Below, one piece after another: positions 1 to 64,000 of a stretch of 64,000 nt of DNA. Within the stretch, counting starts at the first letter, position 1, and each line of letters starts with the position of its first letter. Under the pieces are notes generated by a model. That model did not search any database and was not told where the DNA came from. It saw only the letters and a list, made by a program, of their open reading frames with translations. Location of the stretch: the NCBI GenBank assembly GCA_001786765.1, contig MFTH01000013.1, positions 19,974-83,973 of the forward strand, given 5' to 3'. Source of the stretch: Candidatus Nomurabacteria bacterium RIFCSPHIGHO2_01_FULL_37_25. GTDB lineage: Bacteria > Patescibacteriota > Minisyncoccia > Phycocordibacterales > UBA9973. A program made the translations under genes and the position numbers.

Positions 1-294
1 ATTTTATTATTTAAAGATATGGAAAACAATAATAGGGAAAAGGAGGGTTCTTTTGAAGAAAATATTCTAGATGAGGACACACTTCCTGATGAAGCTCTAG
101 AGAAGTTGCAAGACAGAGAATTCTTAAATGCTGCGCTGAAAAAACTATCTCCGAATGAAAATGAAATCTTAGTACTATACTATCAGGAAGAAATGACATT
201 TAACCAAATAAGTAAGATTTTAAATAAAAGTTTAAATACGGTAAAAAGCCAGCGCCACAGGGCGCTTATTAAATTAAGAAAAATACTAAATTAG
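1..294 (+). CDS. RNA polymerase sigma factor, ECF-type, C-terminal part (sigma-70 region 4); probably truncated at the window start
   Basis: Translation ends ...LNAALKKLSPNENEILVLYYQEEMTFNQISKILNKSLNTVKSQRHRALIKLRKILN, a typical sigma-70 region 4 helix-turn-helix, preceded by an acidic linker. The reading frame is open back to base 1, so the N-terminal region 2 is probably upstream of the window. Confidence 0.6.
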   Translation: MLLFKDMENNNREKEGSFEENILDEDTLPDEALEKLQDREFLNAALKKLSPNENEILVLYYQEEMTFNQISKILNKSLNTVKSQRHRALIKLRKILN

Positions 295-377
295 TTTTGC
301 ACCAAAATTAACAAAACTATCGTATATATCTGTGAGCTGAATTTTTTGTTATTCGACCTTAATTCCAGCTCTTAAAT

Positions 378-417
378 AAGAAGATGCGCCAAAATGCATC
401 TTCTTATCGTATATAAT
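378..417 (+). promoter_or_regulatory. Perfect 10-bp hairpin (aagaagatgc/gcatcttctt) followed by a TATAAT -10 box 6 nt before the next ATG
   Basis: Seen directly: stem 378-387 pairs with 396-405; TATAAT at 412-417; ATG at 424, which suggests a leaderless or near-leaderless transcript. The direct repeat TATCGTATATA occurs at about 318 and about 405. Confidence 0.35.
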
Positions 418-423
418 ACGAGC

Positions 424-837
424 ATGAAAGATATCAAGGAAAATCTCAAGAATGCTTTTTTAAAAGGGAGCTTGCTTCCAGAAGCTAATTTGGCTGACGA
501 CATATGGAAGGCAGTAATCAAGCGCAATCAGCGAATTGTTTATTCCAAACTAATAACTTTATCTCTGACAGGATTTGTGTCTCTCTATAGCTTGGCGCCC
601 GCTTTCAGAATGTTAGCTTTGGATTTTTCTCAATCTGGGTTTTATGAATATTTATCTCTCACATTTTCAAGTGGTGGATCGATAGTTGCTTATTGGAAAG
701 ATTTCCTTTTATTGCTAGCTGAATCATTGCCTGTCATGAGTATTCTTTTATTCTTAATGTTAGTTTTTGTTTTCTTCTTATCACTCAAATACGCAATAAA
801 GCAAATTGTTAAAGGTCAATTGTCATTATCATTATAA
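424..837 (+). CDS. Putative anti-sigma factor / single-pass membrane protein
   Basis: Lies immediately downstream of the sigma gene. The N-terminal roughly 45 aa are soluble (MKDIKENLKNAFLKGSLLPEANLADDIWKAV...), followed by TM helices. Function is inferred from position and topology only. Confidence 0.35.
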   Translation: MKDIKENLKNAFLKGSLLPEANLADDIWKAVIKRNQRIVYSKLITLSLTGFVSLYSLAPAFRMLALDFSQSGFYEYLSLTFSSGGSIVAYWKDFLLLLAESLPVMSILLFLMLVFVFFLSLKYAIKQIVKGQLSLSL

Positions 838-848
838 AAAATAAAAAT

Positions 849-1346
849 ATGAAAAAAATATACGAGAATATAAAAAAGGTTTTTGAAGGAAAAATTTCAT
901 TTAGAATTTTGTGCGGACTTGGGATTATCATCGTTGCCTTGTTGATTTTTTCTGCCGGAATTAGAATTGGTTTTCAAAAAGCGTCTTTTGGACGCGCTTG
1001 GGGAGAACATTATAATGAAAATTTTGGCATGGGAAAGCGCAAAACAAATGAACGTATGGGTGATATGAGAAGAATCGGAGTGATGGACTATTTTCCGAAT
1101 GCTCATGGAGCGACGGGTAAAATCATAAAAATTGAATTGCCAAATGTAATAGTACAAGATAAAGATAACATAGAAAAAATACTAATAATAAACACTGACA
1201 CAAAAATACAAAAAGGAAGAGAAGTAATGTTAACAGCCGATTTAAAAATGGATGATTTCGTTGTTGTGATAGGAACACCTAATGATAAGGGTGTCATAGA
1301 AGCCAAATTTATTCGTGTAATACCATATCCAGAATTCTTAAAATAA
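849..1346 (+). CDS. Hypothetical N-terminally membrane-anchored protein
   Basis: ORF of 165 aa with one N-terminal TM helix (ILCGLGIIIVALLIFSAGI) and a small beta-rich C-terminal domain. No recognisable motif. Confidence 0.4.
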   Translation: MKKIYENIKKVFEGKISFRILCGLGIIIVALLIFSAGIRIGFQKASFGRAWGEHYNENFGMGKRKTNERMGDMRRIGVMDYFPNAHGATGKIIKIELPNVIVQDKDNIEKILIINTDTKIQKGREVMLTADLKMDDFVVVIGTPNDKGVIEAKFIRVIPYPEFLK

Positions 1347-1354
1347 TAAAACTG

Positions 1355-3055
1355 ATGAAAAAAATTACAAAAAAAATAAAGTCATATTTTCTCGCCCATA
1401 AAATAATCAGCGTTGTTGTTTTATTTGCTGTTTTGGGTGGCGGATATTGGGGATATAATAAATTTACAAGCGCCGCTCTCGACACTCGTTACATAACAGC
1501 CAAGGTGGAAAGGGGTACGATTATAGCTTCCATATCAGGTAGTGGTCAGGTTTCTAGTTTAAATCAAATAGATATTAAATCTGCGGTTTCTGGGAATGTT
1601 GTTTACATAACAGCGCAAAATGGTCAGAAAATAAGCGCTGGAGGGTTAATCGCGAAGCTTGATGACAGTGATGTTCAAAAATCCATACGTGATGCGGAAA
1701 TAAATTTAGAATCTTCCCAAATTTCTCTAGAGAAATTTAAAATTCAAAACTCAAAAGAAAACATCGACGCAGATTTAGCAAAAAGTTATGATGATGGTTT
1801 TAATGCTGTTTCAAATGTATTTCTGGACTTGCCGGGAATTATGACAGGTCTTAACGATATGTTTTTTAAAGATAATATAACAATAAGCCAATGGAATGTG
1901 GACTGGTATGAGGGACAAGTTACAAGCGAAGATCGTGAAAAAACAACATACCTAAAAAAAAGTTTTATAGATTCTTATCATAAAGCGAAAAATGCGTATG
2001 ATAAAAACTTTGATGATTATAAAATCATTTCCCGAAACTCAAATAGCGCAACCATTGAAAACTTAATAACACAGTCTTATGAGACGACTAAACTCATCTC
2101 TGATGTCACAAAAAACGCAAACAATTATATTGATTTTGTTAACAGTTCAATACAAAAAAATAATTCTGATACTCCAGCCATAATAAATACACACAAAACA
2201 AGCTTGAGTAACTATACTTCTAAAACCAATTCTCACTTGGTTAGCCTTCTGTCTATTAAAACAAACATCAAAGACAATAAAGATGCTTTTCCTAATGCTG
2301 ACCTCGACCTACGTTCTGCTGAACTATCTTTGAAACAAAAAGAAATTGCATTGCAGGATATAAAAGACAAATTAGCAGATTACTTTATTCGCGCGCCATT
2401 TGAAGGCACCATAGCAAAAGTTGATATTAAAAAATCAGATATAGTGAACTCTGGCGCAGTAGTAGCCACCCTTATCACAAAAAAGCAATTAGCTGAAATT
2501 TCACTTAATGAAGTTGATGTGGCAAAAGTAAAAATCGGGCAGAAAGCCACGCTTACTTTTGATGCTGTTCCAGACCTCGCTATTTCTGGAATTGTGGCAG
2601 ATATTGACGCTATCGGTACTGTCTCTCAAGGAGTTGTAACTTACATTGTAAAAATAAGTTTTGACACACAAGACGAAAAAATAAAACCGGGAATGAGCGT
2701 AAGTGGAAATATTATAACAGATACGAAACAAGACGTGCTTATTGCGCCAAATAGCGCTATAAAATCTCAAGCTGGAAAGAGTTATGTTGAAAACTTTGAT
2801 ATGCCATTAGCGCCATTTGCCACTGAAACAATAGGCTTCACTACTAAAATTACACCAAATAAAATTCCAGTGGAAATTGGTTTGTCAAATGACTCGCGAA
2901 GTGAAATTATTTCAGGTGTTAATGAGGGTGATGAAATAATCATAAGAACAATACTGCCTACAACTACCACAACAACAGCGCCGAGTATTTTTGGCGCGGG
3001 AGCGGGAGGAAACAGAGGAACTGGTGGCGGAGGGGTGAGAATACAAGCGCGTTAA
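1355..3055 (+). CDS. HlyD/MacA-family periplasmic adaptor (membrane fusion protein), unusually long with a Thr/Gly-rich tail
   Basis: N-terminal TM helix, coiled-coil-rich middle and a beta-barrel-like C-terminal region (…IRAPFEGTIAKVDIK…). It is directly followed by MacB-like ATPase and FtsX permease genes. The C-terminus is TTTTTTAPSIFGAGAGGNRGTGGGG. Confidence 0.6.
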   Translation: MKKITKKIKSYFLAHKIISVVVLFAVLGGGYWGYNKFTSAALDTRYITAKVERGTIIASISGSGQVSSLNQIDIKSAVSGNVVYITAQNGQKISAGGLIAKLDDSDVQKSIRDAEINLESSQISLEKFKIQNSKENIDADLAKSYDDGFNAVSNVFLDLPGIMTGLNDMFFKDNITISQWNVDWYEGQVTSEDREKTTYLKKSFIDSYHKAKNAYDKNFDDYKIISRNSNSATIENLITQSYETTKLISDVTKNANNYIDFVNSSIQKNNSDTPAIINTHKTSLSNYTSKTNSHLVSLLSIKTNIKDNKDAFPNADLDLRSAELSLKQKEIALQDIKDKLADYFIRAPFEGTIAKVDIKKSDIVNSGAVVATLITKKQLAEISLNEVDVAKVKIGQKATLTFDAVPDLAISGIVADIDAIGTVSQGVVTYIVKISFDTQDEKIKPGMSVSGNIITDTKQDVLIAPNSAIKSQAGKSYVENFDMPLAPFATETIGFTTKITPNKIPVEIGLSNDSRSEIISGVNEGDEIIIRTILPTTTTTTAPSIFGAGAGGNRGTGGGGVRIQAR

Positions 3056-3067
3056 TTTTAATAACAG

Positions 3068-3769
3068 ATGATTGAAATAAAAAACATTACAAAAACGTAC
3101 AAAACGGGAGATGTTGAGTTTAACGCTTTAGACAATATTTCTTTTACCATCAATGATGGAGAATTTGTGGCTATTATGGGACCTTCGGGATCCGGCAAAT
3201 CAACCTTAATGCATATTTTAGGAGCGTTAGATAATCCAACTTCCGGAACATACTTGCTAGACGAAAAAGATGTGTCAACTTTATCAGATGACGCGCTCGC
3301 AGACATTCGTAAAGATAAAATCGGCTTCGTTTTCCAAGCTTTTAATTTATTGCCGAGAACAACTGTCTTGCGCAATGTGATGTTGCCTTTGGTCTATGCC
3401 GGTGTGCATGGCGCCGAGCGAATTGCGCGAGCTAGAACTGCTCTTTTGTCCGCGGGTCTTGATGAAAATCATTTTCAGCACATGTCTAATCAAATTTCAG
3501 GGGGTCAAATCCAGCGTGTAGCAATAGCTCGAGCTCTGGTAAACAATCCATCACTTATCTTGGCTGATGAACCGACAGGAAATTTGGATTCAAAAACGGG
3601 AGAAATTGTTATGGGAACTTTCCAAAAGTTAAATAAAGAATTAGGCCGCACCATAATTCTGATAACCCACGAACAAGAAATTGCAGAACATGCTGATAGG
3701 ATTCTTTTTATCAAAGATGGAATGCTTCTTGAAGACAGAACTATTAGAAAATCAACTCCCAGATTCTAG
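3068..3769 (+). CDS. ABC transporter ATP-binding protein, MacB/LolD family
   Basis: Walker A GPSGSGKST, signature LSGGQIQRVAIARAL, Walker B ILADEPTGNLD. Confidence 0.9.
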   Translation: MIEIKNITKTYKTGDVEFNALDNISFTINDGEFVAIMGPSGSGKSTLMHILGALDNPTSGTYLLDEKDVSTLSDDALADIRKDKIGFVFQAFNLLPRTTVLRNVMLPLVYAGVHGAERIARARTALLSAGLDENHFQHMSNQISGGQIQRVAIARALVNNPSLILADEPTGNLDSKTGEIVMGTFQKLNKELGRTIILITHEQEIAEHADRILFIKDGMLLEDRTIRKSTPRF

Positions 3770-3794
3770 AAAAAATTATTAGAAAATAAATTCA

Positions 3795-5012
3795 ATGAAA
3801 ATACAAGACATACTTAGTGAAACATATGGAGCTCTCTCTGCCAACAAAGCGCGTTCTGGTCTTACTATGCTAGGTATCGTTATAGGTATCGCTTCTGTTA
3901 TTGCCATGATTTCTATAGGCAACGGGGCTAAAGCGTCTATCCAATCAAGTATTGAAGGGCTCGGCTCAAATCTTTTGACTATTCTTCCGGGGATAGTCCA
4001 GCCCGGGAGAGGCATAGTTTCTTCTGGGCGTGGAGCGGCCCAAACATTGAAAAATGAAGACATTGACATTGTCAAAGCTATAGATGGAGTCGTAGCTGTT
4101 TCGCCAGAAGTCTCAAGCAGGTTTCAAATAATAGCATCAGGCAATAACACAAATACGACTATCACTGGAGTTATGCCGGATTACTTAATCGTGCGTAATA
4201 TAACTCTCTCAAATGGGAACTTCATCTCTGATGGAAATCAGAGAAACATCGGCAGGCAAGCAGTCTTAGGAGCGACCGTGGCGACTGACTTATTTCCTGA
4301 CCAAGATTCTGAAAATCTCTTGGGCAAAACCATCCGCATCAATAAAGTTAATTTTACTGTAATTGGAATATTGGTCGCAAAGGGCGGAACTGGATTTTCC
4401 AGTCCTGATAATATGGTTTTTGTTCCCCTCTCCACAATGCAAAAAATTCTCTCGGGAATGGATTATCTTTCTATGATGGCAGTATCTGTATCTGATAAAA
4501 ATAAAATGGCAGAAGTTAAAGATATGATAACTAATGCATTGCTGGAAAAACATAATGTAGCTGAAGCGGATTTTTCAATAATTTCACAAGAAGATATTTT
4601 AGGAACCCTAACTACCGTGATAGACACTTTTACTCTTTTCCTCGCGGCTATCGCTTCAATCTCACTTTTGGTTGGCGGAATAGGCATCATGAATATGATG
4701 CTGACAACTGTAACCGAACGCACTAAAGAAATCGGACTGCGAAAAGCAATCGGGGCAAAAAGAAAAGATATAAATCTGCAATTTCTTTCGGAAGCGGTAA
4801 TGCTAACATTTATCGGTGGATTTTTGGGAATTATTTTGGGATGGCTTATATCTTTTATAGTGACCTCGACCGGAATTCTCGCCACACAAGTCTCTCTCTC
4901 CTCTGTTCTCTTAGCCTTTGGTGTATCAGCAGGTATAGGTATTATATTTGGATACTACCCTGCCCGCCGAGCGGGTATGTTAAATCCAATTGACGCACTC
5001 CGCTATGAGTAA
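3795..5012 (+). CDS. ABC transporter permease, FtsX/MacB family
   Basis: N-terminal TM helix, large periplasmic domain and a C-terminal four-helix FtsX-like domain (…LTTVTERTKEIGLRKAIGAKRKDI…). Operon with the ATPase gene. Confidence 0.85.
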   Translation: MKIQDILSETYGALSANKARSGLTMLGIVIGIASVIAMISIGNGAKASIQSSIEGLGSNLLTILPGIVQPGRGIVSSGRGAAQTLKNEDIDIVKAIDGVVAVSPEVSSRFQIIASGNNTNTTITGVMPDYLIVRNITLSNGNFISDGNQRNIGRQAVLGATVATDLFPDQDSENLLGKTIRINKVNFTVIGILVAKGGTGFSSPDNMVFVPLSTMQKILSGMDYLSMMAVSVSDKNKMAEVKDMITNALLEKHNVAEADFSIISQEDILGTLTTVIDTFTLFLAAIASISLLVGGIGIMNMMLTTVTERTKEIGLRKAIGAKRKDINLQFLSEAVMLTFIGGFLGIILGWLISFIVTSTGILATQVSLSSVLLAFGVSAGIGIIFGYYPARRAGMLNPIDALRYE

Positions 5013-5030
5013 ACAATAATCCGCCTTGAC

Positions 5031-5050
5031 CAGGTCAAGGCAAGATTAGC
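5031..5050. repeat. Perfect palindrome GCCTTGACC-A-GGTCAAGGC, copy 1 of 2
   Basis: Seen directly. The same palindrome recurs at 18455-18477, both times just downstream of a + strand gene. Confidence 0.7.
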
Positions 5051-5119
5051 AAGCAAAATTAAAATTCTGTTGAATCAGCGGTGTGACTATTTTAGTATAA
5101 CTCTTTGACTTTTCCTACG

Positions 5120-5194
5120 TGGTGCTCTCGCCAAGAATCGAACTTGGATCGCCAGCTTCGCAGGCCAGCATTCTATCCGTTGAACTACGAGAGC
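5120..5194 (-). tRNA. tRNA-Arg (anticodon GCG), CCA encoded
   Basis: Reverse complement GCTCTCG-TA-GTTC-AACGGATA-GAAT-G-CTGGC-CUGCGAA-GCTGG-CGAT-CCAAG-TTCGATT-CTTGG-CGAGAGC-A-CCA folds as a cloverleaf with a perfect 7-bp acceptor stem and a TTCGATT T-loop. The anticodon loop CU-GCG-AA gives anticodon GCG. Confidence 0.75.
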
Positions 5195-5260
5195 AATATT
5201 TTACATTAGCAGTTTTTGGGTAAAAATCAAAATTGGATATTGAATGCAGGTAAGAAAAAT

Positions 5261-5289
5261 TTGACATTTGAGGCATCAAGTGTTATAAT
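5261..5289 (+). promoter_or_regulatory. Consensus sigma-70 promoter (TTGACA, 17 nt spacer, TATAAT)
   Basis: TTGACA at 5261-5266 and TATAAT at 5284-5289 with an exactly 17-nt spacer, directly upstream of the Fn3-like repeat protein gene. Confidence 0.6.
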
Positions 5290-5325
5290 GGGGGAGTGTT
5301 TAATAAGATAATTAAATTTTCAAAA

Positions 5326-6312
5326 ATGATCCTGACGGGGGCTATTATATTTAGCATCTTCCCTACTTTTGTCTATGCGCAGTATTATTATCAAAATGGA
5401 TATCCATACTATTATAGTCAACCAATCATAAGAACAATTAATGCAACTAATATAACCAGCTCCAGCGCTACTTTGAATGGTTCAGTTACTGGATATAATA
5501 TCTCTAATACTTATAACTTTAGCATGTGGTTTGAATACGGAAGGAATGCCAATTTTGGATATTCTACATTCCGTAATTCTTTTAATTCTGGGTATCCTAA
5601 TTATAGTTCAAATATTGCATCGCTTGATGCAAATACCGTATATTATTTCCGCGCCGTGGCGCAAGGTCCGCAAGGAATTATTTATGGAAATACAACTTCG
5701 TTTATAACTAGTTTCCCAACTATAACAAACATAAACACGGAAAATAATAATCTTTCAAATCCTAGTGTTACCACAAACCCCGCAACCTCAATATCAAACA
5801 GAAGTGTAAAGCTAAACTCTTTTATAATAAATTCTATAAACAATCCGTTTACCACTTGGTTCGAATGGGGAACAACTCCAGCCTTGGGAAATATAAGCCC
5901 AATGACAGCCCTTGGAGCGCTACCTTCCGCAAAGCACATAAATACCATCACAGAACTCGCTCCAGGAACTACTTATTATTTCCGCGCAGTGGCGCAAAAT
6001 CCATTTTCAAGAATCAATGGCGCTACTTTTAGCTTTACAACAAGTAATGCTATAAGCCAAATTAATGCTGTGGAAAAAACAGAAGAAAACACTACTGAGA
6101 TAAATACTAGCAAAGAAAATAAAGTTAACACAAATATCTTAGAATCTGCGGAATCTGCGTTTGGGGCAAATTTGATTGGAGCTGGCTCTTTTCTTCCAGT
6201 TAATATTTTTGGCTGGCTTCTTTTAACTATTCTTATACTCGCGCTAGTACTTCTGGCCGAATATCTTTATCATGATTTATTCGGGAAAAAATCAAAACAA
6301 AAACACTCCTAA
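5326..6312 (+). CDS. Secreted protein with a signal peptide, two tandem Fn3-like repeats and a C-terminal TM anchor
   Basis: Signal peptide MILTGAIIFSIFPTFVYA. Two copies of a module with SSATLNGSV…WFEYG…YYFRAVAQ. A C-terminal hydrophobic helix is followed by KKSKQKHS. An alternative GTG start exists at 5296. Confidence 0.6.
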   Translation: MILTGAIIFSIFPTFVYAQYYYQNGYPYYYSQPIIRTINATNITSSSATLNGSVTGYNISNTYNFSMWFEYGRNANFGYSTFRNSFNSGYPNYSSNIASLDANTVYYFRAVAQGPQGIIYGNTTSFITSFPTITNINTENNNLSNPSVTTNPATSISNRSVKLNSFIINSINNPFTTWFEWGTTPALGNISPMTALGALPSAKHINTITELAPGTTYYFRAVAQNPFSRINGATFSFTTSNAISQINAVEKTEENTTEINTSKENKVNTNILESAESAFGANLIGAGSFLPVNIFGWLLLTILILALVLLAEYLYHDLFGKKSKQKHS

Positions 6313-6336
6313 AAATCTGTGTTATATTTATACCCA

Positions 6337-7008
6337 ATGCGAATAAATAAATATCTTGCTCTTAAAAAAATCTCTACCAGACGAGGGGCGGACGAGCTAA
6401 TAAAAGGAAAAAAGGTCTTTATTAATGGCAAGCTAGCGTTACTTGGCAGTAAAGTGAATGAAAAAGATAAAATAGAAGTAAAAGGAGCGAAGCAAAAAGA
6501 ATATAAATATTTTATTTACAATAAACCAATTGGAGTAGAAACAAGCTCGCCAAAAGATGATTTATTCCCGTTAGGCAGATTAGACAAAAATTCACACGGG
6601 CTTTTGATACTCACAAATGACGGACGCATCACCGACGCTCTTTTGAATCCTAAATATTTTCACGAAAAAGAATACGTCGTTAAAACTTCTAATAAACTGC
6701 GTTCTAGTTTTAAACAAAAAATGGAAACTGGAGTAAATATTGAGGGCTTGCCCGCCTTGCATACGCAAGCAGGATATATGACCAAGCCTTGCAAGGTTAA
6801 AATTATAAATGATTTTACTTTTAGAATAACTTTGACTGAAGGAAAGAAACATCAAATCAGACGCATGTGCTCCGCGCTTTTTCAAGAAGTCGCTGACCTA
6901 AAACGTGAAAGAATTATGAATATAAAATTGGGCGATCTAAAATTGAATGCCCTTCGAGAAATAAAAGGTGAAGAATTGACTGTTTTCCTAGATCAAGTGC
7001 TTCATTAA
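6337..7008 (+). CDS. rsuA: Pseudouridine synthase, RsuA/RluB family (S4 domain plus catalytic domain)
   Basis: MRINKYLALKKISTRRGADELIKGKKVFINGK is an S4 domain. GRLDKNSHGLLILTNDG is the catalytic Asp motif. KHQIRRMC lies in the C-terminal region. An alternative GTG start exists at 6319. Confidence 0.8.
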   Translation: MRINKYLALKKISTRRGADELIKGKKVFINGKLALLGSKVNEKDKIEVKGAKQKEYKYFIYNKPIGVETSSPKDDLFPLGRLDKNSHGLLILTNDGRITDALLNPKYFHEKEYVVKTSNKLRSSFKQKMETGVNIEGLPALHTQAGYMTKPCKVKIINDFTFRITLTEGKKHQIRRMCSALFQEVADLKRERIMNIKLGDLKLNALREIKGEELTVFLDQVLH

Positions 7009-7035
7009 TCCTGTTATAGAAAAATAAAATTATGC

Positions 7036-7065
7036 TTGATAAAACGAATTCTTCTATGATATACT
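7036..7065 (+). promoter_or_regulatory. Candidate promoter (TTGATA, 18 nt spacer, TATACT) with a long 5' UTR for cspA
   Basis: Seen directly. About 110 nt of untranslated leader precede the csp ATG, as is typical for cold-shock genes. Confidence 0.4.
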
Positions 7066-7176
7066 CCCCCACACACAAAGTAGGTCGCAGATCCTGAAGG
7101 CTTGGCCTGAACGGATAAAGAAAAGAGTCGATTTCGTAGAACACTTTTGTATTTAACAATTTAATTAAAAAAATCA

Positions 7177-7377
7177 ATGACTGGCACAATAAAAAGACTT
7201 GTAACTGATAAAGGTTTCGGCTTTATTGCTGGAGAAGAACTTCCAAAAGATCTATTTTTTCACCGCAATTCTCTTGTGGACGTAAATTTTGACGAACTCA
7301 GAGAAGGTGATGCTGTTTCTTTTGAAACAGAAGAATCACCAAAGGGATTGAACGCTACAAACGTGAAGCGCGCATAA
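7177..7377 (+). CDS. cspA: Cold-shock protein, CspA family
   Basis: MTGTIKRLVTDKGFGFIAGEE…DLFFHRNSL…GDAVSFE carries the RNP1 and RNP2 motifs of the cold-shock domain. Confidence 0.9.
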   Translation: MTGTIKRLVTDKGFGFIAGEELPKDLFFHRNSLVDVNFDELREGDAVSFETEESPKGLNATNVKRA

Positions 7378-7435
7378 TTTTAGAGGTAAAATCAGAATTA
7401 TCGCTTAAAAACATCAGAGCATTCTTTCAAATAAG

Positions 7436-7465
7436 AACCATCCTTAGGGGTGGTTTTTATTTTAT
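7436..7465 (+). terminator. Rho-independent terminator after cspA
   Basis: aaccatcc-ttag-gggtggtt hairpin followed by TTTTTATTTT. Confidence 0.65.
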
Positions 7466-7654
7466 TTTCGTAATTTCAACGTTTAACAGGGGTGACTTAT
7501 ACACATTTGCTTTAATCTTCTGTACCATGTTAAAATTGTGTTTGTCGCAAACAATTAAATTAACAAATGTTTATGAGTTAGGTGGGTGGAGCTTCGGTGT
7601 GAATCCAGCCCTGTCGCGCAAAGGTTTATTTTTATTATTTTTAAGATATATGCT

Positions 7655-10450
7655 ATGCCAATGCTCGAAATAAAAAAAAGAAATGGGAATATTGTTCCTT
7701 TTGATGTAGAAAAAATTACTGCCGCAATGGGTAAAGCATTTATCGCATCAAATCAACCTCTCCCTAAGGATACACTGCTAGATATAACCAAAGATATTGT
7801 TCGAACTTTGGAAGACCAATTCCCTGAACAAGTTCCTTCTGTAGAACACGTGCAAGATCTTGTTGAACTCGCTCTTATGAAAGCTGGGTTTCTTGATGTC
7901 GCAAAGAATTACATTGTTTATCGTTATGAACACACTAAAATACGCGCCGAGAAGAAACAGGAATTCTTAGAAAAAGTAGAAACCAAAGGATTTGTCGTAC
8001 ATACCCGAGACGGAAGCAAAGAACTCTTTTCTGAAAAAAAAGTTCGCGAAACACTTGCGGTGTTTATAAAGGGATATGAATCTATAATAGATATTGATCT
8101 AGTCCTCACCCAACTTAAACATGATCTTTACGAAGGTATCACAACGGACGAAATATCACGATCGCTGACGCTTGTCATGCGCTCGATGATTGAACGCGAT
8201 CCAGCATATTCAAAAATTGCGGCGCGAATGCTTATGGACAGAATATATGCAGATGTCTTTGGTCATGGATACAATACTGCTCAACTTAAAGAAGAGCATT
8301 CAAAAATATTCGCGCGCAATATCAAAGATGCAGTTGCGCGCAATCTGCTTGATGCTCGGATGCTTGATTTTGATCTTATAAAACTTGGCAGTGCGTTACA
8401 ATTAGAAAATGATGATCTTTTTGAATACATGGGGCTTGAGATTCTCGCTTCTCGCTACTGTTTAGAAGATCTGGACGCAAAAAAACCGTTTGAAACTCCA
8501 CAGATGTTTTGGATGCGTATTGCTATGGGACTTTCACTCAATGAGCCTGAGAAAACAAAGATAAAAACAACCCTTGAGTTCTATGATGTGTTGTCGAATT
8601 TCTACTACACCCCTGGCGGTCGCACGCTCTTTCAATCAGGCGCGGTAAAAGCTCAACTCTCTAACTGCTTTTTGAATGTTGTGCCGGACTCGCTTGACTC
8701 TATATTCAAATCTTTTTCTGATAACGCGCAATACCTAAAATGGTCAGGCGGTACAGGAACAGCCTGGAGCAAAGTTCGAGCAACAGGGTCTTTCATTAAA
8801 GGTACAGGTGTGGGAAGCCAAGGGGTAGTTCCATTTCTCAAAATCGCAAATGACATCAATACCGCAATTAATCGTTCCGGCAAGCGACGTGGCGCTGGTT
8901 GCGTGTACCTAGAAACGTGGCATCTTGATATTGAAGATTTTCTTGAGCTTCGTAAAAATACAGGAGACGAGCGACGTCGAACTCACGACATAAACACCGC
9001 TAATTGGGTTCCGGACCTCTTTATGAAGCGTGTGCGCGAAGGGGGCGAATGGACGCTTTTCTCGCCTTCAGATACTCCCGATTTACCAGAACTTTATGGT
9101 AAAGCGTTTGAAGAACAATATAAAAAATATGAAGCAATGGTTGAGCGCGGAGAAATCAAACTCTACAAACGCATCTCTGCGGCTGACCTTTGGAAAAAAA
9201 TGCTAGCCATGTTGTTTGAAACTGGACATCCTTGGATTACCTGGAAAGACCCAAGCAATATCCGAAGTCCACAAGACCACGCAGGAGTAATTCATAATTC
9301 AAATCTCTGTACGGAAATAACCCTCAATACGAGCGAAGATGAAACCGCTGTTTGCACTATTGGATCATTGAACTTTGCAAAATTTGTTAACAACGGGAAA
9401 TTTGATACACATCTCATAAGTCGAGTGACAGAGACGGCAATGCGAATGCTCGATAATGTTATTGACCTAAACTATTATCCAACCGAAGATGCAAAACGCG
9501 GAAATATGCGCCATCGTCCGGTGGCTTTGGGTATCCGCGGTTATCATGATGCATTATACCTTCTCGGCATTCATTTTGATTCAGGAGAAGCGCTTGATTT
9601 TGCGGACGAAAGCATGGAAATCGTCGCATATAATGCCATACTTGCCTCAAGTAAACTCGCCAAAGAAAAAGGAACTTATGAAACATATAAAGGTTCTAAA
9701 TGGGATCGAAACATCTTTCCCCAAGACACCATTGCATTACTTGCGGAAGAACGCGGAGAAGAAGTGCCTCTTCCGAAGAGCGGAAAACTAGATTGGACTC
9801 CCGTGCGTGAACACGTTAAGAAATACGGCATGCGCAATTCAAATACAATGGCAATAGCTCCGACTGCTTCAACAGCGAATTTGGTCGGATGCATTCCATG
9901 TGTAGAACCAATCTACAAAAACATCTATGTGAAATCTAATAAAGAGGGCGATTTTGTGGTCGTAAATAAATATCTAGTTCAAGATTTGAAAACGCTAAAT
10001 CTTTGGAATGACGACATCTTAAATAAAATTAAATATGCTGATGGTAGTATTCAGGAAATTGCGGAGATTCCAACCGACTTGAAAAGAAAATACAAGGAAG
10101 TTTTTGAAATTGAGGGACGTTGGCTAATTGAAGCGGCCGCCAGAAGAGGCCGTTGGATGGATCAATCACAATCCCTTAATATTTTTTATTCTGGCAATTC
10201 AGGTCGTGAACTATCAGAGTTATATTTCCTTGCTTGGAAGTTGGGACTAAAAACAACATATTACCTGCGTACTCTAGGCGCTTCACAAGTCGAAAAAGCA
10301 AGTATCTCGACTGCAGAGTTCGGCGCAACCCATACAAGACAAAAAGTGGTTATCCCAACAGAATCTCCTAAATCAAAAATTGATCCAGCTTTTCTTGCTA
10401 AAGTCGCTATGGGAGAAACAGTCGGTATATGTGAATCGTGCGAAGGATAA
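7655..10450 (+). CDS. nrdA: Ribonucleoside-diphosphate reductase alpha subunit (class Ia, with N-terminal ATP-cone)
   Basis: ATP-cone-like N-terminus (LEIKKRNGNIVPFDVEKI). Class I active-site motif NSNLCTEITL…AVCTIGSLNF. C-terminal Cys pair …CESCEG. The extension in ORF 7586 upstream of Met at 7655 is non-coding-like. Confidence 0.9.
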   Translation: MPMLEIKKRNGNIVPFDVEKITAAMGKAFIASNQPLPKDTLLDITKDIVRTLEDQFPEQVPSVEHVQDLVELALMKAGFLDVAKNYIVYRYEHTKIRAEKKQEFLEKVETKGFVVHTRDGSKELFSEKKVRETLAVFIKGYESIIDIDLVLTQLKHDLYEGITTDEISRSLTLVMRSMIERDPAYSKIAARMLMDRIYADVFGHGYNTAQLKEEHSKIFARNIKDAVARNLLDARMLDFDLIKLGSALQLENDDLFEYMGLEILASRYCLEDLDAKKPFETPQMFWMRIAMGLSLNEPEKTKIKTTLEFYDVLSNFYYTPGGRTLFQSGAVKAQLSNCFLNVVPDSLDSIFKSFSDNAQYLKWSGGTGTAWSKVRATGSFIKGTGVGSQGVVPFLKIANDINTAINRSGKRRGAGCVYLETWHLDIEDFLELRKNTGDERRRTHDINTANWVPDLFMKRVREGGEWTLFSPSDTPDLPELYGKAFEEQYKKYEAMVERGEIKLYKRISAADLWKKMLAMLFETGHPWITWKDPSNIRSPQDHAGVIHNSNLCTEITLNTSEDETAVCTIGSLNFAKFVNNGKFDTHLISRVTETAMRMLDNVIDLNYYPTEDAKRGNMRHRPVALGIRGYHDALYLLGIHFDSGEALDFADESMEIVAYNAILASSKLAKEKGTYETYKGSKWDRNIFPQDTIALLAEERGEEVPLPKSGKLDWTPVREHVKKYGMRNSNTMAIAPTASTANLVGCIPCVEPIYKNIYVKSNKEGDFVVVNKYLVQDLKTLNLWNDDILNKIKYADGSIQEIAEIPTDLKRKYKEVFEIEGRWLIEAAARRGRWMDQSQSLNIFYSGNSGRELSELYFLAWKLGLKTTYYLRTLGASQVEKASISTAEFGATHTRQKVVIPTESPKSKIDPAFLAKVAMGETVGICESCEG

Positions 10451-10461
10451 CAACAATAAAT

Positions 10462-11496
10462 ATGCCTATTACTAAAGGAGCAAAAGCAGTTGATATAAAC
10501 AAGCGCAAGATAATAAATGGCGACGATGCGGATGTCGTCCAGCTTTATCCTATGCGCCATACATTTGCCTGGGACGCTTATATGGTAGGAAATTCAAATC
10601 ATTGGCTCCCGACCGAAATTTCAATGCAACGCGATATCGAACAATGGAAGAGTCGTGATGTTTTAACAGACGACGAACGCAAAGCTTTTGAAACTGTTCT
10701 CGGTTTCTTTACAACTGCTGACTCTATCGCCGCAAATAATGTGGTGTTAGCTCTCTATAAACACATAACAAGTCCCGAGTGTCGCATGTATCTTTTACGC
10801 CAAGGATACGAAGAAGCAATCCATACGCATGCCTATCAATATATCGTTGAATCTTTGGGTATGGACGAAGCTCGTATCTTCAATATGTATCGTAATGTTG
10901 AAGCCATTTACAACAAAGATAACCTTGTGCTGAATCTCAATGAGGGTATATTTGACCCTATGTTCAAAACAGGCACCTTTGAAAATGATCAGAAATTTCT
11001 TGAGAACCTTTGTGTTTTCTCTCTCATCCTTGAAGGAATTTTCTTCTATTCTTCTTTTGCTGTTATGTTCGGTTTTCAACGTCAAAATAAACTGACAGGA
11101 AGCGCTGAACAAATTCAGTACATTATGCGCGACGAATCACAGCACCTTAATTTTGGCATCAATATGATTAATACCATTAAAAAAGAACAACCAGAATTAT
11201 GGACAAAAGAATTCGAACGTCGCATCATTGAACTTGTAAAGCGAGCTGTGGTGCTTGAATACACCTTTGCAACCGAAGTTTTTCCTAGAGGCATTTTTGG
11301 TATGAACGCAGAAGGCTTCAAAAAATACATAGAGCACATCGCTGACCGTCGTCTTGAAAGAGTGGGGCTTCCCCCTCAGTATAATGTTGAGAATCCTTTC
11401 CCATGGATGAGCGAAATGATAGACCTTAATAAAGAGAAAAATTTCTTTGAGACGCGCGTGACGGAATATAAAACAGGAGGAACTTTAGATTGGTAG
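10462..11496 (+). CDS. nrdB: Ribonucleoside-diphosphate reductase beta subunit (diiron / tyrosyl radical)
   Basis: Ferritin-like diiron motifs (…EEAIHTHAYQYI…, …FYSSFAVMFGFQ…, …RDESQHLNFG…). Follows nrdA with an overlap. Confidence 0.9.
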   Translation: MPITKGAKAVDINKRKIINGDDADVVQLYPMRHTFAWDAYMVGNSNHWLPTEISMQRDIEQWKSRDVLTDDERKAFETVLGFFTTADSIAANNVVLALYKHITSPECRMYLLRQGYEEAIHTHAYQYIVESLGMDEARIFNMYRNVEAIYNKDNLVLNLNEGIFDPMFKTGTFENDQKFLENLCVFSLILEGIFFYSSFAVMFGFQRQNKLTGSAEQIQYIMRDESQHLNFGINMINTIKKEQPELWTKEFERRIIELVKRAVVLEYTFATEVFPRGIFGMNAEGFKKYIEHIADRRLERVGLPPQYNVENPFPWMSEMIDLNKEKNFFETRVTEYKTGGTLDW

Positions 11497-11500
11497 CGGA

Positions 11501-12154
11501 ATGAACATAAAAATTCTATACGAAGATCCTAATATTTTAGCCATAGATAAACTTTCAGGTATTTTGGCGCATCCTGATAAAAGGAGCGAGGAAAAAACTA
11601 TTTTTGATTTGTTTGTAAAAAAATATCCTAAATTAGAAATAGTACATCGTTTAGACAGAGACACATCCGGCGTAATGCTTCTGGCCAAAAATAAAAAAGC
11701 TCACGAGTTTTTAAAAAAACAATTCTCTAGCAGAGAAATAAAAAAAATCTATCATGCTATAGTTTCCGGGTCTATAAAAAATGACCACGGAATAATAAAC
11801 AAACCGATTGGACGCAGTCCAACGGATTTTCGTCGCAGACTAGCTGGCAGAGGGGCAAGAGGAGAATTACGCGAAGCAATTACTGAATATAAAGTTTTGA
11901 AACATTTTAAAAATTTTAGTTATCTGGAGATAAAACCTAAAACAGGCCGAACTCACCAAATCCGTGTGCATATGAAGTACATAAATCATCCCATTATCTG
12001 CGACTTACTATATAATCCCAGCGGTCTTTGTCCAAAAGATATTTCGCGTATGGCGCTTCACGCCAAGTCCATAGAGTTTAAAAACTTAAAAAACAAAACC
12101 ACAAAAGTAGAATCGCCGCTACCTAAAGAATTCAAAAAGATGCTAAAATCATAG
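11501..12154 (+). CDS. Pseudouridine synthase, RluA family
   Basis: HRLDRDTSGVMLLAKN catalytic motif; …THQIRVHM… C-terminal motif. Confidence 0.85.
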   Translation: MNIKILYEDPNILAIDKLSGILAHPDKRSEEKTIFDLFVKKYPKLEIVHRLDRDTSGVMLLAKNKKAHEFLKKQFSSREIKKIYHAIVSGSIKNDHGIINKPIGRSPTDFRRRLAGRGARGELREAITEYKVLKHFKNFSYLEIKPKTGRTHQIRVHMKYINHPIICDLLYNPSGLCPKDISRMALHAKSIEFKNLKNKTTKVESPLPKEFKKMLKS

Positions 12155-12155
12155 A

Positions 12156-13859
12156 ATGAAGCCAGAGACTAAAAATTGCCAAAACTGTAAAAAGGATTTT
12201 ACTATTGAGCCAGAAGATTTTAATTTTTATGAAAAAATAAAAGTTCCCCCACCCTCTTGGTGTCCAGAGTGTAGAATGATTCGACGGTTTGCAGCAGTGA
12301 ACACTCTTTGTCTATTTTATCGAAATTGTGATAAGTGCAACAAACGCACCCTTTCAATGATTTCTCCGGAAGAAAAAATAAAAGTATTTTGTCAGCCATG
12401 CTGGTGGGCGGATGATTGGGATGGTAGTGAATATGAAATGGAATATGATCCGACGCGTACATTTCTTTCTCAATTAAAAGAACTCTCACTCAAAACTCCT
12501 TATCCGGCTTTGGAATCATCGTATTTAACCCTAAAAAATTGTGATTATTGCAATGCTCTGGCTTACTCCAAAGATTGTTCTTTGATTTTCTGGGCAGATT
12601 ATTGCGAATCAGTTTTTTATTCTTCTATTTTGAATGGATTAAAATGGAGCGCTGACTGTCTAAGAGGATGGAAATCTGAATTATGTTACGAATCGACAGG
12701 ATTTATCCGTAGTTATCGGACTTTCTTTTCTGAGGATTTTGATGATTGTGTAGATGTATGGTTTTCTCGTAATTGTTACGGTTGTATAAATTGTGTGGGG
12801 TGTGTTAATCTAAGAGGCGCTAAATATCAGATTTTTAATGTTCAGTATTCTAAAGAAGAATATGCAAAAAAACTTAAAGAATTTGGTTTTGACTCATGGA
12901 AAAAACTTAAAGAATTTGATAAAAAGGCGCGTGAATTTTGGTTGACTAAGCCGTATCGTGAATTTCACGGCAATGCGTTTAACTTGAATGTTACGGGCGA
13001 GCATATCTATGTTTCTAAAAATTCTAAAGAATGTTTTATTTTAAATGGCGCTGAAAATTGTAAATGGTGTCAGTTAGTAACCGTGGATGGTTCCAAGGAT
13101 TGTATGGATTATTCTGGCTGGGGGCACAATGCTGAACTTATCTATGAATCTGCCAGTGTTGGGGAAGGAGTCAGTAATGTAAAATTCTCCGCGCTTTGTT
13201 TTCCAGACGTAGCTAATTCTGAATACTGTATATTTAGTATCGCCGGAAAATATAATTTTGGTTGCGCAAATTTAAAACGCAAAAAATATTCTATTTTAAA
13301 CAAACAATATAGCAAAGAAGACTATGAAATTTTGCGGGAAAAAATAATTATGGATATGAAAAAGAACCCATATGTAGATAACCTTGGCCGAGTTTGGTCT
13401 TATGGAGAATTTCCGCAAATAATTTTTGGAATATTTCCTTATAATAAGTCCAATGCTATGCGATTTTTCCCTAAAACAAAAGAACAAGCCTTGAGTGAGG
13501 GTTACAGATGGGATGATGCGGAAAATCCTATTTATCCAATCACGATAAAATCCACAAATTTACCTGACACAATACAGGAAACCAATGATTTAATTTTAAA
13601 TGAAGTAATAGAATGTATGACTTGTGCTAGGTCCTTTAGAATAATCAAGGGTGAATTAGAAGTACTGCGCAAGATGGGTTTGCCAGTACCACATGAATGC
13701 CCAAAATGCAGAGAAAATAGAAGATTTGAGCGGATGAATGGGCCGGGTATGTATCATCGCCAGTGCGCTAAATGTAATTTATCTATTTATACCCCATATG
13801 ATTCCAAGCGACCTGAAATTGTGTATTGCGTAAAATGCTATCAGCAAGAATTTATCTAA
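12156..13859 (+). CDS. Cys-rich zinc-ribbon repeat protein of unknown function (567 aa)
   Basis: The N-terminus CQNCKKDF.I…DFNFYEKIKVPPPSWCPECRMIRR…CDKC…VFCQPCWWADDWD is mirrored by a C-terminal copy CMTCARSF.I…LRKMGLPVPHECPKCRENRR…CAKC…VYCVKCYQQEF. Several internal NCxxC… units and a duplicated KYxI.N.QYSKE(E/D)Y segment. About 45 Cys in total. Confidence 0.7.
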   Translation: MKPETKNCQNCKKDFTIEPEDFNFYEKIKVPPPSWCPECRMIRRFAAVNTLCLFYRNCDKCNKRTLSMISPEEKIKVFCQPCWWADDWDGSEYEMEYDPTRTFLSQLKELSLKTPYPALESSYLTLKNCDYCNALAYSKDCSLIFWADYCESVFYSSILNGLKWSADCLRGWKSELCYESTGFIRSYRTFFSEDFDDCVDVWFSRNCYGCINCVGCVNLRGAKYQIFNVQYSKEEYAKKLKEFGFDSWKKLKEFDKKAREFWLTKPYREFHGNAFNLNVTGEHIYVSKNSKECFILNGAENCKWCQLVTVDGSKDCMDYSGWGHNAELIYESASVGEGVSNVKFSALCFPDVANSEYCIFSIAGKYNFGCANLKRKKYSILNKQYSKEDYEILREKIIMDMKKNPYVDNLGRVWSYGEFPQIIFGIFPYNKSNAMRFFPKTKEQALSEGYRWDDAENPIYPITIKSTNLPDTIQETNDLILNEVIECMTCARSFRIIKGELEVLRKMGLPVPHECPKCRENRRFERMNGPGMYHRQCAKCNLSIYTPYDSKRPEIVYCVKCYQQEFI

Positions 13860-13901
13860 TTGCCTTTATGGGGCTTTTATGTTAAAGTACTTTTTACTAA
13901 C

Positions 13902-14354
13902 ATGAATATAAAAACAACTAATATAAAATTTAGTCCAGTAGATATGGAGGCTCGTAAAAAACTTGATTTCAAATCTGGAGATACAGTCTTCGTTTGGTCA
14001 AAAATTTTAGAAGAAAAAAATGAACAAAAGGGCAAAAAGAAAAATGATTCTAAAAAAAATGAAGCTGGTAAATTCAGACTGCAGGCTTTTGAGGGTATCG
14101 TACTTGCGAGAAAGCATGGGAGAGAGATAGGAGCCACTTTTACTGTAAGGAAAATAGCTTCTGGTGTTGGAGTTGAAAGAATTTTTCCGCTTTATTCTCC
14201 AATGATAGATAAAATTGAAATAACTAAAAGGTCTCGCGCTCGCAGATCAAAACTTTATTATATTCGCGCAAAAGCAGTCAAAGATGTTCGCAATAAAATG
14301 CGTTCTTTCACTAACCAAGAAGAGAAGGTGGACGAAAACTCTCCTCAAGCGTAA
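13902..14354 (+). CDS. rplS: 50S ribosomal protein L19 (with a Lys-rich insertion)
   Basis: GDTVFVWSKI…FEGIVLARKHGREIGATFTVRKIASGVGVERIFPLYSPMIDKIEI…RAKLYYIR matches L19. An extra KNEQKGKKKNDSKKNEAG insert is present. Confidence 0.85.
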   Translation: MNIKTTNIKFSPVDMEARKKLDFKSGDTVFVWSKILEEKNEQKGKKKNDSKKNEAGKFRLQAFEGIVLARKHGREIGATFTVRKIASGVGVERIFPLYSPMIDKIEITKRSRARRSKLYYIRAKAVKDVRNKMRSFTNQEEKVDENSPQA

Positions 14355-14404
14355 TTTTGCGAAAAGTTATGCTTACAAAGAACTTTAATATATAATTTTA
14401 GTAT

Positions 14405-14490
14405 GCGCGGGTGGCGAAACTGGTAGACGCACTACCTTGAGGTGGTAACGCTCGCAAGGGCATGGAGGTTCAAATCCTCTCCCGCGCACC
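14405..14490 (+). tRNA. tRNA-Leu (anticodon GAG), long variable arm, CCA not encoded
   Basis: GCGCGGG acceptor pairing with CCCGCGC. Anticodon loop UU-GAG-GU. Variable hairpin GCTC-GCAA-GGGC. T-loop TTCAAAT. Discriminator A. Confidence 0.8.
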
Positions 14491-14650
14491 TATTTTCAAA
14501 ATTGCTGATGTCGCGCGTAGCGTGGCAAAACTGAAATTTAACCGCCAATCCTATTAAGAGTTGTCCCTGCCCTCCCAGCGCGCGGACAACATCTTGCGTT
14601 GGACAAGACTTTAGGTTGACACTTTTTTTTATTAATATACACTTGCTTTT

Positions 14651-14977
14651 ATGAAGCTCGGCATCATCTTACAATCCAACAAACCCGAACACGCGTGGAA
14701 TACGTTCCGCCTCGGAATTACCGCGCTCAAAGCTAATCACCAAGTCGAAATCTTTTTGATGAGCGAAGGGTCAGAACTGGATACCGTTCCGGACACTAAA
14801 GATTTTGATATCGCGGCAAAAGTCGCCGAGTTCAAGACCTTGAAAGGCGCGATATACGCGTGTGGCTCTTGTCTTAAAGTTCGTGGTAAAGAAGAAAGCA
14901 AAATTTGTCCCATTTCCACAATGTCCGACTTGCTCAAAATGGTCGAGAATTCGGATAAGGTTTTAGTATTTGGCTAA
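14651..14977 (+). CDS. DsrE/DsrF-like (YchN-like) family protein
   Basis: 108 aa. MKLGIILQSNKPEHAWNTFRLGITA…AIYACGSCLKVRG has the fold-typical conserved Cys. GC is about 48% against roughly 33% in the surrounding sequence. Confidence 0.6.
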   Translation: MKLGIILQSNKPEHAWNTFRLGITALKANHQVEIFLMSEGSELDTVPDTKDFDIAAKVAEFKTLKGAIYACGSCLKVRGKEESKICPISTMSDLLKMVENSDKVLVFG

Positions 14978-14989
14978 ATAAAAAACACT

Positions 14990-15730
14990 ATGAAAAAACT
15001 TATTTTCACAATTCTTGCGACAATCATAATCGGTTCGTTTGCCACAACCGCAAACGCGCAAATGATGGGCGCCCGCCTGCCGGACGGGCAGGGATTTTCT
15101 AATTCTTCGGCGGATTGGGACGCAGTCGTTGAACACACGCTCCGCGAAGAACAAGAAGGCAAAGAGCTTTGGAGTAAACTGCAATCCAAAGAAGTCGTCT
15201 GTGCCGATTTAAATGATGAGCAATATGGAGTGCTTGGCGAGTATTTTATGGGTCAGATGTCGGGCGATTCTCACGCCGCCATGAACGCCATGATGATTCA
15301 AACACACGGTGAAGATGGCGAGGAACAAATCCATATCGTTATGGGCAAGCGACTCTCCGGATGTGAAACCTCGGCGACATTCCCTGCCGGAAGTGACGGC
15401 TGGATGCCGATGATGAACATGATGTGGGGAGGATGGTCTGCCTCGGCTACGCCTTGGCAAGACGGGTCGTCTCCTCTTGATAGCAATAACTCAATAAACA
15501 ATATGATGAATTTTGGATTCGGGCCATTTGGCTCTTTCGGCTGGATTTTTATGATTTTCTGGTGGGTCTTGATTATCGCGGGCATTGTCGCGCTTATCAA
15601 ATGGCTCACGAGCCAATCACACGACACGCACAATCACGAAAAATCCGCGCTTGATGTTCTAAAAGAACGATACGCCAAAGGCGAGATAGACAAGAAGGAA
15701 TTTGAGGATAAGAAAAAGGATTTGAGTTAA
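14990..15730 (+). CDS. Secreted/membrane Met-rich (MxxM/MMNMMWGGW) protein with a C-terminal SHOCT domain; putative metal (Cu) binding
   Basis: Signal peptide, Met/His-rich stretches and a TM helix. The C-terminus ALDVLKERYAKGEIDKKEFEDKKKDL matches the SHOCT motif. GC-rich relative to the genome. Confidence 0.55.
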   Translation: MKKLIFTILATIIIGSFATTANAQMMGARLPDGQGFSNSSADWDAVVEHTLREEQEGKELWSKLQSKEVVCADLNDEQYGVLGEYFMGQMSGDSHAAMNAMMIQTHGEDGEEQIHIVMGKRLSGCETSATFPAGSDGWMPMMNMMWGGWSASATPWQDGSSPLDSNNSINNMMNFGFGPFGSFGWIFMIFWWVLIIAGIVALIKWLTSQSHDTHNHEKSALDVLKERYAKGEIDKKEFEDKKKDLS

Positions 15731-15736
15731 GGAATA

Positions 15737-15877
15737 ATGCCGCCGCAAAAAATCCCGTCCGTCCTTTTAATTTTGATTGCTGAATTTTTGTGGTTTGTGA
15801 TTTTCCTTGTCATTTACTTCGCGCTCTTTCAATCGGGATTGACTTCCAACTTTTTTGGTGGTGAGGTAGTGTATTAA
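15737..15877 (+). CDS. Small hydrophobic ORF (46 aa) with an RBS, immediately after the SHOCT protein
   Basis: AAGGA is 6 nt upstream of the ATG. MPPQKIPSVLLILIAEFLWFVIFLVIYFALFQSG is a single TM helix. Below the ORF-track size cut-off. Confidence 0.3.
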   Translation: MPPQKIPSVLLILIAEFLWFVIFLVIYFALFQSGLTSNFFGGEVVY

Positions 15878-16035
15878 ATTTTTCGGTGTGCTAACTTTGT
15901 TGAGTGAATTTCGGCAATTTTAAAAATAGGTTGTGAGCTTAGTAAAATATAGGCCTCTAGAGCTAACTTTATTTAAAAAAAATAATTGCGAAAATACATA
16001 TTTTCAGCTATGATTTAGGGCACATACCGAGAATT

Positions 16036-16110
16036 GCCCTTGTAGTTCAATGGATAGAACGAAGCTCTTCTAAGGCTTTGATGTAGGTCCGATTCCTACC
16101 AGGGGCACCA
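16036..16110 (+). tRNA. tRNA-Arg (anticodon TCT), CCA encoded
   Basis: GCCCTTG acceptor with CAGGGGC. D-arm GTTC/GAAC. Anticodon loop CU-TCT-AA. T-arm GTAGG-TCCGATT-CCTAC. Discriminator A, then CCA. Confidence 0.8.
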
Positions 16111-16201
16111 AAATCTGACTTTCGGAAAATTGTAAATTACGTGTATTACACTACTCAAGCGAAGTCAAGCGAAAGTTAACTGGGAAATAACTAATAGCCT
16201 T

Positions 16202-16873
16202 CTACGGACTATAGTAAACTCGTATTTCTGCAATTTTTGCATTAGCATTGAAGTCTGATACTTTAATTTCTTTATTATGAAAATTTTTCTTAGAATCTAA
16301 AAGATCTTCTCTTTTCAAGAAAAATTGCGGGGTTGGTGCATTTATTGCTGTGTTAAGTATGAACTTTTCACCTTCTTCAGCCGTATACCAAAGCCTATAT
16401 TGAGGATATGCTTTTATAAAATCGGAGATAGTAGAGCCAACAGCAATACTTTTGTCAGTCCTAAATTCTGATGATTGTACTTTGATATCACCAATTTTAC
16501 CCAAACCCCAAACATTGAAAGTTAATAACTGTTTATCATTTTTGGAAACTACATAAATTTTTTGTGGGTGACCCTCAGGGTATATAGTTTTCTCTGTCAA
16601 TAAATATCCCTCTATTGAAAACGAATCCTGACTGGGTATTGGAGCATCGATTTTAAATACCCCTACCTGATCACGAGAGATATATCTCAAGATTTGAGCC
16701 GTTTCCTGTTTTGTAGTCACAGCTTGATCTTGTAAATCCTGAATTTGAATCTCTAATTTTTTCTGTTGTTGTTTATCTTGATAAACAACATACCCTCCGC
16801 CAACTACCCCTATACCTAAAACTACTAAAAGAATAATGACTAAAGGGGTGAAACCTTGATGTTGATATTTCAT
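16202..16873 (-). CDS. Hypothetical membrane-anchored protein
   Basis: N-terminal TM helix (PLVIILLVVLGIGVVGGGYVVY), a Gln-rich coiled segment, then a beta-rich domain. No recognisable motif. Confidence 0.4.
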   Translation of the reverse strand: MKYQHQGFTPLVIILLVVLGIGVVGGGYVVYQDKQQQKKLEIQIQDLQDQAVTTKQETAQILRYISRDQVGVFKIDAPIPSQDSFSIEGYLLTEKTIYPEGHPQKIYVVSKNDKQLLTFNVWGLGKIGDIKVQSSEFRTDKSIAVGSTISDFIKAYPQYRLWYTAEEGEKFILNTAINAPTPQFFLKREDLLDSKKNFHNKEIKVSDFNANAKIAEIRVYYSP

Positions 16874-16955
16874 ATGTTAATAACTATACAACAAAAGAAA
16901 AAAGTTATCTACTCCTTTTTTAAACTTCGCGCAAATGCTATAATAACACCAACAA

Positions 16956-17969
16956 ATGAAAAAGAATTTTCTGATTCCAATAATAATTCTTATTAATCTA
17001 ACTGGGTTATTAGTGTTGGCAGTATTTAAAAGTCCAGATCTACTATCCTCCCTGTTCGTTTACTACGCTCATCGATTGTCCGGAAGCGAATTAGTAGGCA
17101 TTAACTGGTATTTTCTAGCCCAATGGTACTACATACGTTTAACTTTTTTCGTGTCAACCACTGTTTCAGTTTTAATTTTTCTTAATGCTTCTCGTAGGAT
17201 ATCAATTACTCCTCCCATATCGTCTTTATTTGTGGCGGTATTTCTTTTTGTTGCCGTCATAGGAAGTTTTTTTATTCCAGCATTGTGTTCAGAAGGCGGA
17301 TGTGTAGATTTGGGTGGGATATTTATGCTTATTTTTTATGCAGCCTTTCAAATCTCCTTAGCTTTTCTCATTGCCAAGTCAATGCAAACTAATGTTGGAT
17401 TCTTCATGAACGCCACATTGCTGATTGTAAGTTTATTGCTTTTTACATTTTCTTTTTACACGACTACAAACTGTGGATATTCTGCGTCTACACAAGATAA
17501 TTGTCACGCCATGATCGCTTATCAATTTATTCAGATGGATGAGTGCAACAAGATTCTTGATTCTTCAGCGAAGCAATCTTGTATTAATCATGTGAACGAT
17601 CGAACCGAACTCATGAACAAATCTATTGCTTGGAAAGATCATCCTTTAGAGACTATCAACAATCGTATTAATGAATGTCAGACCCTCCCTTGGGAAAGAA
17701 GAATCACAAGTGCATTTCATGGTGGGATTATGGACGGGTGCTACGAAAGTATTACTTCAGATATAGGCTCATACCTTGGGACACCACATTATATTCCTTG
17801 TACCACAAAATCTCTTCGTCCCCAAGAAGAGAACGACTTTTTGCAGTGTCTCCGGGTATTTGGGAAAAAAGATTTTATGAACGAAACAAATGGAGAAGAT
17901 TTATATCGTCGTACTTGTCAAGAACTGAAAGGTGCTCAGAAAGAAAACTGTTTGAGGATTGCCATGTAA
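16956..17969 (+). CDS. Polytopic membrane protein with a Cys-rich C-terminal domain
   Basis: Five or more predicted TM helices, then a soluble part with about 12 Cys (…NCGYSASTQDNCHAM…ECNKIL…QSCINH…). Unknown family. Confidence 0.4.
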   Translation: MKKNFLIPIIILINLTGLLVLAVFKSPDLLSSLFVYYAHRLSGSELVGINWYFLAQWYYIRLTFFVSTTVSVLIFLNASRRISITPPISSLFVAVFLFVAVIGSFFIPALCSEGGCVDLGGIFMLIFYAAFQISLAFLIAKSMQTNVGFFMNATLLIVSLLLFTFSFYTTTNCGYSASTQDNCHAMIAYQFIQMDECNKILDSSAKQSCINHVNDRTELMNKSIAWKDHPLETINNRINECQTLPWERRITSAFHGGIMDGCYESITSDIGSYLGTPHYIPCTTKSLRPQEENDFLQCLRVFGKKDFMNETNGEDLYRRTCQELKGAQKENCLRIAM

Positions 17970-18197
17970 ACAAGTAAGCGACCATAGAGGCTCACGTTTT
18001 CAGGAATATCAGAATCAAATTACAGCAACAATACTTTCGAAGCGACCATTCAGAACTAGTTTCTAGCAGGTTGGTTCCAAATTCGTGTTATAATGTCCAC
18101 CAAATTTGATTGCTGAAATTATTTTGTGGGAGGAATGCGGAACAGGCATTTTTGGAATTTTAGCAGAGGGAGCTTTAAACTTCGTTTTTAAAAAGTT

Positions 18198-18428
18198 ATG
18201 ATGGAAAAATTAAAATATATAAATAAAAACCGTCCCTATAAAATGCCCGCGGATTTGCAAAGAGCTGTTTTTTCTACCCCAAAAGCTAAAGCAGTATGGC
18301 AAGATATCACCTCACTCGCGCGCAATGAATGGATTTGCTGGGTAATTTCTGGCAAGAAAGCTGGGGCGCGATATATCCGGATCAAAAAGGCGCTCTCAAA
18401 ACTTACAGGCGGAATGCGCCGACCGTGA
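18198..18428 (+). CDS. Small YdeI/DUF1801-like protein
   Basis: …AVWQDITSLARNEWICWVISGKKAGARYIRIKKALSKL resembles the C-terminal YdeI/OmpD-associated domain. Confidence 0.4.
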   Translation: MMEKLKYINKNRPYKMPADLQRAVFSTPKAKAVWQDITSLARNEWICWVISGKKAGARYIRIKKALSKLTGGMRRP

Positions 18429-18478
18429 TCGCCTTGACCAGTCGCCTTGACCAGTCGCCTTGACCAGGTCAAGGCGGA
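18429..18478. repeat. Three tandem copies of TCGCCTTGACCAG ending in the GCCTTGACC-A-GGTCAAGGC palindrome (copy 2)
   Basis: Seen directly. Overlaps the stop of the YdeI-like gene. Confidence 0.75.
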
Positions 18479-18500
18479 TTGAAGAAAAATTTTTAATCAT

Positions 18501-19088
18501 ATGATCTTAAAAAAGTTTTTAATAATTTTATTAAGTGTGTTCATTGTTGTAGGTGTTGTTGTAAGCGCATTTTTTATTTCTAGAAAACACACTTCTTCTG
18601 AAAACAACACGACTGTATCTCCACCCACAAGTAGCACCACCCAAGAACCGACTATCGAATCTTCTACAAACAAAAATCCTGAAAAAATTACTGATCCGCA
18701 TCACCACCTTGTTGACGTCGAAGATGTTATGAAGGAAATCCGCGCAACATTCAAATTGGTGCTGGTAGATCCTGATATAGTAGTGCAAAAAGAAAATCCT
18801 TGTCCTGCTTGCTATAGTGTAGTAAGCCCAGACAAGACTCTACGTGCTTTCACTACTTATGAGTCTGGCACAGGCGATAGAATATTTATTGAAGAAACGC
18901 AGACTAAAAAGATTTTTGAAATACAGGGGTTACCACTCCCATACCGTCCTTTTTCTGGTCTTGTTTGGATTAATAATCATATTTTGGTTTTTGATCGCTG
19001 GTCTCAACCACATTATGGAATTCATTATGCAGTTGATTTTTCAATAAAGACTTTACTTATAGCCGCGCCTTATGCCGTTTTTTCTTAA
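18501..19088 (+). CDS. Hypothetical membrane-anchored secreted protein
   Basis: N-terminal TM helix, a Ser/Thr-rich linker and a C-terminal domain with a CPAC motif. Confidence 0.4.
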   Translation: MILKKFLIILLSVFIVVGVVVSAFFISRKHTSSENNTTVSPPTSSTTQEPTIESSTNKNPEKITDPHHHLVDVEDVMKEIRATFKLVLVDPDIVVQKENPCPACYSVVSPDKTLRAFTTYESGTGDRIFIEETQTKKIFEIQGLPLPYRPFSGLVWINNHILVFDRWSQPHYGIHYAVDFSIKTLLIAAPYAVFS

Positions 19089-19173
19089 TCAGTAAAACCG
19101 AAATAATCACAAATTGCCGCCAAAGAAAACCTTAGTTGTCCACCGCGACTAAAAAGTATTAGCTTTAGAGTAT

Positions 19174-19392
19174 TTATAAAATTCCAAAATTCTCTCTTAC
19201 TAAAGCTGACTGCCGAATTATTGAATGAAGAGTCCCCATTGGAATTTCCTTTCTATTCGCTGGCACAATAGCAGTTATGTTTTTAAGACCTTGTTTTCGG
19301 AACTTTAAATGACTCCCTTTTTGAGATATAAAAACAAAATCATTATTTTCCAAAATTTTTACCACTTGCTTAGAAGATAAAAGCTTAGGCAT
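19174..19392 (-). CDS. hicA: HicA-family toxin (mRNA interferase)
   Basis: MPKLLSSKQVVKILENNDFVFISQKGSHLKFRKQG…AIVPANRKEIPMGTLHSIIRQSAL matches the HicA motif (…GSH…VP.H…GTL..IL.Q…). Overlaps hicB by 8 nt. Confidence 0.8.
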   Translation of the reverse strand: MPKLLSSKQVVKILENNDFVFISQKGSHLKFRKQGLKNITAIVPANRKEIPMGTLHSIIRQSALVRENFGIL

Positions 19393-19603
19393 AGTTAAAA
19401 GCCAAAGGGATAAGTTCAGCACTTTTCACTTCTTGTATTTTAGGAATTTTTACATCTTCAAAATATAGATCTAAAGCTTCACTTAGATTTTTTAGAGATT
19501 CTTTTTTGGTTTTACCAAAACTGGAAATATCAACGTTTAAACACTGAGAAATGTAGTATCTCCCTTCCTTCCAAACTATATTTTGTAAATTAAATTTCTT
19601 CAT
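19385..19603 (-). CDS. hicB: HicB-family antitoxin
   Basis: 72 aa, …EGRYYISQCLNVDISSFGKTKKESLKNLSEALDLYFE…, a HicB/UPF0150-like fold, directly upstream of and overlapping hicA. Confidence 0.65.
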   Translation of the reverse strand: MKKFNLQNIVWKEGRYYISQCLNVDISSFGKTKKESLKNLSEALDLYFEDVKIPKIQEVKSAELIPLAFNYA

Positions 19604-19659
19604 AAATACATTGTACCATACAACTGGACGTAAACTTTGGAAAGAAAATAATTAAAGAG

Positions 19660-19911
19660 CTATCTTGTTAAACGGGATAGACGAGATTTTTTGCGAGCGG
19701 CGTTGTTTTTTTTGATGACATTCTTTTTAGCCGCTTTGTCTATTATCGCAAAAGCTGAACTTAACATTTTGAAAGCTTCTTTTTTGTCTGTTTTAGAAAC
19801 TTTCTCAATTTTCTTTATTATCTCCTTCATCGCGCGCTTGCGACTATTATTGGAAGCCTGTCTGCGGAGAGAACCTCGAATTGCTTTTTTAGCTGATTGT
19901 GTTATTGGCAT
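19660..19911 (-). CDS. rpsT: 30S ribosomal protein S20
   Basis: MPITQSAKKAIRGSLRRQASNNSRKRAMKE…IKKNNAARKKSRLSRL is a typical S20. Confidence 0.85.
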   Translation of the reverse strand: MPITQSAKKAIRGSLRRQASNNSRKRAMKEIIKKIEKVSKTDKKEAFKMLSSAFAIIDKAAKKNVIKKNNAARKKSRLSRLTR

Positions 19912-20079
19912 CCCGTACGAAATAGGACGCGTACGCTTACGCTATATTTGTCCTTTTGGTTAATTGTAATAAATTTTATCATTCTCATAATCTTTTTATT
20001 TTATGCGTCCGCGATTTCGTTCGGGATTGGCATAGATGTAATCTAGCAGAAAATCCAAAAAAATGCAATTACAATACTT

Positions 20080-20222
20080 TGAATCACAAAACTTTAAAAA
20101 TATAACTTTCTGCAAGGGTTTCGAGGCTGGCGAGCCGAGAACTTCAGAATTTTTTAAGCTTCGAAAAATTCGTACCGGAAGAAAGTTGATATTTTAGAGT
20201 TTTGTGATTAACGATATGCTAT
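20080..20222. repeat. Nested-hairpin repeat element, copy 1 (A-type arms aatcacaaaac…gttttgtgatt)
   Basis: The core GGGTTTCGAGGCTG-N-CGAGCCGAGAACTTCAG-R-ATTTTTTAAGCTTCGAAAAAT-Y-CGTACC is shared with three other loci. It is flanked by roughly 30-bp inverted arms. Confidence 0.8.
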
Positions 20223-20231
20223 GATTAATTA

Positions 20232-20828
20232 ATGATCGGAAGCTTAAAAGGAAAAGTAATACTAAAAACAGAGAAATTTTTGATATTAGAAACTGCTGGG
20301 GTTGGATACAAAATCAGCGTCTCCCCGGATACAATGTCTAAAGTAAGTACCCTTCTTCGTTCGGAGAAAAATGATATTATCGTATCATTTTGGATTCATA
20401 CTCATGTGCGTGAAGACATGTTGGATTTGTATGGATTTTTAGAAAGACAAGAGTTAGAATTTTTTGAAATGCTTATCAATGTATCCGGTATTGGACCAAA
20501 AGGAGCATTGGCTATTTTGGGAATTACTTCAATTGAAACATTGCGTAAAGCCATAAGCACAGGTGACACATCGTATCTCACAAAAATATCTGGCATCGGT
20601 AAAAAAACTGCTGAAAAAATTGTGATAGAACTAAGGGATAAGATAAGCGAAGAAAAGAATGACGTTTCCCTGAAAGAAGAATTGGACGCGCTTGAAGCAT
20701 TAAAATCTCTGGGCTACTCACAAAATGAAGCCCGTGAAGCGTTAAAAAAAGTTCCTGTTAACGCGGATACAAATACAAAAATTCGTGAAGCGTTAAAAAT
20801 TTTAGGTAGCCATGCCAAAGGCAGGTAA
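20232..20828 (+). CDS. ruvA: Holliday junction DNA helicase RuvA
   Basis: MIGSLKGKV…ETAGVGYKI…; HhH motifs GIGPKGALAIL and ISGIGKKTAEKI; C-terminal domain III. Confidence 0.9.
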   Translation: MIGSLKGKVILKTEKFLILETAGVGYKISVSPDTMSKVSTLLRSEKNDIIVSFWIHTHVREDMLDLYGFLERQELEFFEMLINVSGIGPKGALAILGITSIETLRKAISTGDTSYLTKISGIGKKTAEKIVIELRDKISEEKNDVSLKEELDALEALKSLGYSQNEAREALKKVPVNADTNTKIREALKILGSHAKGR

Positions 20829-20836
20829 AAAATGGA

Positions 20837-21736
20837 ATGCCTGAACTTCCAGAAGTAGAAAATTTACGCCTTGGACTAACTCGTCATATTATAGGGCAAA
20901 AAATTCTCGGGGTGAAAATCTTTAAACCAAAGCTTGTTTCTGGGAATGGAACAAAAAGAATTGCCTCCTCTAAAAAAGTAAAAGAGTTTATCAAAGGAAT
21001 CGTGGGGGAAAGATTCATAGACATAGATCGACGAGCTAAAAACCTCATCTTTAAACTAAGTAATGGAAAGAGGCTAATATCACATTTAAAAATGTCTGGG
21101 CAATTTGTTTATAAAAATGCAAACAAAAAAGAAACAATTATTGGCGGTCATCCTATAAAACTCTCGGAAACAAAACTCCCAAACAAACATAGTCATATAA
21201 TTTTCAAACTAACTCATGGCGCTCTTTATTATAATGACATTCGCATGTTCGGATACATGCTCTACTACAAAGATATTAAAGATTTTGAAAAAGAAAATCA
21301 TTTTCAATTTTATGGCATTGAACCATTATCGAAAGAATTTACCTTAGAATATTTTAAGGATTCTTTAAAAAACAAAAGGGGTAAAATTAAAATTATTCTC
21401 ATGAACCAAAAGATAGTTACAGGTTTGGGTAATATTTACGCTGATGAGAGCCTTTTTGAAGCCGGCATAAAACCACTTAGATCTCCTAATTCTCTAAACA
21501 AAAAAGAAGTTGAAAAATTATATAAATCTATAATTAGAATATTAAAACGCGCAGTTAAGGTCGGAGGATCATCAGTCGCCACTTATCGCCTAATCGACAA
21601 CACTAAAGGCAACTACGCCAGAGAGCATAAAGTCTATAATAAATATGGAAAACCTTGTGTAAATTGCAAAACTCAACTCAAAAAAATAATAGTTGGAGGG
21701 CGTACGACGATTTTTTGTCCTAAATGTCAAAAATAA
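20837..21736 (+). CDS. mutM: Formamidopyrimidine-DNA glycosylase (Fpg/Nei family)
   Basis: N-terminal MPELPEVE. H2TH region. C-terminal zinc finger CVNCKTQL…GRTTIFCPKCQK. Confidence 0.9.
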   Translation: MPELPEVENLRLGLTRHIIGQKILGVKIFKPKLVSGNGTKRIASSKKVKEFIKGIVGERFIDIDRRAKNLIFKLSNGKRLISHLKMSGQFVYKNANKKETIIGGHPIKLSETKLPNKHSHIIFKLTHGALYYNDIRMFGYMLYYKDIKDFEKENHFQFYGIEPLSKEFTLEYFKDSLKNKRGKIKIILMNQKIVTGLGNIYADESLFEAGIKPLRSPNSLNKKEVEKLYKSIIRILKRAVKVGGSSVATYRLIDNTKGNYAREHKVYNKYGKPCVNCKTQLKKIIVGGRTTIFCPKCQK

Positions 21737-21742
21737 AAAATT

Positions 21743-22207
21743 TCAAATTTTTATCATCCTAAAAAGCGCTACTCCCAACGCCACAGAAACATTTAGAGAT
21801 TCTTTTTTACCACGCATTGGGATTTCAGCTATTACGTCGCATTTTTTTAATACATTTTTTGGTATCCCTGTTACTTCCGCGCCGACAATAAAAACATTTT
21901 TATCTTTTAATTTCACTTTCTTATAGTCAATTGATTTTTCATCTTGCTCTACGCCAATAATCAGATATTTTTCTAGCTTTAGTTTTGCAAGAAGTGGAAA
22001 AATATCCTTCTTCTCTTCCCAAAGCACAAACTCTTCTGCTCCTAAAGCAGACTTCGCTAAATCTTTTCTTTTCCTGCCGAATCTATCAAGTGGCGCTGGC
22101 GTGTACCCTGTTAAATAAATTTTATCTATATCCACAGCATCGGCCGTGCGAAACATAGCGCCGACATTTTCTACGCTTCGAATGTTATGCAGTATCAAAA
22201 TATTCAT
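21743..22207 (-). CDS. SpoU/TrmH-family RNA 2'-O-methyltransferase
   Basis: …IGVEQDEK…VFIVGAEVTGIPKNVLKKCDVIAEIPMRGKKESLNVSVALGVALF matches SPOUT motifs. Confidence 0.8.
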   Translation of the reverse strand: MNILILHNIRSVENVGAMFRTADAVDIDKIYLTGYTPAPLDRFGRKRKDLAKSALGAEEFVLWEEKKDIFPLLAKLKLEKYLIIGVEQDEKSIDYKKVKLKDKNVFIVGAEVTGIPKNVLKKCDVIAEIPMRGKKESLNVSVALGVALFRMIKI

Positions 22208-23550
22208 AAATTTAAGAAATTCTTATTACGCATTTTTTTATGATAAGCAATAGCAAATCTATGCGCCTCGCTATTTGCAAATAAAATTTCTCTTTTGTAT
22301 TTTACAGCGAATTCCTCATTACCCATAATGGCTTTGGGCTTATGTCTTTCATCTTTTACCACAGAAACTACAGGAATGCCAAGCTTTAACCTAGATAAAA
22401 TGACCTGCGCGCTGTTTATCTGCGCTGTGCTCCCATCTACGACTATAAGGCTCGGGAAGGGCCATTCTCTATGAGCCAAACGCCTCTCTAGAACTTCACT
22501 AAGCGCTCCTGTGTCATTGGCATTATTTTGTGTTCTTATTTTAAATTTCTTATATTCACTTTTAATTAATTCCCCATCTTCTACCACCGTCATAACCCCC
22601 ACCATATTTTTGCCACCCATATGAGCAATATCATAGGCTTCTATTCTAGAAACAGCGGGCAATATGTTCTCGGAGTCACCACTCCAAAATTCTCCCGAAA
22701 AATTTCTCTGTCCGTCGTCGCCACTCCTACCAAGGGTTCCCTCGAGAACATATTGCCCGCTGTTTTTTATTAATGCAATATCGTTGATGTGTTGCAAAGC
22801 AAAAATTTGTCTTTTTATCTCTCCAGCTTTTTCAAACTCATATTTTTTCACATATTCTTTCATGTCTTTTTTTAGATTTAAAAGAATTTGCTTCTTCTTG
22901 CCAGAAAAGAATAATTTTATATTTCTAATATTTTGCAAATACATTTTTCTATCATTCAAGTCGGGGACTAAATTTATTTGCTTATAAAATTCCATATAAT
23001 TTTTACTTTTTTCGTCTAGAAATGGGAAAATTCTACGAATTATTTTTATTGCCTCGCGAAGTTGTGAACTGCTCGTAAAAGGCCCGAAAACACTATCACC
23101 AGAAACAACAAAATTTCCAGCACTGCGCCCTTCCCCTTCGGGGTGGGACCCTCGCGCATGTAAATTTTGTTGTTTCTGGTTCAGATTCTTCCCTCGAATA
23201 ACAATAACTTTTGGTAACTTTTCCCTAGTGACACAAACATAATTAAAACTTTTATCAGATTTTTCTTTTGTATTATATTTTGGCTGATGTTTTTTTATAA
23301 GATTAGCTTCAAGTATTATAGCCTCCAACACACTGTCAGTAACCTGCCAATCTATTTTATTTGCATAAAAAACCATATCTACGAGAATAGGCCCGCGTGT
23401 TTCTATCAAATCTTTTCCAAGATAACTTTTTACTCTATCCGTAAGTGATGTGGCTTTGCCGATATATAAAATTTCTTTGCCTTTTTTAAAAAAATACACT
23501 CCGGGCTTGTCAGGTAAATTTAATTTTTTTAAATATTTTATATTTATCAT
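22204..23550 (-). CDS. uvrC: Excinuclease ABC subunit C (short form; C-terminal HhH not evident)
   Basis: GIY-YIG motif ([20 protein letters not shown]…RV.SY). UvrBC-interaction region. RNase H-like endonuclease domain ([11 protein letters not shown]). 4-nt overlap with uvrA. Confidence 0.85.
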
Positions 23551-26162
23551 CTTCGTAAAACTTTTTTTAAATACTTCCCAGTATAACTTTTTGTATTATT
23601 GGCCACTTCTTCTGGAGTGCCTTTAGCCACCAAATTACCGCCATTTACTCCCCCTTCAGGACCAATGTCTATAATGTAATCCGAACTTTTCACAATATCA
23701 AGATTGTGTTCTATGAGAACTACAGTGTTGCCTTTATTAACCAATTTATTTAAAACTTCTAAAAGTTTTTGCACATCATCATAATGCAACCCCACTGTCG
23801 GCTCATCTAAAAGATAAATAGTTTTTTCTAAATGTGGACGATAAAGCTCGCTTGATATTTTCACCCGTTGCGCCTCTCCGCCGGAGAGCGTAGTGGCGGA
23901 TTGACCAAGCTCTAAATAACCCAACCCCACATCCATCAAAGTTTGCAATCTATCAGAAATTGCGGGAATATCTTTGAAGAAAATCAGTCCATTTTCCACA
24001 GTCAAATGAAGCACCTCGTAAATATTTTTTTTCTTATATTTTATCGTGAGTGTTTCTTTGTCAAAACGTTTACCATTACAAACATCACAAGTGACATACA
24101 CCGTCGGTAGAAAATGCATTTCTACCGCTATTTCACCATTTCCCTCGCAAGCTTCACAACGACCGCCTTTCACATTAAATGAAAAACGGTTCGCCTTCCA
24201 GCCGCGAAGTCGCGCTTCTTCTGTTAAAGCAAAAAGGTCGCGAATATGAGTGAAAGCTCCAGTATACGTAGCCAGATTTGAACGCGGAGTTCGACCTATC
24301 GGAGACTGGTCGATTAAGATTGCCCGAGAAAGATATTCAGCGCCAGAAAATGAAGAACAATTAAAAACCTGCGCAGAACGATATTTTCTTTCATAACGAG
24401 CCTGTAAGTTTTTGTAAAGAATTTCATACATAAAAGAGCTTTTACCACTTCCAGAAACTCCGGTAATAGAAGTCATCACGCCGAGAGGAATTTCAACATT
24501 TAAATTGTTTATGTTAAAAATTTTTCCACCAGCGATTCTGAGCGCGCCTTTCTCTTTGCGACGTTTTTCAGGAATTTCTATTTTTGTTTCACCGCGCAGA
24601 TAAGAAAGCGTTCTAGAGTTGCTATTATTTCTCTTGGCAGTTAATAAATCTTCCAGATAATCAGAAACGACCACTTGTCCACCATGCACACCGGCTTTTG
24701 GACCGATATCAACAATATAGTCGGAAGCATAAATGGTGTCTTCGTCGTGTTCAACAATCAAAATCGTATTGCCCAAATCTCGAAGATTTTGCAATGTTTT
24801 TATTAAACGATCATTGTCTCGCTGGTGCAATCCTATAGTCGGCTCGTCGAGAACATATAATGCCCCGACTAATCTTGAGCCCAGTTGAGAAGCCAGACGA
24901 ATACGCTGCGCTTCTCCGCCAGAGAGCGTATTGGCTTTGCGAGAAAGCTGTAAATAATCCAAGCCAACATCCAGCATAAATTGGAGTCGCGCTTCTATTT
25001 CCCTAACCACCGGAATTGATATTTCCTTTTCTTGTTCGGAGAGTTTTAAGTTTTTAAAAAATTCATGCGCGTCAGCGATAGATAGTGTTGCTAATTCTAA
25101 AATATTTATTTTTTTATTATGATCTGTTAAAAATACGTTCAGCGCCTCCGGACGCAATCTTGCTCCATGACAAGCGTCGCAAGGTTCTTCCCCCATAAAA
25201 TATTTTGAGCCGAGACCGTTACAAGCTGGACACGCGCCGTAAGGAGAATTAAAAGAAAATAAACGAGGCTCAATTTCTGGAAAAGAAGAGCCGTCATTTT
25301 TGCAGGCAAATTTTGAAGACATTATAAATTCACTCCCACCCACCTTGATAGTCACTAATCCATCAGACTCAATCAGCGCCCTCTCAAGGGCTTCAGATAA
25401 TCTCATCCGACTTGTATCTTTATTATCAAAAAATTCATGCGCGGTAAAATGGTCAACCAATATGTCAATATTGTGAGCTTTGTTTTTTGAAAGAGTTATC
25501 TGTTCGCGAAGTTTTTTCATCACGCCATCCAAGCGAATTTCAGAGAATCCTTTTCCCAGTAAATCGTATAATAATTGATAGTATTCACCTTTTCTACCGC
25601 GAACTATGGGAGAGAAAATATTTATTTGATTTTCATCCCATTCTACGCCCATAACTTTCCGTTTATCCTTATTGGAATTTGAAGACGAAGAATTCTTCTT
25701 CCCCAGATTCCCTATCTTTTCTAAAACAAAATTCAAAATTTCTTCGTTTGAGAGTTTTTTGATTTCTTCTCCGCATTTTGGACAATATGGATGCCCGATG
25801 CGCGCATACATTACTCGCAAATAATCATAAATTTCTGTAATCGTAGCCACTGTGGAACGCGGATTGTTAGAACGAGATTTCTGATCAATGGAAATTGCTG
25901 GAGAAAGTCCCGTAATCTCGTCCACATCTGGTTTTGGCATTTGATTCAAGAATTGTCGCGCATAAGAAGAGAGAGATTCCACATACCTGCGCTGACCTTC
26001 GGCAAAGATAGTGTCAAAAGCAAGCGACGACTTGCCAGAACCGGAAACTCCAGTGATAACTACCATTTTATTGCGTGGCATTTCAACGCTAATATTCTTC
26101 AGATTGTGCGTCCGCGCTCCTTTTACCCTTATGATATCTATATTTTTTTCATTTTTAGCCAT
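23547..26162 (-). CDS. uvrA: Excinuclease ABC subunit A
   Basis: Two ABC ATPase modules ([23 protein letters not shown]…; …[12 protein letters not shown]…), zinc-finger Cys clusters and LSGGEAQR signature motifs. The start is chosen at [13 protein letters not shown]. Confidence 0.95.
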
Positions 26163-26223
26163 ATAACACAACGACACCCCACCGTATTCATAGGGGGTGT
26201 ATATTATTTTACAATTTATCACA

Positions 26224-28356
26224 TTATAATTTCTTTTCCAAACGTAACTTCAATACCCCTATCTCATCCCGTAAAATAGCCGCGGTTTCAAAGTCTAATT
26301 CTTTGACTGCTTTATTCATTTCTTTTTCTTTCAGTTTTATTATTTTTTCGTAAACCACGATATTTCTTTCTTCATCAGAAAGCATTGTGTTTTTTATTGA
26401 ATCCGATTCATTTTTTCCTTTATTATTTTTCTCCTTTGCAAAAACTTTTTTGAATAATTCAAAATCAAGTTTTAATTCCGCATTAACTACCTTGCTATGT
26501 TCGCTTTCTATTTCCTCTGTGATATCTTTTATTTTTTTACTAATTGTCTTTGGTATTATGCCATGCTTTTTATTGTACGCTAGTTGAATATTTCGGCGAC
26601 GAGTAGTTTCTTTGAGCGCGTGATCCATCGCATTCGTTAAAATGTCTGCGTATAAAATCACTTTACCTTCACTGTTGCGCGCGGCGCGACCAATAGTCTG
26701 GATGAGCGCGGTTTCCGAACGCAAAAATCCAGTCTTGTCGGCATCTAAAATCCCAATCAACGCAACTTCTGGCAGATCAAGACCTTCTCGTAAAAGATTT
26801 ACTCCTACTAAAACATCAAACTCACCTTTACGAAATTGTGTAAGAATTTTTATTCTTTCCATAGTTTTTATATCGCTATGTAAATATTCTGCTTTTACCT
26901 GCCTGCCGGCAGGCAGGTTTTTTAAGTACGTGACTAAGTCTTCAGCCATCTTTTTTGTGAGTGTCGTAGCCAGTACGCGAAAACCTTTTTTAATAGTTTT
27001 TCCTGTTTCCATTATAAAGTCTTGAATCTGACCCTTGTATGCATTTTTTTCGCTGACTGGTTTAATTATTGTCTCTGGATCCACCAAACCAGTGGGACGA
27101 ATTATTTGCTCCACAATCTGTTCGCTTTCTTTTCTCTCTTGTTCGCCTGGAGTAGCAGAAGTATAAATCACCGGGCCAATACGCTCTTTAAATTCTTCAT
27201 ATTTTAAAGGCCTATTATCTTTAGCTGAAGGAAGACGAAAGCCATATTCCACAAGGGTATTTTTACGTGAAGCGTCTCCAGCATACATACCTTGAAGCTG
27301 GGGCAAGGTGACATGAGATTCATCAATAATTGTAAGGAATCCTGTCTTGGGAAAATAAGATAAAAGAGTTTCTGGCGGCTCACCTTCAGCTTTGCCAGAC
27401 AAATGTCGCGAATAGTTTTCAATACCGCTACAATAACCGACCTCGCGAATCATCGCGAGGTCATAACTTGTTCTTCTTTTTATTCTTTCCGCCTCTAAAA
27501 GCTTTCCTTCTTTCTTGAACTTTTTTAACTGCGCTTCTAATTCTTGCTTGATATTAGATAGAGCTTTTTTTGTTTTATTATCTTCAGTGATAAAATGTTT
27601 CGCTGGAAAAACAAAAATGTTTTCTTCTTCCTTGATGATATGCAAAGAAATAGGATTAATTTTTGTTATTTTTGAAATTGTATCATTTAAGATTTCAACT
27701 TGATACATTATAGACTCTGATACTGGCATAAATTCGACTCGTGAACCGATAGAACGAAAAGTCCCCGGAGTAAGGTCGGCATTTGTCCTCTCAAAATGTA
27801 TCTTAATGAGGGATTTCATTAAGGTCATCCTGGTAATTTTCTGCCCAATTTCTAATTTGAGATTGACTTTCTCGTATTCTTCGGGAGACCCTAAACCATA
27901 AATGCAGGAAACAGAAGCAACTATGATAACATCAGAACGAGTGAGTAACGCCTGCGTGGAGGCATGACGAAGCATATCTATTTCTTTATTGATAGAAGCG
28001 TCTTTTTCAATATAAGTGTCAGAAGCGGGCATATAAGCCTCTGGCTGATAATAATCATAATAAGAAACAAAATAATGCACAGCGGAGTCTGGAAAAAATA
28101 ATTTAAACTCTTGCGCGAGTTGCGCGGCAAGAGTTTTATTGTGCGCTATTACCAACGTGGGTTTATTATATTTTTCTATTACATTCGCTATCGTAAAAGT
28201 CTTGCCTGTGCCTGTAGCCCCTAATAATGTTTGTTTCTTCATGCCACTAGACAATCCTCCCACCAATTTTGAAATCGCCAACGGCTGATCGCCCGCTGGT
28301 TTCCAAGGATTATTTAGCTTAAAAATATCTTTTCTCGTCTTGTTTTTCAACATCAA
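26224..28356 (-). CDS. uvrB: Excinuclease ABC subunit B
   Basis: Helicase motifs ([13 protein letters not shown]), a beta-hairpin region and a C-terminal UVR domain (…[11 protein letters not shown]…). Confidence 0.95.
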
Positions 28357-28615
28357 TATCTTACTAGAAATTATTGACTTGCGTAAGTTAAATCAAAAAT
28401 ATTATCATACGCTTTTATTATAATACGATAAGCTAAAGCAGAACTAACTATCGTGAATATTAAAAAATACACTAAAGTCATATTTATTCTATGCATATAA
28501 ATATATTAACATTTTTTAAAAAACAGAAAAAGCCCAAATCTATTTAGCAAATAACTTTACATTAATTTATTTACCTCTTATACTTCTTTATATTACTAAC
28601 TTACCTCTGTCTTTA

Positions 28616-29146
28616 ATGGGAGGTTTAACAAAAAATAATATGAACAAAAATATAGGAATAGTTATTGGAATTATCGTACTTGTTGTGGCAGGAGGAGTTT
28701 ATATATCAATGAATAGTGAAAGTGACACAGCAATGATGCAAAAAAATAATGAAAATGCTGTTGAGTTATCTGCGCAAGATAAAGTAATGGCGGAAAAGAA
28801 GGAAGAGTTGCAAGACAAGGAAGTAATGATGAAAGCGGGTTCCTACGAAGCTTATGCGCCGGAAAAAGTGGCTTTAGCTTCTTCTACTCATGCTGTCGTT
28901 TTATTTTTCCGAGCAAGTTGGTGTCCGACTTGTAGAGCGGCAGACGCAGACATCAAAGCTAATCTCTCTAAAATTCCAGAAAGCCTCACAATCCTTGATG
29001 TAAATTATGATGATTCCGCCGCGCTCAAACAAAAGTATGGCGTTACTTATCAGCATACATTTACGCAAGTTGATAAAGATGGAAACCTAATCAAAAAGTG
29101 GAGCGGTAGTCCAACACTATCGGCACTTGTCGCAGAAGTAAAATAA
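28616..29146 (+). CDS. Membrane-anchored thioredoxin-fold protein (WCPTC active site)
   Basis: N-terminal TM helix. …VVLFFRASWCPTCRAADADI… has the CxxC motif. An alternative start exists at 28640. Confidence 0.75.
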   Translation: MGGLTKNNMNKNIGIVIGIIVLVVAGGVYISMNSESDTAMMQKNNENAVELSAQDKVMAEKKEELQDKEVMMKAGSYEAYAPEKVALASSTHAVVLFFRASWCPTCRAADADIKANLSKIPESLTILDVNYDDSAALKQKYGVTYQHTFTQVDKDGNLIKKWSGSPTLSALVAEVK

Positions 29147-29147
29147 T

Positions 29148-30938
29148 ATGTTGCTTTTATTCATTTCATTTATTGCGGGAGTTTTAACAATACTGGCTCC
29201 ATGTATATTACCCCTTCTTCCGGTGATTGTCGGGCATTCTATCACGGATACTACTCCAAGCAGAAGAAGACTTTTTGTGGTTGTGGCATCTCTCTCAATT
29301 TCAATTGTGCTTTTCACCCTTCTTCTCAAAGCAAGCTCTTTACTCATTAATATCCCGGAAGATTTTTGGAAATGGATTTCTGGCGGGATTATTTTTTTAT
29401 TCGGCCTAACTATGGTTTTTCCAAGTCTGTGGGAAAAGTTTTCCTTTGCAAATACTTTAAGTTTGAAATCAAATAAAGTTTTAACAAAAGGATATCAAAA
29501 GAATAGTATTTTTGGAGATATAATCATCGGCGCATCGCTCGGACCTATTTTTTCCGCTTGCAGTCCGACATATTTTGTTATCTTAGCAACGGTCTTACCC
29601 GTCTCACCTTTATTAGGAATTGTCTATCTCTTTGCTTATGTTTTAGGCTTGTCGCTTGCTCTTATTGTCATTGCTCTTTTAGGTGAACATATTATGGCAA
29701 AAGTCGGTAAAGTTTCAGATCCGAGAGGATGGTTCAAAAAGATATTTGGAATTATTTTCATTTTAGTCGCCATAGCTATCATTTCGGGATACGACAAAAA
29801 ACTTCAGATCAGTCTGCTTGACGCAGGATTTTTAGATGTAACCAAAATTGAACAAAAGCTGTTAGAAAAAAATGATAAAAAAAATGCAAGTATAAATATA
29901 AATGATACTTCAAACGCAAAAGAGAATGCTGAAATTCCTGACAAAATCAAGTCAAACAAAGAGTCATTCTTAAGCATTAAAGAAAAAAATAAAAAATATG
30001 TCCTTGCTCCTGAAATAAGCACTCCCGACGATTTCATAAACACCTCTCGACTAAACTCGGGGCAAGCAAGCCCCATAACCATAAGCGAATTTAAGGGTAA
30101 AAAGGTTGTGTTATTAGATATTTGGACATATAGCTGTATAAATTGCCAACGCACTATTCCATATCTAAACAAGTGGTATAAAGAATATGAAGACGAAGGG
30201 CTTGTTATCATCGGTCTCCACACCCCAGAATTTTCTTTTGAAAAAATCCAAAAGAATGTTGAGAAAGCTGTAAAAGATTTCGGTATAAAATATCCTGTGG
30301 TGTTGGATAATGATTTTTCTACTTGGCAAGCTTACAAGAATCAATACTGGCCTAGGAAATACCTGATAGACATAGATGGATATATCGTCTATGACCATGC
30401 TGGAGAAGGTCAATACGAAGAAACAGAAATTGCGATACAAAAAACTCTGAGAGAACGAGCAGATAGACTAGATATGAATGTAGAATTATCTTCAAATATA
30501 TCAAGTCCAGAAAATGTCGTATCTGTGGAATCTGGCAAGGTAAGAAGTCCAGAAATATATTTTGGGTCAGCGAGAAATGAATATTTTGCAAATGGAGTTA
30601 AGGGCCAAACGGGCGAACAAAATCTTTTGATTCCTTCCTCAATATCTCCAAATAAACTCTATCTTAATGGCACGTGGAACATAACTTCCGAATACGCTGA
30701 AAGCAAAAATGCGGGAAGTATTATTTTTAATTATGAAGCCAAAAATGTCTATATGGCAGCCGGATCACCTGAAGGGGTGGAAATAGAAATTTATAAAGAT
30801 GATGTGTTTGTAAAAAAGATAACTATTAAAGACGAAACGCTTTACACACTCATACAAGATACAGATTATGGAAAGCATGTTTTGCGTATAGTGATACCTA
30901 AAGCAGGCTTACAAGCTTTTACATTTACTTTCGGGTGA
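29148..30938 (+). CDS. DipZ-like protein: CcdA/DsbD membrane domain plus a redoxin (CxxC) domain plus a C-terminal beta-sandwich domain
   Basis: The N-terminal CcdA-type TM region has paired Cys (…LAPCILPLLPV…; …FSACSPTYF…). A TlpA-like domain follows (VVLLDIWTYSCINCQRTIPYL), then a roughly 200-aa C-terminal domain. The architecture is that of mycobacterial DipZ. Confidence 0.7.
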   Translation: MLLLFISFIAGVLTILAPCILPLLPVIVGHSITDTTPSRRRLFVVVASLSISIVLFTLLLKASSLLINIPEDFWKWISGGIIFLFGLTMVFPSLWEKFSFANTLSLKSNKVLTKGYQKNSIFGDIIIGASLGPIFSACSPTYFVILATVLPVSPLLGIVYLFAYVLGLSLALIVIALLGEHIMAKVGKVSDPRGWFKKIFGIIFILVAIAIISGYDKKLQISLLDAGFLDVTKIEQKLLEKNDKKNASININDTSNAKENAEIPDKIKSNKESFLSIKEKNKKYVLAPEISTPDDFINTSRLNSGQASPITISEFKGKKVVLLDIWTYSCINCQRTIPYLNKWYKEYEDEGLVIIGLHTPEFSFEKIQKNVEKAVKDFGIKYPVVLDNDFSTWQAYKNQYWPRKYLIDIDGYIVYDHAGEGQYEETEIAIQKTLRERADRLDMNVELSSNISSPENVVSVESGKVRSPEIYFGSARNEYFANGVKGQTGEQNLLIPSSISPNKLYLNGTWNITSEYAESKNAGSIIFNYEAKNVYMAAGSPEGVEIEIYKDDVFVKKITIKDETLYTLIQDTDYGKHVLRIVIPKAGLQAFTFTFG

Positions 30939-31019
30939 ATTCCCCCTCTTTCGTTTTTAGTTACGAAAAAAAGAGGCTACGAGATTTCTCCCGCAACCCC
31001 TATTATGCCGTCTCGCCTA

Positions 31020-31307
31020 CTAGAAGTACGAGTCGGCAGTGAAATGGTAGCCACAGCAAAGGCAGAGTGCAAGGTGGTAGTTCGTAACATGATCTTCCAC
31101 TCTCCCGCATTTTTTGCAGTATTTAGTCTGCACTTCTTTACTCCTCGCCATCGGCTTTCCACAACACCTAGTAATCCAGTATGTCTTCTTACCGAAGATC
31201 CCTGGGTTTGGCTCCATACGCTTCTCGCCCAGGACATCCCACTCGGGCCCATGGTCAAGACACTGACCGTGTAGACACTTCTGATATACAGAATTGTTAT
31301 AGTCCAT
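31020..31307 (-). CDS. Small Cys-rich protein (95 aa, 9 Cys) in a roughly 380-bp GC-rich patch; alternative reading is a structured ncRNA
   Basis: Strong RBS AAAGGAGG 6 nt before the ATG. A hairpin plus T7 run lies after the TAG stop. An upstream hairpin and a -10-like box are present. Local GC is about 50%, and ORFs occur on all frames in this patch. Confidence 0.4.
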   Translation of the reverse strand: MDYNNSVYQKCLHGQCLDHGPEWDVLGEKRMEPNPGIFGKKTYWITRCCGKPMARSKEVQTKYCKKCGRVEDHVTNYHLALCLCCGYHFTADSYF

Positions 31308-31589
31308 AACAATCCTCCTTTCTGGCCACCTGTTTTCTTAGGTGCCAATTACTATAATACACAAAAATAAGTAAATGTTAAGGTCCCGAATGAAAACAAA
31401 AATCAGCATCTCTGCTGTTTCTTATTTCAACTTTTGCGGACTCAGAGATTAAAAAATTTTCTTTTCGCAATTATACCTGAATAATTAAAAAACTTTGTGG
31501 TTTCGACTGTTTATAGCTTTAAATTTGAATTCAAACTTATGGTAGACTCGTATCTTGTTTACACTGAGCGAGTGTAACGAGTCGAAGTG

Positions 31590-31662
31590 TGCGCCCGGTT
31601 GGGATCGAACCAACGACCTTATCCTTAAAAGGGATCTGCTCTACCGACTGAGCTACGGGCGC
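31590..31662 (-). tRNA. tRNA-Lys (anticodon TTT), CCA not encoded
   Basis: Reverse complement GCGCCCG-TA-GCTC-AGTCGGTA-GAGC-A-GATCC-CUUUUAA-GGATA-AGGTC-GTTGG-TTCGATC-CCAAC-CGGGCGC-A folds as a clean cloverleaf. Confidence 0.85.
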
Positions 31663-31733
31663 GTATTATTTATTCGTAAAAAATAACTTATGAATATAAA
31701 ATATATATGAAATAAGCCTAAAAATCAAGGTAT

Positions 31734-32420
31734 TTAAAAAGCTTTTAGTAAAAATTGCTCAAAGAGGCTCTCAGCATCACGACCTTCCTTGCGAGCTTTT
31801 GGTAAAAGATAAGAAAGACGAGAAGCGAAATCCTTAAGTTCAGGCTCGGAAAATTTACTAAAATTTTTTGTTATCAACATATTCTTAATTTTCCAAAAAA
31901 GAACCCCAATAAGCTCTTCCATTCCGACTCCCCTGTCCATCGCTTCTCGAAAACAAATCCACGTATTCAACTTGTCTTTTCTGCTAAAAGCATTGGCTAC
32001 TAAAAAATTATCATATTTTTCTTTCTTTTCTTTTGGTAATTCAAAAATATTTATAGCAGATACGCTCTCTGTTCTAACAGACAGAACTTTCTTGAAAGCA
32101 TCCAATATAGGTTTATTTAATTTACCTTCCAGAAATATAAAAGAATTAGTCGATTCTTCCATTAACTTTAACTTGTCTAAAATAAAATTTCTTATTTCTT
32201 CGTACTCAAAAACGTTTTGAAAAATCACTGCGGATTTTGTGGAAAAAAGACTAGAACCAGAATAAAAACTCTCTATAATAATAGGGTCAAAATCATTTCG
32301 ATTTATAAAAAAAAGTCCTGTGTCTTTCGAAATCCCAGTCCGCGCAGACAAGGATTTTATGAATTTTTCATAAGAGAGAAGTTTGTTTTTTGTGTCATCC
32401 CCCGAAAAAAGATATATCAT
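31734..32420 (-). CDS. holA: DNA polymerase III delta subunit
   Basis: N-terminus MIYLFSGDD…LSYEKFIK and C-terminal helical region (…LIGVLFWKIKNML…) match HolA. 228 aa (short form). Confidence 0.6.
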   Translation of the reverse strand: MIYLFSGDDTKNKLLSYEKFIKSLSARTGISKDTGLFFINRNDFDPIIIESFYSGSSLFSTKSAVIFQNVFEYEEIRNFILDKLKLMEESTNSFIFLEGKLNKPILDAFKKVLSVRTESVSAINIFELPKEKKEKYDNFLVANAFSRKDKLNTWICFREAMDRGVGMEELIGVLFWKIKNMLITKNFSKFSEPELKDFASRLSYLLPKARKEGRDAESLFEQFLLKAF

Positions 32421-32426
32421 ATTTAA

Positions 32427-32903
32427 TTAAAACTTGAATAATTTTTTATATTCCATATAAGCTATGCCGTATTTATTTATCAGAATTCTGTCGTGCTTAT
32501 CGATAAATATAAATTTAGAAATGAAAAAAGAAATAATAGTAAACAAAATTACAAAAAAAGAATTAGTTATAATGCCGAAACCAAGAATCAAGAAAAAGAG
32601 CCCCCATTGGGTAGGAATCCGGGTGTAATAATATGGTCCACGACGAAAATGTTCTGCTTTTACTTCTCCTATTTTCCTTAATTCTCGGCCAGTTTTTTGC
32701 GCCCATAATATAATAATAGTAGCTAATATTAAAAAAAGGAAACCGACTGGTATCATGGTAGAATTTGAAAAAACAGTATAATCAAAAAAAAGGTCCAGAC
32801 AAATACCAACTAAAAGTAAAACAAAGTAAATAGTATATGAATGCGCCAAAACCTTATGCACATTATGTTTATTATTGGTTTCCACTTTTTTATTATACCA
32901 CAA
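32427..32903 (-). CDS. Hypothetical polytopic membrane protein
   Basis: Four predicted TM helices. No motif. Confidence 0.4.
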   Translation of the reverse strand: MWYNKKVETNNKHNVHKVLAHSYTIYFVLLLVGICLDLFFDYTVFSNSTMIPVGFLFLILATIIILWAQKTGRELRKIGEVKAEHFRRGPYYYTRIPTQWGLFFLILGFGIITNSFFVILFTIISFFISKFIFIDKHDRILINKYGIAYMEYKKLFKF

Positions 32904-33032
32904 ATCACAAAACTCATAAAAATATCAACTTTCTTCCGGTACGGATTTTTTGAAGCTTAAAAAATCCTGAAGTTCTCGGCTCGACAGCCTCGAAACCCCT
33001 GCAGAAAGTTATATTTTTAGGGTTTTGTGATT
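32903..33032. repeat. Nested-hairpin repeat element, copy 2 (A-type arms, inverted orientation)
   Basis: The reverse complement carries aatcacaaaaccctaaaaatataactttctgcaGGGGTTTCGAGGCTGTCGAGCCGAGAACTTCAGGATTTTTTAAGCTTCaAAAAATCCGTACCggaagaaagttgatattt. Lies between the polA stop and the next gene start. Confidence 0.8.
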
Positions 33033-33037
33033 CACGA

Positions 33038-35470
33038 TTATTTAACTTCTCCGAAATTGTTACCAAAACCAGAATGCACTTCGAGAGGAATGTCGGTTTT
33101 ATAATGTAAATATGATCTCTCTAGCACACCGTTCATAGCGTTTTTTATTATTTTATCAGCTTTTGACAATACACTTTCTTCTATTTCATAAACTAATTCA
33201 TCATGAATTTGAAGCACAAGATGAACTTTATCTAAAATTCCCGCCTTTTTAATATCCTCTTCTATATACCTTATGGCAAGCTTGATAATGTCAGCCGTGG
33301 CAGTACCTTGAATCGGCGCATTAGTGGCAGTACGTTCTGCCATATTTTTCAAAAATGGAATTTTAGAATTTATATTTGGGAAATATCTGCGTCTGCCAAA
33401 TAAAGTCTCAGTAAAAGATTTTTCTCTCGCAAATTTCTTTACTTCTTCTAAGTAATTTCGCACTCCCGAGAATTGATTGAAATAATTATCATAAAACTTT
33501 TGCGCTTCCTCGCGTGTATTTTCCCGTCCTCCAGCGTGGCCTCCGAGGTTTTTCCGCAGGGCTGTTACCCCCATACCATAAATTATGCCGAAGTTTATCA
33601 CTTTCGCTTTACGACGCATTTCGCTGTCTACTTTTTCTATCGGCACACCGAAAACGAAAGACGCTACGCCAGCATGCGGGTCTTTTTTCTCACGAAAAAT
33701 CTGCGTCATTTTTTTATCATTAGAGAGCATCGCCGCCACCCGGAGCTCGATCTGGCTGTAATCAAAAGCGCAAAGCTTGTAACCTTTTTGCGCCACAAAA
33801 CCATTTCGAATTCTTTTACCCAATTCTGTCTTTATTGGTAAATTTTGCAAATTTGGATCTTGAGAAGAAAATCTTCCTGTTGTTGAACCATTTTGTAAGA
33901 ATTTTGCATGTAATCTATTGTCAACACCAACCATTTTTGGAATCACATCAATATAAGTAGAGAGTAATTTTTGTAATTCCCTATAAGCAAGTATTTCTTT
34001 TACTATCGGGTTTGTTTCTTCTAATTCTTCTAAAACTGAAACCTTAGTGGAAAAAGAACCGGTAGCATTTTTCTTTTTACCAGACTTCATGCCCATCTTG
34101 CCAAAAAGCACTTCGCTCATTTGTTTGGGTGAGTTGATGTTAAACTCAGTACCTGCCATTTTATAAATTTTATATGTTAATTTATCTAATTCTTTATGAT
34201 ACTCTTGTGAGAGTTTCTCAAAATATTTTTTGTCTATTAAAATTCCATAATCCTCCATCTCTTTTACTATATGCATTATTGGACGTTCTATTTCTTCAAA
34301 AACTTTATCTAGTTTGTCATCCTTTAACTTTTTGAAAATATAAGTGTAAGCAACATCAAATGAATCAGTATTGGCAAACATTAAAATATCTTCTAGTTTT
34401 GGATTTGAAATATCAGAATTTATAAGCCAAAGAGCAATGCTGGCTTCTTGAAGCTTTTGAAGCGAAATTGATTCCTTATTTCCCTCCTGCACCTCACCCG
34501 GCCTTTCGGCCACCCTCTCCTTAGTAAGGAGAGGGGCTGGGGGTGAGGTCTTCTTTTCTCCAAAAAAGCTTTTCAGCCTTGCAAACAAAGAGCGGAATTC
34601 AAAAAGCTGAAAAATTTGTTCTATTTTTTTTAAATCCGCATTTTCCCAAAAAGTTTTTGCAGGCAGAATAAAATTTATCGTTGCGTCTGTCCGAATAGTC
34701 GCCAAAGTTTTAGAAAAAAGCGCTTCTTCTTCATTATTTTTCAAAAGTTCTATTACCCTAGGACTAAAACCAGCTTTTATAAAAGACTCCTCGTCTTTCT
34801 TAATTTTTTTATAAATTTCTTCAACCGCGCCGAAATTTAAAATTAAACTCGCCGCTGTTTTTTCGCCAATTCCTTTGATGCCAATAATATTATCCGACGG
34901 GTCGCCCCGGAGTCCTTTGTAGTCCGGCAAAAATTTCGGCCCGAAACCAAACCGCTCCACAACTTTATTTTCGTCATATAAAATAGTGTCATTGATTCCC
35001 TTCTTCAGGGTGTACACTTGAACTTTTTTGTCATTTATCAATTGCATAGTATCCATATCACCCGAAGCAATGATGATTTTTAAATCATTATTCTGTTTGT
35101 ATTTAGAAACAATTGTTCCGAGCACATCATCTGCCTCAAAGCCTAGAGCGTCATAAATAGGCACATTGAAAGCTTCAAAAATCTGGCGAGATTTTTTTAA
35201 TTGCATAACCAAAGCTTCATCAGTCTTGGCTCGACCAGCCTTGTAAGCGTCATACGCTTCGTGCCGAAAAGTCTTGCCGGGCAAATCATAACAAGCAACA
35301 ATATAATCCGGCTTCAAGTCATCTATAATCTTCATTAGCATTGTGGAAAGACCATACAATGCTCCAGTAGGTTCACCTTTAGATGATAAAAATTCCGGCA
35401 AGGCATGATAAGCGCGATGTATTATTGCATGAGCATCTAGTAATACGAGAGTTTTAGTATCTTTGGACAT
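33038..35470 (-). CDS. polA: DNA polymerase I (5'-3' exonuclease plus polymerase; no obvious 3'-5' exo motifs)
   Basis: N-terminal 5' nuclease (LVLLDAHAIIHRAYHALP…), HhH, and a polymerase domain with DYSQIELR and …QIHDELV… motifs. Contains an in-frame low-complexity insert encoded by a GC-rich palindrome (next feature). Confidence 0.9.
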   Translation of the reverse strand: MSKDTKTLVLLDAHAIIHRAYHALPEFLSSKGEPTGALYGLSTMLMKIIDDLKPDYIVACYDLPGKTFRHEAYDAYKAGRAKTDEALVMQLKKSRQIFEAFNVPIYDALGFEADDVLGTIVSKYKQNNDLKIIIASGDMDTMQLINDKKVQVYTLKKGINDTILYDENKVVERFGFGPKFLPDYKGLRGDPSDNIIGIKGIGEKTAASLILNFGAVEEIYKKIKKDEESFIKAGFSPRVIELLKNNEEEALFSKTLATIRTDATINFILPAKTFWENADLKKIEQIFQLFEFRSLFARLKSFFGEKKTSPPAPLLTKERVAERPGEVQEGNKESISLQKLQEASIALWLINSDISNPKLEDILMFANTDSFDVAYTYIFKKLKDDKLDKVFEEIERPIMHIVKEMEDYGILIDKKYFEKLSQEYHKELDKLTYKIYKMAGTEFNINSPKQMSEVLFGKMGMKSGKKKNATGSFSTKVSVLEELEETNPIVKEILAYRELQKLLSTYIDVIPKMVGVDNRLHAKFLQNGSTTGRFSSQDPNLQNLPIKTELGKRIRNGFVAQKGYKLCAFDYSQIELRVAAMLSNDKKMTQIFREKKDPHAGVASFVFGVPIEKVDSEMRRKAKVINFGIIYGMGVTALRKNLGGHAGGRENTREEAQKFYDNYFNQFSGVRNYLEEVKKFAREKSFTETLFGRRRYFPNINSKIPFLKNMAERTATNAPIQGTATADIIKLAIRYIEEDIKKAGILDKVHLVLQIHDELVYEIEESVLSKADKIIKNAMNGVLERSYLHYKTDIPLEVHSGFGNNFGEVK
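34492..34549. repeat. 58-bp GC-rich nested palindrome inserted in-frame in polA (copy A)
   Basis: cctcacccggcctttcggccaccctctccttagtaaggagaggggctgggggtgaggt. A near-identical copy lies intergenically at 59677-59734. It encodes the …SPPAPLLTKERVAERPGEVQ… linker of PolA. Confidence 0.8.
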
Positions 35471-35472
35471 TA

Positions 35473-35547
35473 CGAAATTATAACAATAAACGAGGAGTAT
35501 AAACAAATTTGTTTATTTACTGTTTGAGAGTTTCGTAATTTACGATT
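35473..35547. repeat. Core-less remnant of the B-type repeat arms (cattacgaaatt … agagtttcgtaatttacgat)
   Basis: Inverted arm-like sequences matching the arms of copies 3 and 4 but lacking the conserved core, in the polA/pilB divergent spacer. Confidence 0.45.
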
Positions 35548-35589
35548 ATGTGGTAATCCATATAACTTTAATATATACTTTATACATAA

Positions 35590-37287
35590 ATGGCAACTTT
35601 TGATGAAGAAAAACAAAATAAACAACTGGATGATTTGTATAAAAAAGAAGAAGAACAGCTTGTGGCAAGCTTGGCAGAATCAAAATACAATCTTCCTTAT
35701 ATTGATTTATATCGTCTAGGCATAGACAATGAAGCTTTAAGAAGCATACCGGAAGCCGAGGCTAGAGAAATGAAAGTCGCGCCTTTTAAGCTTTTTGGAG
35801 AAAATATTTTCATCGCTGTTCGTTCGCCTTCGGATAATTTATTTAAAAAGTTAAAAGATGAAATGGAAAGACATAGCTTGAAACCTACTTTTTATATGGT
35901 ATCTAACGCAAGCTTAAATAAAGTCTGGGATAGATATAAAGAAATCTCACTGGCTGAAAGTTCCCAAGTTGGCGGACTGGACATATCTTCTGAAGTTTTA
36001 AGAGAGACAGCAAAAAAAATTGAATACTTACAAGATATTTCAAAGCTAATAACAGAAGCGTTGGAAGGAAATAAAATTCATAAAATTTCTCACCTCCTTG
36101 AAATAATTCTGGCTGGCGCCATAGCTATTAAAGCTTCAGATATACACATAGAACCAGAAAAAGACAGAGGACGATTGCGCTTGCGTCTGGACGGTGTGCT
36201 CCAAGATACAAATTTCTTTGGACTGGATATATATCGTCTGCTTAATTCACGCATCAAGCTTCTCTCTGGAATGAAGTTAATTTCAAAAATTGCGCAAGAT
36301 GGACGTTTTAGCATTATGGAAGGAAAAGAAGAAATAAACGTTCGTACTTCTCTGATTCCCGGAGCATATGGTGAATCAATTGTTATGCGTATCTTGGACA
36401 CAAAATCCATTCAAGTGCAACTGGGGGAATTAGGAATAGAATCCTATCTTTTTTCTGTGATACAACAAGAAATTACCAAACCAAATGGTTTAATTTTAGT
36501 CACCGGTCCAACCGGATCAGGAAAAACAACCACTCTTTACGCTTTCTTGCGAAAAATTTATTCTCCAGATATAAAAATAATAACCATTGAGGACCCAATA
36601 GAATATCATTTACCCGGTATAACTCAAACTCAAGTAAACGACGCAAAAGGTTATACTTTTTTGGAAGGGTTAAGTTCAGCCTTGCGTCAAGACCCAGATG
36701 TGATAATGGTGGGTGAAATACGTGATGCAGAAACAGCTGAAGTTGCCGTGCAAGCGTCACTCACTGGTCATATAGTTTTTTCAACTCTTCATACTAACAA
36801 TGCCGCCGGTGTTATACCGCGTCTGATTGATCTTAAAGTAAATCCAAAGATTTTGGTATCAGCTTTAACGCTTTCTTTAGCCCAGCGTTTAGTGCGCAAA
36901 CTCTGCTTAATTTGTAAAAAAGAATACATTCCTACAGAAAAAGAAAATCAAACAATAAAATTAATTATGGATGGTATCAAAGAAGAGGGCAAAAACTTTG
37001 CAGATTATAAAATAAATCCGGATATGCCTATAAAAATCTTCTCAGCGACAGGTTGCGAAAAATGCAACTCGACCGGATATAAAGGGCAAATTGGTATTTT
37101 TGAAGCAATAAAAACTGACGAAAGTATAGAAAAAATAATTCCAGAAAATCCAAGCGAACGAGAAATTAAAAAATTAGCAAGCAAGCAAGGGATACTTTCT
37201 ATGCGACAAGATGGCATTGTAAAAATCTTAAACGGCATCACCTCATTAGAAGAAGTGCAGAGTGTAGTTAATTTGAATGAGGAATAA
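35590..37287 (+). CDS. pilB: Type II secretion / type IV pilus assembly ATPase (GspE/PilB family)
   Basis: N-terminal T2SSE_N-like region. Walker A GPTGSGKTTTLYA, Asp box, Walker B, His box. C-terminal tetracysteine motif (CLICKK…CEKCNSTGY). Confidence 0.9.
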   Translation: MATFDEEKQNKQLDDLYKKEEEQLVASLAESKYNLPYIDLYRLGIDNEALRSIPEAEAREMKVAPFKLFGENIFIAVRSPSDNLFKKLKDEMERHSLKPTFYMVSNASLNKVWDRYKEISLAESSQVGGLDISSEVLRETAKKIEYLQDISKLITEALEGNKIHKISHLLEIILAGAIAIKASDIHIEPEKDRGRLRLRLDGVLQDTNFFGLDIYRLLNSRIKLLSGMKLISKIAQDGRFSIMEGKEEINVRTSLIPGAYGESIVMRILDTKSIQVQLGELGIESYLFSVIQQEITKPNGLILVTGPTGSGKTTTLYAFLRKIYSPDIKIITIEDPIEYHLPGITQTQVNDAKGYTFLEGLSSALRQDPDVIMVGEIRDAETAEVAVQASLTGHIVFSTLHTNNAAGVIPRLIDLKVNPKILVSALTLSLAQRLVRKLCLICKKEYIPTEKENQTIKLIMDGIKEEGKNFADYKINPDMPIKIFSATGCEKCNSTGYKGQIGIFEAIKTDESIEKIIPENPSEREIKKLASKQGILSMRQDGIVKILNGITSLEEVQSVVNLNEE

Positions 37288-37385
37288 AAATTGTAAAACT
37301 TCACGCTATAGCGTATTTATAGACAATAATTTTTCATTCTAAAATTCCCTTAAAAACAAATACGGCTGTTGCTTTGTTTTGTTGT

Positions 37386-37853
37386 TCATGTTTTAGGTAG
37401 ATACAATGATTCCAGAATATCGTAACGGCTCACCACGCCAACTACTTCTCTTTTCTTATTAATAACAGGAATAGGGTTTACTCTATGATGATCTCGAAAG
37501 GCAATAACCGCTTCTTCAAAAGTGGCGTCCTCATCAAGGGTAAGGGGTTCAGAATTCATGACATCGCTCACTCGCAGAGAGGCTATTTCTTCAAATGTCT
37601 CTTTGAATGTTGCTTTGTCTTTGTTGTATACTTTCACATCTTGTAGAACAATTTGCAAAGTCGGCAGATGCACGGCTGATCCTTTGCTAATTAAATCATA
37701 TTCAGTAAGAATTCCTACCAACTTATTATTCTTATCTACAACCGGCATACCATCAAAACTATGCTCGGCAAGTATCCGCGCGACTTCAATGAGTGGTGTA
37801 TCAAGAGAAACCGATACTACTTCTTCGATCATTATATTTTTTACAGAATTCAT
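37386..37853 (-). CDS. CBS-domain pair protein
   Basis: Two CBS motifs (…MIEEVVSVSLDTPLIEVARILAEHSFDGMPVVD…; …VSDVMNSEPLTLDEDATFEEAVIAFRDH…). Confidence 0.8.
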   Translation of the reverse strand: MNSVKNIMIEEVVSVSLDTPLIEVARILAEHSFDGMPVVDKNNKLVGILTEYDLISKGSAVHLPTLQIVLQDVKVYNKDKATFKETFEEIASLRVSDVMNSEPLTLDEDATFEEAVIAFRDHHRVNPIPVINKKREVVGVVSRYDILESLYLPKT

Positions 37854-37949
37854 ATCATTTTTTTATTTTAATCTACTCCGGACAAGTATGCAGCGTAGTA
37901 AGAATCAAACAAAAGCAATCGCGGATGATTTTTGGAGCGGGGAAGATTT

Positions 37950-40181
37950 TTACTCCTGCACGCTGTAAATAATTCGCGTGGTAGTGAGGCTTTTGCTCTT
38001 CAGATTCTTCACTCGCACCTCAACCGGATACTTTTTAGAAGCGCTATCCACAGGAACACGAATCAGCATAGCCCCCCAAAACGTGCCGCCATCAGAATTT
38101 ACACTGACAGGATTCGTAAAATAAGATTCATACGACCAGCCCCTCGGAACTTTTGCGCTGATCTCAAAATCAGAAGAACCACAAAGTACACTATCGATAT
38201 TTTGTAAAATAATATAAAAATAAGAATAGCCCCCCGGGGAAACATCTACTGGTTTAGGATCTCCTGGAGCGCCTCCTCCAGCTATTTGCGGGTACAATAA
38301 TACAACCGCTGGTTTTTGGCGGACACATTTAGGTGAAAGAATCTTTACTTTAAAAGTAATACTAGAATCATCTTGGGCAAGAACGGGGCCGATAACTATA
38401 CCTTGTCCCGGGTCAAACAAACTCTTGCCTCCTTTGAGAAGGGCTACATCTGCCCAGTCTTTGTAGTCCGATGATTTCGGCGTCATATCGAGCAGTCTAG
38501 AAAATGGATATGAGAAAGGCGATAAAGCGCTGTTTATCAGAAGCCCGTTTTGATTGCTGGCCGCCTGGGGAGCATTGCTGACTATACCCGCATCAAACCC
38601 TTTTGGTCGCCGATATTCAACGTAGTAAGGCGCGCTTGGAAAAGACGGCGGAAAAATCTTTGCCGCGCGAACTCCCGATCCAGATTCTAAGGCATCGATG
38701 GTGTATGTTCCTGAAGTGGTAATGGCAAGTGGAGAATCCAACCAGCCCAAGACATCCTTAAAAAAGGCGTTGAAATGAAGCGCGATTGACCCATTACCCA
38801 TAACATCAAACAAATTTCCGTATTCAATATGTTGGCAATTGGAACCCGAGAGAACTTTTTTTGCCCCACATTCCCATGAGTTAGCGTGATACACCCCTAA
38901 ATTGTGTCCAAGCTCATGGCTAAGAATAAAATCTAAGACCGTAAACTCAAAGGGGCGAGTGCCAATAAATGTTGACCACTGGTACGAAAAATTTTGGAGA
39001 CTCCCGATCCACGCAAAAGAAAGGCGATGAATTTCCTCCCCAAGCGATATATCCAACTTTCCGATGCTAGCGAACCCACCACCCATGCTGTCATGGTTAG
39101 CGAAAAAGACGAGTCGCCCGTAGTTTTTTAGATTAATGCCCTCTGATTGAATAAATGAATATATGCCATCGTAATCACTCTCACCCTGGGACATAGGGAC
39201 CTGTGGCCATCGCCTATTTCCAGAAGCATCAATTCCATTACGCGGGGCTGTATACCATCCCACAACATCTCCGCTCCAAGATGTTTTGCCATACGAAACC
39301 TCGTGATAAAACTCCTGCATATTGCTTTCAAAAACTAATCTTTCTGCTTCGTCTCTTGTAAAGGGAACGGGCGGAGAATCAAGGAAATTTATGAGCACAA
39401 TAAGCGTTTTTTGCTCTCCAATACTATCCTGTTGCTCGGTTGCTTGAAGCACCTCAAAAGTATTGTCCGCCGCGACCGCGACTATATTCTCTCCGATCTG
39501 ATATCCTTTTACACGTACGCGAGAGCTCGGCATAAGAGGTTGGCTTGATCCAACAGGATAAAAACTATAACGCTTATTCTCTTGGCGAAGAAAATATTGA
39601 AACTCATCTGTTCTTTTCTCAAAGTCATCTTTGTGAATAACCTCCAAAGTAGCCTCTAAAACCACCGGTTGCTCTGCCTCTCTTTTTACTTCTTCTGGTA
39701 GATCAGCAAGTACAGTTTCTGGGAAAAGTTCCATAAATGCGGTGGCTGGGTCATTTTTAAGGAGCGTGGAAAGTAAATTGCTTCGTTCCCGCAAAAGCTT
39801 GCGCATGGCAGTAATGCTTGTGGTACGGGTTGCTCCGACTTCATTTTTTACTTTTTTGGCAAGTTTTATGGCTTTACCAGAAACCTCTCGTATCTTTTTA
39901 CTTTCTGTGGTCTCCTGGGCACGGATGGAAAAAGTGGGGAACACATCTTCTGACTCTATATACGCAGTATCTTCCTCCATAGCCAGTGTTTTCTCAAATG
40001 TACCCGAGCGGGACGCAAGTAGAGCAAAAGCCACTACCATTCCTACTACAAACATGCCTATCAAAGTCAAAGTGAACAGCGACACACGCTTTTTACCTAT
40101 CACGACAAAATTTCCTTTAAGGAGGTCGAGTGAATGTTTTACCAGTTTGTCTGCGGGGCGGAGAGGGTCCATAGCTTTCAT
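37950..40181 (-). CDS. Large N-terminally membrane-anchored zinc metalloprotease-like protein (HExxHxxGxxH metzincin-type motif)
   Basis: TM helix at about residues 35-55. ILSHELGHNLGVYHANSW is a zinc-binding signature. A C-terminal roughly 250-aa beta-rich domain follows. Confidence 0.6.
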   Translation of the reverse strand: MKAMDPLRPADKLVKHSLDLLKGNFVVIGKKRVSLFTLTLIGMFVVGMVVAFALLASRSGTFEKTLAMEEDTAYIESEDVFPTFSIRAQETTESKKIREVSGKAIKLAKKVKNEVGATRTTSITAMRKLLRERSNLLSTLLKNDPATAFMELFPETVLADLPEEVKREAEQPVVLEATLEVIHKDDFEKRTDEFQYFLRQENKRYSFYPVGSSQPLMPSSRVRVKGYQIGENIVAVAADNTFEVLQATEQQDSIGEQKTLIVLINFLDSPPVPFTRDEAERLVFESNMQEFYHEVSYGKTSWSGDVVGWYTAPRNGIDASGNRRWPQVPMSQGESDYDGIYSFIQSEGINLKNYGRLVFFANHDSMGGGFASIGKLDISLGEEIHRLSFAWIGSLQNFSYQWSTFIGTRPFEFTVLDFILSHELGHNLGVYHANSWECGAKKVLSGSNCQHIEYGNLFDVMGNGSIALHFNAFFKDVLGWLDSPLAITTSGTYTIDALESGSGVRAAKIFPPSFPSAPYYVEYRRPKGFDAGIVSNAPQAASNQNGLLINSALSPFSYPFSRLLDMTPKSSDYKDWADVALLKGGKSLFDPGQGIVIGPVLAQDDSSITFKVKILSPKCVRQKPAVVLLYPQIAGGGAPGDPKPVDVSPGGYSYFYIILQNIDSVLCGSSDFEISAKVPRGWSYESYFTNPVSVNSDGGTFWGAMLIRVPVDSASKKYPVEVRVKNLKSKSLTTTRIIYSVQE

Positions 40182-40308
40182 TATAACATGGATGTAATAA
40201 ACACATGCAAAATTATGTAGTTCAATTTTATGGCATGATGTCTAAAAACGCATATTCGGGCATCAGGTTTTATTATTTTTAGTTTTTCGTGCTGTTTTTT
40301 TACGTATC

Positions 40309-41088
40309 TTATTCCATCTTCCCCTTAAACACAAACATCGCTTCACCACGAAGAATGATTTCATCTTTTTCATTTTCTGATAGATGTAAATTCCCACCGG
40401 GAAATTCTAGAGTTATTTCGTCTTTATTTTTAAGGTTTTTTTGAAGAATTGCATAAACAGCGCAAGCGCCAGTACCACAAGCGAGGGTCGCCCCAGATCC
40501 GCGTTCCCAGACTTTCACTTTAAAATAATCCTCTGAAACTTTTTCTATAAACTCTACATTTATTTTATTTGGGAAATGAGAATCAGTCTCTATTTTAGGA
40601 CCAATTTCTGATATGTTAATTAAGGAAAGATCTTTTACTATACCCACAGCGTGGGGGTTACCCATGGAAACAAAATTGAATTCAATATTTTCTAATTTAA
40701 GAGATTTTTCGGGAAAATCAAGATGTGAAAATACAGGAATTCCCATATTTACAGAAAAGCTTCCATCGTCGTTGCATACTACTTTCTTCACTCCAGCCCT
40801 CGTATCAATCGATAACTCTCTCTTATGAGATTTTATCTGTTCTATAAAAAATTTAGCTATGCATCTCACTCCATTGCCACACATTTCTGCCACGCTACCA
40901 TCAGCATTGTAATAATTCATAAAACAATCTGCCTTGTCGGACGACTCAAGAAGTATTAAACCATCTGCGCCTATACCAAAATGCCTGTCGCACAAAAGTT
41001 TGATGTTTTTAATATCAAAACTCTTATCACGATTATCAATTATGATAAAATCATTCCCCGCGCCATGATATTTATAAAATTCTTTCAT
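40309..41088 (-). CDS. dapF: Diaminopimelate epimerase
   Basis: YHGAGNDFIIID and CGNGVRC active-site Cys motifs, and a second Cys in …GSGATLACGTG…. Confidence 0.9.
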   Translation of the reverse strand: MKEFYKYHGAGNDFIIIDNRDKSFDIKNIKLLCDRHFGIGADGLILLESSDKADCFMNYYNADGSVAEMCGNGVRCIAKFFIEQIKSHKRELSIDTRAGVKKVVCNDDGSFSVNMGIPVFSHLDFPEKSLKLENIEFNFVSMGNPHAVGIVKDLSLINISEIGPKIETDSHFPNKINVEFIEKVSEDYFKVKVWERGSGATLACGTGACAVYAILQKNLKNKDEITLEFPGGNLHLSENEKDEIILRGEAMFVFKGKME

Positions 41089-41097
41089 AATTTTATT

Positions 41098-42198
41098 TTA
41101 CTTTATGTAACCCTTTTTTACCAATAATTCAGCAGTCAATACGCTTCCACCGGCTGCGCCCCTTATGGTATTGTGTGATAACGCGACGCATTTCCAACCT
41201 AAAACAGGATCTACCCTAATACGACCGACGCTAATTCCCATACCATTATATAAATCTCGGTCAAGCTTTGTCTGCGGTCGGTCCGGCTCCTTGAAATATG
41301 TCAGGAATGCTTTCGGGGCGGAAGGTAATTTAAAGATATCTAAGGGGTTGTTGAAATTTTTTAAAGATTTTATAAGTTTTTCTTTTGAAACCTTTTTTTT
41401 AAATTTAATATTTATTGTTGCCATATGACCATCAGCAACAGGAACTCGGACACAATTAGCTGATATTTTTGGTATGTTTTTAAAAACAAATCCGCCTTTT
41501 TTAATCTTATTTATTTTGCCAAAAATTTTTTTTGGTTCTCTTTCAGATTTTTCTTCTTCCCCGCCTATGTAAGGGATAACATTATCAACCATTTCCGGCC
41601 AAGAGTTAAAAGTTTTGCTTGCCCCAGAAATTGCTTGATAAGTTGAAACAATTACTTTTTGTGGTTGAAAATTTCTCCAGGCAAACAAAAGTGGCGCATA
41701 AGATTGAATAGAACAATTTGGTTTGGTAACAATAAACCCGGTCGTCCAGCCACGATTCTTTTTCTGTATAGGAATAATATCCAAATGATGAGGATTAATC
41801 TCGGGCATAATCATAGGTATATCGGATGTCCATCGATGCGCCGAATTATTAGAAATAACTGGGAGCCCGGCTTTCGCATAAGCTTCCTCAATTTTTTTGA
41901 TAAAATCCTTATCAGCATCAATAGCCGAAAAAACAAAACTGCATTTTTGAGAAATAGTATCTAAATCATCTTCTATAGAGCCCACAATAAACTCTCCCAC
42001 GTCTTTTGGGATTGATTCTTTTTGCGACCATCGCCCTTTTACGGCTTGTTCATACGTTTTACCAGAAGACTTTCTAGAAGCCGCAACATATGTGACAGTA
42101 AACCATGGATGGTCTTTTAATAAACAAACAAACCTTTGACCAACCATGCCGGTCGCTCCTAATATACCAACTGAAATTTTTTTATTTAATTTTTTCAT
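41098..42198 (-). CDS. asd: Aspartate-semialdehyde dehydrogenase
   Basis: NAD-binding VGILGATGMVGQRF. Catalytic Cys in …PNCSI…. C-terminal dimerisation domain. Confidence 0.9.
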   Translation of the reverse strand: MKKLNKKISVGILGATGMVGQRFVCLLKDHPWFTVTYVAASRKSSGKTYEQAVKGRWSQKESIPKDVGEFIVGSIEDDLDTISQKCSFVFSAIDADKDFIKKIEEAYAKAGLPVISNNSAHRWTSDIPMIMPEINPHHLDIIPIQKKNRGWTTGFIVTKPNCSIQSYAPLLFAWRNFQPQKVIVSTYQAISGASKTFNSWPEMVDNVIPYIGGEEEKSEREPKKIFGKINKIKKGGFVFKNIPKISANCVRVPVADGHMATINIKFKKKVSKEKLIKSLKNFNNPLDIFKLPSAPKAFLTYFKEPDRPQTKLDRDLYNGMGISVGRIRVDPVLGWKCVALSHNTIRGAAGGSVLTAELLVKKGYIK

Positions 42199-43096
42199 TT
42201 TTATTGCTTATTAAAGTCCCTGTACTTGTCGGATTAAAAGTGTTTTTGATGTAAATAGGTATATTTTTAAAAACTGCTGGTTTGATAGCTTTAGGATGAA
42301 TAACTTTCGCGCCATTATATGCCATCTCTTCCGCTTTTTCATAAGATATATCTCTGATAAGAAATGTGTTTTTTATTTTTCTGGGATCGGCTGTCATGAT
42401 ACCGTCAACATCAGTCCATATCTCAATTGCTGATGCGTCAAGCGCCGCGCCTACTAAAGAAGCAGTATAATCAGACCCCCCGCGACCAAGAGTCGTAGTT
42501 GTTCCGTTTTTTGTAGAAGCAATAAATCCACCCATAATAACTATGTTATGTTTGTTTTTTAAGCATTCTGAAATAAGTTTATAGGAAGTTTCTATATCCA
42601 CATTTGCATTGCCAAAGTTATCATCTGTCTTGATAATATTTCTTGAATCAACAAATTCACATAAAACACCCCTGCTTTTTATTATTTCACTTATTATGTA
42701 CGATGATAACTGCTCGCCAAAACTCATCACGACATCTAAAGAAGACAAAGGAATTTCTTGCGTTGAAAAAATATTTTTTATTATTTCTTCTAGTTCTTTA
42801 TATTTTTTATCTATTTCTTTTAATATATTTTTGTTCTTTTTTGAATCAATTAATTCCTCAACAATTTGGTCATGTTTTTCGCAAATATTTTTAAAAATTA
42901 TCTTATATGCAAGGTCTCTTTTGGAAGCAAAATTTGCAAGTTTTATAAGATCGTCAGTAATGCCGCTTAAAGCAGAAACAACTATAAATATGTCATCTTT
43001 TTTAGCTTGCGACTCTAACACAATATCAATAACTTTGTTGATATTAGAAGCGTGAGCTACTGACGTGCCGCCAAATTTCATAATTTTAATGCTCAT
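42182..43096 (-). CDS. lysC: Aspartate kinase, catalytic domain only (no ACT domains)
   Basis: IMKFGGTSVA N-terminal motif and amino-acid-kinase fold motifs (…VVSALSGITD…, …GRGGSDYTAS…). 304 aa, so the regulatory ACT pair is absent. Confidence 0.8.
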   Translation of the reverse strand: MSIKIMKFGGTSVAHASNINKVIDIVLESQAKKDDIFIVVSALSGITDDLIKLANFASKRDLAYKIIFKNICEKHDQIVEELIDSKKNKNILKEIDKKYKELEEIIKNIFSTQEIPLSSLDVVMSFGEQLSSYIISEIIKSRGVLCEFVDSRNIIKTDDNFGNANVDIETSYKLISECLKNKHNIVIMGGFIASTKNGTTTTLGRGGSDYTASLVGAALDASAIEIWTDVDGIMTADPRKIKNTFLIRDISYEKAEEMAYNGAKVIHPKAIKPAVFKNIPIYIKNTFNPTSTGTLISNKNEKIK

Positions 43097-43132
43097 TCTG
43101 TTGAAAAATTAATTTTTTTTTATAATCTTTCA

Positions 43133-44356
43133 TTATAACTTTAAGCTCTCTTGAATACTTTCAATAGCTTTTTTTATGTCTTGTTTATTTCCGAATGCAG
43201 TCAAACGAACATAACCTTCTCCTTGCGTCCCAAAACCAGAACCCGGAGTGACGACAACATGCGCTTCTTTTAACAATTTATTGAAAAATTCCCAAGAACT
43301 CAAATTGTCAGGATTTTTTAACCAAATATAAGGCGCGTGTTCCCCTCCAAAAACTTTCAGGCCAAGTTTCAAAAGGTTCTTTTTTATCAAGGTTGCGTTG
43401 CTCATATAATAAGCAATTATTTTTTTACTTTCTTTTTGACCGGCAACCGATAGCGCCGCCAAGGCGCCTTCCTGCGCGATGTTAGATGCTCCGTTAAACA
43501 TGCTGCCCTGACGCCTAGCCCAAACATTATTAATCTTGCCTTCTTTCACCTCTTCCGCAATCAAATCCATAGGCACAACAGTCCAGCCCAGTCGGACGCC
43601 AGTAAAACCCGCCCATTTAGAAAAACTATTTATTTCTATGGCGCACTTTTTAGCCCCCTCTATTTCATATATGCTTTTAGGAAAAGATTCATCAGAAATA
43701 TATTCAACATAGGCTGCGTCAAAAATTATAACTGCTTTGTTTTTTAACGCATAATCAACAAAATCTTTTAATTGTTTTTTTGTGGCAACAGCCCCAGTGG
43801 GATTATTTGGATTACAGAGATAAATTATATCTACTTTTTGCTTTGGCGGAGAAGGTATGAAATTATTTTTTTCATTACATTCCATATATACTAAATTTTC
43901 ATATTTTCCATTAGCAAATTTTCCTGTCCTACCGGCAATAACAGCGCTGTCTAAATACACCGGATAGACAGGGTCCGCAATAGCCACAACATTATCTAAC
44001 CCAAAAATTGATTGGATATTGGCTGAATCCGATTTCGCTCCATCGCTGATGAAAATTTCTTGCTGGTCTAAATCAATTTTTCTTTTTTTATAAAAATCAA
44101 CCAAAGCATTTCGCAATCTGATGTCGCCTTGCGTATCTCCATAGCCAGTGTATGTTTTGATTTTGGCAAGCTTTTCCACCCCTTTCTTTAGTCCTTTGAT
44201 AACAGTCGGAGTTAAAGGCAAGATGGTGTCGCCAATGCCCAGCCGCATAATTTCTATCCCCGGATTTTTTTCCATAAAATCTTTGGCGCGTTTGGCTATT
44301 TCAGAAAACAGATATGCGCCTTGCAGTTTATTGTAATTTTTATTAACACTAGCCAT
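43133..44356 (-). CDS. dapL: LL-diaminopimelate aminotransferase (class I aminotransferase)
   Basis: …LQGAYLFSEIAKR… N-terminus. PLP-Lys region SFSKWAGFTGVRLGW. Roughly 407 aa. Sits inside a dap operon. Confidence 0.75.
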   Translation of the reverse strand: MASVNKNYNKLQGAYLFSEIAKRAKDFMEKNPGIEIMRLGIGDTILPLTPTVIKGLKKGVEKLAKIKTYTGYGDTQGDIRLRNALVDFYKKRKIDLDQQEIFISDGAKSDSANIQSIFGLDNVVAIADPVYPVYLDSAVIAGRTGKFANGKYENLVYMECNEKNNFIPSPPKQKVDIIYLCNPNNPTGAVATKKQLKDFVDYALKNKAVIIFDAAYVEYISDESFPKSIYEIEGAKKCAIEINSFSKWAGFTGVRLGWTVVPMDLIAEEVKEGKINNVWARRQGSMFNGASNIAQEGALAALSVAGQKESKKIIAYYMSNATLIKKNLLKLGLKVFGGEHAPYIWLKNPDNLSSWEFFNKLLKEAHVVVTPGSGFGTQGEGYVRLTAFGNKQDIKKAIESIQESLKL

Positions 44357-44370
44357 CCTTATTATAAAAT

Positions 44371-45291
44371 TTAAATTAATTTTAATTCTTGCAAAACCTT
44401 TTTTACCAGAATTTTATTTCTATCTTCAATGAGAGTCAGTGGCAACCTCAAACTCTCCGTAATTATTCCCATTAAAGACAACGCTGTCTTAACCGGAATC
44501 GGATTAGATTCAACAAAATTAACATCCATCAAAGGAAGTATCTTAAAATGCAATTTTCTTGCTTCCTTAAAATCACCTTTCAAAGCAAAATGAATCATCT
44601 CAGAAAACAATTTAGGAACCTCGTTGCAAACAACTGAAATACAACCCTTGCCTCCGATGGACACAAGAGGCAAAGCTAGAGCATCATCTCCAGATAAAAC
44701 AAAAAAGTCTTTGGGACCATTTTTCTCCACTTCATTAATAATTTCCATCATCTGATTTAAAGAACCAGAAGCTTCCTTGACTGCCACAACTTCCGGCACT
44801 TCTCGGGCAATTCTTACTATGGTTTGAGGAGAAACATTAGATCCAGTCCGCCCCGGAACATTGTAAATAATAATGGGCATATTTAAAGCTTTGGCAATTT
44901 CTTTGAAATGAAGAACTAGCCCATTAGGAGTTGGCTTGTTGTAATAAGGGGTTACATGAAGCAAACCATCCGCTCCGGCGGACTTTGCAAGTTTTGAAAA
45001 ATGAATTGCTTTTTTAGTGTCATTTGAACCAGCTCCGGCAATCACTGGAACTCTAATCTTTCTTGTAGGAAATTTTTTAACGACCGCAACTACCGTCTGT
45101 ATAACCGCCACATATTCCTCATCATTTAATGTAGCCGCTTCTCCGGTAGAACCAGCCACTACGATCGCATCCACTCCGCCTTCTATTTGATATTTAACTA
45201 ATTTCTCTAAAGCTAACAAATCCAGCTCTCCATTTTTTTTAAACGGAGTAACTATTGCCGGTATAGAACCAAAAAATTTTATCTTATTCAT
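44371..45291 (-). CDS. dapA: 4-hydroxy-tetrahydrodipicolinate synthase
   Basis: …GSIPAIVTPF…; GSTGEAATL; catalytic Lys region (…VVAVKEASGS…). Confidence 0.9.
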   Translation of the reverse strand: MNKIKFFGSIPAIVTPFKKNGELDLLALEKLVKYQIEGGVDAIVVAGSTGEAATLNDEEYVAVIQTVVAVVKKFPTRKIRVPVIAGAGSNDTKKAIHFSKLAKSAGADGLLHVTPYYNKPTPNGLVLHFKEIAKALNMPIIIYNVPGRTGSNVSPQTIVRIAREVPEVVAVKEASGSLNQMMEIINEVEKNGPKDFFVLSGDDALALPLVSIGGKGCISVVCNEVPKLFSEMIHFALKGDFKEARKLHFKILPLMDVNFVESNPIPVKTALSLMGIITESLRLPLTLIEDRNKILVKKVLQELKLI

Positions 45292-45299
45292 ATTTTTTT

Positions 45300-45995
45300 T
45301 TATATTTTAAATAAGTCTTCAAATGCGTGTATTCCTTTTTTGTTTTTAATAAATTCAGCCGCGACTAATGCCCCTTTGGCAAACCCGACTCTATTATATG
45401 CTTGATGAGACAAGGTTATGCCGTCAGCGTTACTATCAAACACAACCTCATGGAAACCCGGATTCCTGCCGGCTCTAACAGAAGTAAAGTTAAGTCCCTT
45501 AATTTTATCTGCTATTTTTAAAGCTGTGCCAGAAGGACTATCCAATTTTGTTTTATGATGAATTTCCAATCCATACACATCATAATCTGGAAATCTGGAA
45601 AGAAGTTTCGCAGAAAAATCTATTATTTTAAAAAAAATATTAACTCCAACGGAAAAATTCGGGCTATACACCAAACCTATTTTATATTTTTTAATTATTT
45701 TCCTAACTATTTCTAAATCACCAGACCATCCAGTCGTGCCAACAACTAAGTTCACACCGAGTTTTGCAACCTCTTCGATATTTTTCAACACTACATCTTT
45801 TGATGTAAAATCAATAGCCACGTCTGCTTTGGCAATACTTTTAAGATCCAACTTGTCATTTATATTTTTATAATTAATAGAAACAATTTCAAAATCTCTA
45901 GAATCTCGACACAATGCGTCGATTTCCTGACCCATTTTACCATAACCTATCAAGGCGATTTTTACTCTATTTGTTTTGCTTATTTTATTTAACAT
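45300..45995 (-). CDS. dapB: 4-hydroxy-tetrahydrodipicolinate reductase
   Basis: IALIGYGKMGQEI Rossmann motif; …EIHHKTKLDSPSGTA… catalytic motif. Confidence 0.9.
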   Translation of the reverse strand: MLNKISKTNRVKIALIGYGKMGQEIDALCRDSRDFEIVSINYKNINDKLDLKSIAKADVAIDFTSKDVVLKNIEEVAKLGVNLVVGTTGWSGDLEIVRKIIKKYKIGLVYSPNFSVGVNIFFKIIDFSAKLLSRFPDYDVYGLEIHHKTKLDSPSGTALKIADKIKGLNFTSVRAGRNPGFHEVVFDSNADGITLSHQAYNRVGFAKGALVAAEFIKNKKGIHAFEDLFKI

Positions 45996-46026
45996 ACCAT
46001 TTTTATTATACTACACCCTTTATCAT

Positions 46027-46161
46027 GAATTACGAAACTCGTCGAAGGCATGTCTTTTTTAGGGGGTTTCGAGGCTGTCGAGCCGAGAACTTCAGGATTT
46101 TTTAAACTTAAAAAAATCCGTACCCTAGAAAAAGACATGCCTAGAAAGAGTTTCGTAATTC
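46027..46161. repeat. Nested-hairpin repeat element, copy 3 (B-type arms gaattacgaaactcgtcgaaggcatgtcttttt … aaaaagacatgcctagaaagagtttcgtaattc)
   Basis: Same conserved core as copies 1, 2 and 4. The right arm supplies the last 7 codons plus the stop of the downstream IMPase-family gene. Confidence 0.8.
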
Positions 46162-46905
46162 AAAGTTTATCAGCTTTTTAATCTGGTCATAAATCATGGC
46201 ATTGCTAGCAATAATTCCCTCTGTGGTAGAGGTTAAAGCCTCACCATTGAAATCAGTAAACTTTCCACCAGCCTCTTCTACTAAAAGCTTCCCGGCAAAT
46301 TCTGGAAATGTATCATAATTAAAAGAAATAGCAAAATCCGCCCTACCACAAGCCACATAAGCGTAATGCACTCCCAGAGAACCGAGGTTCCTCATCACGC
46401 TACTATTTTGCGATAAAATGGAAATGGTTTTTAAAAATTTTTCTCTGTGCGGAGGAACTGCGTATGGACCAATCATAAAAATCATGTCTTGATTGCGCTT
46501 AGAAACATAAACTCTTTTATTATTTAAAAATGTTCCTTTGCCTTTTTCTGCGGTAAATAATTCTTTATTGGAGGGATCATAAACTACCGCAAACTGCGTT
46601 TCTCCTTTATAAAGATGACTTAACACCACCGAATAGTGAGGCATGCCTTGAATAAAATTTATTGTATTACTAATAGGATCAATGATCCAGACATTTTCAT
46701 CTTCAATAAAAATATTGTGCATCTCTTCAGCATAGACTGAATGAGCGCCCGGAAAAGTATTTATCAGATTAGCAAGTTCTGTTTCTATTTCTATATCTTT
46801 CTGCGTCAACCATTGTTTGCTTTTCCCTACATCAAGGGTATGTCCCGCAATAGCCGGAAGTGAGTCCCCAAGCTCAACTATTTTTTTAATTATTTCTTGA
46901 TACAT
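46141..46905 (-). CDS. Inositol monophosphatase family protein (SuhB/ImpA-like)
   Basis: …VWIIDPISNT…; …HSVYAEE…; C-terminal …YAYVACGRADFAI… metal-binding motifs. Confidence 0.8.
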   Translation of the reverse strand: MYQEIIKKIVELGDSLPAIAGHTLDVGKSKQWLTQKDIEIETELANLINTFPGAHSVYAEEMHNIFIEDENVWIIDPISNTINFIQGMPHYSVVLSHLYKGETQFAVVYDPSNKELFTAEKGKGTFLNNKRVYVSKRNQDMIFMIGPYAVPPHREKFLKTISILSQNSSVMRNLGSLGVHYAYVACGRADFAISFNYDTFPEFAGKLLVEEAGGKFTDFNGEALTSTTEGIIASNAMIYDQIKKLINFELRNSF

Positions 46906-46974
46906 TATATTAGAGAGTAACAGAAGAAGCCCTGTTTATCAATAAAGATAAACTGTTTTTTGCCAAATAAAAAA

Positions 46975-47130
46975 GCATTAATCTCTAAACAATCCTTTTG
47001 AAGCTAAGCTCCAAGAGTAACAAATTATTAGAGGATAGCGCCAGTCACGCCAGAGGCGAACCAGAACGTCCTGCGCAAACTCGTATAACCGATGGCTGAT
47101 TGCTTAGAGATTAATGCCTTCTAATTTTTA
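46975..47130 (+). ncRNA. Candidate structured small RNA (identity unresolved)
   Basis: A 20-bp terminal helix (gcattaatctctaaacaatc at 46975 pairs with gattgcttagagattaatgc at 47099, one mismatch) encloses a GC-richer core (…gcgccagtcacgccagaggcgaaccagaacgtcctgcgc…). It is followed by a T-rich tract and lies in a divergent spacer with no ORF. Confidence 0.35.
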
Positions 47131-47284
47131 TTTATAAAAATTACCCTGAGTAAAATCGAAGGGTCAACCTCTGCTGATATATTCTACTACATTGAAATCA
47201 CTACAAATGCTATAATGTGCATAGCTATGTTGATACTGTGTTAATAACTATACCACTTCCGCAGTGTAGCATAATGTTAAGCTA

Positions 47285-48328
47285 ATGTCAAGTCCTAAAA
47301 CAAAAGACCCACGCGAGGGCGGGGCAAAAAAAACTGAAGACGTGATTTTAGATCAAACCCTGCGTCCCGCTCGCTGGGATGAATATATTGGCCAAAAACA
47401 CATCAAAGACAACGTTAAAATCTTGTTAAGAGCGGCAGAAGAACGCGGACATATTCCCGAACATATTCTCTTTTATGGACCCCCGGGGTTAGGCAAAACT
47501 ACCTTGGCGCATCTCATCGCCAAGGAGACTGGACGACAAATGAAGATAACTTCAGGACCAGCGATTGAAAAAGTGGGTGATTTGGCTTCTATTCTTACCA
47601 ATCTTGCCCCGGGTGATATTCTTTTTATAGATGAAATTCATAGATTAAACAAAATGGTTGAAGAAATACTTTATCCCGCTATGGAGTCCGGTGTTTTAGA
47701 TATTATCATCGGCAAAGGTCCGTCTGCTCGCACTATTCAGCTAGACCTTCCATCTTTTACGCTAATCGCGGCAACTACTCGTGTCGCTTTAATTTCCTCG
47801 CCTCTGCGTTCACGATTCTCTGGTGGAGTTTTTAGATTGGAGTTTTATTCAAATGAAGAAATTGTAAAAATAATAGAGAGGTCAAGTAAAATTCTGGATA
47901 TTATTCTAGAAAAAGAGGCTTTGGAAGAAATTGCCAAAAGAAGCAGGTTCACTCCCCGCGCGGCAAATTATTTCTTGAAACGCTGTCGTGACTTTGCTCA
48001 AGTAAATAAAAAAGGCGATAAAAAGAATTTAGATCAGAAAATAACTAAAGAGGCGCTAGATATGTTGGCAGTTGATGCTATTGGACTCAATTCTTCTGAT
48101 AGAAAATTCTTAGAAATATTAATTGAAAAATTCAACGGTGGGCCGGTGGGATTAAAAACTATGGCTGCGGCTTTATCAGAGGAAGAAGCTACAATAGAGG
48201 AAGTAATGGAGCCATATTTAATCCAGCTCGGTCTCTTGGAACGCACTGCCCGCGGCCGAGTCGCCACTAAAAAAGCCTATGAACATTTGGATTTTGAATT
48301 TACAGGAAAACAAGATAAGTTGCTATAA
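47285..48328 (+). CDS. ruvB: Holliday junction DNA helicase RuvB
   Basis: AAA+ Walker A GPPGLGKTTLA, Walker B ILFIDEIHRL, sensor motifs and a winged-helix C-terminus. Confidence 0.95.
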   Translation: MSSPKTKDPREGGAKKTEDVILDQTLRPARWDEYIGQKHIKDNVKILLRAAEERGHIPEHILFYGPPGLGKTTLAHLIAKETGRQMKITSGPAIEKVGDLASILTNLAPGDILFIDEIHRLNKMVEEILYPAMESGVLDIIIGKGPSARTIQLDLPSFTLIAATTRVALISSPLRSRFSGGVFRLEFYSNEEIVKIIERSSKILDIILEKEALEEIAKRSRFTPRAANYFLKRCRDFAQVNKKGDKKNLDQKITKEALDMLAVDAIGLNSSDRKFLEILIEKFNGGPVGLKTMAAALSEEEATIEEVMEPYLIQLGLLERTARGRVATKKAYEHLDFEFTGKQDKLL

Positions 48329-48363
48329 AATAAAACTGGGTTAAAGTGTTAAAATTATAGATT

Positions 48364-48846
48364 ATGACAAGAATATTAGGCATAGATCCTGGATTTGAGA
48401 GATTGGGAATCGCTGTTTTAGAAAAATCCCAAAAAGACAGAAAAGAAAAAATAATTTTTTCTGAATGTTTCAAAACTTCTAGTAAATTAGACTTTTCGGA
48501 GCGACTGTGTTTAATAGGCGAAGAGATAAAAAAAATAATCCAAGAATACAAGCCAGAAGTTTTGGCTATTGAAACTTTATTTTTAAACACAAACCAAAAA
48601 ACAGTCATGCATGTCGCTGAAGCGCGCGGAGTTGTGATTTACGAAGCCATACAAGCAAAACTTAAAATTTTTGAAGCGACTCCCCTGCAAGTAAAAGTGG
48701 CAACTACAGGCTACGGCAGAGCAACTAAGGAACAAATAATGAAAATGGTAAAAATATTGATTGACTTAGACAAAATAAAAAAATCGGACGACGAATTGGA
48801 CGCTATAGCTATCGCTCTGACTATCTTCGCGCATAAAAAATTTTAG
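48364..48846 (+). CDS. ruvC: Crossover junction endodeoxyribonuclease RuvC
   Basis: ILGIDPGFERLGIAVLE; catalytic acidic residues; …DELDAIAIALT…. Confidence 0.9.
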   Translation: MTRILGIDPGFERLGIAVLEKSQKDRKEKIIFSECFKTSSKLDFSERLCLIGEEIKKIIQEYKPEVLAIETLFLNTNQKTVMHVAEARGVVIYEAIQAKLKIFEATPLQVKVATTGYGRATKEQIMKMVKILIDLDKIKKSDDELDAIAIALTIFAHKKF

Positions 48847-48934
48847 TTATCCACACATTGAGTCTTTTTGCTATTGCCAACTATTTTAGATTTTGATACA
48901 AAATAGGAGTTATTAATAATAATTTATAAATTAT

Positions 48935-49069
48935 ATGAATTATGAAGATGACGAAGTAGTAAATGGTTTAAAAATAAATTTTGAAGGTGAAGATGATGAA
49001 CCTTTAGATCCGCCGGAAGAAATAAATGACTTTGGTCTAGACGAAGAAGACCCTGATAGAGATAGCTAG
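48935..49069 (+). CDS. Small acidic ORF (44 aa), speculative
   Basis: MNYEDDEVVNGLKINFEGEDDEPLDPPEEINDFGLDEEDPDRDS. A weak TAGGAG lies 25 nt upstream. Intergenic, between ruvC and tyrS. Confidence 0.2.
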   Translation: MNYEDDEVVNGLKINFEGEDDEPLDPPEEINDFGLDEEDPDRDS

Positions 49070-50244
49070 CTGGAGTTATTAAAAAATCTTCCAAATCTGC
49101 GTTTGCCTATTTTTAATCTAGTTCCAGAGTTTGGAATAATGTTTGAGTCTGACACAGACTCTCCTGAGTCTAGATTTGTGATTGCTTTCTCTTTTACTAA
49201 TCTTCTAAAATCAGCCCTTGATGAGACAACACCGCTTGAAACAACAGCATCCATAAGAGTATTCCCTCTCATTTCTATCATCTCTTCCGGGGTTTCTTTT
49301 TTCTGAAACGTGTTTTCCCATATCTCTTGCGTTTTTTTAGCTTGATTAGCATCATTCAAATCCTTAACAATCTCAAAGGCAAGCCTCTTTTTGTCCTCAA
49401 GCGGGTTTTGCTTCGGAATTTCTTCCATTGGTATTGTAGTTAACGTCTCAAAACATACAGTGACTACTTCGTCTGGAAAAGCCATTATTTTGCCAAATAA
49501 ATCTTCTGGTTTATCATCTAGAGCAATAGAATTACCTTCAGTTTTACCTATTTTCACGCCTTGTTTGTCTTCTAAAAGTTTTGTGGTCATAACAAACTTT
49601 TCTTTTTTTAACATCTGTCTCATGAGTTTCCGGCCCATCATCATGTTAAACATTTGGTCCCTCCCTCCTACTTCTAAATCAACAGCCATAGCGACTGAGT
49701 CATAAGCTTGCATGACCGGGTATAGAAATTCGCTGGTGTTTATCTCTTGACCCAATTTTAGTCTTTCTTGAAACATATCTCTCTCAATGACTTGACTATA
49801 AGTTAAATTCCCTGCGATTTGTAAAAACTCCACTGCGCTTAACTTTCCCAACCAGTCACCATTAAAAAGTACTTCGGCTGGGTTCTCTCCTTCAAATCTA
49901 AGAATTTTACCTGCTTGTTTTTTATAATTTTTAGCGTTGGTTATGGTCTCTTCATGGGTTAATACTTTTCTAGATGAAAGTTTCCCGGACGGATCACCAA
50001 TCATTGCAGTATAATCTCCAATCAAAAAGATAACCTGATGGCCCAATGCCTGCCACTGGGCAAGTTTTCGCAAACCAACCATATGACCAATATGGAGTTT
50101 ATCCCCTGTTGGGTCAAATCCTTGATATAGACGGAGTTTTTTACCAGACATTAAAACTTTTTCAAGCGTGGACTTGTCGGGATATATTTTTTCTACCCCG
50201 CGAGTTAACAATTCGTCTATTTTGTGTTTATCTATCATAGACAA
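49066..50244 (-). CDS. tyrS: Tyrosine--tRNA ligase
   Basis: HIGH-class motif GFDPTGDKLHIGHMVGL; KMSKS-type motif KIGKTEGNS. 392 aa. Confidence 0.85.
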   Translation of the reverse strand: MSMIDKHKIDELLTRGVEKIYPDKSTLEKVLMSGKKLRLYQGFDPTGDKLHIGHMVGLRKLAQWQALGHQVIFLIGDYTAMIGDPSGKLSSRKVLTHEETITNAKNYKKQAGKILRFEGENPAEVLFNGDWLGKLSAVEFLQIAGNLTYSQVIERDMFQERLKLGQEINTSEFLYPVMQAYDSVAMAVDLEVGGRDQMFNMMMGRKLMRQMLKKEKFVMTTKLLEDKQGVKIGKTEGNSIALDDKPEDLFGKIMAFPDEVVTVCFETLTTIPMEEIPKQNPLEDKKRLAFEIVKDLNDANQAKKTQEIWENTFQKKETPEEMIEMRGNTLMDAVVSSGVVSSRADFRRLVKEKAITNLDSGESVSDSNIIPNSGTRLKIGKRRFGRFFNNSS

Positions 50245-50304
50245 ACATTATCATAATAAAGAGAAAATCTCAAAAACCTGTTACGAAGTAAACAATTTTC
50301 TGTT

Positions 50305-52842
50305 ATGATTAAAGAAATGAAAAAATTAGTTAAAAATAAAAGATTTTGGAAAAATATACTGTTGTTTTCCTCCAGTATTTTTCTTTTAATAATCGTAATA
50401 ATAATTATTTGGCTTTCTTCTCTTAAGATACCGGATTTTAGTTCTTTTCAGGACAGAAAGGTTGTTAATTCAACAAAAATATACGATCGGACTGGAGAAA
50501 TCTTGCTCTATAATATACACCAAGACACAAAAAGGACCGACATAGCTTCGGAAGCCATGGGAATAAATATCAGGAATGCTACGGTAGCGATTGAAGATTC
50601 TGAGTTTTATAATCATAGCGGAGTGCGCATTACTTCTACAATTCGCGCGGTTTTTTCAAATATATTCGGTCTTGGAATAGGTGGTGGTGGGTCAACCATA
50701 ACTCAACAATTGGTAAAAAATACATTGCTAACTCAAAGTAGTGGTTTTGGCAAGTATGTAAGGAAAATAAAAGAATGGGTGCTAGCAATAAAAATAGATG
50801 GGTCAATGTCAAAAGAAAAAATTCTGGAATACTATCTAAATGAAAATCCTTATGGTGGAAATATCTATGGAATAGATCAAGCCAGCAAAACTTACTTTGA
50901 TAAAAATCCAATTGACCTGACGCTTGCCGAAGCCGCTTATTTGGCGGCCATACCGCAATCTCCAACAATACTGTCGCCTTATGGGAAAAATAAAATCAAA
51001 CTAGAGGCTAGAAAAAATTTAGTGCTTTCCAGAATGCTCGAACTTAATTTTATAAAAAAAGAAGAATATGATGAGGCAAAAAAAGAAGTGGTGGTTTTTG
51101 TTCCGCAAGCAACCTTGGGAATAAAGGCGGCGCATTTTGTTTTTTTTATTAAAGATTATCTTGAACAAAAATATGGCAGTGAAATGATAGAAAAAGGCGG
51201 GCTTAAAGTCACAACAACATTGGATTACAATTTGCAAGAGAAAGGAGAGCAAATCGTCAAAGAAGGCGCATTGCAAAATGAGAAAACTTGGAATGGAGAA
51301 AATGCCAGCCTAGTAGCGATAGATCCCAAGACAGGTCAGATTCTGACAATGATAGGTTCTCGAGATTATTTTGACAAAGAAATAGATGGAAATTTTAATG
51401 TAGCCGTCGCTTCTAGACAACCGGGTTCCTCTTTTAAGCCTTTTATATACGCCACAGCTTTTCAGAAAGGCTTTACGCCTGAAACAGTGCTCTTTGATCT
51501 GCCTACAGAATTCCAAACTACTTGTAATGCTTATGGCAAAGCTCTGCCTGGACACAATCAAAAAGATTGTTATATGCCTGATAATTATGATGGAAAATTC
51601 CGTGGGCCGATGAGCCTTCGAGATGCTTTGGCGCAATCAATCAATGTCGTCGCGGTAAAACTTTTCTATTTAGCCGGAACTTCTGATTCATTAAAAACAG
51701 CGGAGGATCTGGGTATCAGCACTTTAAGTGATGTCGGACGATATGGACTTACCTTGGTTATCGGAGGCGGAGAAGTATCGCTTCTTGACATGACGTCTGC
51801 TTACGGAGTTTTTGCAAATGATGGTGTTCGCAATCCTTATACTGGAATCCTAAAAATTGAAGATAGAAACGGAAAAATTTTAGAAGAGTACATACCAAAG
51901 ACACAAGAAGTTTTACCTAAAAATACTGCATTGACTATTTCAGATGTTCTATCAGACGAAAAAGCGCGTGTGCCGACTTTTGGAGCGCATTCAGCCCTTT
52001 TTATACCCGAGAGAGATGTGGCTGTAAAAACTGGAACAACAAACAACAATAGAGATGCTTGGACTATTGGCTATACACCATCTATCGTTGTTGGAGTATG
52101 GGCTGGTAATAATGATAATAAGGTTATGAAAAAAGGAGGAGTCGCCGTAGCTGGACCCATTTGGAATAAATTTATAAATGAAGCGTTAAAAACTTTGCCT
52201 AATGAAAAATTAGAAAAACCAAACTTGGATATTGACCCAACTGCAATAAAACCAATACTGCGCGGATTTTGGCAAGGAAATGAAAGCTTTTTTATAGATA
52301 AAATTTCCGGGAAATTGGCAACCGCTAATACCCCAAAAGAAACCACACTAGAGAAAGTCCTCACCAATGTACGCTCAATTCTTTACTGGATAGATAAAAA
52401 TAATATAACGGGAACCTCGCTTACAAATCTATCCAATGATCCGCAGTTTAACCACTGGGATATACCTATACAAAATTGGTGGGCGCAAAATCGCGGACGA
52501 TATGCAATAACAACTCTAAACAACAAACCAAACGCAAAAGATGACGTGCATACTAATTCATCAAAACCGATCATTACAATCATTGAACCAAACATAAATA
52601 CCACCTATTCACCTGACCAAAAAATAAATCTAAAAATTTCAAGTTCTGGAATTTATCCTCTTCTTAAAATAGATGCTTTTATAAACGATACATATTTAGA
52701 AACCCTGCGAGCTCCTTTTGTTTTTTCTTTCACTCCTTCTAAATTAGAAAACCTGCAAATAGAAAATGAATTAAAAATAATCGCCTACGACAATGTTTAT
52801 AACAGCAGTGAAACAACTTTAATATTCAAAGTTCAAGAATAA
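50305..52842 (+). CDS. Class A penicillin-binding protein (glycosyltransferase plus transpeptidase) with a C-terminal extension
   Basis: N-terminal TM helix. GT51 motifs (EDSEFYNHSGV, GGSTITQQLVKN). Transpeptidase SxxK (…PGSSFKPF…), SxN and KTGT motifs. About 200 extra C-terminal residues. Confidence 0.9.
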   Translation: MIKEMKKLVKNKRFWKNILLFSSSIFLLIIVIIIIWLSSLKIPDFSSFQDRKVVNSTKIYDRTGEILLYNIHQDTKRTDIASEAMGINIRNATVAIEDSEFYNHSGVRITSTIRAVFSNIFGLGIGGGGSTITQQLVKNTLLTQSSGFGKYVRKIKEWVLAIKIDGSMSKEKILEYYLNENPYGGNIYGIDQASKTYFDKNPIDLTLAEAAYLAAIPQSPTILSPYGKNKIKLEARKNLVLSRMLELNFIKKEEYDEAKKEVVVFVPQATLGIKAAHFVFFIKDYLEQKYGSEMIEKGGLKVTTTLDYNLQEKGEQIVKEGALQNEKTWNGENASLVAIDPKTGQILTMIGSRDYFDKEIDGNFNVAVASRQPGSSFKPFIYATAFQKGFTPETVLFDLPTEFQTTCNAYGKALPGHNQKDCYMPDNYDGKFRGPMSLRDALAQSINVVAVKLFYLAGTSDSLKTAEDLGISTLSDVGRYGLTLVIGGGEVSLLDMTSAYGVFANDGVRNPYTGILKIEDRNGKILEEYIPKTQEVLPKNTALTISDVLSDEKARVPTFGAHSALFIPERDVAVKTGTTNNNRDAWTIGYTPSIVVGVWAGNNDNKVMKKGGVAVAGPIWNKFINEALKTLPNEKLEKPNLDIDPTAIKPILRGFWQGNESFFIDKISGKLATANTPKETTLEKVLTNVRSILYWIDKNNITGTSLTNLSNDPQFNHWDIPIQNWWAQNRGRYAITTLNNKPNAKDDVHTNSSKPIITIIEPNINTTYSPDQKINLKISSSGIYPLLKIDAFINDTYLETLRAPFVFSFTPSKLENLQIENELKIIAYDNVYNSSETTLIFKVQE

Positions 52843-52860
52843 AACTTCTGTTTTATCGTG

Positions 52861-53640
52861 TTATTGTCTCAAACCGAGACCACTGCGAAGAAAATACAAA
52901 TTGACCAAAAGGAGAATACTAGCGAGACTAAATAAAACGAGTATGCAAATGAAAAGTGAGACGTCGGCTGTGCCGAGAAAACCATAACGGAATCCATTGA
53001 TAAGATAGAAAATCGGGTTTATAAGCGAAACATTTTGCCATAAAGGTGGAAGCGAATGAATAGAGTAGAAAACACCGCCTAGATAGACAAGCGGTGTGAG
53101 CACAAAGGTTGGAATAATAGAAATACCGTCAAAACTTTTAGCATATATGCCATTGACGAGTCCCAGAAGGGCAAAAACGAGCGAGGAGAGAAAGAGAAAG
53201 AGAAAAACAACGAATGGATGCGCGATCGCTGGAAGCGCGAAAAAGAGAGAAACAATAAGCACAAGAACACCGACTAGCATTCCTCGCGCCACGCCACTTG
53301 CAACAAAACCAGCGATGATGATCCACGGTGGTGTGGGTGATACAAGAATTTCATCTATATTGCGCGAAAAGAATTTAGATATAAAAAAAGTGGTTGCGAC
53401 ATCTGTAAAAGAGTTCGTGATAACAGCGAGCATAACGAGTCCCGGAACAACAAAAAGAATATAGGGAACGCCATTTAATTCTCCAATACGTGAGCCGAGG
53501 ATGTTTCCGAATACAGCGAAATAAAGCACTGAAGTAACGACGGAGGGCAGAAGAGTCTGCGACCAAATACGCATAATGCGCACGATGCCTTTACGTAAAA
53601 TAGTATAGAAAGAGATAAATTGTTTTTTCTTGAGAGACAT
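52861..53640 (-). CDS. ABC-2 family transporter permease
   Basis: Six predicted TM helices, ABC-2 type. Confidence 0.8.
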   Translation of the reverse strand: MSLKKKQFISFYTILRKGIVRIMRIWSQTLLPSVVTSVLYFAVFGNILGSRIGELNGVPYILFVVPGLVMLAVITNSFTDVATTFFISKFFSRNIDEILVSPTPPWIIIAGFVASGVARGMLVGVLVLIVSLFFALPAIAHPFVVFLFLFLSSLVFALLGLVNGIYAKSFDGISIIPTFVLTPLVYLGGVFYSIHSLPPLWQNVSLINPIFYLINGFRYGFLGTADVSLFICILVLFSLASILLLVNLYFLRSGLGLRQ

Positions 53641-53641
53641 A

Positions 53642-54403
53642 TTAAGAACCGCTACTAGTTAGTTTTATAAATACATCCTCCAGCTTGCCACCACTATATC
53701 CATTTTGTGGCATAGAAGTGTCGTGCATAGCTAGTATCTCGTCCATAGTGCCACTCGCAATTATTTTACCCTTATTAATAATAGCGACATGCTTGGCAAG
53801 TTGTTCGGCTTCTTCAAGATAGTGTGTCGTGAGAAGAATTGTGATGCCTTGTTTGGTGAGAGTTGTAAGGTAATCCCACATACTCCGACGAAGTTCCACA
53901 TCCACACCCGCTGTTGGTTCGTCAAGAATTAGAAATTTTGGTTCGTGGATAAGCGCGCGCGCTATCATGAGACGGCGCTTCATACCACCCGAGAGTTTGA
54001 AGCCTATCTGGTCGCCCTTGTCAGCAAGACCGAGGTCTTCGAGCAGTTTTTTCGCGCGTGGGATAGCGACCGAACGTGGAATGCCATAATACCCAGCCTG
54101 ATTCACCACAATGTCTAGTGGTTTCATAAAAGGGTCAAAATTCACTTCTTGCCCGCAAAGTCCAATCATTTCTCTAGCGCGCTCTGCTTCCTTATCAATA
54201 TCTACGCCAAACACTTCTACTTTTCCAGCTGTTTTTGTGACAAGACCAGTGACAATGCCAATGAGAGTTGTCTTACCAGCGCCATTGGGACCGAGAAGAG
54301 CAAAAAAATCTCCTGCTGGTATTGTGAGGGAGACATCTTTTAGCGCTTCGGGGCCGTGAGCATACTTTTTTTGTAGATTGGTAACGATAAGAGCGTTTTG
54401 CAT
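53642..54403 (-). CDS. ABC transporter ATP-binding protein
   Basis: Walker A GPNGAGKTT, signature LSGGMKRRL, Walker B LILDEPTAGVD. Confidence 0.9.
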   Translation of the reverse strand: MQNALIVTNLQKKYAHGPEALKDVSLTIPAGDFFALLGPNGAGKTTLIGIVTGLVTKTAGKVEVFGVDIDKEAERAREMIGLCGQEVNFDPFMKPLDIVVNQAGYYGIPRSVAIPRAKKLLEDLGLADKGDQIGFKLSGGMKRRLMIARALIHEPKFLILDEPTAGVDVELRRSMWDYLTTLTKQGITILLTTHYLEEAEQLAKHVAIINKGKIIASGTMDEILAMHDTSMPQNGYSGGKLEDVFIKLTSSGS

Positions 54404-54439
54404 ATTTATATATTTATATAATAGATATTGCTATATAGA

Positions 54440-55537
54440 TTATCTATTCATCGGCATTATAAGATAAAGAAATGATGTATCCCCCACTGAAGACACCACT
54501 ATGGGGTTGCTAGGACCAAAGAATTTTATAGATATGCTATCGGTAATGATTGACTGGAAACAATCTAAAAAATATTTGTAATTAAAACCAAGCTCAACAT
54601 TTTCTCCTGTTATGGCGGCATCCAAATATGTTTTATTTTCTCCGATATCATTATTGGAAGACGAAAGCTCAAAAATTTTTTCTTTTGGTTTAATAACCAG
54701 ATTTACTTGATTAAATTTACCTGAAAAGATATTGGAAAGTTTAAGCGCGTTTAACAGGTCTTGTTTTAGCACTATGGCATTAGTTCCTGAAGTTTTGGGG
54801 ATGATTTGACGATAATCTGGAAAAACTCCATCAATTACCCGCGAAGTTAGATAAAAATCATCGGACGAAAAAGAAATTTGGTTTTTGTTAAAACATACTT
54901 TTATAATCGAAGTGGATTCCCCAAAAACTCGGAGTATTTCAGAAATATTTTTAAACGGAATAAGAATACCTGCTATTTCAGGAAGTCCTTTTATTTTTAT
55001 TTTTTTCTCAGACAGCCTAAAAGAGTCTGTGGAAACAAAAACCAAGTTGTCCTCATTTGTATATATAAAAACGCTTGAAATTTCAGGTTTTATATCAGAA
55101 ACAGAAGAGCTGTAATAAACTGATTTTATTCCCTCTATTAATTTTTTTGATTCTATTTCAAAACTTGTTCCCACCACCTTCGGTATTGTTGGGAAGTCTT
55201 CGTGCGGTTGCCCTTTTAGTTTTATCTTGCTTTTTTTGGTTTGGATGAGTAAATTACCATCAACACTTTCCAGATAAATATTTTCATTTTGAAAAACATT
55301 GGAAAAAATGCCATTTAATACCGACCCAGAAACCGCGACAATGCCTTCTTTTTCTATTTTTGCTGGAATTTCAACCTCAATACCAAGACTCAAGTTTGTA
55401 GATCTAAGTTTTAAAGATTTTAGAGAGGCAATAAGTAAAATTGAATTTAAAATCGGTAAAGTTAAATTTTTACCTGTAATTTTTTCCACTTGTAAAATTT
55501 TATTTTTTATTTCTTCAATTTTGCATTCTAGTTTCAT
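54440..55537 (-). CDS. dnaN: DNA polymerase III beta subunit (sliding clamp)
   Basis: 365 aa, three-domain clamp pattern, N-terminus MKLECKIEEIKNKILQVEKITGKN…LPILNSILL. Lies immediately downstream of dnaA. Confidence 0.85.
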   Translation of the reverse strand: MKLECKIEEIKNKILQVEKITGKNLTLPILNSILLIASLKSLKLRSTNLSLGIEVEIPAKIEKEGIVAVSGSVLNGIFSNVFQNENIYLESVDGNLLIQTKKSKIKLKGQPHEDFPTIPKVVGTSFEIESKKLIEGIKSVYYSSSVSDIKPEISSVFIYTNEDNLVFVSTDSFRLSEKKIKIKGLPEIAGILIPFKNISEILRVFGESTSIIKVCFNKNQISFSSDDFYLTSRVIDGVFPDYRQIIPKTSGTNAIVLKQDLLNALKLSNIFSGKFNQVNLVIKPKEKIFELSSSNNDIGENKTYLDAAITGENVELGFNYKYFLDCFQSIITDSISIKFFGPSNPIVVSSVGDTSFLYLIMPMNR

Positions 55538-55786
55538 CCCGTTTAGAAGTTTTCCTGATTTTACTTAATTTTATTAAATAATATCAGATAACTTGAATTA
55601 TTTTTTTTTATAATCTTTCCCCGAAAGGTATCTTCTAACGGGATTCATGTTTATATTTTATATATTTAATTTATTAATACTATTAGATACCTTGATAAGT
55701 GGATAACTCGTTTTGTTTTTAATTTATAAAGCTATTTTTTAATTTTTGTTTTTAATTTAAGTCTAATAACTTATAATAACTTTTAT
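55538..55786. promoter_or_regulatory. AT-rich dnaA-dnaN spacer with a paired DnaA-box-like site and the TCTAACGGGATTCAT motif; possible second oriC module
   Basis: TTGATAAGTGGATAAC at about 55692-55707; TCTAACGGGATTCATG at about 55642-55657; very AT-rich. Confidence 0.45.
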
Positions 55787-57130
55787 TTACTTAAACATAA
55801 TTCGTATTTGCTCCAGTTCTTGTAAAAGTTGTGAGTCGTTTTTGAGATCGTTTTTAATTTTTATACAGGAATGTATTACTGTTGTGTGGTCTTTCCCGCC
55901 CAGCTTTTCCCCAATCAACGGATATGATATATTAAAGTCTTCTCGAAGTAAATACATAACCACTTGTCTTGCTTTGACGATATCTTTTTTTCTGGTTTTT
56001 TCATAAACTGAAGCTTCTTCTAATTTATAATATTCACTCACTATTTTCACAACATCTTTTATTGCTATATTTTTTTTAGGCTTCATGTTGTTTTTTAGCA
56101 AGTTTTTTACTTCAATGAGAGTTAAAGGCTTGTTTTTCAAGCGATAATGGCAAACTATAATATTCAAACTCCCCTCAAGCTCTCGAATATTGCCATCTAC
56201 CGACAGAGCCACATACTCTAGTATTTCTTGGTCTAGGTCAATATCAAGTTCTTTTAATTTTACTTTTAAAATCGCAAGACGAGCCTCATACTCTGGCGGA
56301 GAGATATCTACTATCATTCCGGCCGCAAAACGAGACTTTAAACGGTCAGCCAATTCCGGAATGTAATTTGGATGTTTATCAGAAGAAAAAATAATTTGCT
56401 TGTTATTTTCGTGAAAAGTGTTGAATGTGTGGAAAAGTTCTTCCTGAATTTTTTCCATTTTGCCGATGAATTGAATGTCGTCTATGATTAAGAGGTCGTA
56501 TTTGCGATATTTTTCTTTAAAAGAATTTGCTTTATTGCTTTGAAGCGAGCTGATAAAATCAGTAGCGAATTTCTCCAAAGTCATATAGTGGACCTTTTTG
56601 TTTGGGTATTTATCTTTTATTGAATTTCCTACCGCTTGAATTAAATGAGTTTTACCGAGACCGGTGCCTCCATAGATAAAAAAAGGGTTGTATTTCGTGC
56701 CGGGATTATCTATTATGGCGAGACTCGCGGCGTACGCGAGCTCGTTGAAAGTTCCCACAATAAAAGAATTAAAATGATAGCGCGGATTCAAATTATTTTC
56801 TGGATTTATGTAAAGATCTCGCAAGGGCAGTTCTTTGTTTACGCTTGTTTCTATTATTGTTGTCGTTTTTTCTTTATTGTTTTCTATTTTAGTGATGGTG
56901 TATTCCACTGCGCGCATATTTTCATACGCATCGGCTATGGTTTTTGTGATAAGTTTGTGGTATTTATTTATGAGCCAATCGCGAACAAACTCATTTGGCA
57001 CACCAATATAGATGATGCCTGTGTCTTCTTTAACAATGGATGTATTTTTAAACCACGTGCTGAAATTTGCCTTTGACATGCCCGCCTCTATTTCTACCAG
57101 ACAATTTTTCCAAAGCTGTGTTGTGTTCAT
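55787..57130 (-). CDS. dnaA: Chromosomal replication initiator protein DnaA
   Basis: AAA+ Walker A GGTGLGKTHL; DnaA signature regions; C-terminal DNA-binding domain (…VVMYLLREDFNISYPLIGEKLGGKDHTTVIH…). Confidence 0.95.
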   Translation of the reverse strand: MNTTQLWKNCLVEIEAGMSKANFSTWFKNTSIVKEDTGIIYIGVPNEFVRDWLINKYHKLITKTIADAYENMRAVEYTITKIENNKEKTTTIIETSVNKELPLRDLYINPENNLNPRYHFNSFIVGTFNELAYAASLAIIDNPGTKYNPFFIYGGTGLGKTHLIQAVGNSIKDKYPNKKVHYMTLEKFATDFISSLQSNKANSFKEKYRKYDLLIIDDIQFIGKMEKIQEELFHTFNTFHENNKQIIFSSDKHPNYIPELADRLKSRFAAGMIVDISPPEYEARLAILKVKLKELDIDLDQEILEYVALSVDGNIRELEGSLNIIVCHYRLKNKPLTLIEVKNLLKNNMKPKKNIAIKDVVKIVSEYYKLEEASVYEKTRKKDIVKARQVVMYLLREDFNISYPLIGEKLGGKDHTTVIHSCIKIKNDLKNDSQLLQELEQIRIMFK

Positions 57131-57311
57131 CCTATTAGAAAGCGACTAAATAATAATTTTACTATTGACCATGCCCCGTAAATTTCTAACGGGATTCATT
57201 AGTCTCATATTATACTATTTTTGTTTAACAAAAAAACTCTTGTAAATAGATGAAAACTTATTAACTCTGTTGATAAGCTGTGGATAAAAATTTTAGATTC
57301 TAAGTCACTTT

Positions 57312-57446
57312 GAATTACAAAACTCGTCGAAGGCATGTCTTTTTTAGGGGGTTTCGAGGCTGACGAGCCGAGAACTTCAGGATTTTTCAAGCTTCGAAAA
57401 ATCCGTACCCTAGAAAAAGACATGCCTAGAAAGAGTTTCGTAATTC
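57312..57446. repeat. Nested-hairpin repeat element, copy 4 (B-type arms), inside the oriC region
   Basis: gaattacaaaactcgtcgaaggcatgtcttttttaGGGGGTTTCGAGGCTGaCGAGCCGAGAACTTCAGGATTTTTcAAGCTTCGAAAAATCCGTACCCtagaaaaagacatgcctagaaagagtttcgtaattc. Confidence 0.8.
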
Positions 57447-57510
57447 ACGACTTAAGTCAGTATAAAAAAAGTAGGCATATCTCACGGTGGAGACACGCCT
57501 GATTGATTGG

Positions 57511-57562
57511 ACGCCGCGAATTCTAATTTCGAATCGGTTAAGTAGAATTCGCGGCGTTTTTT
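57511..57562 (+). terminator. 15-bp perfect hairpin (ACGCCGCGAATTCTA … TAGAATTCGCGGCGT) plus T6; terminator-like, upstream of rpmH
   Basis: Seen directly. No + strand gene lies upstream, so it may terminate a transcript coming from the repeat or oriC region, or act as a structural element. Confidence 0.5.
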
Positions 57563-57665
57563 AGATAAAAAATCACCCCCTTTCATTCCCAACTCAACAA
57601 ATATATTCTCGTACAGGTATTATGTCAAGTTGCTGAATGTTTATTTTTGTTGTAATATCAAATAT

Positions 57666-57800
57666 ATGTCATTTACATACAAACCTAAAAAAAGGAAAAG
57701 AGCCAGAAGCCACGGCTTTTTGGTCAGATCTAGGAGCAAGACCGGAAAGAAAGTCCTTAAAAAAAGACGTCAAAAAGGCAGAAAAAAGCTCAGTGTTTAA
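57666..57800 (+). CDS. rpmH: 50S ribosomal protein L34
   Basis: MSFTYKPKKRKRARSHGFLVRSRSKTGKKVLKKRRQKGRKKLSV matches L34. Not in the ORF track because it is below 60 aa. Confidence 0.85.
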   Translation: MSFTYKPKKRKRARSHGFLVRSRSKTGKKVLKKRRQKGRKKLSV

Positions 57801-57802
57801 TA

Positions 57803-58126
57803 ATGCTATCTAAAAAAAACAGAGTAAACACAAAAGAGGTTAAGAAAATCTTTACAAAAAGTAGCTTTTTAAATTCTCCCAGTTTTACCTTTAGATATTT
57901 TAAAAACAACAATAAAGAAATAAAAATTTCTTTTATTGCCTCTAAAAATATAGCCAAGCTGGCTGTTAAGAGGAATCTGCTTAGAAGACGAGGATATTCT
58001 GTGTTGAAAAAGTATATTCATGAGTTCCCTCTTGGAATTATAGGTGTCTTTATATTTAAAAAATATCAAGATGATATTTTGACAATTGAAAATGAAATTA
58101 AAAACATACTTAATAAAATCAATTGA
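57803..58126 (+). CDS. rnpA: Ribonuclease P protein component
   Basis: 107 aa, basic, immediately after rpmH. …FRYFKNNNKEIKISFIASKNIAKLAVKRNLLRRR… matches the RnpA pattern. Confidence 0.8.
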   Translation: MLSKKNRVNTKEVKKIFTKSSFLNSPSFTFRYFKNNNKEIKISFIASKNIAKLAVKRNLLRRRGYSVLKKYIHEFPLGIIGVFIFKKYQDDILTIENEIKNILNKIN

Positions 58127-58322
58127 TTTTTACCAAAAGTATTTTCCATTTTTCAAAAAACCAAGTTGTGTTTTTTATCCTACTTGTTCGGAATATACTA
58201 AAGAAGCGATAAATAAATATGGAATTATTAAAGGACTTCGCCTTTCTTTGCTTCGTATTTTGCGTTGTCATCCGTGGCAGAAGAATCATATTGATCCCGT
58301 TAGAAATCGCGAGGGCTCGTAG
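58086..58322 (+). CDS. yidD: Membrane protein insertion efficiency factor YidD
   Basis: …FFKKPSCVFYPTCSEYTKEAINKYGIIKGLRLSLLRILRCHPW…IDPV matches the YidD Cys motif. Overlaps rnpA, as is common. Confidence 0.85.
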   Translation: MKMKLKTYLIKSIDFYQKYFPFFKKPSCVFYPTCSEYTKEAINKYGIIKGLRLSLLRILRCHPWQKNHIDPVRNREGS

Positions 58323-58414
58323 CGACCCTCTATCTCTAACGGGATTGATCCTGTACAATAAATAATATTCAATTTCTTATTGAACTTTCTCCCGTTTTAA
58401 TATAAGATAAGAAA

Positions 58415-59173
58415 ATGCTCTCAAATATCTGGAATACTGTTTTATATGAGCCATTATTAAACGCGCTGGCTTTTTTAGTTTCAATTACCCCCGGCGAGGA
58501 TGTCGGTATTGCTGTTGTTATTCTTACTATTTTGGTTAAAATTATACTTTTCCCATTGTCTCAAAAATCCATTGAGAGTCAGGCAGAAATGAATATCCTT
58601 AGTCCGGAGCTTAAGAAGATAAAAGAAAGTGGAGCGAGTAAAGAAGAGCAAGCTAAACAAACTTTTGAGCTTTATAAAAAACACAAGGTAAATCCTTTTT
58701 CTGGATGTTTTTTGGTCTTGATTCAGATTCCTATTATTTTTGCTTTATACTTTGTTTTTTTAAAAGGAGTAAATTTTGAAGCCGGGGCGCTCTATTCTTT
58801 TATTCATATCCCAGAGCATGTGAATATGATTTTCTTTGGGGTTTTTGATATAAGCAAGGAAAATTTTGCCTTGGCGATTTTAGCAGGAGTGTCCCAGTTT
58901 TTACAAGCGCATTTTATGCCAAAACCCATTCTTTCTTCAAACACAAATGGTTCTATCGGTTCTTTTTCTGAGAGTTTTGCTAAAAGTATGCATATGCAGA
59001 TGAAATATGTTTTTCCAGTTTTTATTTTTGTTCTCTTATATACAGGAATTCCCGGGGTTGTTCCACCTCTTTCTGGAGCAGTTGCGTTGTATTGGATTAC
59101 AAGCAATTTATTTATGGTAGGTCAGCAGATTTATGTTAAAAAGGAGAAAAATTTTAAGATGGTAATTAAATAA
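58415..59173 (+). CDS. yidC: Membrane protein insertase YidC/Oxa1 family (short form)
   Basis: 252 aa with five TM helices. …ILVKIILFPLSQKSIESQAEM…ELYKKHKVNPFSGCFLVLIQIPIIFALY… is the 60-kDa-IMP core. Confidence 0.85.
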   Translation: MLSNIWNTVLYEPLLNALAFLVSITPGEDVGIAVVILTILVKIILFPLSQKSIESQAEMNILSPELKKIKESGASKEEQAKQTFELYKKHKVNPFSGCFLVLIQIPIIFALYFVFLKGVNFEAGALYSFIHIPEHVNMIFFGVFDISKENFALAILAGVSQFLQAHFMPKPILSSNTNGSIGSFSESFAKSMHMQMKYVFPVFIFVLLYTGIPGVVPPLSGAVALYWITSNLFMVGQQIYVKKEKNFKMVIK

Positions 59174-59189
59174 AATAATTTTAAACGAA

Positions 59190-59669
59190 ATGAATAAAGA
59201 TGAAATCCAAAATTTAATAAAAGAATTGATAGAAAAAACCACCATTAAACTCCATAAAATTTCTATTTCTGAGGAAAGTCCTACGAATACTTGGGTTTCT
59301 CTTGAGGTTAGCGAACCGCACTTTTTTATGGGTAATGATGGCGAGGCGCTTTATTCATTGAATCATCTTGTTCGCAGGATAATCGAAACTAAAACATTTC
59401 CAAGAAAAAAAGATGAAAACATAAACAACAATATCTTGATTGATATAAACGGTTTTCAAAAAAAGCGTGTGGAAAATATTCGCGCGGTAGCGCATATGAT
59501 GGCAGAGAGAGCAAGGTATTTTAAATCAAGCATAGAAGTTGACCCTATGTCAGCTTTTGAACGCAGGGTTGTGCATGAATTTTTATCTGATGCGACCGAC
59601 CTAAAGACAGAATCAATGGGTTTCGGACCCTCTCGTCGAGTGGTAATAAAATATATTGGCGCAATATAA
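59190..59669 (+). CDS. jag: Jag/KhpB-like RNA-binding protein (KH plus R3H)
   Basis: C-terminal R3H motif (…VEVDPMSAFERRVVHEFLSD…). Canonical position after yidC. Confidence 0.8.
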   Translation: MNKDEIQNLIKELIEKTTIKLHKISISEESPTNTWVSLEVSEPHFFMGNDGEALYSLNHLVRRIIETKTFPRKKDENINNNILIDINGFQKKRVENIRAVAHMMAERARYFKSSIEVDPMSAFERRVVHEFLSDATDLKTESMGFGPSRRVVIKYIGAI

Positions 59670-59676
59670 TTAAGAA

Positions 59677-59734
59677 CCTCACTCCGCCTTTGGCACCCCT
59701 CTCCTTATTAAGGAGAGGGGTCGGGGGTGAGGTG
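59677..59734. repeat. 58-bp GC-rich nested palindrome, copy B (intergenic, between convergent genes)
   Basis: cctcactccgcctttggcacccctctccttattaaggagaggggtcgggggtgaggtg, near-identical to the in-frame copy in polA. Confidence 0.8.
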
Positions 59735-59737
59735 TAG

Positions 59738-61126
59738 TTATTTCAATTCCAGTTTCCACAAAAAAGAATCTTTTTTATTTACAAAAAATAAATAATCTTC
59801 AGCTTCACTCAAGGCCATTTTTATACCATCAATTTCTTCAAATACAATTGCAAAAGGATCTAAAATTATTGTTGCGTTCCCGGTTTTTACATCTATTTTC
59901 CAAAGTTGGTCGCTGAAAGACACTTCCCCTTGATACCAGCTATCTGGATATTCGCCCGGGCTAACAAATTTTGGCACAGCGCAGTAGATAACATCATTTG
60001 CTTTACCCCAAACACATTTCTCTGGCAGAGTTCTTACTCCAAGCAGGTTAAAACTTCTACTGTTTATGTCATATATATACAAAGACAAATTATTGTTGCC
60101 GTAAAGAATCAGCTTTCCATCTGGACTTCCAAGTGTAGTCAATCCATTTATATCGCCTAAAATTTTACTAAAGTTTTTGCCTAAAGAATTTATCGTGTAC
60201 ATATATCCGGGAATATTTGCGGAAGGTTTTGTCGTCAGAGTAATTAAATTATTATTTGGCCAAAATGACAGCCATTCTGTAAAAGGAGAATCAAACACTT
60301 GTATTTTTTTATTGTTTAATAAATTCATAGTTATGCCTATCATATTGCTTCCTGAGTCACTATTACTCTCAAATAAATAGAAAATTTTTAAACCGTCGGG
60401 AGACATACTAATATCTCTGACATTATTAGGTAAGAAAGAGCCCTTAGCTTCATTATTTCCCGTTGTGTCTCCTCCTAATAATTCTTTTGGCAGGTTTCCG
60501 ACAAAAGTTTCTATGGTTTCCTCATCTGCTTTTAGATATCGCATAATAACAGATTCTCCCTTATTTCCAAAATAGGCTTCATACACTCTAGGTATTATCG
60601 TTACTGAAAACTTTCTTTCCTCTATTTTATCCACAAAAGTTTGAAAAATATTTCCAGTTGCTCTGTCCACATATCTTAAAGCAGGCGCGAATTCGGTTTC
60701 TGGCGGGGCTGGTTTAACTGACGCTTTTTTATTTTTTGTTTCCTTTTCTGGTTCTAGAGTATTTTCAATTAGCGGACCTGTTTCTGGCGCCACTATTGGC
60801 ACATCTTTCAACCTTTCTTTATTAAAAACGGTAAATCCCGCAATAGGCATACTTGAAACTCTGACAAGTTTTGCTTCCAGTGTTTCTGTTGTGACAGAAG
60901 GCTCATCTTCTGATATATCAAATGGAGGGGGTACAGGAGGAGGATTTGGTTTGCTTTCTCCAAATGGATTAAATTGTGAAATAAAGTTTGTGCCTGGATT
61001 ATCGTACTTCGGTATATTTGTTATATATCCTTTGAAATATAAAAACCAAAAAACTGCAACCACAATTATTAGCAAGATTATTATTAAAAGTGTAAAATTT
61101 CTTTTTGACATAGTTAATGATTCCAT
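59738..61126 (-). CDS. Membrane-anchored beta-propeller-like protein (PD40/TolB-like repeats)
   Basis: N-terminal TM helix, a Pro-rich linker (PNPPPVPPPF) and repeated …SPDG(K/L).I(F/L)Y… beta-propeller-like units. Confidence 0.45.
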   Translation of the reverse strand: MESLTMSKRNFTLLIIILLIIVVAVFWFLYFKGYITNIPKYDNPGTNFISQFNPFGESKPNPPPVPPPFDISEDEPSVTTETLEAKLVRVSSMPIAGFTVFNKERLKDVPIVAPETGPLIENTLEPEKETKNKKASVKPAPPETEFAPALRYVDRATGNIFQTFVDKIEERKFSVTIIPRVYEAYFGNKGESVIMRYLKADEETIETFVGNLPKELLGGDTTGNNEAKGSFLPNNVRDISMSPDGLKIFYLFESNSDSGSNMIGITMNLLNNKKIQVFDSPFTEWLSFWPNNNLITLTTKPSANIPGYMYTINSLGKNFSKILGDINGLTTLGSPDGKLILYGNNNLSLYIYDINSRSFNLLGVRTLPEKCVWGKANDVIYCAVPKFVSPGEYPDSWYQGEVSFSDQLWKIDVKTGNATIILDPFAIVFEEIDGIKMALSEAEDYLFFVNKKDSFLWKLELK

Positions 61127-62286
61127 CTGTCAATGCACTTTTTTTGCTTGGCATTTTTAGAATCTGCTGTCCATGCGCTAAAGCCTTGTTTTCTGTACAC
61201 ACACACAGCCGCGCCGGTGCTACAGGTAAAGTTATCAGCTGCTTTCTTGCATTGTTGTATAATTGCTTCAAATCCTGGCTTAGGATTTCCATCTTTGAAA
61301 GCAGTAGAACAATTAAGAGGTCCGGATATTCCAGCAGCAGAGTAGCAAGCTGGAGTTTCAAAACATTCACTATGAGATTGTAAAAGTATTTGATAAGGTC
61401 CATATGCAGATGAGCCTCCACCCCAATTATAATTTTCGACTGATTTACAACCACTCTCTGGAGTTATTAGACATGAAAAAGTAGCTGCTTGTCCTCCTGT
61501 GATAGGCGTGCCAGCTGCCTGGGCTGCTTCTAAAATAGTTCTTGAGTCACAACTTGTGCCGACACTATTTTGGTTAATCGGACCTCCGTCACCAGCAGTT
61601 ACTTCTCCATCACTATTAGTAACAATAAAATCTTTGTCGGTTATTTTAATAACTAACGGTTTCAAACTTTTTAAATCAGTTTTCAGTAAATCCGGATTTA
61701 TTGTATTTAAAAGCGCGTAAGCACCGAGGGCTATGAGAAGCCCCAAAAGCGCTTGCCATATTTTTTCCTTGCCTGCTTCTTTGGTGTGAGCAAGTTCGCT
61801 TGTCATGTATTCCATTCCCCCTATGACAATCATCACTACGGAAAAAACTGCGCAAAGACCTATAAATATTTTTATCATTGTGTTTAGATATGCGCTTAGG
61901 GCATCATTATTATCCTGCGCAGGAGTAAAAGTTACAAGTTTTCCGTCAACACAACCAGGACTTGTACCAGTGCAAGGCAGCGGGGCTAAAAGTGTATATT
62001 CTGTTGGCCCCCCTCCTTGTGTTTCTGGTGTACCCGGACAGGCAGTAGTTGTGCAGTGGCCTCCACCGCATCCACTCTGGCACAGGGCGGTATTTTCAAA
62101 AGGGACGCAAGTTGCCGGGGTTAATCCGCTATCCTGTGCGTCTCTATTACAAAACCTTCCGGCTTCCACAGCATTCACATGCGCCATCGGGCTAAATATT
62201 CCAACTAGCGTTATCAGTATTAATCCCAGTACTAAAATTTTACTTTTAGCTTCTAGTCTTAATTTATTTTTATCTTTTTTAATCAT
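61114..62286 (-). CDS. TrbC/VirB2-like double-TM hairpin protein fused to a Cys-rich Rpf/transglycosylase-like (lysozyme-like) C-terminal domain
   Basis: Signal/TM helix. A Cys/Gly-rich stretch. …LNTMIKIFIGLCAVFSVVMIVIGGMEYMTS-ELAHTKEAGKEKIW-QALLGLLIALGAYALLN… is a two-helix hairpin as in T4SS pilins. The C-terminus …CKSVENYNWGGGSSAYGPYQI…SECF… resembles the Rpf/transglycosylase-like motif C-ESGGNW…G…YGGLQF. GC-rich relative to the genome. Confidence 0.5.
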   Translation of the reverse strand: MIKKDKNKLRLEAKSKILVLGLILITLVGIFSPMAHVNAVEAGRFCNRDAQDSGLTPATCVPFENTALCQSGCGGGHCTTTACPGTPETQGGGPTEYTLLAPLPCTGTSPGCVDGKLVTFTPAQDNNDALSAYLNTMIKIFIGLCAVFSVVMIVIGGMEYMTSELAHTKEAGKEKIWQALLGLLIALGAYALLNTINPDLLKTDLKSLKPLVIKITDKDFIVTNSDGEVTAGDGGPINQNSVGTSCDSRTILEAAQAAGTPITGGQAATFSCLITPESGCKSVENYNWGGGSSAYGPYQILLQSHSECFETPACYSAAGISGPLNCSTAFKDGNPKPGFEAIIQQCKKAADNFTCSTGAAVCVYRKQGFSAWTADSKNAKQKKCIDRWNH

Positions 62287-62291
62287 TTTTA

Positions 62292-63269
62292 TTAAAATTC
62301 TATATTTATTTCTTTATTGGTTGTCTGGAAAATTTTATTTCTATTTTCAACTTCCAGCCTTAATTTTGATGTTCCAGAAACCCCGATCATTGCTTGAATT
62401 GGCATTAAATTCTTTTTAGGCCCGCTCAAACTCACCAAACTATCGTTTATAAACCAGCGCCATATCAATGTTGGACTTTGTAAATATTTTGGTGAAATAA
62501 AATAAGGCGCCGCTTCCACTATCTCTGGCCCTTGTATTCTGTGCGAATTCATAAGTATTTTTTCCCAAACTGTCCCCACATTATTATCTCTTTTATAAAA
62601 TAATATTTTAGGTTCGGTCGTTCCTATGTTTATATAGGCTTGATTTGAATATTTCTGGTCTAAAGTGGAAGCTGTCACCGAGATATTGTTTGAATTTTCT
62701 AAATAATCATTAGTAAAAAGAAAAAAGTTTTTACCGTAACCCGAACCATCCACATTATTAGTATAGTCCTTTTTCCAAGCGTAAGTCATATTTTTTGAGT
62801 CGATTAAACCAGAGCCAGTTCGTATTTCTGGCATAGCCACTACTTTTACTTCACTATCAGGTGTAGGCAAGGCCTTGCCTTTATAAAAAGGTGGCGTGTA
62901 CGAATCGTCGTTGCTTTGCCAGAGCAAAATCATTACAGAAGGTTTTATCACTGTTTTTATTTCCATTGTTATGCCGTCTGGGAGAGTTATCGTTGCTGAC
63001 ACAGTTGCCTCTTTTCCAGCATCAGGCGCGGTGGTGAAAAATGACTTCTTGCCAATTCCTGATGTAATGATTTTGCCATTTACAGACCAAGATATAGAAA
63101 CACTGTCGAGGTTATAAAGGTAACTGTTCAAACTGACACTTATGTTTTCATTTGGATCTGGATAGGGGGGTACAACACTAATAAAAATATTGCTAGATGA
63201 TTGGGCATTTGCCACTGTTCCAGACAATAAGAATGTTGCAAATAATAATAATAAAAATTTTAACTTCAT
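62292..63269 (-). CDS. Secreted hypothetical protein (signal peptide)
   Basis: MKLKFLLLLFATFLLSGTVANA|QSS… is a cleavable signal peptide, followed by a beta-rich 300-aa domain. Confidence 0.45.
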   Translation of the reverse strand: MKLKFLLLLFATFLLSGTVANAQSSSNIFISVVPPYPDPNENISVSLNSYLYNLDSVSISWSVNGKIITSGIGKKSFFTTAPDAGKEATVSATITLPDGITMEIKTVIKPSVMILLWQSNDDSYTPPFYKGKALPTPDSEVKVVAMPEIRTGSGLIDSKNMTYAWKKDYTNNVDGSGYGKNFFLFTNDYLENSNNISVTASTLDQKYSNQAYINIGTTEPKILFYKRDNNVGTVWEKILMNSHRIQGPEIVEAAPYFISPKYLQSPTLIWRWFINDSLVSLSGPKKNLMPIQAMIGVSGTSKLRLEVENRNKIFQTTNKEINIEF

Positions 63270-63343
63270 AACCTGATTATATCATTTATTTATTAATAAT
63301 TTACTTTCTAACTTTTAGAATACACTGCTTAACCAACAAGCCA

Positions 63344-64000
63344 TTAGCTAGGTGTCTGTCCTCTCTCCTGCTCTTCTTTGGCTTTTCTGTTTGATAATAT
63401 TTGCGAGGGATCAGAAGTGATAATCTGGTCTTCGGTGTAAGAAGCAATGACTTTTATGGCAACATGTTTTAAGCCTGCGAAAAATATGCCTTCCCCTACG
63501 CTAGACTCCAGAAGAAGATATTTCTCTTCGTCGGTAAGATTAAAAGTTTTCTGCAAAATATCAATGGTAGTGGGTGATTGTTCTAAGAGAAGCTGAATAG
63601 AAGAATTGGTAATTATTGGCACACCATAAGACGATTTCATAAAGTCAGACGCGTCTTGGGTGATAGTGGAAAGACCTAAATAATATTTTCTGCCTCTTTT
63701 TGCCATAGAATATAAAAATGACGCAGTGTCTTCGGACTTCATCATCCACCAAGCTTCATCAATAACCAGCAAGCGTTTTTTAAGATTTCTGCGGATAGCG
63801 TTCCAGATATAATGCATAATTATATACATCGCCACCGGTTTCAATTCGTCTTCCATATCACGCACAGAAAAAACAATAAAATTTTTATTAATATCCACAT
63901 TACTTGGTCTATTCAAAAATGTTGACCAAGAACCTTTTGTGTATTTCGCTAATCGCTGTAGCACGGAATCGCTTCCAGTCATCCCTCCTAGCACCATTTC
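63344..64000 (-). CDS. VirB4/TrbE-like type IV secretion ATPase, C-terminal part (gene continues beyond the window end)
   Basis: Walker B LLVIDEAWWMM. …RKYYLGLSTITQDASDF… is typical of the VirB4/CagE C-terminal motifs. The ORF is open to the window edge. Confidence 0.65.
   Translation of the reverse strand, partial: EMVLGGMTGSDSVLQRLAKYTKGSWSTFLNRPSNVDINKNFIVFSVRDMEDELKPVAMYIIMHYIWNAIRRNLKKRLLVIDEAWWMMKSEDTASFLYSMAKRGRKYYLGLSTITQDASDFMKSSYGVPIITNSSIQLLLEQSPTTIDILQKTFNLTDEEKYLLLESSVGEGIFFAGLKHVAIKVIASYTEDQIITSDPSQILSNRKAKEEQERGQTPS

Follow-up and report, generated by a model that had tools for sequence, protein, structure and literature searches.

We propose that the GC-rich islet of about 1.4 kb found 3' of a tRNA-Leu(GAG) gene in a small groundwater bacterium is an acquired two-gene module, here apart from its operon, that serves as an accessory Cu(I)-handling pair (probability about 0.55). 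The window is the whole stretch of DNA that was analysed, 64 kb in length. A DsrE/YchN-like gene, ORF2 and the 46-codon ORF3 lie between the tRNA-Leu(GAG) and tRNA-Arg(TCT) genes (Table 1), and comparison with other loci limits the conserved transferable unit to the first two genes (14644-15744). Horizontal acquisition of the islet is well supported. By sequence comparison, the two-gene module circulates among Patescibacteria (CPR) and has evidently been exchanged between lineages.

Table 1. Features of the islet and its borders, in window positions
Feature	Position	Strand	Basis or remark
tRNA-Leu(GAG), class II, C27.A43 mismatch	14405..14490	+	Rfam, ARAGORN, alignment of relatives
Inverted repeat, left arm, 21 nt, ACCTATTTTCAAAATTGCTGA	14488..14508	+	19/21 complementary to right arm
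Orphan spacer, 52% GC, holding GTTGTCC..GGACAAC..GGACAAG	14509..14612	.	Composition, homology and fold searches
Promoter-like TTGACA-16-TACACT	14616..14643	+	Consensus match only, 10/12
DsrE/YchN-like protein, 108 aa, predicted cytoplasmic	14651..14977	+	Pfam, fold, conserved C71-x2-C74, R78, C86
ORF2, 246 aa, Met-rich SHOCT membrane protein	14990..15730	+	Pfam, predicted topology
ORF2 signal peptide, aa 1-23, cut ANA/QMM	within 14990..15730	+	Predicted
ORF2 Met-rich helical ectodomain, aa 24-182	15059-15535	+	Predicted
ORF2 TM helix, aa 183-205	15536-15604	+	Predicted
ORF2 cytoplasmic SHOCT, aa 219-245	15644-15724	+	Pfam match and predicted location
ORF3, hydrophobic, 46 codons; gene status doubtful	15737..15877	+	ORF list
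Inverted repeat, right arm	15911..15931	-	Overlaps -35 part of promoter-like site upstream of tRNA-Arg
tRNA-Arg(TCT), native, relocated	16036..16110	+	Rfam, ARAGORN, copies in relatives

The rise in GC between the tRNA genes described in the earlier note was confirmed in 200-bp windows, with values of 0.43-0.53 over 14400-15700 against approximately 0.30-0.37 on either side and a return to 0.30 across 15878-16035. The DsrE-like gene and ORF2 have GC contents of 0.45 and 0.48 and GC3 values of 0.53 and 0.54; the 56 ORFs of the window average 0.368 for GC and 0.322 (sd 0.067) for GC3. Other 1-kb bins of the window reach 0.42-0.45 GC, yet their GC3 is 0.40 at most, which makes GC3 the discriminating measure. 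The module keeps a GC of 0.44-0.51 even in hosts of 0.36-0.49 GC. ORF3 has a GC3 of 0.49, which suggests that its DNA belongs to the foreign segment.

The gene order rluA-p567-rplS-tRNA-Leu(GAG) is kept in 56 related loci. Finding the same genes at the same site in relatives was what the earlier note had set against acquisition; they are present in 0/56, and acquisition stands. The synteny of the relatives ends at the 3' end of tRNA-Leu(GAG), where the flanks diverge exactly, and in 33 related loci the next tRNA gene is tRNA-His(GTG), 3 bp to 4 kb away. Both tRNA genes were recovered by Rfam (48 bits over 14405-14488 and 67 bits over 16036-16107). ARAGORN assigned the second as Arg(TCT) and returned the first as 'tRNA-???'; alignment with nine relatives identifies it as tRNA-Leu(GAG) carrying one G-to-A change that gives the C27.A43 mismatch. 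The tRNA-Arg(TCT) gene is 94-97% identical to the copies in relatives, where it adjoins tRNA-Val(TAC) upstream of rluA-p567, and on this comparison it is a native gene that was relocated in the window genome. The proposed bracketing by two tRNAs thus holds in that both are present, but only the left one marks a conserved synteny breakpoint.

The relationships of ORF2 are xenologous. Its copies in Zambryski-, Ryan-, Vogel-, Wolfe- and Saccharibacteria are 68-82% identical, as against 46-54% for the homolog in another Ca. Nomurabacteria genome (L017), so that nearer homologs do lie outside the host lineage. The housekeeping proteins of L017 are 65-85% identical to those of the window, and its ORF2 homolog is located in a csoR-copA cluster. 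The closest copies of the module that were found share only about 78% DNA identity. Compared with the distant genomes, ORF2 has a dS of 0.87-1.05 (unsaturated) and a dN/dS of about 0.08, whereas p567, rluA, w3068 and w1355, with a pS of 0.63-0.86, are saturated or nearly so at synonymous sites even in comparison with the closest relatives.

The alternative of vertical descent would hold that both genes are ancestral, that their high GC and conservation reflect amino-acid composition and purifying selection, and that they were lost in all sampled relatives. The low dN/dS is in keeping with this, as are GC1 and GC2 values that are ordinary for conserved genes and the presence of the family in most CPR lineages. 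The excess at third positions (0.54 against 0.32), however, is not explicable by amino-acid content; the genes are missing from the site in 56/56 related loci whose flanks part exactly at the tRNA 3' end; L017 possesses a divergent paralogous lineage; and the synonymous divergence of ORF2 to distant phyla is below that of housekeeping genes to their closest relatives. Vertical descent is already disfavoured and we regard it as very unlikely.

As the earlier note had stated, no integrase is present: none lies within 5 kb on either side of the islet, and no recombinase is among its neighbours. Att sites were looked for and not found: the 3' end of tRNA-Leu has no direct repeat (attL/attR) in 14350-16200, and an inverted repeat is present instead. 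The 21-nt arms of this repeat enclose the foreign segment together with ORF3, and the left arm shares the last 3 nt of tRNA-Leu. Arm sequence is found only twice in the 64 kb at up to 3 mismatches, with 0 matches expected. In 1.8 Mb of related loci (up to 4 mismatches) it is confined to the same population, except for a match with 3 mismatches that precedes tRNA-Arg at two loci (L098/L101). At L098, 28 nt ahead of tRNA-Arg(TCT), this right-arm-like sequence reads as a -35/-10 promoter.

A unique inverted repeat that brackets exactly the foreign segment plus ORF3, with no integrase nearby, would suit a non-autonomous, transposon-like cassette with 21-bp terminal inverted repeats and a transposase supplied in trans; one other copy of the module (L179) has a resolvase gene 650 bp away. 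Such a cassette appears improbable. The differing flanks (CGCGC... and ...TGTGA) show no target-site duplication, the arms are not recopied in the 1.8 Mb beyond the same population, and they were not found with the module in any other genome. Since a right-arm-like promoter precedes tRNA-Arg(TCT) in L098, the arms may be native tRNA-promoter sequence, the footprint of the rearrangement that moved tRNA-Arg. Acquisition by whichever route would have placed the module in a variable spot directly 3' of tRNA-Leu(GAG) in a Nomurabacteria-like genome. Neither a regulator nor the csoR-copA genes found beside the module in other genomes would have come with it. Elsewhere the module recurrently follows a tRNA-Ser or tRNA-Leu gene.

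The spacer upstream of the DsrE-like gene does contain the GTTGTCC / GGACAAC / GGACAAG repeat, but its interpretation as an operator was rejected. An inverted repeat of 7 bp within 160 bp is at about chance level, this one lies upstream of the -35 hexamer, the region has no fold signal (z -0.83), and at 18 other loci the 200 bp preceding DsrE lack the motif and are unrelated. The spacer has no Rfam match and no tblastx or blastn homology, and a remnant of an upstream regulator gene found no support. The promoter-like site ends 7 nt before the DsrE ATG; the leader would therefore be very short or absent. The 46-aa TM peptide of the earlier note exists as a hydrophobic ORF (ORF3), but its status as a gene is doubtful: gene callers leave it uncalled on 6/6 contigs of the same population, 22 other loci have neither a counterpart nor a small TM ORF after the module, and no fetched locus contains a homolog.

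The first protein of the module is DsrE/YchN-like, as first read. It matches DsrE (PF02635) over its full length (residues 1-107; E 2e-11, 44.4 bits against a cut-off of 22.7), and its AF2 model (pLDDT 82) has a YchN-type fold, the top PDB matches in Foldseek being 1JX7, 3PNX, 2FB6, 3MC3 and 2QS7 (probability 1.00). C71-x2-C74, R78 and C86 are invariant; C71 is retained in all of 20 sequences, the most divergent at 37% identity, and corresponds in alignment to the first Cys of the YchN CxxC. The CxxC lies at a predicted strand-helix junction, with a third invariant Cys in addition. The cysteine region of the model is of low confidence (pLDDT 55-58), an observation that counts against a copper function.

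ORF2 ends in a SHOCT domain (PF09851, residues 220-245; E 4e-8, 33.2 bits against a cut-off of 27) with an invariant RYAKGEI. The predicted ectodomain carries MxxM, WMPMMNMMW and NNMMNF motifs and contains 9.4% Met, compared with 2.2% in the window proteome and a family median of 8.6%. The description as 'Met/His-rich' therefore stands for Met, whereas His-rich was overstated for an ectodomain with 4 His. HxxM[ND] is kept by 134/150 family representatives, some members have MMGxGMM repeats, and C71, H95, M98, H115 and C125 are invariant across sequences 39-70% identical. The model of the ectodomain is confidently helical. Outside SHOCT no Pfam match was obtained, and searches of the PDB gave E >=0.86 by profile and E >=2.9 by Foldseek. 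By these searches, the ectodomain represents a helical domain not previously described, with His, Met and Cys residues that are invariant. Neither sequence nor fold matches CopC, CusF, PCuAC, DUF305/CopM, SilE/PcoE or cupredoxins, and this want of a known copper-binding family or fold also counts against copper.

Clustering at 90% identity gives over 1,500 clusters for each protein, and ORF2 relatives are encoded at no fewer than 427 species-level genome loci. A copper role for the pair, first suggested by its Met motifs, is supported by gene neighbourhoods elsewhere: at least one of csoR, copA or HMA-DsbD2 lies within 8 kb at 13/48 species-level homolog loci, as against 0/42 controls. DsrE lies within 700 bp of the ORF2 homolog at 18/48 loci. 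The arrangements include (i) DsrE-ORF2-csoR-copA(HMA)-HMA/DsbD2, with a CsoR bearing the C-H-C fingerprint (L001); (ii) csoR-HMA/DsbD2-short SHOCT-copA (L063); (iii) csoR-DUF302-ORF2-DUF411(CopG)-P-ATPase (L172); (iv) multicopper oxidase-DsrE-ORF2 (L173); (v) a nearby copA (L177); and (vi) ArsR-DsrE-ORF2 (L179/L180). The 64 kb of the window contain no csoR, copA or P-type ATPase gene by tblastn with CsoR, CopA and HMA-DsbD2 of L001, and the pair therefore stands alone here. That isolation, and the 35/48 homolog loci with no copper gene within 8 kb, count against a copper function.

We propose that a Sec signal peptide directs the export of ORF2 and that a single TM helix anchors it, so as to display a two-helix domain that is probably stapled by a disulfide (C71-C125). 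Its ligands for Cu(I) or Ag(I), on the outer side of the membrane, would be the invariant H95, M98, H115 and M87 together with the Met/Trp-rich tails. ORF2 could then buffer metal entering the cell, or metal expelled by a CopA-type pump with which hand-over may occur, while the cytoplasmic SHOCT tail would mediate an interaction. In the cytoplasm, the DsrE-like protein may use its thiols to buffer or carry Cu(I), or it may carry persulfide.

The last of these options leads to the main rival, a role for the pair in sulfur (persulfide) trafficking or thiol-redox stress instead of copper. The conserved cysteine of the DsrE-like protein would carry sulfane sulfur, and reactive sulfur would be the signal for the linked CsoR/ArsR-type regulators, as it is for sensors of the CstR or BigR type. 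DsrE-family proteins are persulfide carriers whose conserved Cys binds sulfur (PMC11094781), which speaks for this rival and counts against copper. The same is true of the homologs on haloarchaeal plasmids of Natrinema and Haloferax (44-47% identical), which sit beside genes for rhodanese, DUF302 and a class-V aminotransferase (cysteine-desulfurase-like). The DsrE-like protein gave six matches in the plasmid search, favouring sulfur; with ORF2 the sole match was a SHOCT tail from Thermococcus. DsbA-like and rhodanese genes 1-2 kb downstream of the pair at one locus (L004), hemerythrin and DsbB adjoining it at another (L175), and the CsoR+DUF302+rhodanese sulfur modules of Arthrobacter plasmids (PMC6305408) point the same way. 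Against sulfur, the regulators beside the module have the Cu-type C-H-C fingerprint, or in the ArsR of L180 a single Cys; the neighbours are copA with HMA domains, HMA-DsbD2, multicopper oxidase and CopG/DUF411; the Met-rich domain of the partner is predicted to be extracytoplasmic, a fit for Cu(I) but not for sulfur transfer; and TusA, rhodanese and DsrC are absent from the islet and its immediate neighbours. We consider a sulfur function unlikely and favour Cu(I) handling.

A broader and doubtful suggestion is that the tri-cysteine YchN-like protein and the Met-rich ectodomain/TM/SHOCT protein together form an unrecognised two-compartment unit for Cu/Ag or copper-sulfur detoxification. This unit would be specific to the ultra-small CPR bacteria and often exchanged among them, a minimal cassette with no recombinase of its own that lands preferentially 3' of class-II tRNA genes (Ser/Leu).

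Patescibacteria have tiny genomes in which few accessory functions are understood. The gene pair is very widespread, strongly conserved, evidently exchanged between lineages and repeatedly wired into copper operons, and no description of a DsrE-SHOCT pair in CPR turned up in a literature search. If Cu(I) binding is true, the pair is a new component of copper homeostasis and would offer a way into the study of metal-stress responses in episymbiotic bacteria. The locus is also a clean case of CPR-internal gene transfer that can be dated. For the window alone the finding is modest, a small acquired islet with a putative function.

As a locus, the islet resembles tRNA-associated genomic islands in its foreign composition, its position directly 3' of a tRNA gene, its absence from relatives and the recurrence of the module downstream of tRNA-Ser/tRNA-Leu. 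It differs in lacking an integrase and a direct repeat of the tRNA 3' end, and in being only 1.4 kb. It shares terminal inverted repeats (21 nt) with IS/MITE-like cassettes; target-site duplication, transposase and further copies are absent.

SilE/PcoE, CusF, CopC and CopM are periplasmic Met/His binders of Cu(I)/Ag(I). ORF2 resembles them in its predicted extracytoplasmic location, its HxxM/MxxM-type motifs on helices and its high Met, with Met-rich repeats in some members of its family; unlike them, it is predicted to combine a membrane-tethered, cysteine-stapled pair of helices with a cytoplasmic SHOCT in one polypeptide. The C-terminal 28-residue two-helix motif is that of SHOCT proteins (PF09851), for which a test of oligomerisation was negative (Eberhardt et al. 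2013, PMC3581485), and ORF2 adds an N-terminal Met-rich ectodomain to the SHOCT architectures that we found described. In Cuniculiplasma/ARMAN archaea, SHOCT and DUF302 genes lie beside copper islands (PMC5498576).

The DsrE-like protein shares its fold with E. coli YchN (PDB 1JX7; Foldseek E 5.5e-7, TM 0.76), which is also the best PDB match to its profile (E 1.9e-6), and the CxxC...RG motifs align. YchN, itself without an established function, lacks the third invariant cysteine (C86-P87) and is only about 22% identical; in the module, moreover, the gene is tightly coupled to that of a membrane protein (gap 10-13 bp). By alignment, C71 appears to be the conserved sulfur-binding Cys of the DsrE/DsrF-like family. 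With respect to csoR-copA(-copZ) operons, neither protein belongs to a described Cop family and csoR and copA are missing from the window. In many Patescibacteria, however, the module or a short TM-SHOCT form occurs within or adjacent to such operons, whose accessory genes in the comparison are CopG/DUF411, HMA-DsbD2 and multicopper oxidase.

The GC-rich DNA between tRNA-Leu(GAG) and tRNA-Arg(TCT) is a small islet acquired by this CPR/Patescibacteria genome at a rearrangement hot spot flanked by tRNA genes, much as the earlier note had read it. Its neighbourhood holds the genes for RNR, rluA, p567 (a 567-aa Cys-rich protein) and rplS. The composition of the islet is unusual, most clearly at third codon positions: GC3 is 0.53 and 0.54 in the DsrE and ORF2 genes against a mean of 0.322 (sd 0.067) over 56 window ORFs, and the other fairly GC-rich genes of the window (RNR, a 743-aa peptidase-like protein and an ABC transporter) stay at or below 0.40. 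The foreign-looking stretch runs from ~14509 (spacer GC 0.52) to ~15877 (ORF3 GC3 0.49), beyond which GC drops to 0.30; the window as a whole has ~36.6%. At least 16 contigs, assembled from several samples, represent this population, and all show an identical arrangement. The ARAGORN call for tRNA-Leu(GAG) is explained by one G-to-A change that leaves the base of the anticodon stem with a C27.A43 mismatch; relatives have G at position 43. In composition just one other ORF of the window stands out, a 95-aa Cys-rich ORF near tRNA-Lys(TTT) with GC3 of 0.58 and no Pfam match; it may be another small gene of foreign origin.

Features of the islet and its surroundings (window positions)
Feature	Position	Remark
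RNR large and small subunit genes	7655-11496	
p567 gene	12156-13859 (+)	
tRNA-Leu(GAG)	14405-14490	identity by alignment with relatives; ARAGORN reports 'tRNA-???'
21-nt inverted repeat, first arm	14488-14508	
Promoter-like site TTGACA-16-TACACT	14616-14643	
DsrE-family ORF, 108 aa	14651-14977	PF02635, E 2e-11
ORF2, 246 aa, C-terminal SHOCT motif	14990-15730	PF09851, E 4e-8
ORF3, 46 codons, hydrophobic	15737-15877	
21-nt inverted repeat, second arm	15911-15931	
tRNA-Arg(TCT)	16036-16110	
95-aa Cys-rich ORF	31020-31307 (-)	
tRNA-Lys(TTT)	31589-31662	

With p567 as synteny anchor, 80 metagenome loci encoding 58-73% identical homologs were fetched. Relatives keep the order [tRNA-Val(TAC)-tRNA-Arg(TCT)]-rluA-p567-rplS-tRNA-Leu(GAG). 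The same genes at the same locus in related genomes would, by the earlier note's own reasoning, indicate ancestral high-GC genes; a DsrE or ORF2 homolog lies 3' of tRNA-Leu(GAG) in none of the 56 loci that extend to that tRNA. The next tRNA in 33 loci is tRNA-His(GTG), 3 bp to ~4 kb away. Past the final base of tRNA-Leu(GAG) the relatives' flanks have nothing in common, which marks the 3' side of this tRNA as a generally variable spot of the lineage. The tRNA-Arg(TCT) is native (94-97% identical to relatives' copies) but has left its customary position 5' of rluA; the region has thus undergone rearrangement in addition to invasion.

Other changes touch the same neighbourhood. The RNR genes occupy the place of the relatives' tRNA-Val(TAC)-tRNA-Arg(TCT) pair directly upstream of rluA, which, judged from gene order, would be a second rearrangement or insertion. 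Several relatives (L093, L094, L098, L128, L130, L137, L139 and L157) carry a P-type ATPase between tRNA-Leu(GAG) and tRNA-His(GTG); it is just 23-35% identical to CopA and is another transporter cargo in the same hot spot. The p567 protein has many CxxC pairs, no more than a weak treble-clef zinc-finger match and no family assignment; in some relatives (L150, L156, L128, L136) paralogs at 27-49% identity stand in tandem, as many as eight or more in a row.

At the DNA level the window resembles other lineages (70-83% identity) only over 14644-15744, from 7 nt 5' of the DsrE ATG to 14 nt 3' of the ORF2 stop. In this comparison other lineages have neither the 160 bp preceding the module nor ORF3, and ORF3, which the earlier note had listed as a 46-aa TM peptide, has no homolog that we could find and was never called by gene callers. 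Relatives of ORF2 fall into 1,684 clusters (68-82% identical among the matches listed) and those of DsrE into 1,542 (84-93% among the matches listed), spread over Zambryski-, Ryan-, Vogel-, Lipton-, Wolfe-, Giovannoni-, Campbell-, Berkel-, Sungi- and Saccharibacteria, among others. L017, a Candidatus Nomurabacteria MAG locally syntenic with the window, has housekeeping proteins 65-85% identical to the window's, whereas its ORF2 homolog is merely 46-54% identical and sits within a csoR-copA cluster. Between ORF2 and its homologs in Zambryskibacteria and other distant genomes synonymous sites are unsaturated (pS 0.51-0.56, dS 0.87-1.05, dN/dS ~0.08), while p567, rluA and two other window proteins (w3068, w1355) are at or near saturation against their closest available relatives (pS 0.63-0.86); rplS is intermediate. 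Module GC is held at 0.44-0.51 across hosts with flanks of 0.36-0.49. The divergent L017 homolog, the unsaturated ORF2 sites and the maintained GC argue for transfer and not mere constraint, and horizontal acquisition of the islet is very likely.

How the module entered is less plainly written. As had been noted, no integrase was found at the islet, nor was a transposase or att-type direct repeat. A 21-nt inverted repeat (19/21), the sole such pair in 64 kb where 0 are expected, brackets the foreign segment. Since no linkage of the arms to the module was found in other genomes, and since L098 has a closely similar sequence 28 nt upstream of tRNA-Arg(TCT) that reads as a -35/-10 promoter, it is likelier that the arms are left over from the rearrangement by which tRNA-Arg came here than that they are transposon ends. 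The GTTGTCC/GGACAAC/GGACAAG repeat is present, 5' of the -35 hexamer in the one good promoter-like site, but its proposed role as an operator did not hold up: it is at chance level, without fold signal and absent from all other loci.

Elsewhere the module or its operon lies unusually often directly 3' of a same-strand tRNA gene, nearly always tRNA-Ser or tRNA-Leu (L004, L012, L013, L016, L052, L173, L174, L175/176, L177/178). A tRNA is found within 200 bp of the module in 5 of 48 loci against 1.3 expected (P ~0.006). In L004 (5865-6000) just the last ~55 nt of DsrE, ending in SDLLKMVESSDKVLVFG and the stop, remain between tRNA-Ser(GGA) and the ORF2 homolog, and this module appears truncated at its tRNA-proximal junction. 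In the Saccharibacteria contig L009 (7050-7660) the 3' end of tRNA-Glu(CTC) and ~30 nt of flank are tandemly repeated just upstream of DsrE-ORF2, in units of ~190 bp partly masked by N, an arrangement that resembles a stack of att-site remnants. Just one mobility gene was observed adjoining the module, that of a serine recombinase (Resolvase, PF00239; L179, 2106-2618, minus strand), which lies 650 bp 5' of an ArsR-DsrE-ORF2 operon. The tRNA excess, the truncation, the tandem and the resolvase together suggest that recombination close to tRNA genes is a recurring route.

ORF2 is predicted to consist of a typical Sec signal (MKK..., a hydrophobic core, ANA|QMM), an ectodomain of ~160 residues, one TM helix and the cytoplasmic SHOCT motif. 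The ectodomain is 9.4% Met (2.2% in other window proteins), and AF2 places two long helices at 43-65 and 76-123 (pLDDT >85). Residues G57, C71, G83, Y85, M87, H95, M98, G107, H115, G119, R121, S123 and C125 are invariant among sequences 39-70% identical. No Pfam model, PDB sequence relative or PDB fold match was found for this ectodomain, whose family comprises 448 clusters at 50% identity (median Met 8.6%). Among its best 150 representatives HxxM[ND] is kept in 134 and SHOCT occurs in just 41; some members are duplicated or have flanking MMGxGMM repeats. One family member of 533 aa (P0378) fuses the Met-rich ectodomain to a C-terminal part of ~300 residues with HIHP and HTHPEG motifs and a hydrophobic TM-like end. 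Pfam gives no match for it, and it may represent a further architecture for binding metal.

The DsrE-like protein is YchN-type. Its best PDB match is E. coli YchN (1JX7; profile E 1.9e-6, Foldseek E 5.5e-7, TM 0.76), whose CxxC...RG motif aligns with its own. C71, C74, R78 and C86 are invariant among homologs down to 37% identity; the model puts the CxxC at a strand-to-helix junction, in a low-confidence region (pLDDT 55-58).

In other Patescibacteria the DsrE-ORF2 pair repeatedly occurs within sets of copper genes: HSP20-DsrE-ORF2-csoR-copA(HMA)-HMA/DsbD2 in L001, where CsoR has the Cu-type C-H-C residues; csoR-HMA/DsbD2-[79-aa TM-SHOCT]-copA in L063; csoR-DUF302-ORF2-DUF411(CopG)-...-P-ATPase in L172; multicopper oxidase-DsrE-ORF2 in L173; DsbD2/cupredoxin-copA-...-XRE-DsrE-ORF2 in L177; and ArsR/SmtB-DsrE-ORF2 in L179/L180. 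Among 48 loci, counted at species level, that encode a full-length homolog of ORF2, csoR, copA or HMA-DsbD2 lies within 8 kb in 13, as against none of 42 controls of comparable length; DsrE is within 700 bp of the ORF2 homolog in 18. The 64-kb window has no csoR, copA or other P-type ATPase, and the regulator that precedes DsrE in several other genomes is missing from it. Two loci (L005, 8831-9037; L171, 4831-5037) encode an identical 68-aa Cys-rich, metallothionein-like ORF with ~13 Cys, ~140 bp 3' of the module.

We propose, with a probability of about 0.55 for the whole statement, that the islet is an acquired accessory module for handling Cu(I). Outside the membrane, the His/Met site and Met-rich tails of ORF2 would bind Cu(I) or Ag(I), and the YchN-like protein with its three cysteines would have a cytoplasmic role. 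Characterised DsrE proteins are persulfide carriers (PMC11094781), and the DsrE-like protein could be one too, in a module answering sulfur or thiol stress; haloarchaeal plasmid homologs adjoin genes for rhodanese, DUF302 and a cysteine-desulfurase-like protein, and in a copy on a Bacillus plasmid the order is ArsR-DsrE-MFS. This is the main rival reading; beside the csoR and copA neighbourhoods in Patescibacteria we consider it unlikely. The two readings are compatible, since several known systems connect the chemistry of copper with that of sulfide.

SHOCT/DUF302 genes linked to copper islands are mentioned in passing for acidophilic archaea (PMC5498576); our literature search found no paper on a DsrE-SHOCT pair in CPR. 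The gene pair is undescribed, very widespread in CPR and probably related to copper homeostasis. A horizontally transferred islet with metal-stress accessory genes is an already known kind of element; what is new here is the ectodomain family and the pairing of DsrE with SHOCT.

Follow-up and report, generated by a model that had tools for sequence, protein, structure and literature searches.

The REP and REPIN sequences of Proteobacteria, which are linked to the Y1-type HUH transposase RAYT, are short, non-autonomous, extragenic hairpin palindromes that reach tens of copies per genome, occupy gene ends and convergent spacers without target-site duplication, and are long-lived at orthologous sites; their active form is strand-specific single-stranded DNA. 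The ERIC (IRU) sequences of Enterobacteria and the Correia (CREE/NEMIS) elements of Neisseria are imperfect palindromes of 100-155 bp that lie in transcribed intergenic regions in both orientations, differ in presence or absence among related genomes, and affect mRNAs in an orientation-dependent manner. The PATEs derived from IS200/IS605, like other hairpin ends of single-stranded-DNA transposons, are repeats of hairpin structure rather than of sequence, lacking target-site duplications and showing a replication-linked orientation bias; in the IS608 paradigm, the active strand lies on the lagging-strand template. Rickettsia palindromic elements (RPEs) have proliferated in the reduced genome of a host-dependent bacterium, and the terminal hairpins of parvoviruses (e.g., the AAV ITR and the MVM left end) are T- or Y-shaped, contain purine bubbles, occur in flip and flop forms, and are recognised by an HUH nuclease as folded DNA.

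Apart from the effects on mRNA and the identity of the active strand, the traits listed for these bacterial repeats recur in the element that we describe here from Candidatus Nomurabacteria, its strand-specific, single-stranded active form being our proposal and its link to replication being judged from GC3 skew (see below). Its likeness to the parvoviral hairpins (~120-145 nt, a long stem opening at a three-way junction into two short hairpin 'ears') is an analogy of shape only; the element is a dispersed, internal repeat of bacterial chromosomes, not a genome terminus, and no Rep-like gene was found. It also differs from each of the bacterial systems. Its sequence is dissimilar from REPs, the GTAG-type 5' tetranucleotide is not seen, and its centre is conserved while its arms are free, whereas REPINs have conserved REP arms and a free spacer; a RAYT gene was absent from the flanks (372 clustered neighbour ORFs, drawn from the 5-14 kb surrounding each copy). 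The element shows neither the TA duplication nor the conserved terminal inverted repeats of Correia sequences, and both ERIC and Correia sequences are unrelated to it, lack a covarying three-way-junction core and are not conserved across a class. IS200/IS605 types carry two distinct subterminal hairpins and target a fixed tetra- or pentanucleotide, 3' of which they insert, whereas the element is one nested hairpin with no conserved flanking motif and no tnpA or tnpB nearby, and its favoured strand is apparently opposite to the IS200/IS605 expectation.

A covariance model run with filters off matched four copies in the window (i.e., the whole 64-kb stretch that was analysed) and none in the 10 kb past either end, a density of four copies in 84 kb, or about one per 20 kb. 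Positions refer to the window, and the strand is that of the sense orientation of the element:

20079..20214, + strand: copy 1, arm type A, whole element (104.9 bits)
20115..20176, + strand: three-way-junction core of copy 1
32903..33034, - strand: copy 2, arm type A, whole element with its sense strand on the - strand (115.9 bits)
32938..32999, - strand: three-way-junction core of copy 2
46026..46162, + strand: copy 3, arm type B, long form with an outer internal loop (102.2 bits)
46063..46124, + strand: three-way-junction core of copy 3
57311..57447, + strand: copy 4, arm type B, whole element (105 bits)
57348..57409, + strand: three-way-junction core of copy 4
19660-19911 (- strand), rpsT, and 20232-20828 (+ strand), ruvA: neighbours of copy 1, which ends 18 nt before the ruvA ATG
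33038, the polA stop, and 32427-32903, a PEMT-like ORF: neighbours of copy 2, co-oriented with both
46141-46905 (- strand), an IMPase gene, and 45300-45995 (- strand), dapB: neighbours of copy 3, antisense to both
divergent dnaA / rpmH-rnpA region: location of copy 4, 24 nt downstream of two DnaA boxes

These positions fall almost exactly where an earlier note on this DNA had placed four repeat copies next to rpsT/ruvA, polA, dapB and dnaA/rpmH, contexts that all hold; only the end of copy 1, given there as 20080-20222, lay about 8 nt too far. The near-identical core and the self-complementary arms that it described are equally real. A 31-nt core pattern, GGTTTCGAGGCTGNCGAGCCGAGAACTTCAG, occurs four times in the window, against 0.00 expected (100 shuffles), and arms of both types fold with z-scores of -5.7 to -9.9 relative to dinucleotide shuffles. 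Copies 1 and 2 are 94% identical across 116 nt and copies 3 and 4 are 96% identical across 137 nt, whereas type A and type B share only a conserved core of ~71 nt (90-92%). The whole unit, arms included, has been copied recently within this genome. Copy 3 reaches 22 nt into the end of the IMPase ORF, and its 3' arm contains the stop codon of that gene. At copy 4, the terminator reported earlier is present as a hairpin followed by a T-run (57511-57567), and the putative oriC has as its sole basis two adjacent DnaA boxes (57268-57287), DnaA boxes not being enriched in the window; the ties of this one copy to terminator and origin are incidental.

Beyond the window, more than 109 matching stretches were found in species-representative genomes and more than 117 in metagenomes, almost all in Paceibacteria-type CPR MAGs (Nomurabacteria and relatives) representing at least ~50 species; among the 80 matches listed, all but about eight chance ones came from ~50 different Patescibacteria MAGs. 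No true copy was found in viral contigs, whose two matches are due to chance because their spacing is wrong. No Rfam family accounts for the element: Rfam 15 assigned the whole window only four tRNAs at the gathering threshold, and even at E<=10, copy 3 and its flanks matched only plant and animal miRNA hairpin models below threshold (e.g., 28 bits where the gathering score is 57, and 27.9 where it is 117). The family is large and previously undescribed.

Each element is 105-140 bp long, and a single strand folds as a T- or Y-shaped hairpin in which an outer stem, P1 (20-35 bp), encloses a three-way junction of 62 nt from which two short hairpins (P2 and P3) project. The core consists of the last two pairs of P1, P2, the joining segment J2/3 (UCA), P3 and J3/1 (GUA), and about ten of its unpaired bases are conserved (the U bulge, UCA, GUA and the GNCG loop). 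In copy 3 the parts are as follows:

46026..46064, + strand: 5' arm of P1, which pairs with 46123-46162
46065..46091, + strand: helix P2, GGUU(U)C-[GA]-GGCU-GUCG-AGCC-[GA]-GAACU
46095..46119, + strand: helix P3, GGAUUUUUU-AAACUUA-AAAAAAUCC
46123..46162, + strand: 3' arm of P1

P2 comprises a tandem G·A, a covarying distal stem and the GNCG loop, and P3 is an A/U-rich hairpin that covaries and accepts large insertions in relatives. This fold is maintained by compensatory change. Among 101 aligned sequences, the distal pairs of P2 each show 22-28 double changes, and in an independent set anchored at the 3' side, 95.9% of cells are paired versus 83.2% in shuffles, with double changes in 22 of 28 pairs and both sides altered in 392 cells; none of 500 shuffles attained these values, and slid controls paired at only 38-63%. 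The covariation that had been proposed from four copies is real and extensive in two alignments. The distal arms, by contrast, are essentially copy-specific even inside one genome (identity 0.53 within genomes versus 0.48 between them), and each resembles its own partner arm (0.69) more than the arm of another copy (0.47), so that they are constrained to pair and otherwise free in sequence. Types A and B are two among very many arm variants, which removes the suggestion that they represent two subfamilies.

The two strands are not equivalent. The stabilising non-Watson-Crick features reside in the sense strand (GGGGUUUCGAG...). Of 105 copies, 95 give a better fold on this strand than on its complement with RNA parameters, and 92 do so with DNA parameters. 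Mismatches in distal P1 are purine-purine in 108 cases versus pyrimidine-pyrimidine in 52, and those of the proximal loops are all purine-purine. The orientation of this favoured strand appears to follow replication-type strand skew, with the sense strand on the C/A-rich, lagging-type strand: its GC3 skew, computed from third codon positions in fragments of 5-14 kb, is negative at 102 of 146 loci (p=2e-6), an intercept of -0.039 persists once gene orientation is regressed out, and 17 of 21 multi-copy loci have all copies in one orientation. The sign was calibrated on the window, where dnaA lies at 57 kb and the - strand is G-rich.

Copies are also non-randomly placed with respect to genes. They are 2.7-fold overrepresented in convergent intergenic regions and 2.8-fold underrepresented in divergent (promoter) ones (p=3e-5); the element lies immediately behind a stop codon (~0 distance to the end of the convergent or upstream gene), with the stop often inside an arm, and it can fill the entire spacer of conserved operons (e.g., adk-map, ftsZ-trxB). 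The neighbours of the ~258 copies are housekeeping genes (ftsZ, trxB, map, rpsT, rny, smpB, rplT, efp, pnp and others); beside these copies we found neither a transposase nor any other potential partner gene, and there was no transposase between two inverted copy pairs. Orthologous sites are occupied in some related species and empty in others, and the site downstream of rny holds the element in sense in L097 and L089, in antisense in L197 and L061, and not at all in L191. The longest direct repeat across the element ends is 4.61 nt versus 4.45 nt in a null of mismatched left and right flanks, a comparison to which duplications of 2-4 bp would be invisible. Isolated flank repeats, TTTATCA at copy 3 and ATTTTG at L070, are within chance. 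Because no insertion polymorphism was found in the population of the window's own species, the exact insertion junction is unreadable.

With sites gained and lost among relatives and pairs that are 94-96% identical in one genome, the element behaves more like a mobile DNA repeat of the REP/MITE type than like an RNA gene. We consider the chances about even that it is a non-autonomous, palindromic, intergenic repeat comparable to REP, REPIN, ERIC or Correia sequences, whose folded single strand is recognised by a putative trans-acting factor. The substrate of this conserved protein would most likely be DNA, exposed at replication forks or extruded as a cruciform; an HUH/Y1-type or another structure-specific enzyme would suit, and it would copy or maintain the element. 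The orientation bias could then reflect strand-specific mobilisation, or selection against the stabler strand in mRNA or on an exposed lagging-strand template. Against a mobile repeat stand the lack of a partner gene beside the ~258 copies and the strand itself: as judged by GC3 skew only, the favoured strand falls on the C-rich strand, the complement of the lagging-strand template, whereas the active strand of IS608 is on that template. Moreover, the core has stayed intact even where the proteins encoded beside an orthologous site share only 65-75% identity, and decayed copies are few, a picture closer to locus-specific function than to selfish DNA. The persistence of copies at particular sites (e.g., downstream of ftsZ, in nine genomes) suggests that some have been co-opted, for instance as structures at mRNA ends.

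A possible, though rather unlikely, explanation is that cis-action in mRNA is primary, i.e., that the element stabilises, processes (through RNase III or another factor) or terminates transcripts from 3' UTRs and intercistronic spacers, and that its mobility is secondary or ancient. Its position immediately after stop codons, its filling of operon spacers and its convergent enrichment all fit, as does the fact that as many as nine genomes retain it at one site, for the most part in one orientation; at the window site orthologous to the one holding the element in L003, L016 and L092, there is a different hairpin repeat. Like many RNAs, the element has stems that covary and loops that accept hairpin insertions, and two helix-end positions alternate between G-C and G·U (58:42 and 76:25), a pattern typical of RNA. 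However, G·U hardly exceeds A·C elsewhere in the stems (7:6 in the distal stem of P2, 7:6 in P3 minus its closing pair, and 101:74 in distal P1), and the favoured strand is antisense to both neighbours at about half of the well-defined sites, neither strand fitting all. At co-directional sites it is antisense to the flanking genes in 20 site clusters versus 3 (24 versus 11 in the independent set); relative to the sense strand, the (left, right) gene configurations (-,-), (+,-), (+,+) and (-,+) number 20, 16, 3 and 2 site clusters, and 24, 14, 11 and 8 in the independent set. The G·A and G·U of the sense strand correspond to U·C/C·U and A·C mismatches in the complement, which is the strand usually present in mRNA. 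Both orientations occur at the rny site, and the stem lacks a following U-tract, canonical terminators often adjoining it instead (e.g., at L012, L034, L041 and L097). An ordinary RNA gene or cis-regulatory RNA is thus disfavoured, because the favoured strand is antisense, G·U barely exceeds A·C, the orientation tracks skew, and sites are gained, lost and flipped.

It is quite improbable that the sense core acts independently as a structured RNA for which the repeat is the vehicle, either a self-cleaving ribozyme of a new kind or a small RNA that binds protein. Hammerhead and twister ribozymes are likewise multi-copy and scattered among bacterial intergenic regions, and a compact three-way junction with about ten invariant unpaired nucleotides, covarying stems of variable length and class-wide conservation would suit such an RNA. 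In the hammerhead core, too, a tandem G·A is stacked on a helix; yet that of the element can be replaced by Watson-Crick pairs or displaced by 2 bp, and no Rfam ribozyme or small RNA matched even at E<=10. On its sense strand, copy 4 is preceded by a promoter-like site (57270-57299) and followed by the hairpin and T-run, but the promoter match is weak (9/12), this arrangement is absent from the other copies, and most copies lack an evident means of being transcribed in the sense direction.

Equally doubtful is a cruciform or hairpin site serving the replication, recombination or nucleoid organisation of the host rather than its own spread: orientation goes with strand composition, and hence probably with replication, copies in the window's genome are regularly dispersed at about one per 20 kb, the element is conserved across a class of genome-reduced bacteria, and one copy adjoins DnaA boxes, but sites are often empty in close relatives, one genome holds recent duplicates, there is neither fixed spacing nor association with loci other than gene ends, and such a site, with a three-way junction of 60 nt, has no precedent known to us.

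Several established classes fit poorly. Of the alternatives entertained earlier, a structured RNA or two MITE subfamilies, the covariation and the signs of mobility stand, whereas an ordinary RNA gene and a plain MITE are disfavoured. For the MITE, target-site duplications give no signal, no parent insertion sequence was found in the flanks, and there are no family-wide terminal repeats, TTGAATYRYRAAAC termini being common only to a minority 'long form' while other arms differ by copy. A hammerhead ribozyme is a three-way junction with invariant CUGANGA ... GAAA ... UH, but here that consensus is contradicted by covariation (GGCU/AGCC to GCGC/GCGC), and Rfam gave no match; the CUGACGAG seen in many copies is the P2 stem-loop, which covaries to GCGCGACGGCGC, GCCCGACGGGGC and others, and the window copies have CUGG or CUGU. 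Integron attC sites are excluded by termini unlike RYYYAAC/GTTRRRY and by dispersal beside housekeeping genes rather than in arrays, and intrinsic (Rho-independent) terminators by an A/U-rich P1 that is followed by a T-run on neither strand.

To return to the folded element and its proposed trans-acting factor, we would tentatively go further, with rather little confidence, and regard the core as a functional folded nucleic acid with a putative dedicated partner conserved throughout Paceibacteria. As single-stranded DNA, it would be a T-shaped hairpin of a new class, the counterpart on bacterial chromosomes of the parvoviral terminal hairpins; an HUH-type enzyme would copy it at replication forks, and its palindrome may lengthen by copying host flank. 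As RNA, it would be a new self-cleaving or protein-binding motif with which minimal genomes cut or protect transcripts at gene ends.

The CPR/Patescibacteria represent a large share of bacterial diversity, and their genomes of ~1 Mb are thought to be poor in repetitive and non-coding DNA; to our knowledge, almost no non-coding elements have been described in them. The present element fills roughly 0.5-1% of such a genome and, with a 62-nt core nearly constant over at least ~50 species and arms that are free but paired, is among the clearest structure-constrained non-coding elements of the CPR. As mobile DNA, it would be a sign of unrecognised mobilisation machinery in these bacteria and would account for recurrent breaks in CPR MAG assemblies; in the window's own species, copy 3 is a point at which assemblies break. 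If it is RNA, it is a candidate for a new class of motif. In either case, the covariance model is ready for annotating such genomes, and the element marks contigs of the Paceibacteria type. RPEs typically lie in frame within genes, whereas the three-way-junction element is intergenic; a second repeat in the window, which is GC-rich and in frame inside polA, behaves like an RPE.

The four hairpin repeat elements reported in the earlier note are real, and their alignment shows a common core flanked by arms of two kinds. With refined limits, the copies in the window are:

20079-20214, + strand: copy 1
32903-33034, - strand: copy 2
46026-46162, + strand: copy 3
57311-57447, + strand: copy 4

The core, a 62-nt three-way junction, is identical among the four except for one loop base and a few transitions, and a 31-nt core pattern occurs four times in the window where 0.00 occurrences are expected. 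In a repeat search, copies 1 and 2 (arm type A) were 94% identical over 116 nt and copies 3 and 4 (type B) were 96% identical over 137 nt, with conservation between A- and B-type copies limited to about 71 nt of core. These two young pairs show that the element is copied as a unit that includes its arms. A covariance model run without filters recovered copies 1-4 as the sole matches in the window, and there were no further copies in the 10 kb examined past either end. No empty allele of the copy 1 or copy 3 site was found, every population contig of the window's species (Candidatus Nomurabacteria, GCA_001786875.1, contig MFTZ01000010.1) having both copies. Many contigs of this species end inside copy 3, and five independent metagenome contigs (L122-L125 and L127) begin 157-171 nt upstream of dapB, i.e., inside or at the edge of this copy, indicating that the repeat breaks short-read assemblies of this genome.

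Whether treated as RNA or DNA, every copy folds so that an outer stem of some length (P1) closes a three-way junction with two short hairpins (P2 and P3), with z-scores of -5 to -12 against shuffles. On the structurally favoured, or sense, strand, the parts of the junction are:

P1, inner end (last pairs of P1): GG ... CC
P2: GGUU(U)C-[GA]-NNNN-GNCG-NNNN-[GA]-GAAYU
Junction strand J2/3: UCA
P3: GGAUUUUUU-AAGCUUC-AAAAAAUCY
Junction strand J3/1: GUA

Near the junction, P1 retains a conserved irregularity, which takes the form of a 3x3 purine loop (GAA/GRA) in some copies and of Watson-Crick UAGGG/CCCUA in others, and its 3' strand often has a one-base bulge. Type B of the earlier note corresponds to a long form, marked by an additional internal loop (CUCGUCGARG / CGAGNAAGAG) and by the termini TTGAATYRYRAAAC, that is common to a minority of relatives. 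Where variation was unforced, GGGGUUU is nearly invariant and the C-G beside the tandem G·A changes to U-A. The tandem G·A can itself shift 2 bp along the helix (UUUGGC-GA-GC-GACG-GC-GA-GCCAA) or have Watson-Crick UC/GA in its place. Some copies have 25-40-nt hairpins inserted in the P3 loop (...AAGTCCACCCCGCCTCATGGCGGGGCAAG...) or in J2/3 (...CAGGCCTTCGGCTCTGAGAGCCTCAGGCTCGAAGAG...). Nested, small, G+C-rich hairpins of this sort occur in genome stretches L037 (981-1105 and 5-135), L050 (3097-3220 and 4713-4871), L102 and L106 and in several metagenome copies; the same inserts recur across different genomes, as if they were small mobile hairpins themselves.

The structure of the element is under selection. 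Covariation, which the earlier note had offered as one reading of the arms, is borne out in two independently anchored sets of sequences, in both of which the fold is kept by compensatory change. Among 101 sequences anchored on the 5' half, the distal pairs of P2 show 22-28 double changes each (with variants GGCU/AGCC, GCGC/GCGC, GCCC/GGGC, GCUC/GAGC and GUGC/GCAC), and P3 and P1 covary likewise. In the independent, 3'-anchored set, 95.9% of cells are paired as compared with 83.2% in shuffles, pairing falls to 38-63% when partners are slid, and these figures carry the caveat that the alignment was fitted to the model. Double changes affect 22 of the 28 pairs in this set, with 392 cells changed on both sides, and the observed values were reached by none of 500 shuffles.

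Outside the core, it is pairing that persists. Distal-arm identity (0.53 within and 0.48 between genomes) is near background, the arms being unique to each copy, and a distal arm matches its own partner at 0.69 versus 0.47 for the arm of another copy. At the adk-map site, inspection of two occupied genomes (L021 and L030) revealed paired changes in both arms.

In a scan of species-representative genomes, the pattern GGGTTTCGA-N10-16-GAGAACTTCAG matched at least 109 stretches; among the 80 matches listed, all but about eight, which have the wrong spacing and are due to chance, come from some 50 different Patescibacteria MAGs, labelled Paceibacterota, Nomura-, Yanofsky-, Adler- and Yonathbacteria, Parcubacteria, Minisyncoccia and some Saccharibacteria. 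A scan of metagenomes, with its anchor in the remaining half of the core (P3 and GUACC), returned at least 117 stretches; the only two matches in viral contigs both have the wrong spacing and are attributable to chance. The novelty supposed earlier stands against Rfam, which has no family for the element: at the gathering threshold and at E<=10, there were only tRNAs and spurious miRNA hairpin matches. Nor did full-text literature searches on Patescibacteria, Parcubacteria and Nomurabacteria yield a description of a relevant repeat or noncoding RNA.

The same genomes contain a related family (type 2), in which the stem-GACG-stem-GAG hairpin is kept within a three-way junction and the junction sequences differ. 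Its T-shaped elements read P1, (G/A)CUWSGRA, stem-GACG-stem, GAG..GA, P3 with the loop CAGCAG, and GUR, and in two cases they adjoin a type 1 copy in a head-to-head or tail-to-tail arrangement. In the genome and metagenome stretches, type 2 elements are:

L185, 4421-4637
L195, 4735-4945
L083, 4722-4825
L086, 1207-1309
L033, 3946-4049 and 5008-5111

At many sites where one genome carries the element, relatives with 75-92% identical flanks lack it. L173, for example, has an empty smpB-ssrA spacer, whereas L070, L209 and L039 have a copy there; downstream of rny, L097 and L089 carry the element in sense orientation, L197 and L061 carry it in antisense, and L191 has none. A strongly conserved promoter-like sequence, CTTGCCTTAAAAAACCCTTGATATATAATG, lies just past the rny site in all five (L097 5960-6010, L197 2380-2420, L089, L061 and L191 5880-5910), and the element, where present, sits exactly between it and the rny stop codon, which is TAG in all four occupied alleles and TAA in the empty one. 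Target-site duplications, the hallmark by which the earlier note would recognize a MITE, were not detected, in that direct repeats at the flanks do not exceed those of a permuted control; at copy 4, the apparent repeat TAAGTCA results from the palindrome extending outwards. Host bases often form part of the outermost pairs of P1, as when the rny stop TAG pairs with CTA, when AGAAAGTT...AACTTTCT pair beside an ATG in L015, or at the L016 site, where TTTTTTATTT is already in the empty allele, suggesting that the palindrome may be able to extend into its flanks.

The element abuts the 3' ends of genes at a distance of about zero, with stop codons often within an arm; spacers between convergent genes are over-represented 2.7-fold and those between divergent genes under-represented 2.8-fold (p=3e-5). 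Its neighbours are housekeeping genes, including ftsZ-trxB (9 genomes, 8 in sense), map, rpsT, rny, smpB-ssrA, rplT, efp and pnp. Configurations of neighbouring genes (strands of left and right genes relative to the sense strand of the element), read in sense orientation from crude ORF calls, were:

All genome loci: (-,-) 39; (+,-) 30; (+,+) 12; (-,+) 9
Genome loci collapsed to orthologous sites, neighbours within 60 nt: (-,-) 20; (+,-) 16; (+,+) 3; (-,+) 2
Metagenome loci: (-,-) 24; (+,-) 14; (+,+) 11; (-,+) 8

The excess of (-,-) over (+,+) in the collapsed genome set (binomial p=5e-4) means that mRNA spanning a co-directional spacer usually carries the complement of the sense strand. Orientation is also shared within loci, all copies pointing the same way at 17 of 21 multi-copy loci. 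GC3 skew is -0.041 in sense-strand genes and +0.051 in other-strand genes (difference -0.092, 95% CI -0.136 to -0.054); in 102 of 146 loci, third codon positions on the sense strand favour C over G (p=2e-6), and an intercept of -0.039 remains after regressing out gene orientation. With the sign calibrated in the window by dnaA at 57 kb, left of which the - strand is G-rich (+0.077 vs -0.053), these skews indicate that the sense strand tends to lie on the lagging-type strand.

The two strands of the element are not equivalent. Under RNA parameters, 95 of 105 copies have a sense strand that is the more stable of the two (mean 5.4 kcal/mol); under DNA parameters, 92 of 105 do (mean 1.4 kcal/mol). 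Mismatches in distal P1 are purine-purine in 108 cases versus pyrimidine-pyrimidine in 52, the conserved loops are all purine-purine, and G-C alternates with G·U at two positions at the ends of helices (58:42 and 76:25). Inside stems, G·U scarcely outnumbers A·C (7:6 in the distal stem of P2, 7:6 in P3 with the closing pair left out, and 101:74 in distal P1), which is not usual for RNA families.

These features fit a palindromic repeat that is non-autonomous and under selection for its single-stranded fold. It is copied as a unit, arms included, inserts with no detectable duplication, undergoes loss and inversion, and has its best survival at the ends of genes. A weak G·U signature, a loose tie to transcription direction and the link to replication-type skew together make DNA more likely than RNA to be the form that matters, as for REP/RAYT or the ends of IS200/IS605, although the IS608 model would place the favoured strand opposite to where it is found here. 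The orientation bias might instead stem from selection that disfavours exposure of the more stable strand, either in mRNA or on the lagging-strand template, where a hairpin would be liable to stimulate deletion or to be cleaved by SbcCD. That the core is asymmetric and nearly invariant implies a conserved partner acting in trans. No gene for such a partner came to light among the flanking genes examined: those between two inverted element pairs (in L070 and L197) are smpB, infC, rpmI, rplT, hup, lexA and comM, and when neighbouring genes are clustered, each of the 24 largest groups consists of housekeeping genes.

A cis-acting RNA role, for which the long retention of an intact core at orthologous sites speaks, is unlikely but still worth entertaining. 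A ribozyme or small RNA, to which the compact conserved junction might be ascribed, is quite improbable. Covariation contradicts a hammerhead reading of 'CUGACGAG...CGAGAAC' and, by inspection, alters any peptide that the core might encode; a terminator is dismissed by the lack of a U-tract and by the canonical terminators adjoining some copies, and an internal promoter is made unlikely by the TTGAAA and TATAAC motifs of many 5' arms, which on reading are adjacent and not 17 nt apart.

The nearest kinds of element are REP/REPIN, ERIC and Correia repeats and, in shape only, the parvoviral terminal hairpins, which form a T or Y. It belongs to none of these groups, having no shared sequence, TA duplication or conserved termini, and no RAYT gene was seen in the flanks; its conservation profile is inverted, with the centre fixed and the arms free. 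The element is of interest both for the genome biology of the CPR and for RNA/DNA motif discovery.

The window has a second repeat family, a G+C-rich palindrome (CCCTCTCCTTAnTAAGGAGAGGGG then GGGGGTGAGG) at 34505-34560 and 59689-59744. One copy keeps the reading frame of polA, in which it separates the 5'-3' exonuclease domain from the polymerase domain; it is translated as ...TSPPAPLLTKERVAE... and resembles Rickettsia palindromic elements. The other, between a convergent R3H/Jag-like gene (59190-59669) and an ORF at 59738-61126, occupies the exact site of the three-way-junction element in L003, L016 and L092. From copy 4 to rpmH (57450-57630), hairpins with T-runs lie on opposite strands (57473-57500, -; 57511-57567, +), and these, with a sigma-70-like promoter on the - strand (57628-57600, 11/12 match), could define a candidate small RNA gene of about 130 nt on that strand, for which Rfam has no match. 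Close to dnaA, past the high-coordinate end of the window (from 63344-64000 on; 1-9926 of the adjoining stretch L247), TraC-like, TraG-like (P-loop) and PrgI-like proteins form a type IV secretion/conjugation-like cluster free of element copies. Just upstream of copy 1, beside rpsT, a HicA-toxin-like gene and an adjacent 72-aa ORF, presumably its hicB partner, lie at about 19174-19600.

Follow-up and report, generated by a model that had tools for sequence, protein, structure and literature searches.

A conserved and structured mRNA for a predicted zinc-ribbon protein of Patescibacteria, often located behind tRNA genes

A short GC-rich patch next to a tRNA-Lys gene of Candidatus Nomurabacteria bacterium RIFCSPHIGHO2_01_FULL_37_25, found in a 64,000-nt stretch of DNA (the window), is a real protein-coding gene, and its transcript is a structured mRNA, not a non-coding RNA. 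The patch is a self-contained monocistronic gene with its own promoter, a consensus Shine-Dalgarno (SD) sequence and its own terminator, and the gene and its mRNA can with good confidence be described as a structured, conserved message for a zinc-ribbon protein of Patescibacteria. Two elements are of known kinds, namely the zinc-ribbon small protein and a leader that resembles translational operators; the family itself is undescribed, and the combination of start and stop hairpins, a halved synonymous divergence (dS) and a placement behind tRNA genes is unusual.

The gene is encoded on the minus strand. Its Cys/His-rich ORF (31020-31307, stop codon included) starts with ATG and encodes 95 aa, among them 10 Cys and 6 His, with the Cys arranged as C11-x4-C16, C48C49, C64-x2-C67 and C82-x-C84C85. 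The SD sequence AAAGGAGG (31314-31321), as read from the DNA, lies 6 nt 5' of the ATG and is nearly invariant across 21 homologues; the spacing, which the homologues also keep, is optimal. A promoter scan identified a sigma-70-type promoter on the same strand at 31354-31381 (-35 TTAACA, 16-nt spacer, -10 TATTAT; 10 of 12 matches), and at the aligned positions the homologous loci carry conserved TTGAC(T/C) and TATTAT/TATAAT sequences. Downstream, a terminator scan placed the intrinsic terminator of the gene at 30965-31001 (minus strand), where a GC-rich 13-bp stem AGGGGUUGCGGGAGAAAUCUCGUAGCCUCU (31001-30972) is followed by U7. The tRNA-Lys(UUU) gene (31589-31662, minus strand), found both with the Rfam tRNA model (70.7 bits) and with ARAGORN, is located 281 nt upstream of the ORF on the same strand. 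An A-tract, a hairpin CAGCAGAGATGCTG and a T-tract at 31394-31420 (minus strand) gave terminator-scan matches on both strands (31404-31417); this element, which is kept with compensatory changes in 9 loci, reads as a bidirectional terminator of the tRNA transcript. The first-pass annotation of this DNA had listed the Cys-rich ORF with its Cys pattern, a strong ribosome binding site, a plausible promoter, a terminator hairpin plus T7 and the adjoining tRNA-Lys gene, all of which were found where it had placed them, the Cys pattern being exact in the translation. Its value of about 50% GC was slightly generous (0.479 for 30960-31339, 0.483 for the ORF), but the patch is indeed GC-rich compared to the whole window (0.368), and only 1.3% of 380-nt segments reach a similar GC content.

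That annotation had also noted ORFs in several frames over the patch and had weighed a structured RNA against a small protein. The additional open frames are present (123 aa on the minus strand and 89, 50 and 42 aa on the plus strand), and, together with the GC-rich island in an AT-rich genome, the good folding z-scores and the tRNA neighborhood, they could be taken to mean that the ORF is merely a by-product of a conserved, GC-rich non-coding RNA. As a conserved RNA can also give rise to "homologous" spurious ORFs, the coding signal was tested directly. In the alignment of homologues, pairwise diversity at codon positions 1, 2 and 3 was 0.289, 0.253 and 0.444, and the median dN/dS was approximately 0.24; substitutions thus follow a three-base periodicity under purifying selection in one frame, and in every case the +1 and antisense ORFs that overlap this forward frame were less conserved than it. 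All homologues found carry a complete ORF of about equal length, with gaps gathered at the N-terminus and in the C-terminal tail. The stop counts in all five alternative frames correspond to the expectation from synonymous shuffles of the real gene, which indicates that the ORFs in several frames are a by-product of the composition of the gene and also rules out that the constraint on synonymous sites described below stems from an overlapping or antisense gene. The triplets of the antisense ORF coincide exactly with the codons of the gene, which places the most variable position first in each antisense codon; this frame is open because the protein avoids TTA, CTA and TCA codons.

Rfam searches also gave no indication of a non-coding RNA. 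At the gathering threshold, the 4227 models, including RNase P, tmRNA, SRP and 6S RNA, matched only tRNAs in the whole window; at E<=10 over 30700-31700, the patch received fragments of 15-17 bits and nothing more, and no match fell on the patch in 12 homologous loci. The first-pass annotation had likewise matched no RNase P, tmRNA or SRP RNA consensus motifs by eye. With the substitution periodicity, the complete ORFs, the conserved Cys/His ligands, the conserved SD at its optimal spacing and a confident AlphaFold model that improves with a deeper alignment, the non-coding reading is effectively refuted; of the two possibilities raised at first, the protein stands.

The search for relatives with conserved Cys/His, which had been proposed as a check, found them, consistent with a protein. 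Close homologues numbered 25 (58-71% identity, all 83-115 aa), and a search with a profile among 1.84 billion cluster representatives yielded 186 clusters of distant homologues (clustered at 50% identity), nearly all of approximately 100 aa. Among the retrieved loci, 21 from genomes and 42 from metagenomes, the gene is conserved together with its untranslated regions, and this conservation is far beyond chance. Most genome records with a phylum-level name belong to Patescibacteria (Nealson-, Taylor-, Wildermuth-, Portnoy-, Morani-, Wolfe- and Daviesbacteria), while a few MAG labels among the homologue records seem generic or mis-binned; judged by these records, the family is confined to Patescibacteria (CPR). 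Protein identity drops with distance roughly according to taxonomy, to 46% in Daviesbacteria. Searches of Pfam, NCBIfam, PHROG and PADLOC with the window protein and with 73 or 6 family members gave only marginal, generic zinc-ribbon matches, no fold neighbors were found in PDB or BFVD, and a full-text literature search did not find a description of the family, which is thus undescribed and without family or fold assignment. Ten longer family members contain no Pfam domain, so no domain fusion was found, and their additional residues appear to come from wrongly called starts or from sequence of unknown nature.

All of the 73 diverse members compared have C64, C67 and C82, at least 90% have C16, H19, C49 and C85, and the majority have C11 and H13; seven Cys/His residues are therefore, by this alignment, invariant or nearly so. 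The consensus of these members reads C-x-HG-x-CL-x-H-x-P-x-WE ... P-x-P-x-x-FG ... CCG-x-x-M-x-R ... C-x-KCGR ... A-x-C-x-CCG. Conservation extends to non-Cys residues (W23, P21, F38, G39, K41, T42, M53 and A54), and the C-terminal tail is variable and has diverged with indels. The AlphaFold model rose from a pLDDT of 79 with 25 sequences to a pLDDT of 90 (pTM 0.71) with 73 sequences and is all-beta, with strands at residues 23-25, 30-33, 42-48, 51-64, 70-81 and 88-90. The predicted fold includes a long, basic beta-hairpin (strands 51-64 and 70-81), which has the C64-x2-C67 knuckle at its tip, and its C-terminal end is a C4 zinc ribbon (C64-x2-C67 ... C82-x2-C85) with two conserved CxxC motifs. 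A further structural metal site is indicated by a second set of conserved ligands, C16, H19 and C49, which are usually accompanied by C11 and H13. The metal-binding role suggested by the first-pass annotation is thereby supported, in that the conserved ligands and the zinc-ribbon match argue for two structural Zn sites.

Similarity to known zinc-ribbon proteins is limited to the C-terminal part. Compared against PDB profiles, residues 58-95 matched uS14 type Z, eL43, Rpb12/RpoP and eS27 with marginal E-values (0.0025-0.07) of a generic kind, and the NCBIfam S14 model gave 15.1 bits against a cut-off of 54 (E 0.015). The protein does not qualify as a member of uS14 type Z or eL43, since S14 scored below its cut-off and the PDB matches to these proteins (E 0.0025-0.05) span only 30-36 residues. 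What the protein has in common with such zinc-ribbon small proteins (uS14 type Z, eL43/L37ae, eS27 and Rpb12/RpoP) is a pair of CxxC knuckles, separated by 14 residues and carried on beta-hairpins, in the C-terminal 35-40 residues, as well as a small size, a basic character and a high conservation. In contrast to these proteins, the marginal matches cover one third of the protein and the first 57 residues (CxHGxCLxHxPxWE...PNPGxFG) did not match any of the libraries searched; unlike ribosomal zinc-ribbon proteins, this gene is located outside any ribosomal-protein operon and has neither Pfam or NCBIfam membership nor a fold neighbor. The segment from residue 38 to 70 is strongly basic, with eleven Lys/Arg and one acidic residue as counted from the sequence, which suggests nucleic-acid binding. 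An HNH or endonuclease VII nuclease, considered for the C..C..DH..P arrangement, was rejected; the window protein has no Pfam match at E<=10, none of the 25 Pfam families listed for the 73 members is HNH, and PADLOC and PHROG gave no nuclease match.

The small size and the Cys content of the protein had also led to the suggestion of a RiPP-like peptide, and a RiPP precursor or a metallothionein-like metal store would indeed be small and Cys-rich. This possibility is very improbable. The loci examined contain no radical-SAM enzyme, cyclodehydratase, lanthionine synthetase or other conserved neighbor, and the whole peptide is conserved, including its non-Cys residues, instead of a conserved leader with a variable core. 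Metallothioneins typically have a Cys content above approximately 10%, little regular secondary structure and metal clusters, whereas this protein has a Cys content of approximately 10% and is predicted to fold as a defined beta domain. The metal-binding part of the early suggestion was thus retained and its RiPP part was abandoned.

Structure was found in the message, although not in the form of a non-coding RNA; the hint of structured RNA in the first-pass annotation corresponds to an mRNA with four conserved stem-loops, folding beyond that of shuffles and constrained synonymous sites. In the alignment with flanks, the promoter boxes, the 5' stem-loop, the SD, the first codons, a block of the 3' UTR and the terminator are all conserved, and four helices of the transcript are both conserved and supported. 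A 5'-terminal hairpin at 31324-31346 on the minus strand (helix 1; GGCACC-UAAGAAAAC-AGGUGGCC, of the form GGCACC...GGUGGCC) is paired in 95% of alignment cells with compensatory and G-U changes, including a C-G to U-A change in locus L011, and its position relative to the -10 box suggests that it forms the very 5' end of the mRNA. The start-codon hairpin at 31288-31318 (helix 4, minus strand) pairs the end of the SD and the AUG with codons 2-6; 95% of cells are paired and 5 of the 12 pairs show compensatory changes. Its arms are UUGUUAUGG/CUAUAACAA in the window, UUGCUAUGG/CCAUAGCAA in most loci and UUGCCAUGG/CCAUGGCAA in locus L018, and in locus L021 the start codon is GUG and the pairing is kept by a corresponding change. 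Pairing of the AUG was seen in 21 of 21 homologues, in 20 of these with a free energy of -8 to -17 kcal/mol, and the SD and AUG are thus occluded by a conserved structure.

At the end of the coding sequence, a stop-codon hairpin at 31006-31038 on the minus strand (helix 18; GCCGACUCG...CGAGACGGC) holds the stop codon in its loop or next to it; one arm comes from the final codons, which encode the variable C-terminal tail, and the other from the 3' UTR. All 6 of its pairs show compensatory changes, while only 65% of cells are paired in the MAFFT alignment; single-sequence folds gave the same arrangement, with quite different arm sequences, in approximately 14 of 22 homologues. The terminator (helix 19) is paired in 90% of cells, with compensatory changes in 9 of 12 pairs, and the sequence of its stem tip and loop, GAGAAAUCUC, is conserved. 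Whole-mRNA folding z-scores ranged from -3.5 to -4.4 against dinucleotide shuffles. For the body of the coding sequence, compared to synonymous shuffles that preserve both protein sequence and codon usage, the mean z was -1.4, and 21 of 22 sequences were at or below approximately zero. One helix within the coding sequence (GUGCGG/CUCGCAC), which joins codons of both zinc knuckles, is paired in 99% of cells with wobble-compatible changes only, and other helices within the coding sequence are paired in 71-85%; structure within the coding sequence is therefore suggested with moderate support. The 5' hairpin, the start hairpin, the stop hairpin and the slow synonymous sites show, by comparison of the homologues, selection on the mRNA as RNA. 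A covariance model of the leader, including the 5' stem-loop (R1), found exactly one copy per locus in 262 kb, which speaks against a leader shared with other genes as a regulon.

Constraint on synonymous sites was assessed in four genome pairs in which the gene is found at the same syntenic position, next to the same tRNA and between orthologous flanking genes. The pS of the gene was 0.36-0.55 in these pairs, compared to 0.76-0.87 for the flanking orthologues, which include ribosomal protein L19; synonymous divergence is thus approximately half that of the syntenic flanking genes, the flanks being saturated. Identical residues used the identical codon in 67-80% of cases in the gene and in 35-46% in the flanks, and protein identity was approximately 70-75%, compared to approximately 45% for neighbors in the same genome pairs. 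The choice of codon is position-specific, as Leu is encoded by CTT or CTC and Pro by CCG, CCC or CCA depending on the column; with this position-specific choice, and with L19 saturated, the global codon bias of a highly expressed gene is an unlikely cause. Across genomes with a GC content of 35-56%, the gene has GC3 values of 0.58-0.79, except for lineage L019 with 0.39, and the window gene has a GC3 of 0.58 compared to a median of 0.31 for 51 long ORFs of the window. Constraint acts on the nucleotide sequence, and the helices found explain it only partly.

With respect to genomic context, 14 of 22 genome loci have a same-strand tRNA gene that ends 79-435 nt upstream; of the 34 metagenome loci with enough upstream sequence, 20 have one within 500 nt, as does locus L030. 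Overall, approximately 60% of loci have a same-strand tRNA gene about 80-450 nt upstream, whereas a rough estimate based on approximately one tRNA per 20 kb puts the chance expectation at approximately 1%. The identity of this tRNA varies (Lys-UUU; Leu-GAG, -CAA, -UAG and -UAA; Arg-UCG, -GCG, -CCG and -CCU; Phe; Gly). The divergent lineage represented by loci L028 and L029 has neither the leader nor the tRNA. No conserved protein-coding neighbors were found, as contexts differ between all loci compared, and the spacer between tRNA and promoter, in which an sRNA was sought, keeps its sequence in a subset of loci and showed no convincing structure besides the terminator.

Such a distribution, in which tRNAs of many identities adjoin the gene while protein-coding neighbors vary, could also arise if a small cassette moved horizontally between Patescibacteria and settled behind tRNA genes, and low synonymous divergence together with conserved flanks would then reflect recent common ancestry and not constraint. 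The conservation of promoter, UTRs and spacer at the DNA level and a GC3 far above that of the host genomes would be consistent with this, as would direct repeats TTTTTAATCATTGAATTCATA of approximately 20 nt, which flank the unit on both sides in loci L002, L004, L010 and L017. Against this stands the syntenic position kept in the four genome pairs, where pS is still halved, which argues for vertical descent with constraint and makes recent transfer an unlikely cause of the low pS. Furthermore, protein identity falls with distance roughly as taxonomy predicts, the C-terminal tail has diverged with indels, and each locus or window holds one copy. The unit contains no recombinase, its sole gene encodes a 100-aa non-enzymatic protein, and the repeats do not overlap the tRNA, in contrast to mobile elements at tRNA genes. 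A horizontally spreading cassette is therefore disfavored by synteny, single copy number and absence of a recombinase and is regarded as quite improbable. The direct repeat, which contains the palindrome TGAATTCA, is also present as single copies in four more loci and was not found elsewhere within those loci; it may be a site for a regulator or the remnant of an insertion event.

As for function, the fold type, the charge distribution and the context together suggest that the protein may be a zinc-stabilized nucleic-acid-binding factor, most likely RNA-binding, that is tied to translation or to the expression of stable RNAs and that would bind two structural Zn ions. Initiation would require opening of the hairpin that holds the SD and AUG, which would make this hairpin a natural control point. 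Control could possibly take the form of autoregulation, in which the protein would bind the mRNA that encodes it, in the manner of ribosomal proteins, a pure inference; alternatively, the start hairpin could respond to temperature or to another factor. The 5' hairpin and the terminator may protect a short, highly expressed message. This joint proposal of a Zn-stabilized nucleic-acid-binding factor whose initiation is gated by the start hairpin and whose message is stabilized by terminal hairpins is tentative, and we consider it possible rather than probable.

An extension of this proposal, which we regard as unlikely, would make the gene a Patescibacteria-specific component of translation or stable-RNA expression, with a lineage-specific zinc protein that binds RNA, is possibly associated with ribosomes or tRNA and regulates its own synthesis via the start hairpin. 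Its mRNA would in addition be under selection for its fold from end to end, as a bifunctional or "structural" message. If true, this would account for the constrained synonymous sites, the GC content typical of stable RNAs and the placement behind tRNA genes. More doubtful still is a dual-function RNA, in which the protein-encoding transcript has a job of its own, for example as a riboregulator or scaffold linked to the neighboring tRNA genes. A dual function would explain the conservation at the nucleotide level, and the constrained synonymous sites with their position-specific codons, a GC content of 50-60% regardless of genome GC as in stable RNAs, the four conserved stem-loops (including those in the UTRs), the folding z-scores and the position among tRNA genes would all be in line with it. 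The best-supported helices, however, are mostly of the kind that any regulated, stable mRNA has, and the helices within the coding sequence show little true covariation, with a modest z-score for its body. No Rfam family matches, and the leader model found no second copy or target-like site in the 262 kb searched. A dual-function RNA thus appears improbable, and the zinc-stabilized factor with a gated start remains the preferred proposal.

The start hairpin resembles operators that sequester the SD and start codon, such as autoregulated ribosomal-protein leaders, the MS2 coat-protein/replicase operator and ROSE/fourU thermometers, in that a local hairpin of -8 to -17 kcal/mol, kept with compensatory changes in all homologues, holds the AUG and the end of the SD. 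Compared to those translational operators, the start hairpin has no Rfam leader match; moreover, the constraints on protein and RNA are interlocked, unlike in those operators, because the 3' arm consists of codons 2-6, and the stop-codon hairpin is absent from those systems. A second resemblance is to cspA- and ompA-type mRNAs. The coding region of Escherichia coli cspA mRNA takes part in a functional structure, and ompA-type mRNA carries a 5'-terminal stabilizer hairpin; the message described here is likewise short, probably highly expressed and monocistronic, with a hairpin at its extreme 5' end, folding better than shuffles and constrained synonymous sites. It has no sequence or protein similarity to these mRNAs, and the comparison concerns sequence features only.

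Patescibacteria have tiny genomes with a large share of genes without known function. As the gene described here is conserved beyond its neighbors, carries strong expression signals of its own and has no family or fold assignment, it makes a good candidate for a core function, as yet undescribed, in this large radiation. Its mRNA is also a compact natural case of overlapping constraints on protein and RNA, with a start hairpin built from codons 2-6, a stop hairpin and a halved dS, and the gene offers a practical test case for the effect of RNA structure on codon choice. While GC-rich islands in AT-rich genomes are a common heuristic for finding non-coding RNAs, such islands can mark small structured mRNAs instead. 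In annotations, the gene is often absent or labelled "hypothetical".

Between the tRNA and the promoter of the small zinc-protein gene lies an element composed of an A-tract, a 5-bp hairpin and a T-tract (positions 31394-31420 of the window; 4880-4919 in L002, another locus with this family, and equivalents). This element is kept across loci, with compensatory changes, and is terminator-like when read on either strand. In four of the other loci, the unit formed by promoter, gene and terminator is also bracketed by direct repeats of approximately 20 nt, with approximately 500 bp between the copies (L002, 4857-4879 and 5380-5402; L010, 4863-4882 and 5361-5380; L017, 4848-4868 and 5375-5395; L004, around 3373 and 3889). 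The repeated sequence, TTTTTAATCATTGAATTCATA / TTTTGATAAATTGAATTCATA, has a palindromic core, TGAATTCA, and no further copies were found elsewhere within these loci. Two more spacer blocks are also doubled in L010, with one copy on each side of the unit. The direct repeat could represent a regulator binding site or the trace of an insertion.

Both ARAGORN and Rfam (48 bits) identified a tRNA at 14405-14490 (+), which ARAGORN labeled 'tRNA-???' with an anticodon of two bases; judging by its loop, CUUGAGG, this is a class-II tRNA, probably Leu(GAG). An L19-like ORF (13860-14354) precedes this tRNA. In L010, L013 and L025, this L19-tRNA-Leu(GAG) pair is found upstream of the gene for the small zinc protein, whose counterpart in the window is instead located behind tRNA-Lys.

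GC content in the window peaks at 14990-15730 (+), reaching 53% (GC3 of 0.54), where a Met/Gly/Trp-rich membrane ORF of 246 aa with a SHOCT-like C-terminus is encoded; antisense ORFs are likewise open over this ORF. Further 380-nt stretches matching the small zinc-protein patch in GC (at least 47.9%) were located within 8677-9113, 38229-38897, 53699-54368 and 61710-62229, none of which had an Rfam match at the gathering score.

A divergent family member of 92 aa, MAYDHVFYTCPHGNKRC... (L028 1943-3279, L029 and L064), has neither the conserved leader nor a tRNA upstream. Its gene closely follows genes for small membrane proteins, at a distance of 26 nt, in an operon-like organization that differs from that of the remaining loci. 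Two other members, P0082 and P0138 (178 and 184 aa), share a conserved N-terminal extension of approximately 75 residues, MRIWVxTxxxxxVNFxPETxEExVxLDKVLGYxPWKTxPIGxKCWKKIG..., which had no Pfam match and may represent a fused partner domain. In L017, the ORF (5001-5291) ends in HF-stop, several codons short of the ends of its relatives. The sequence past this early stop is still similar to the tail codons of these relatives. The C-terminal tail of the small zinc protein is evidently dispensable or variable.
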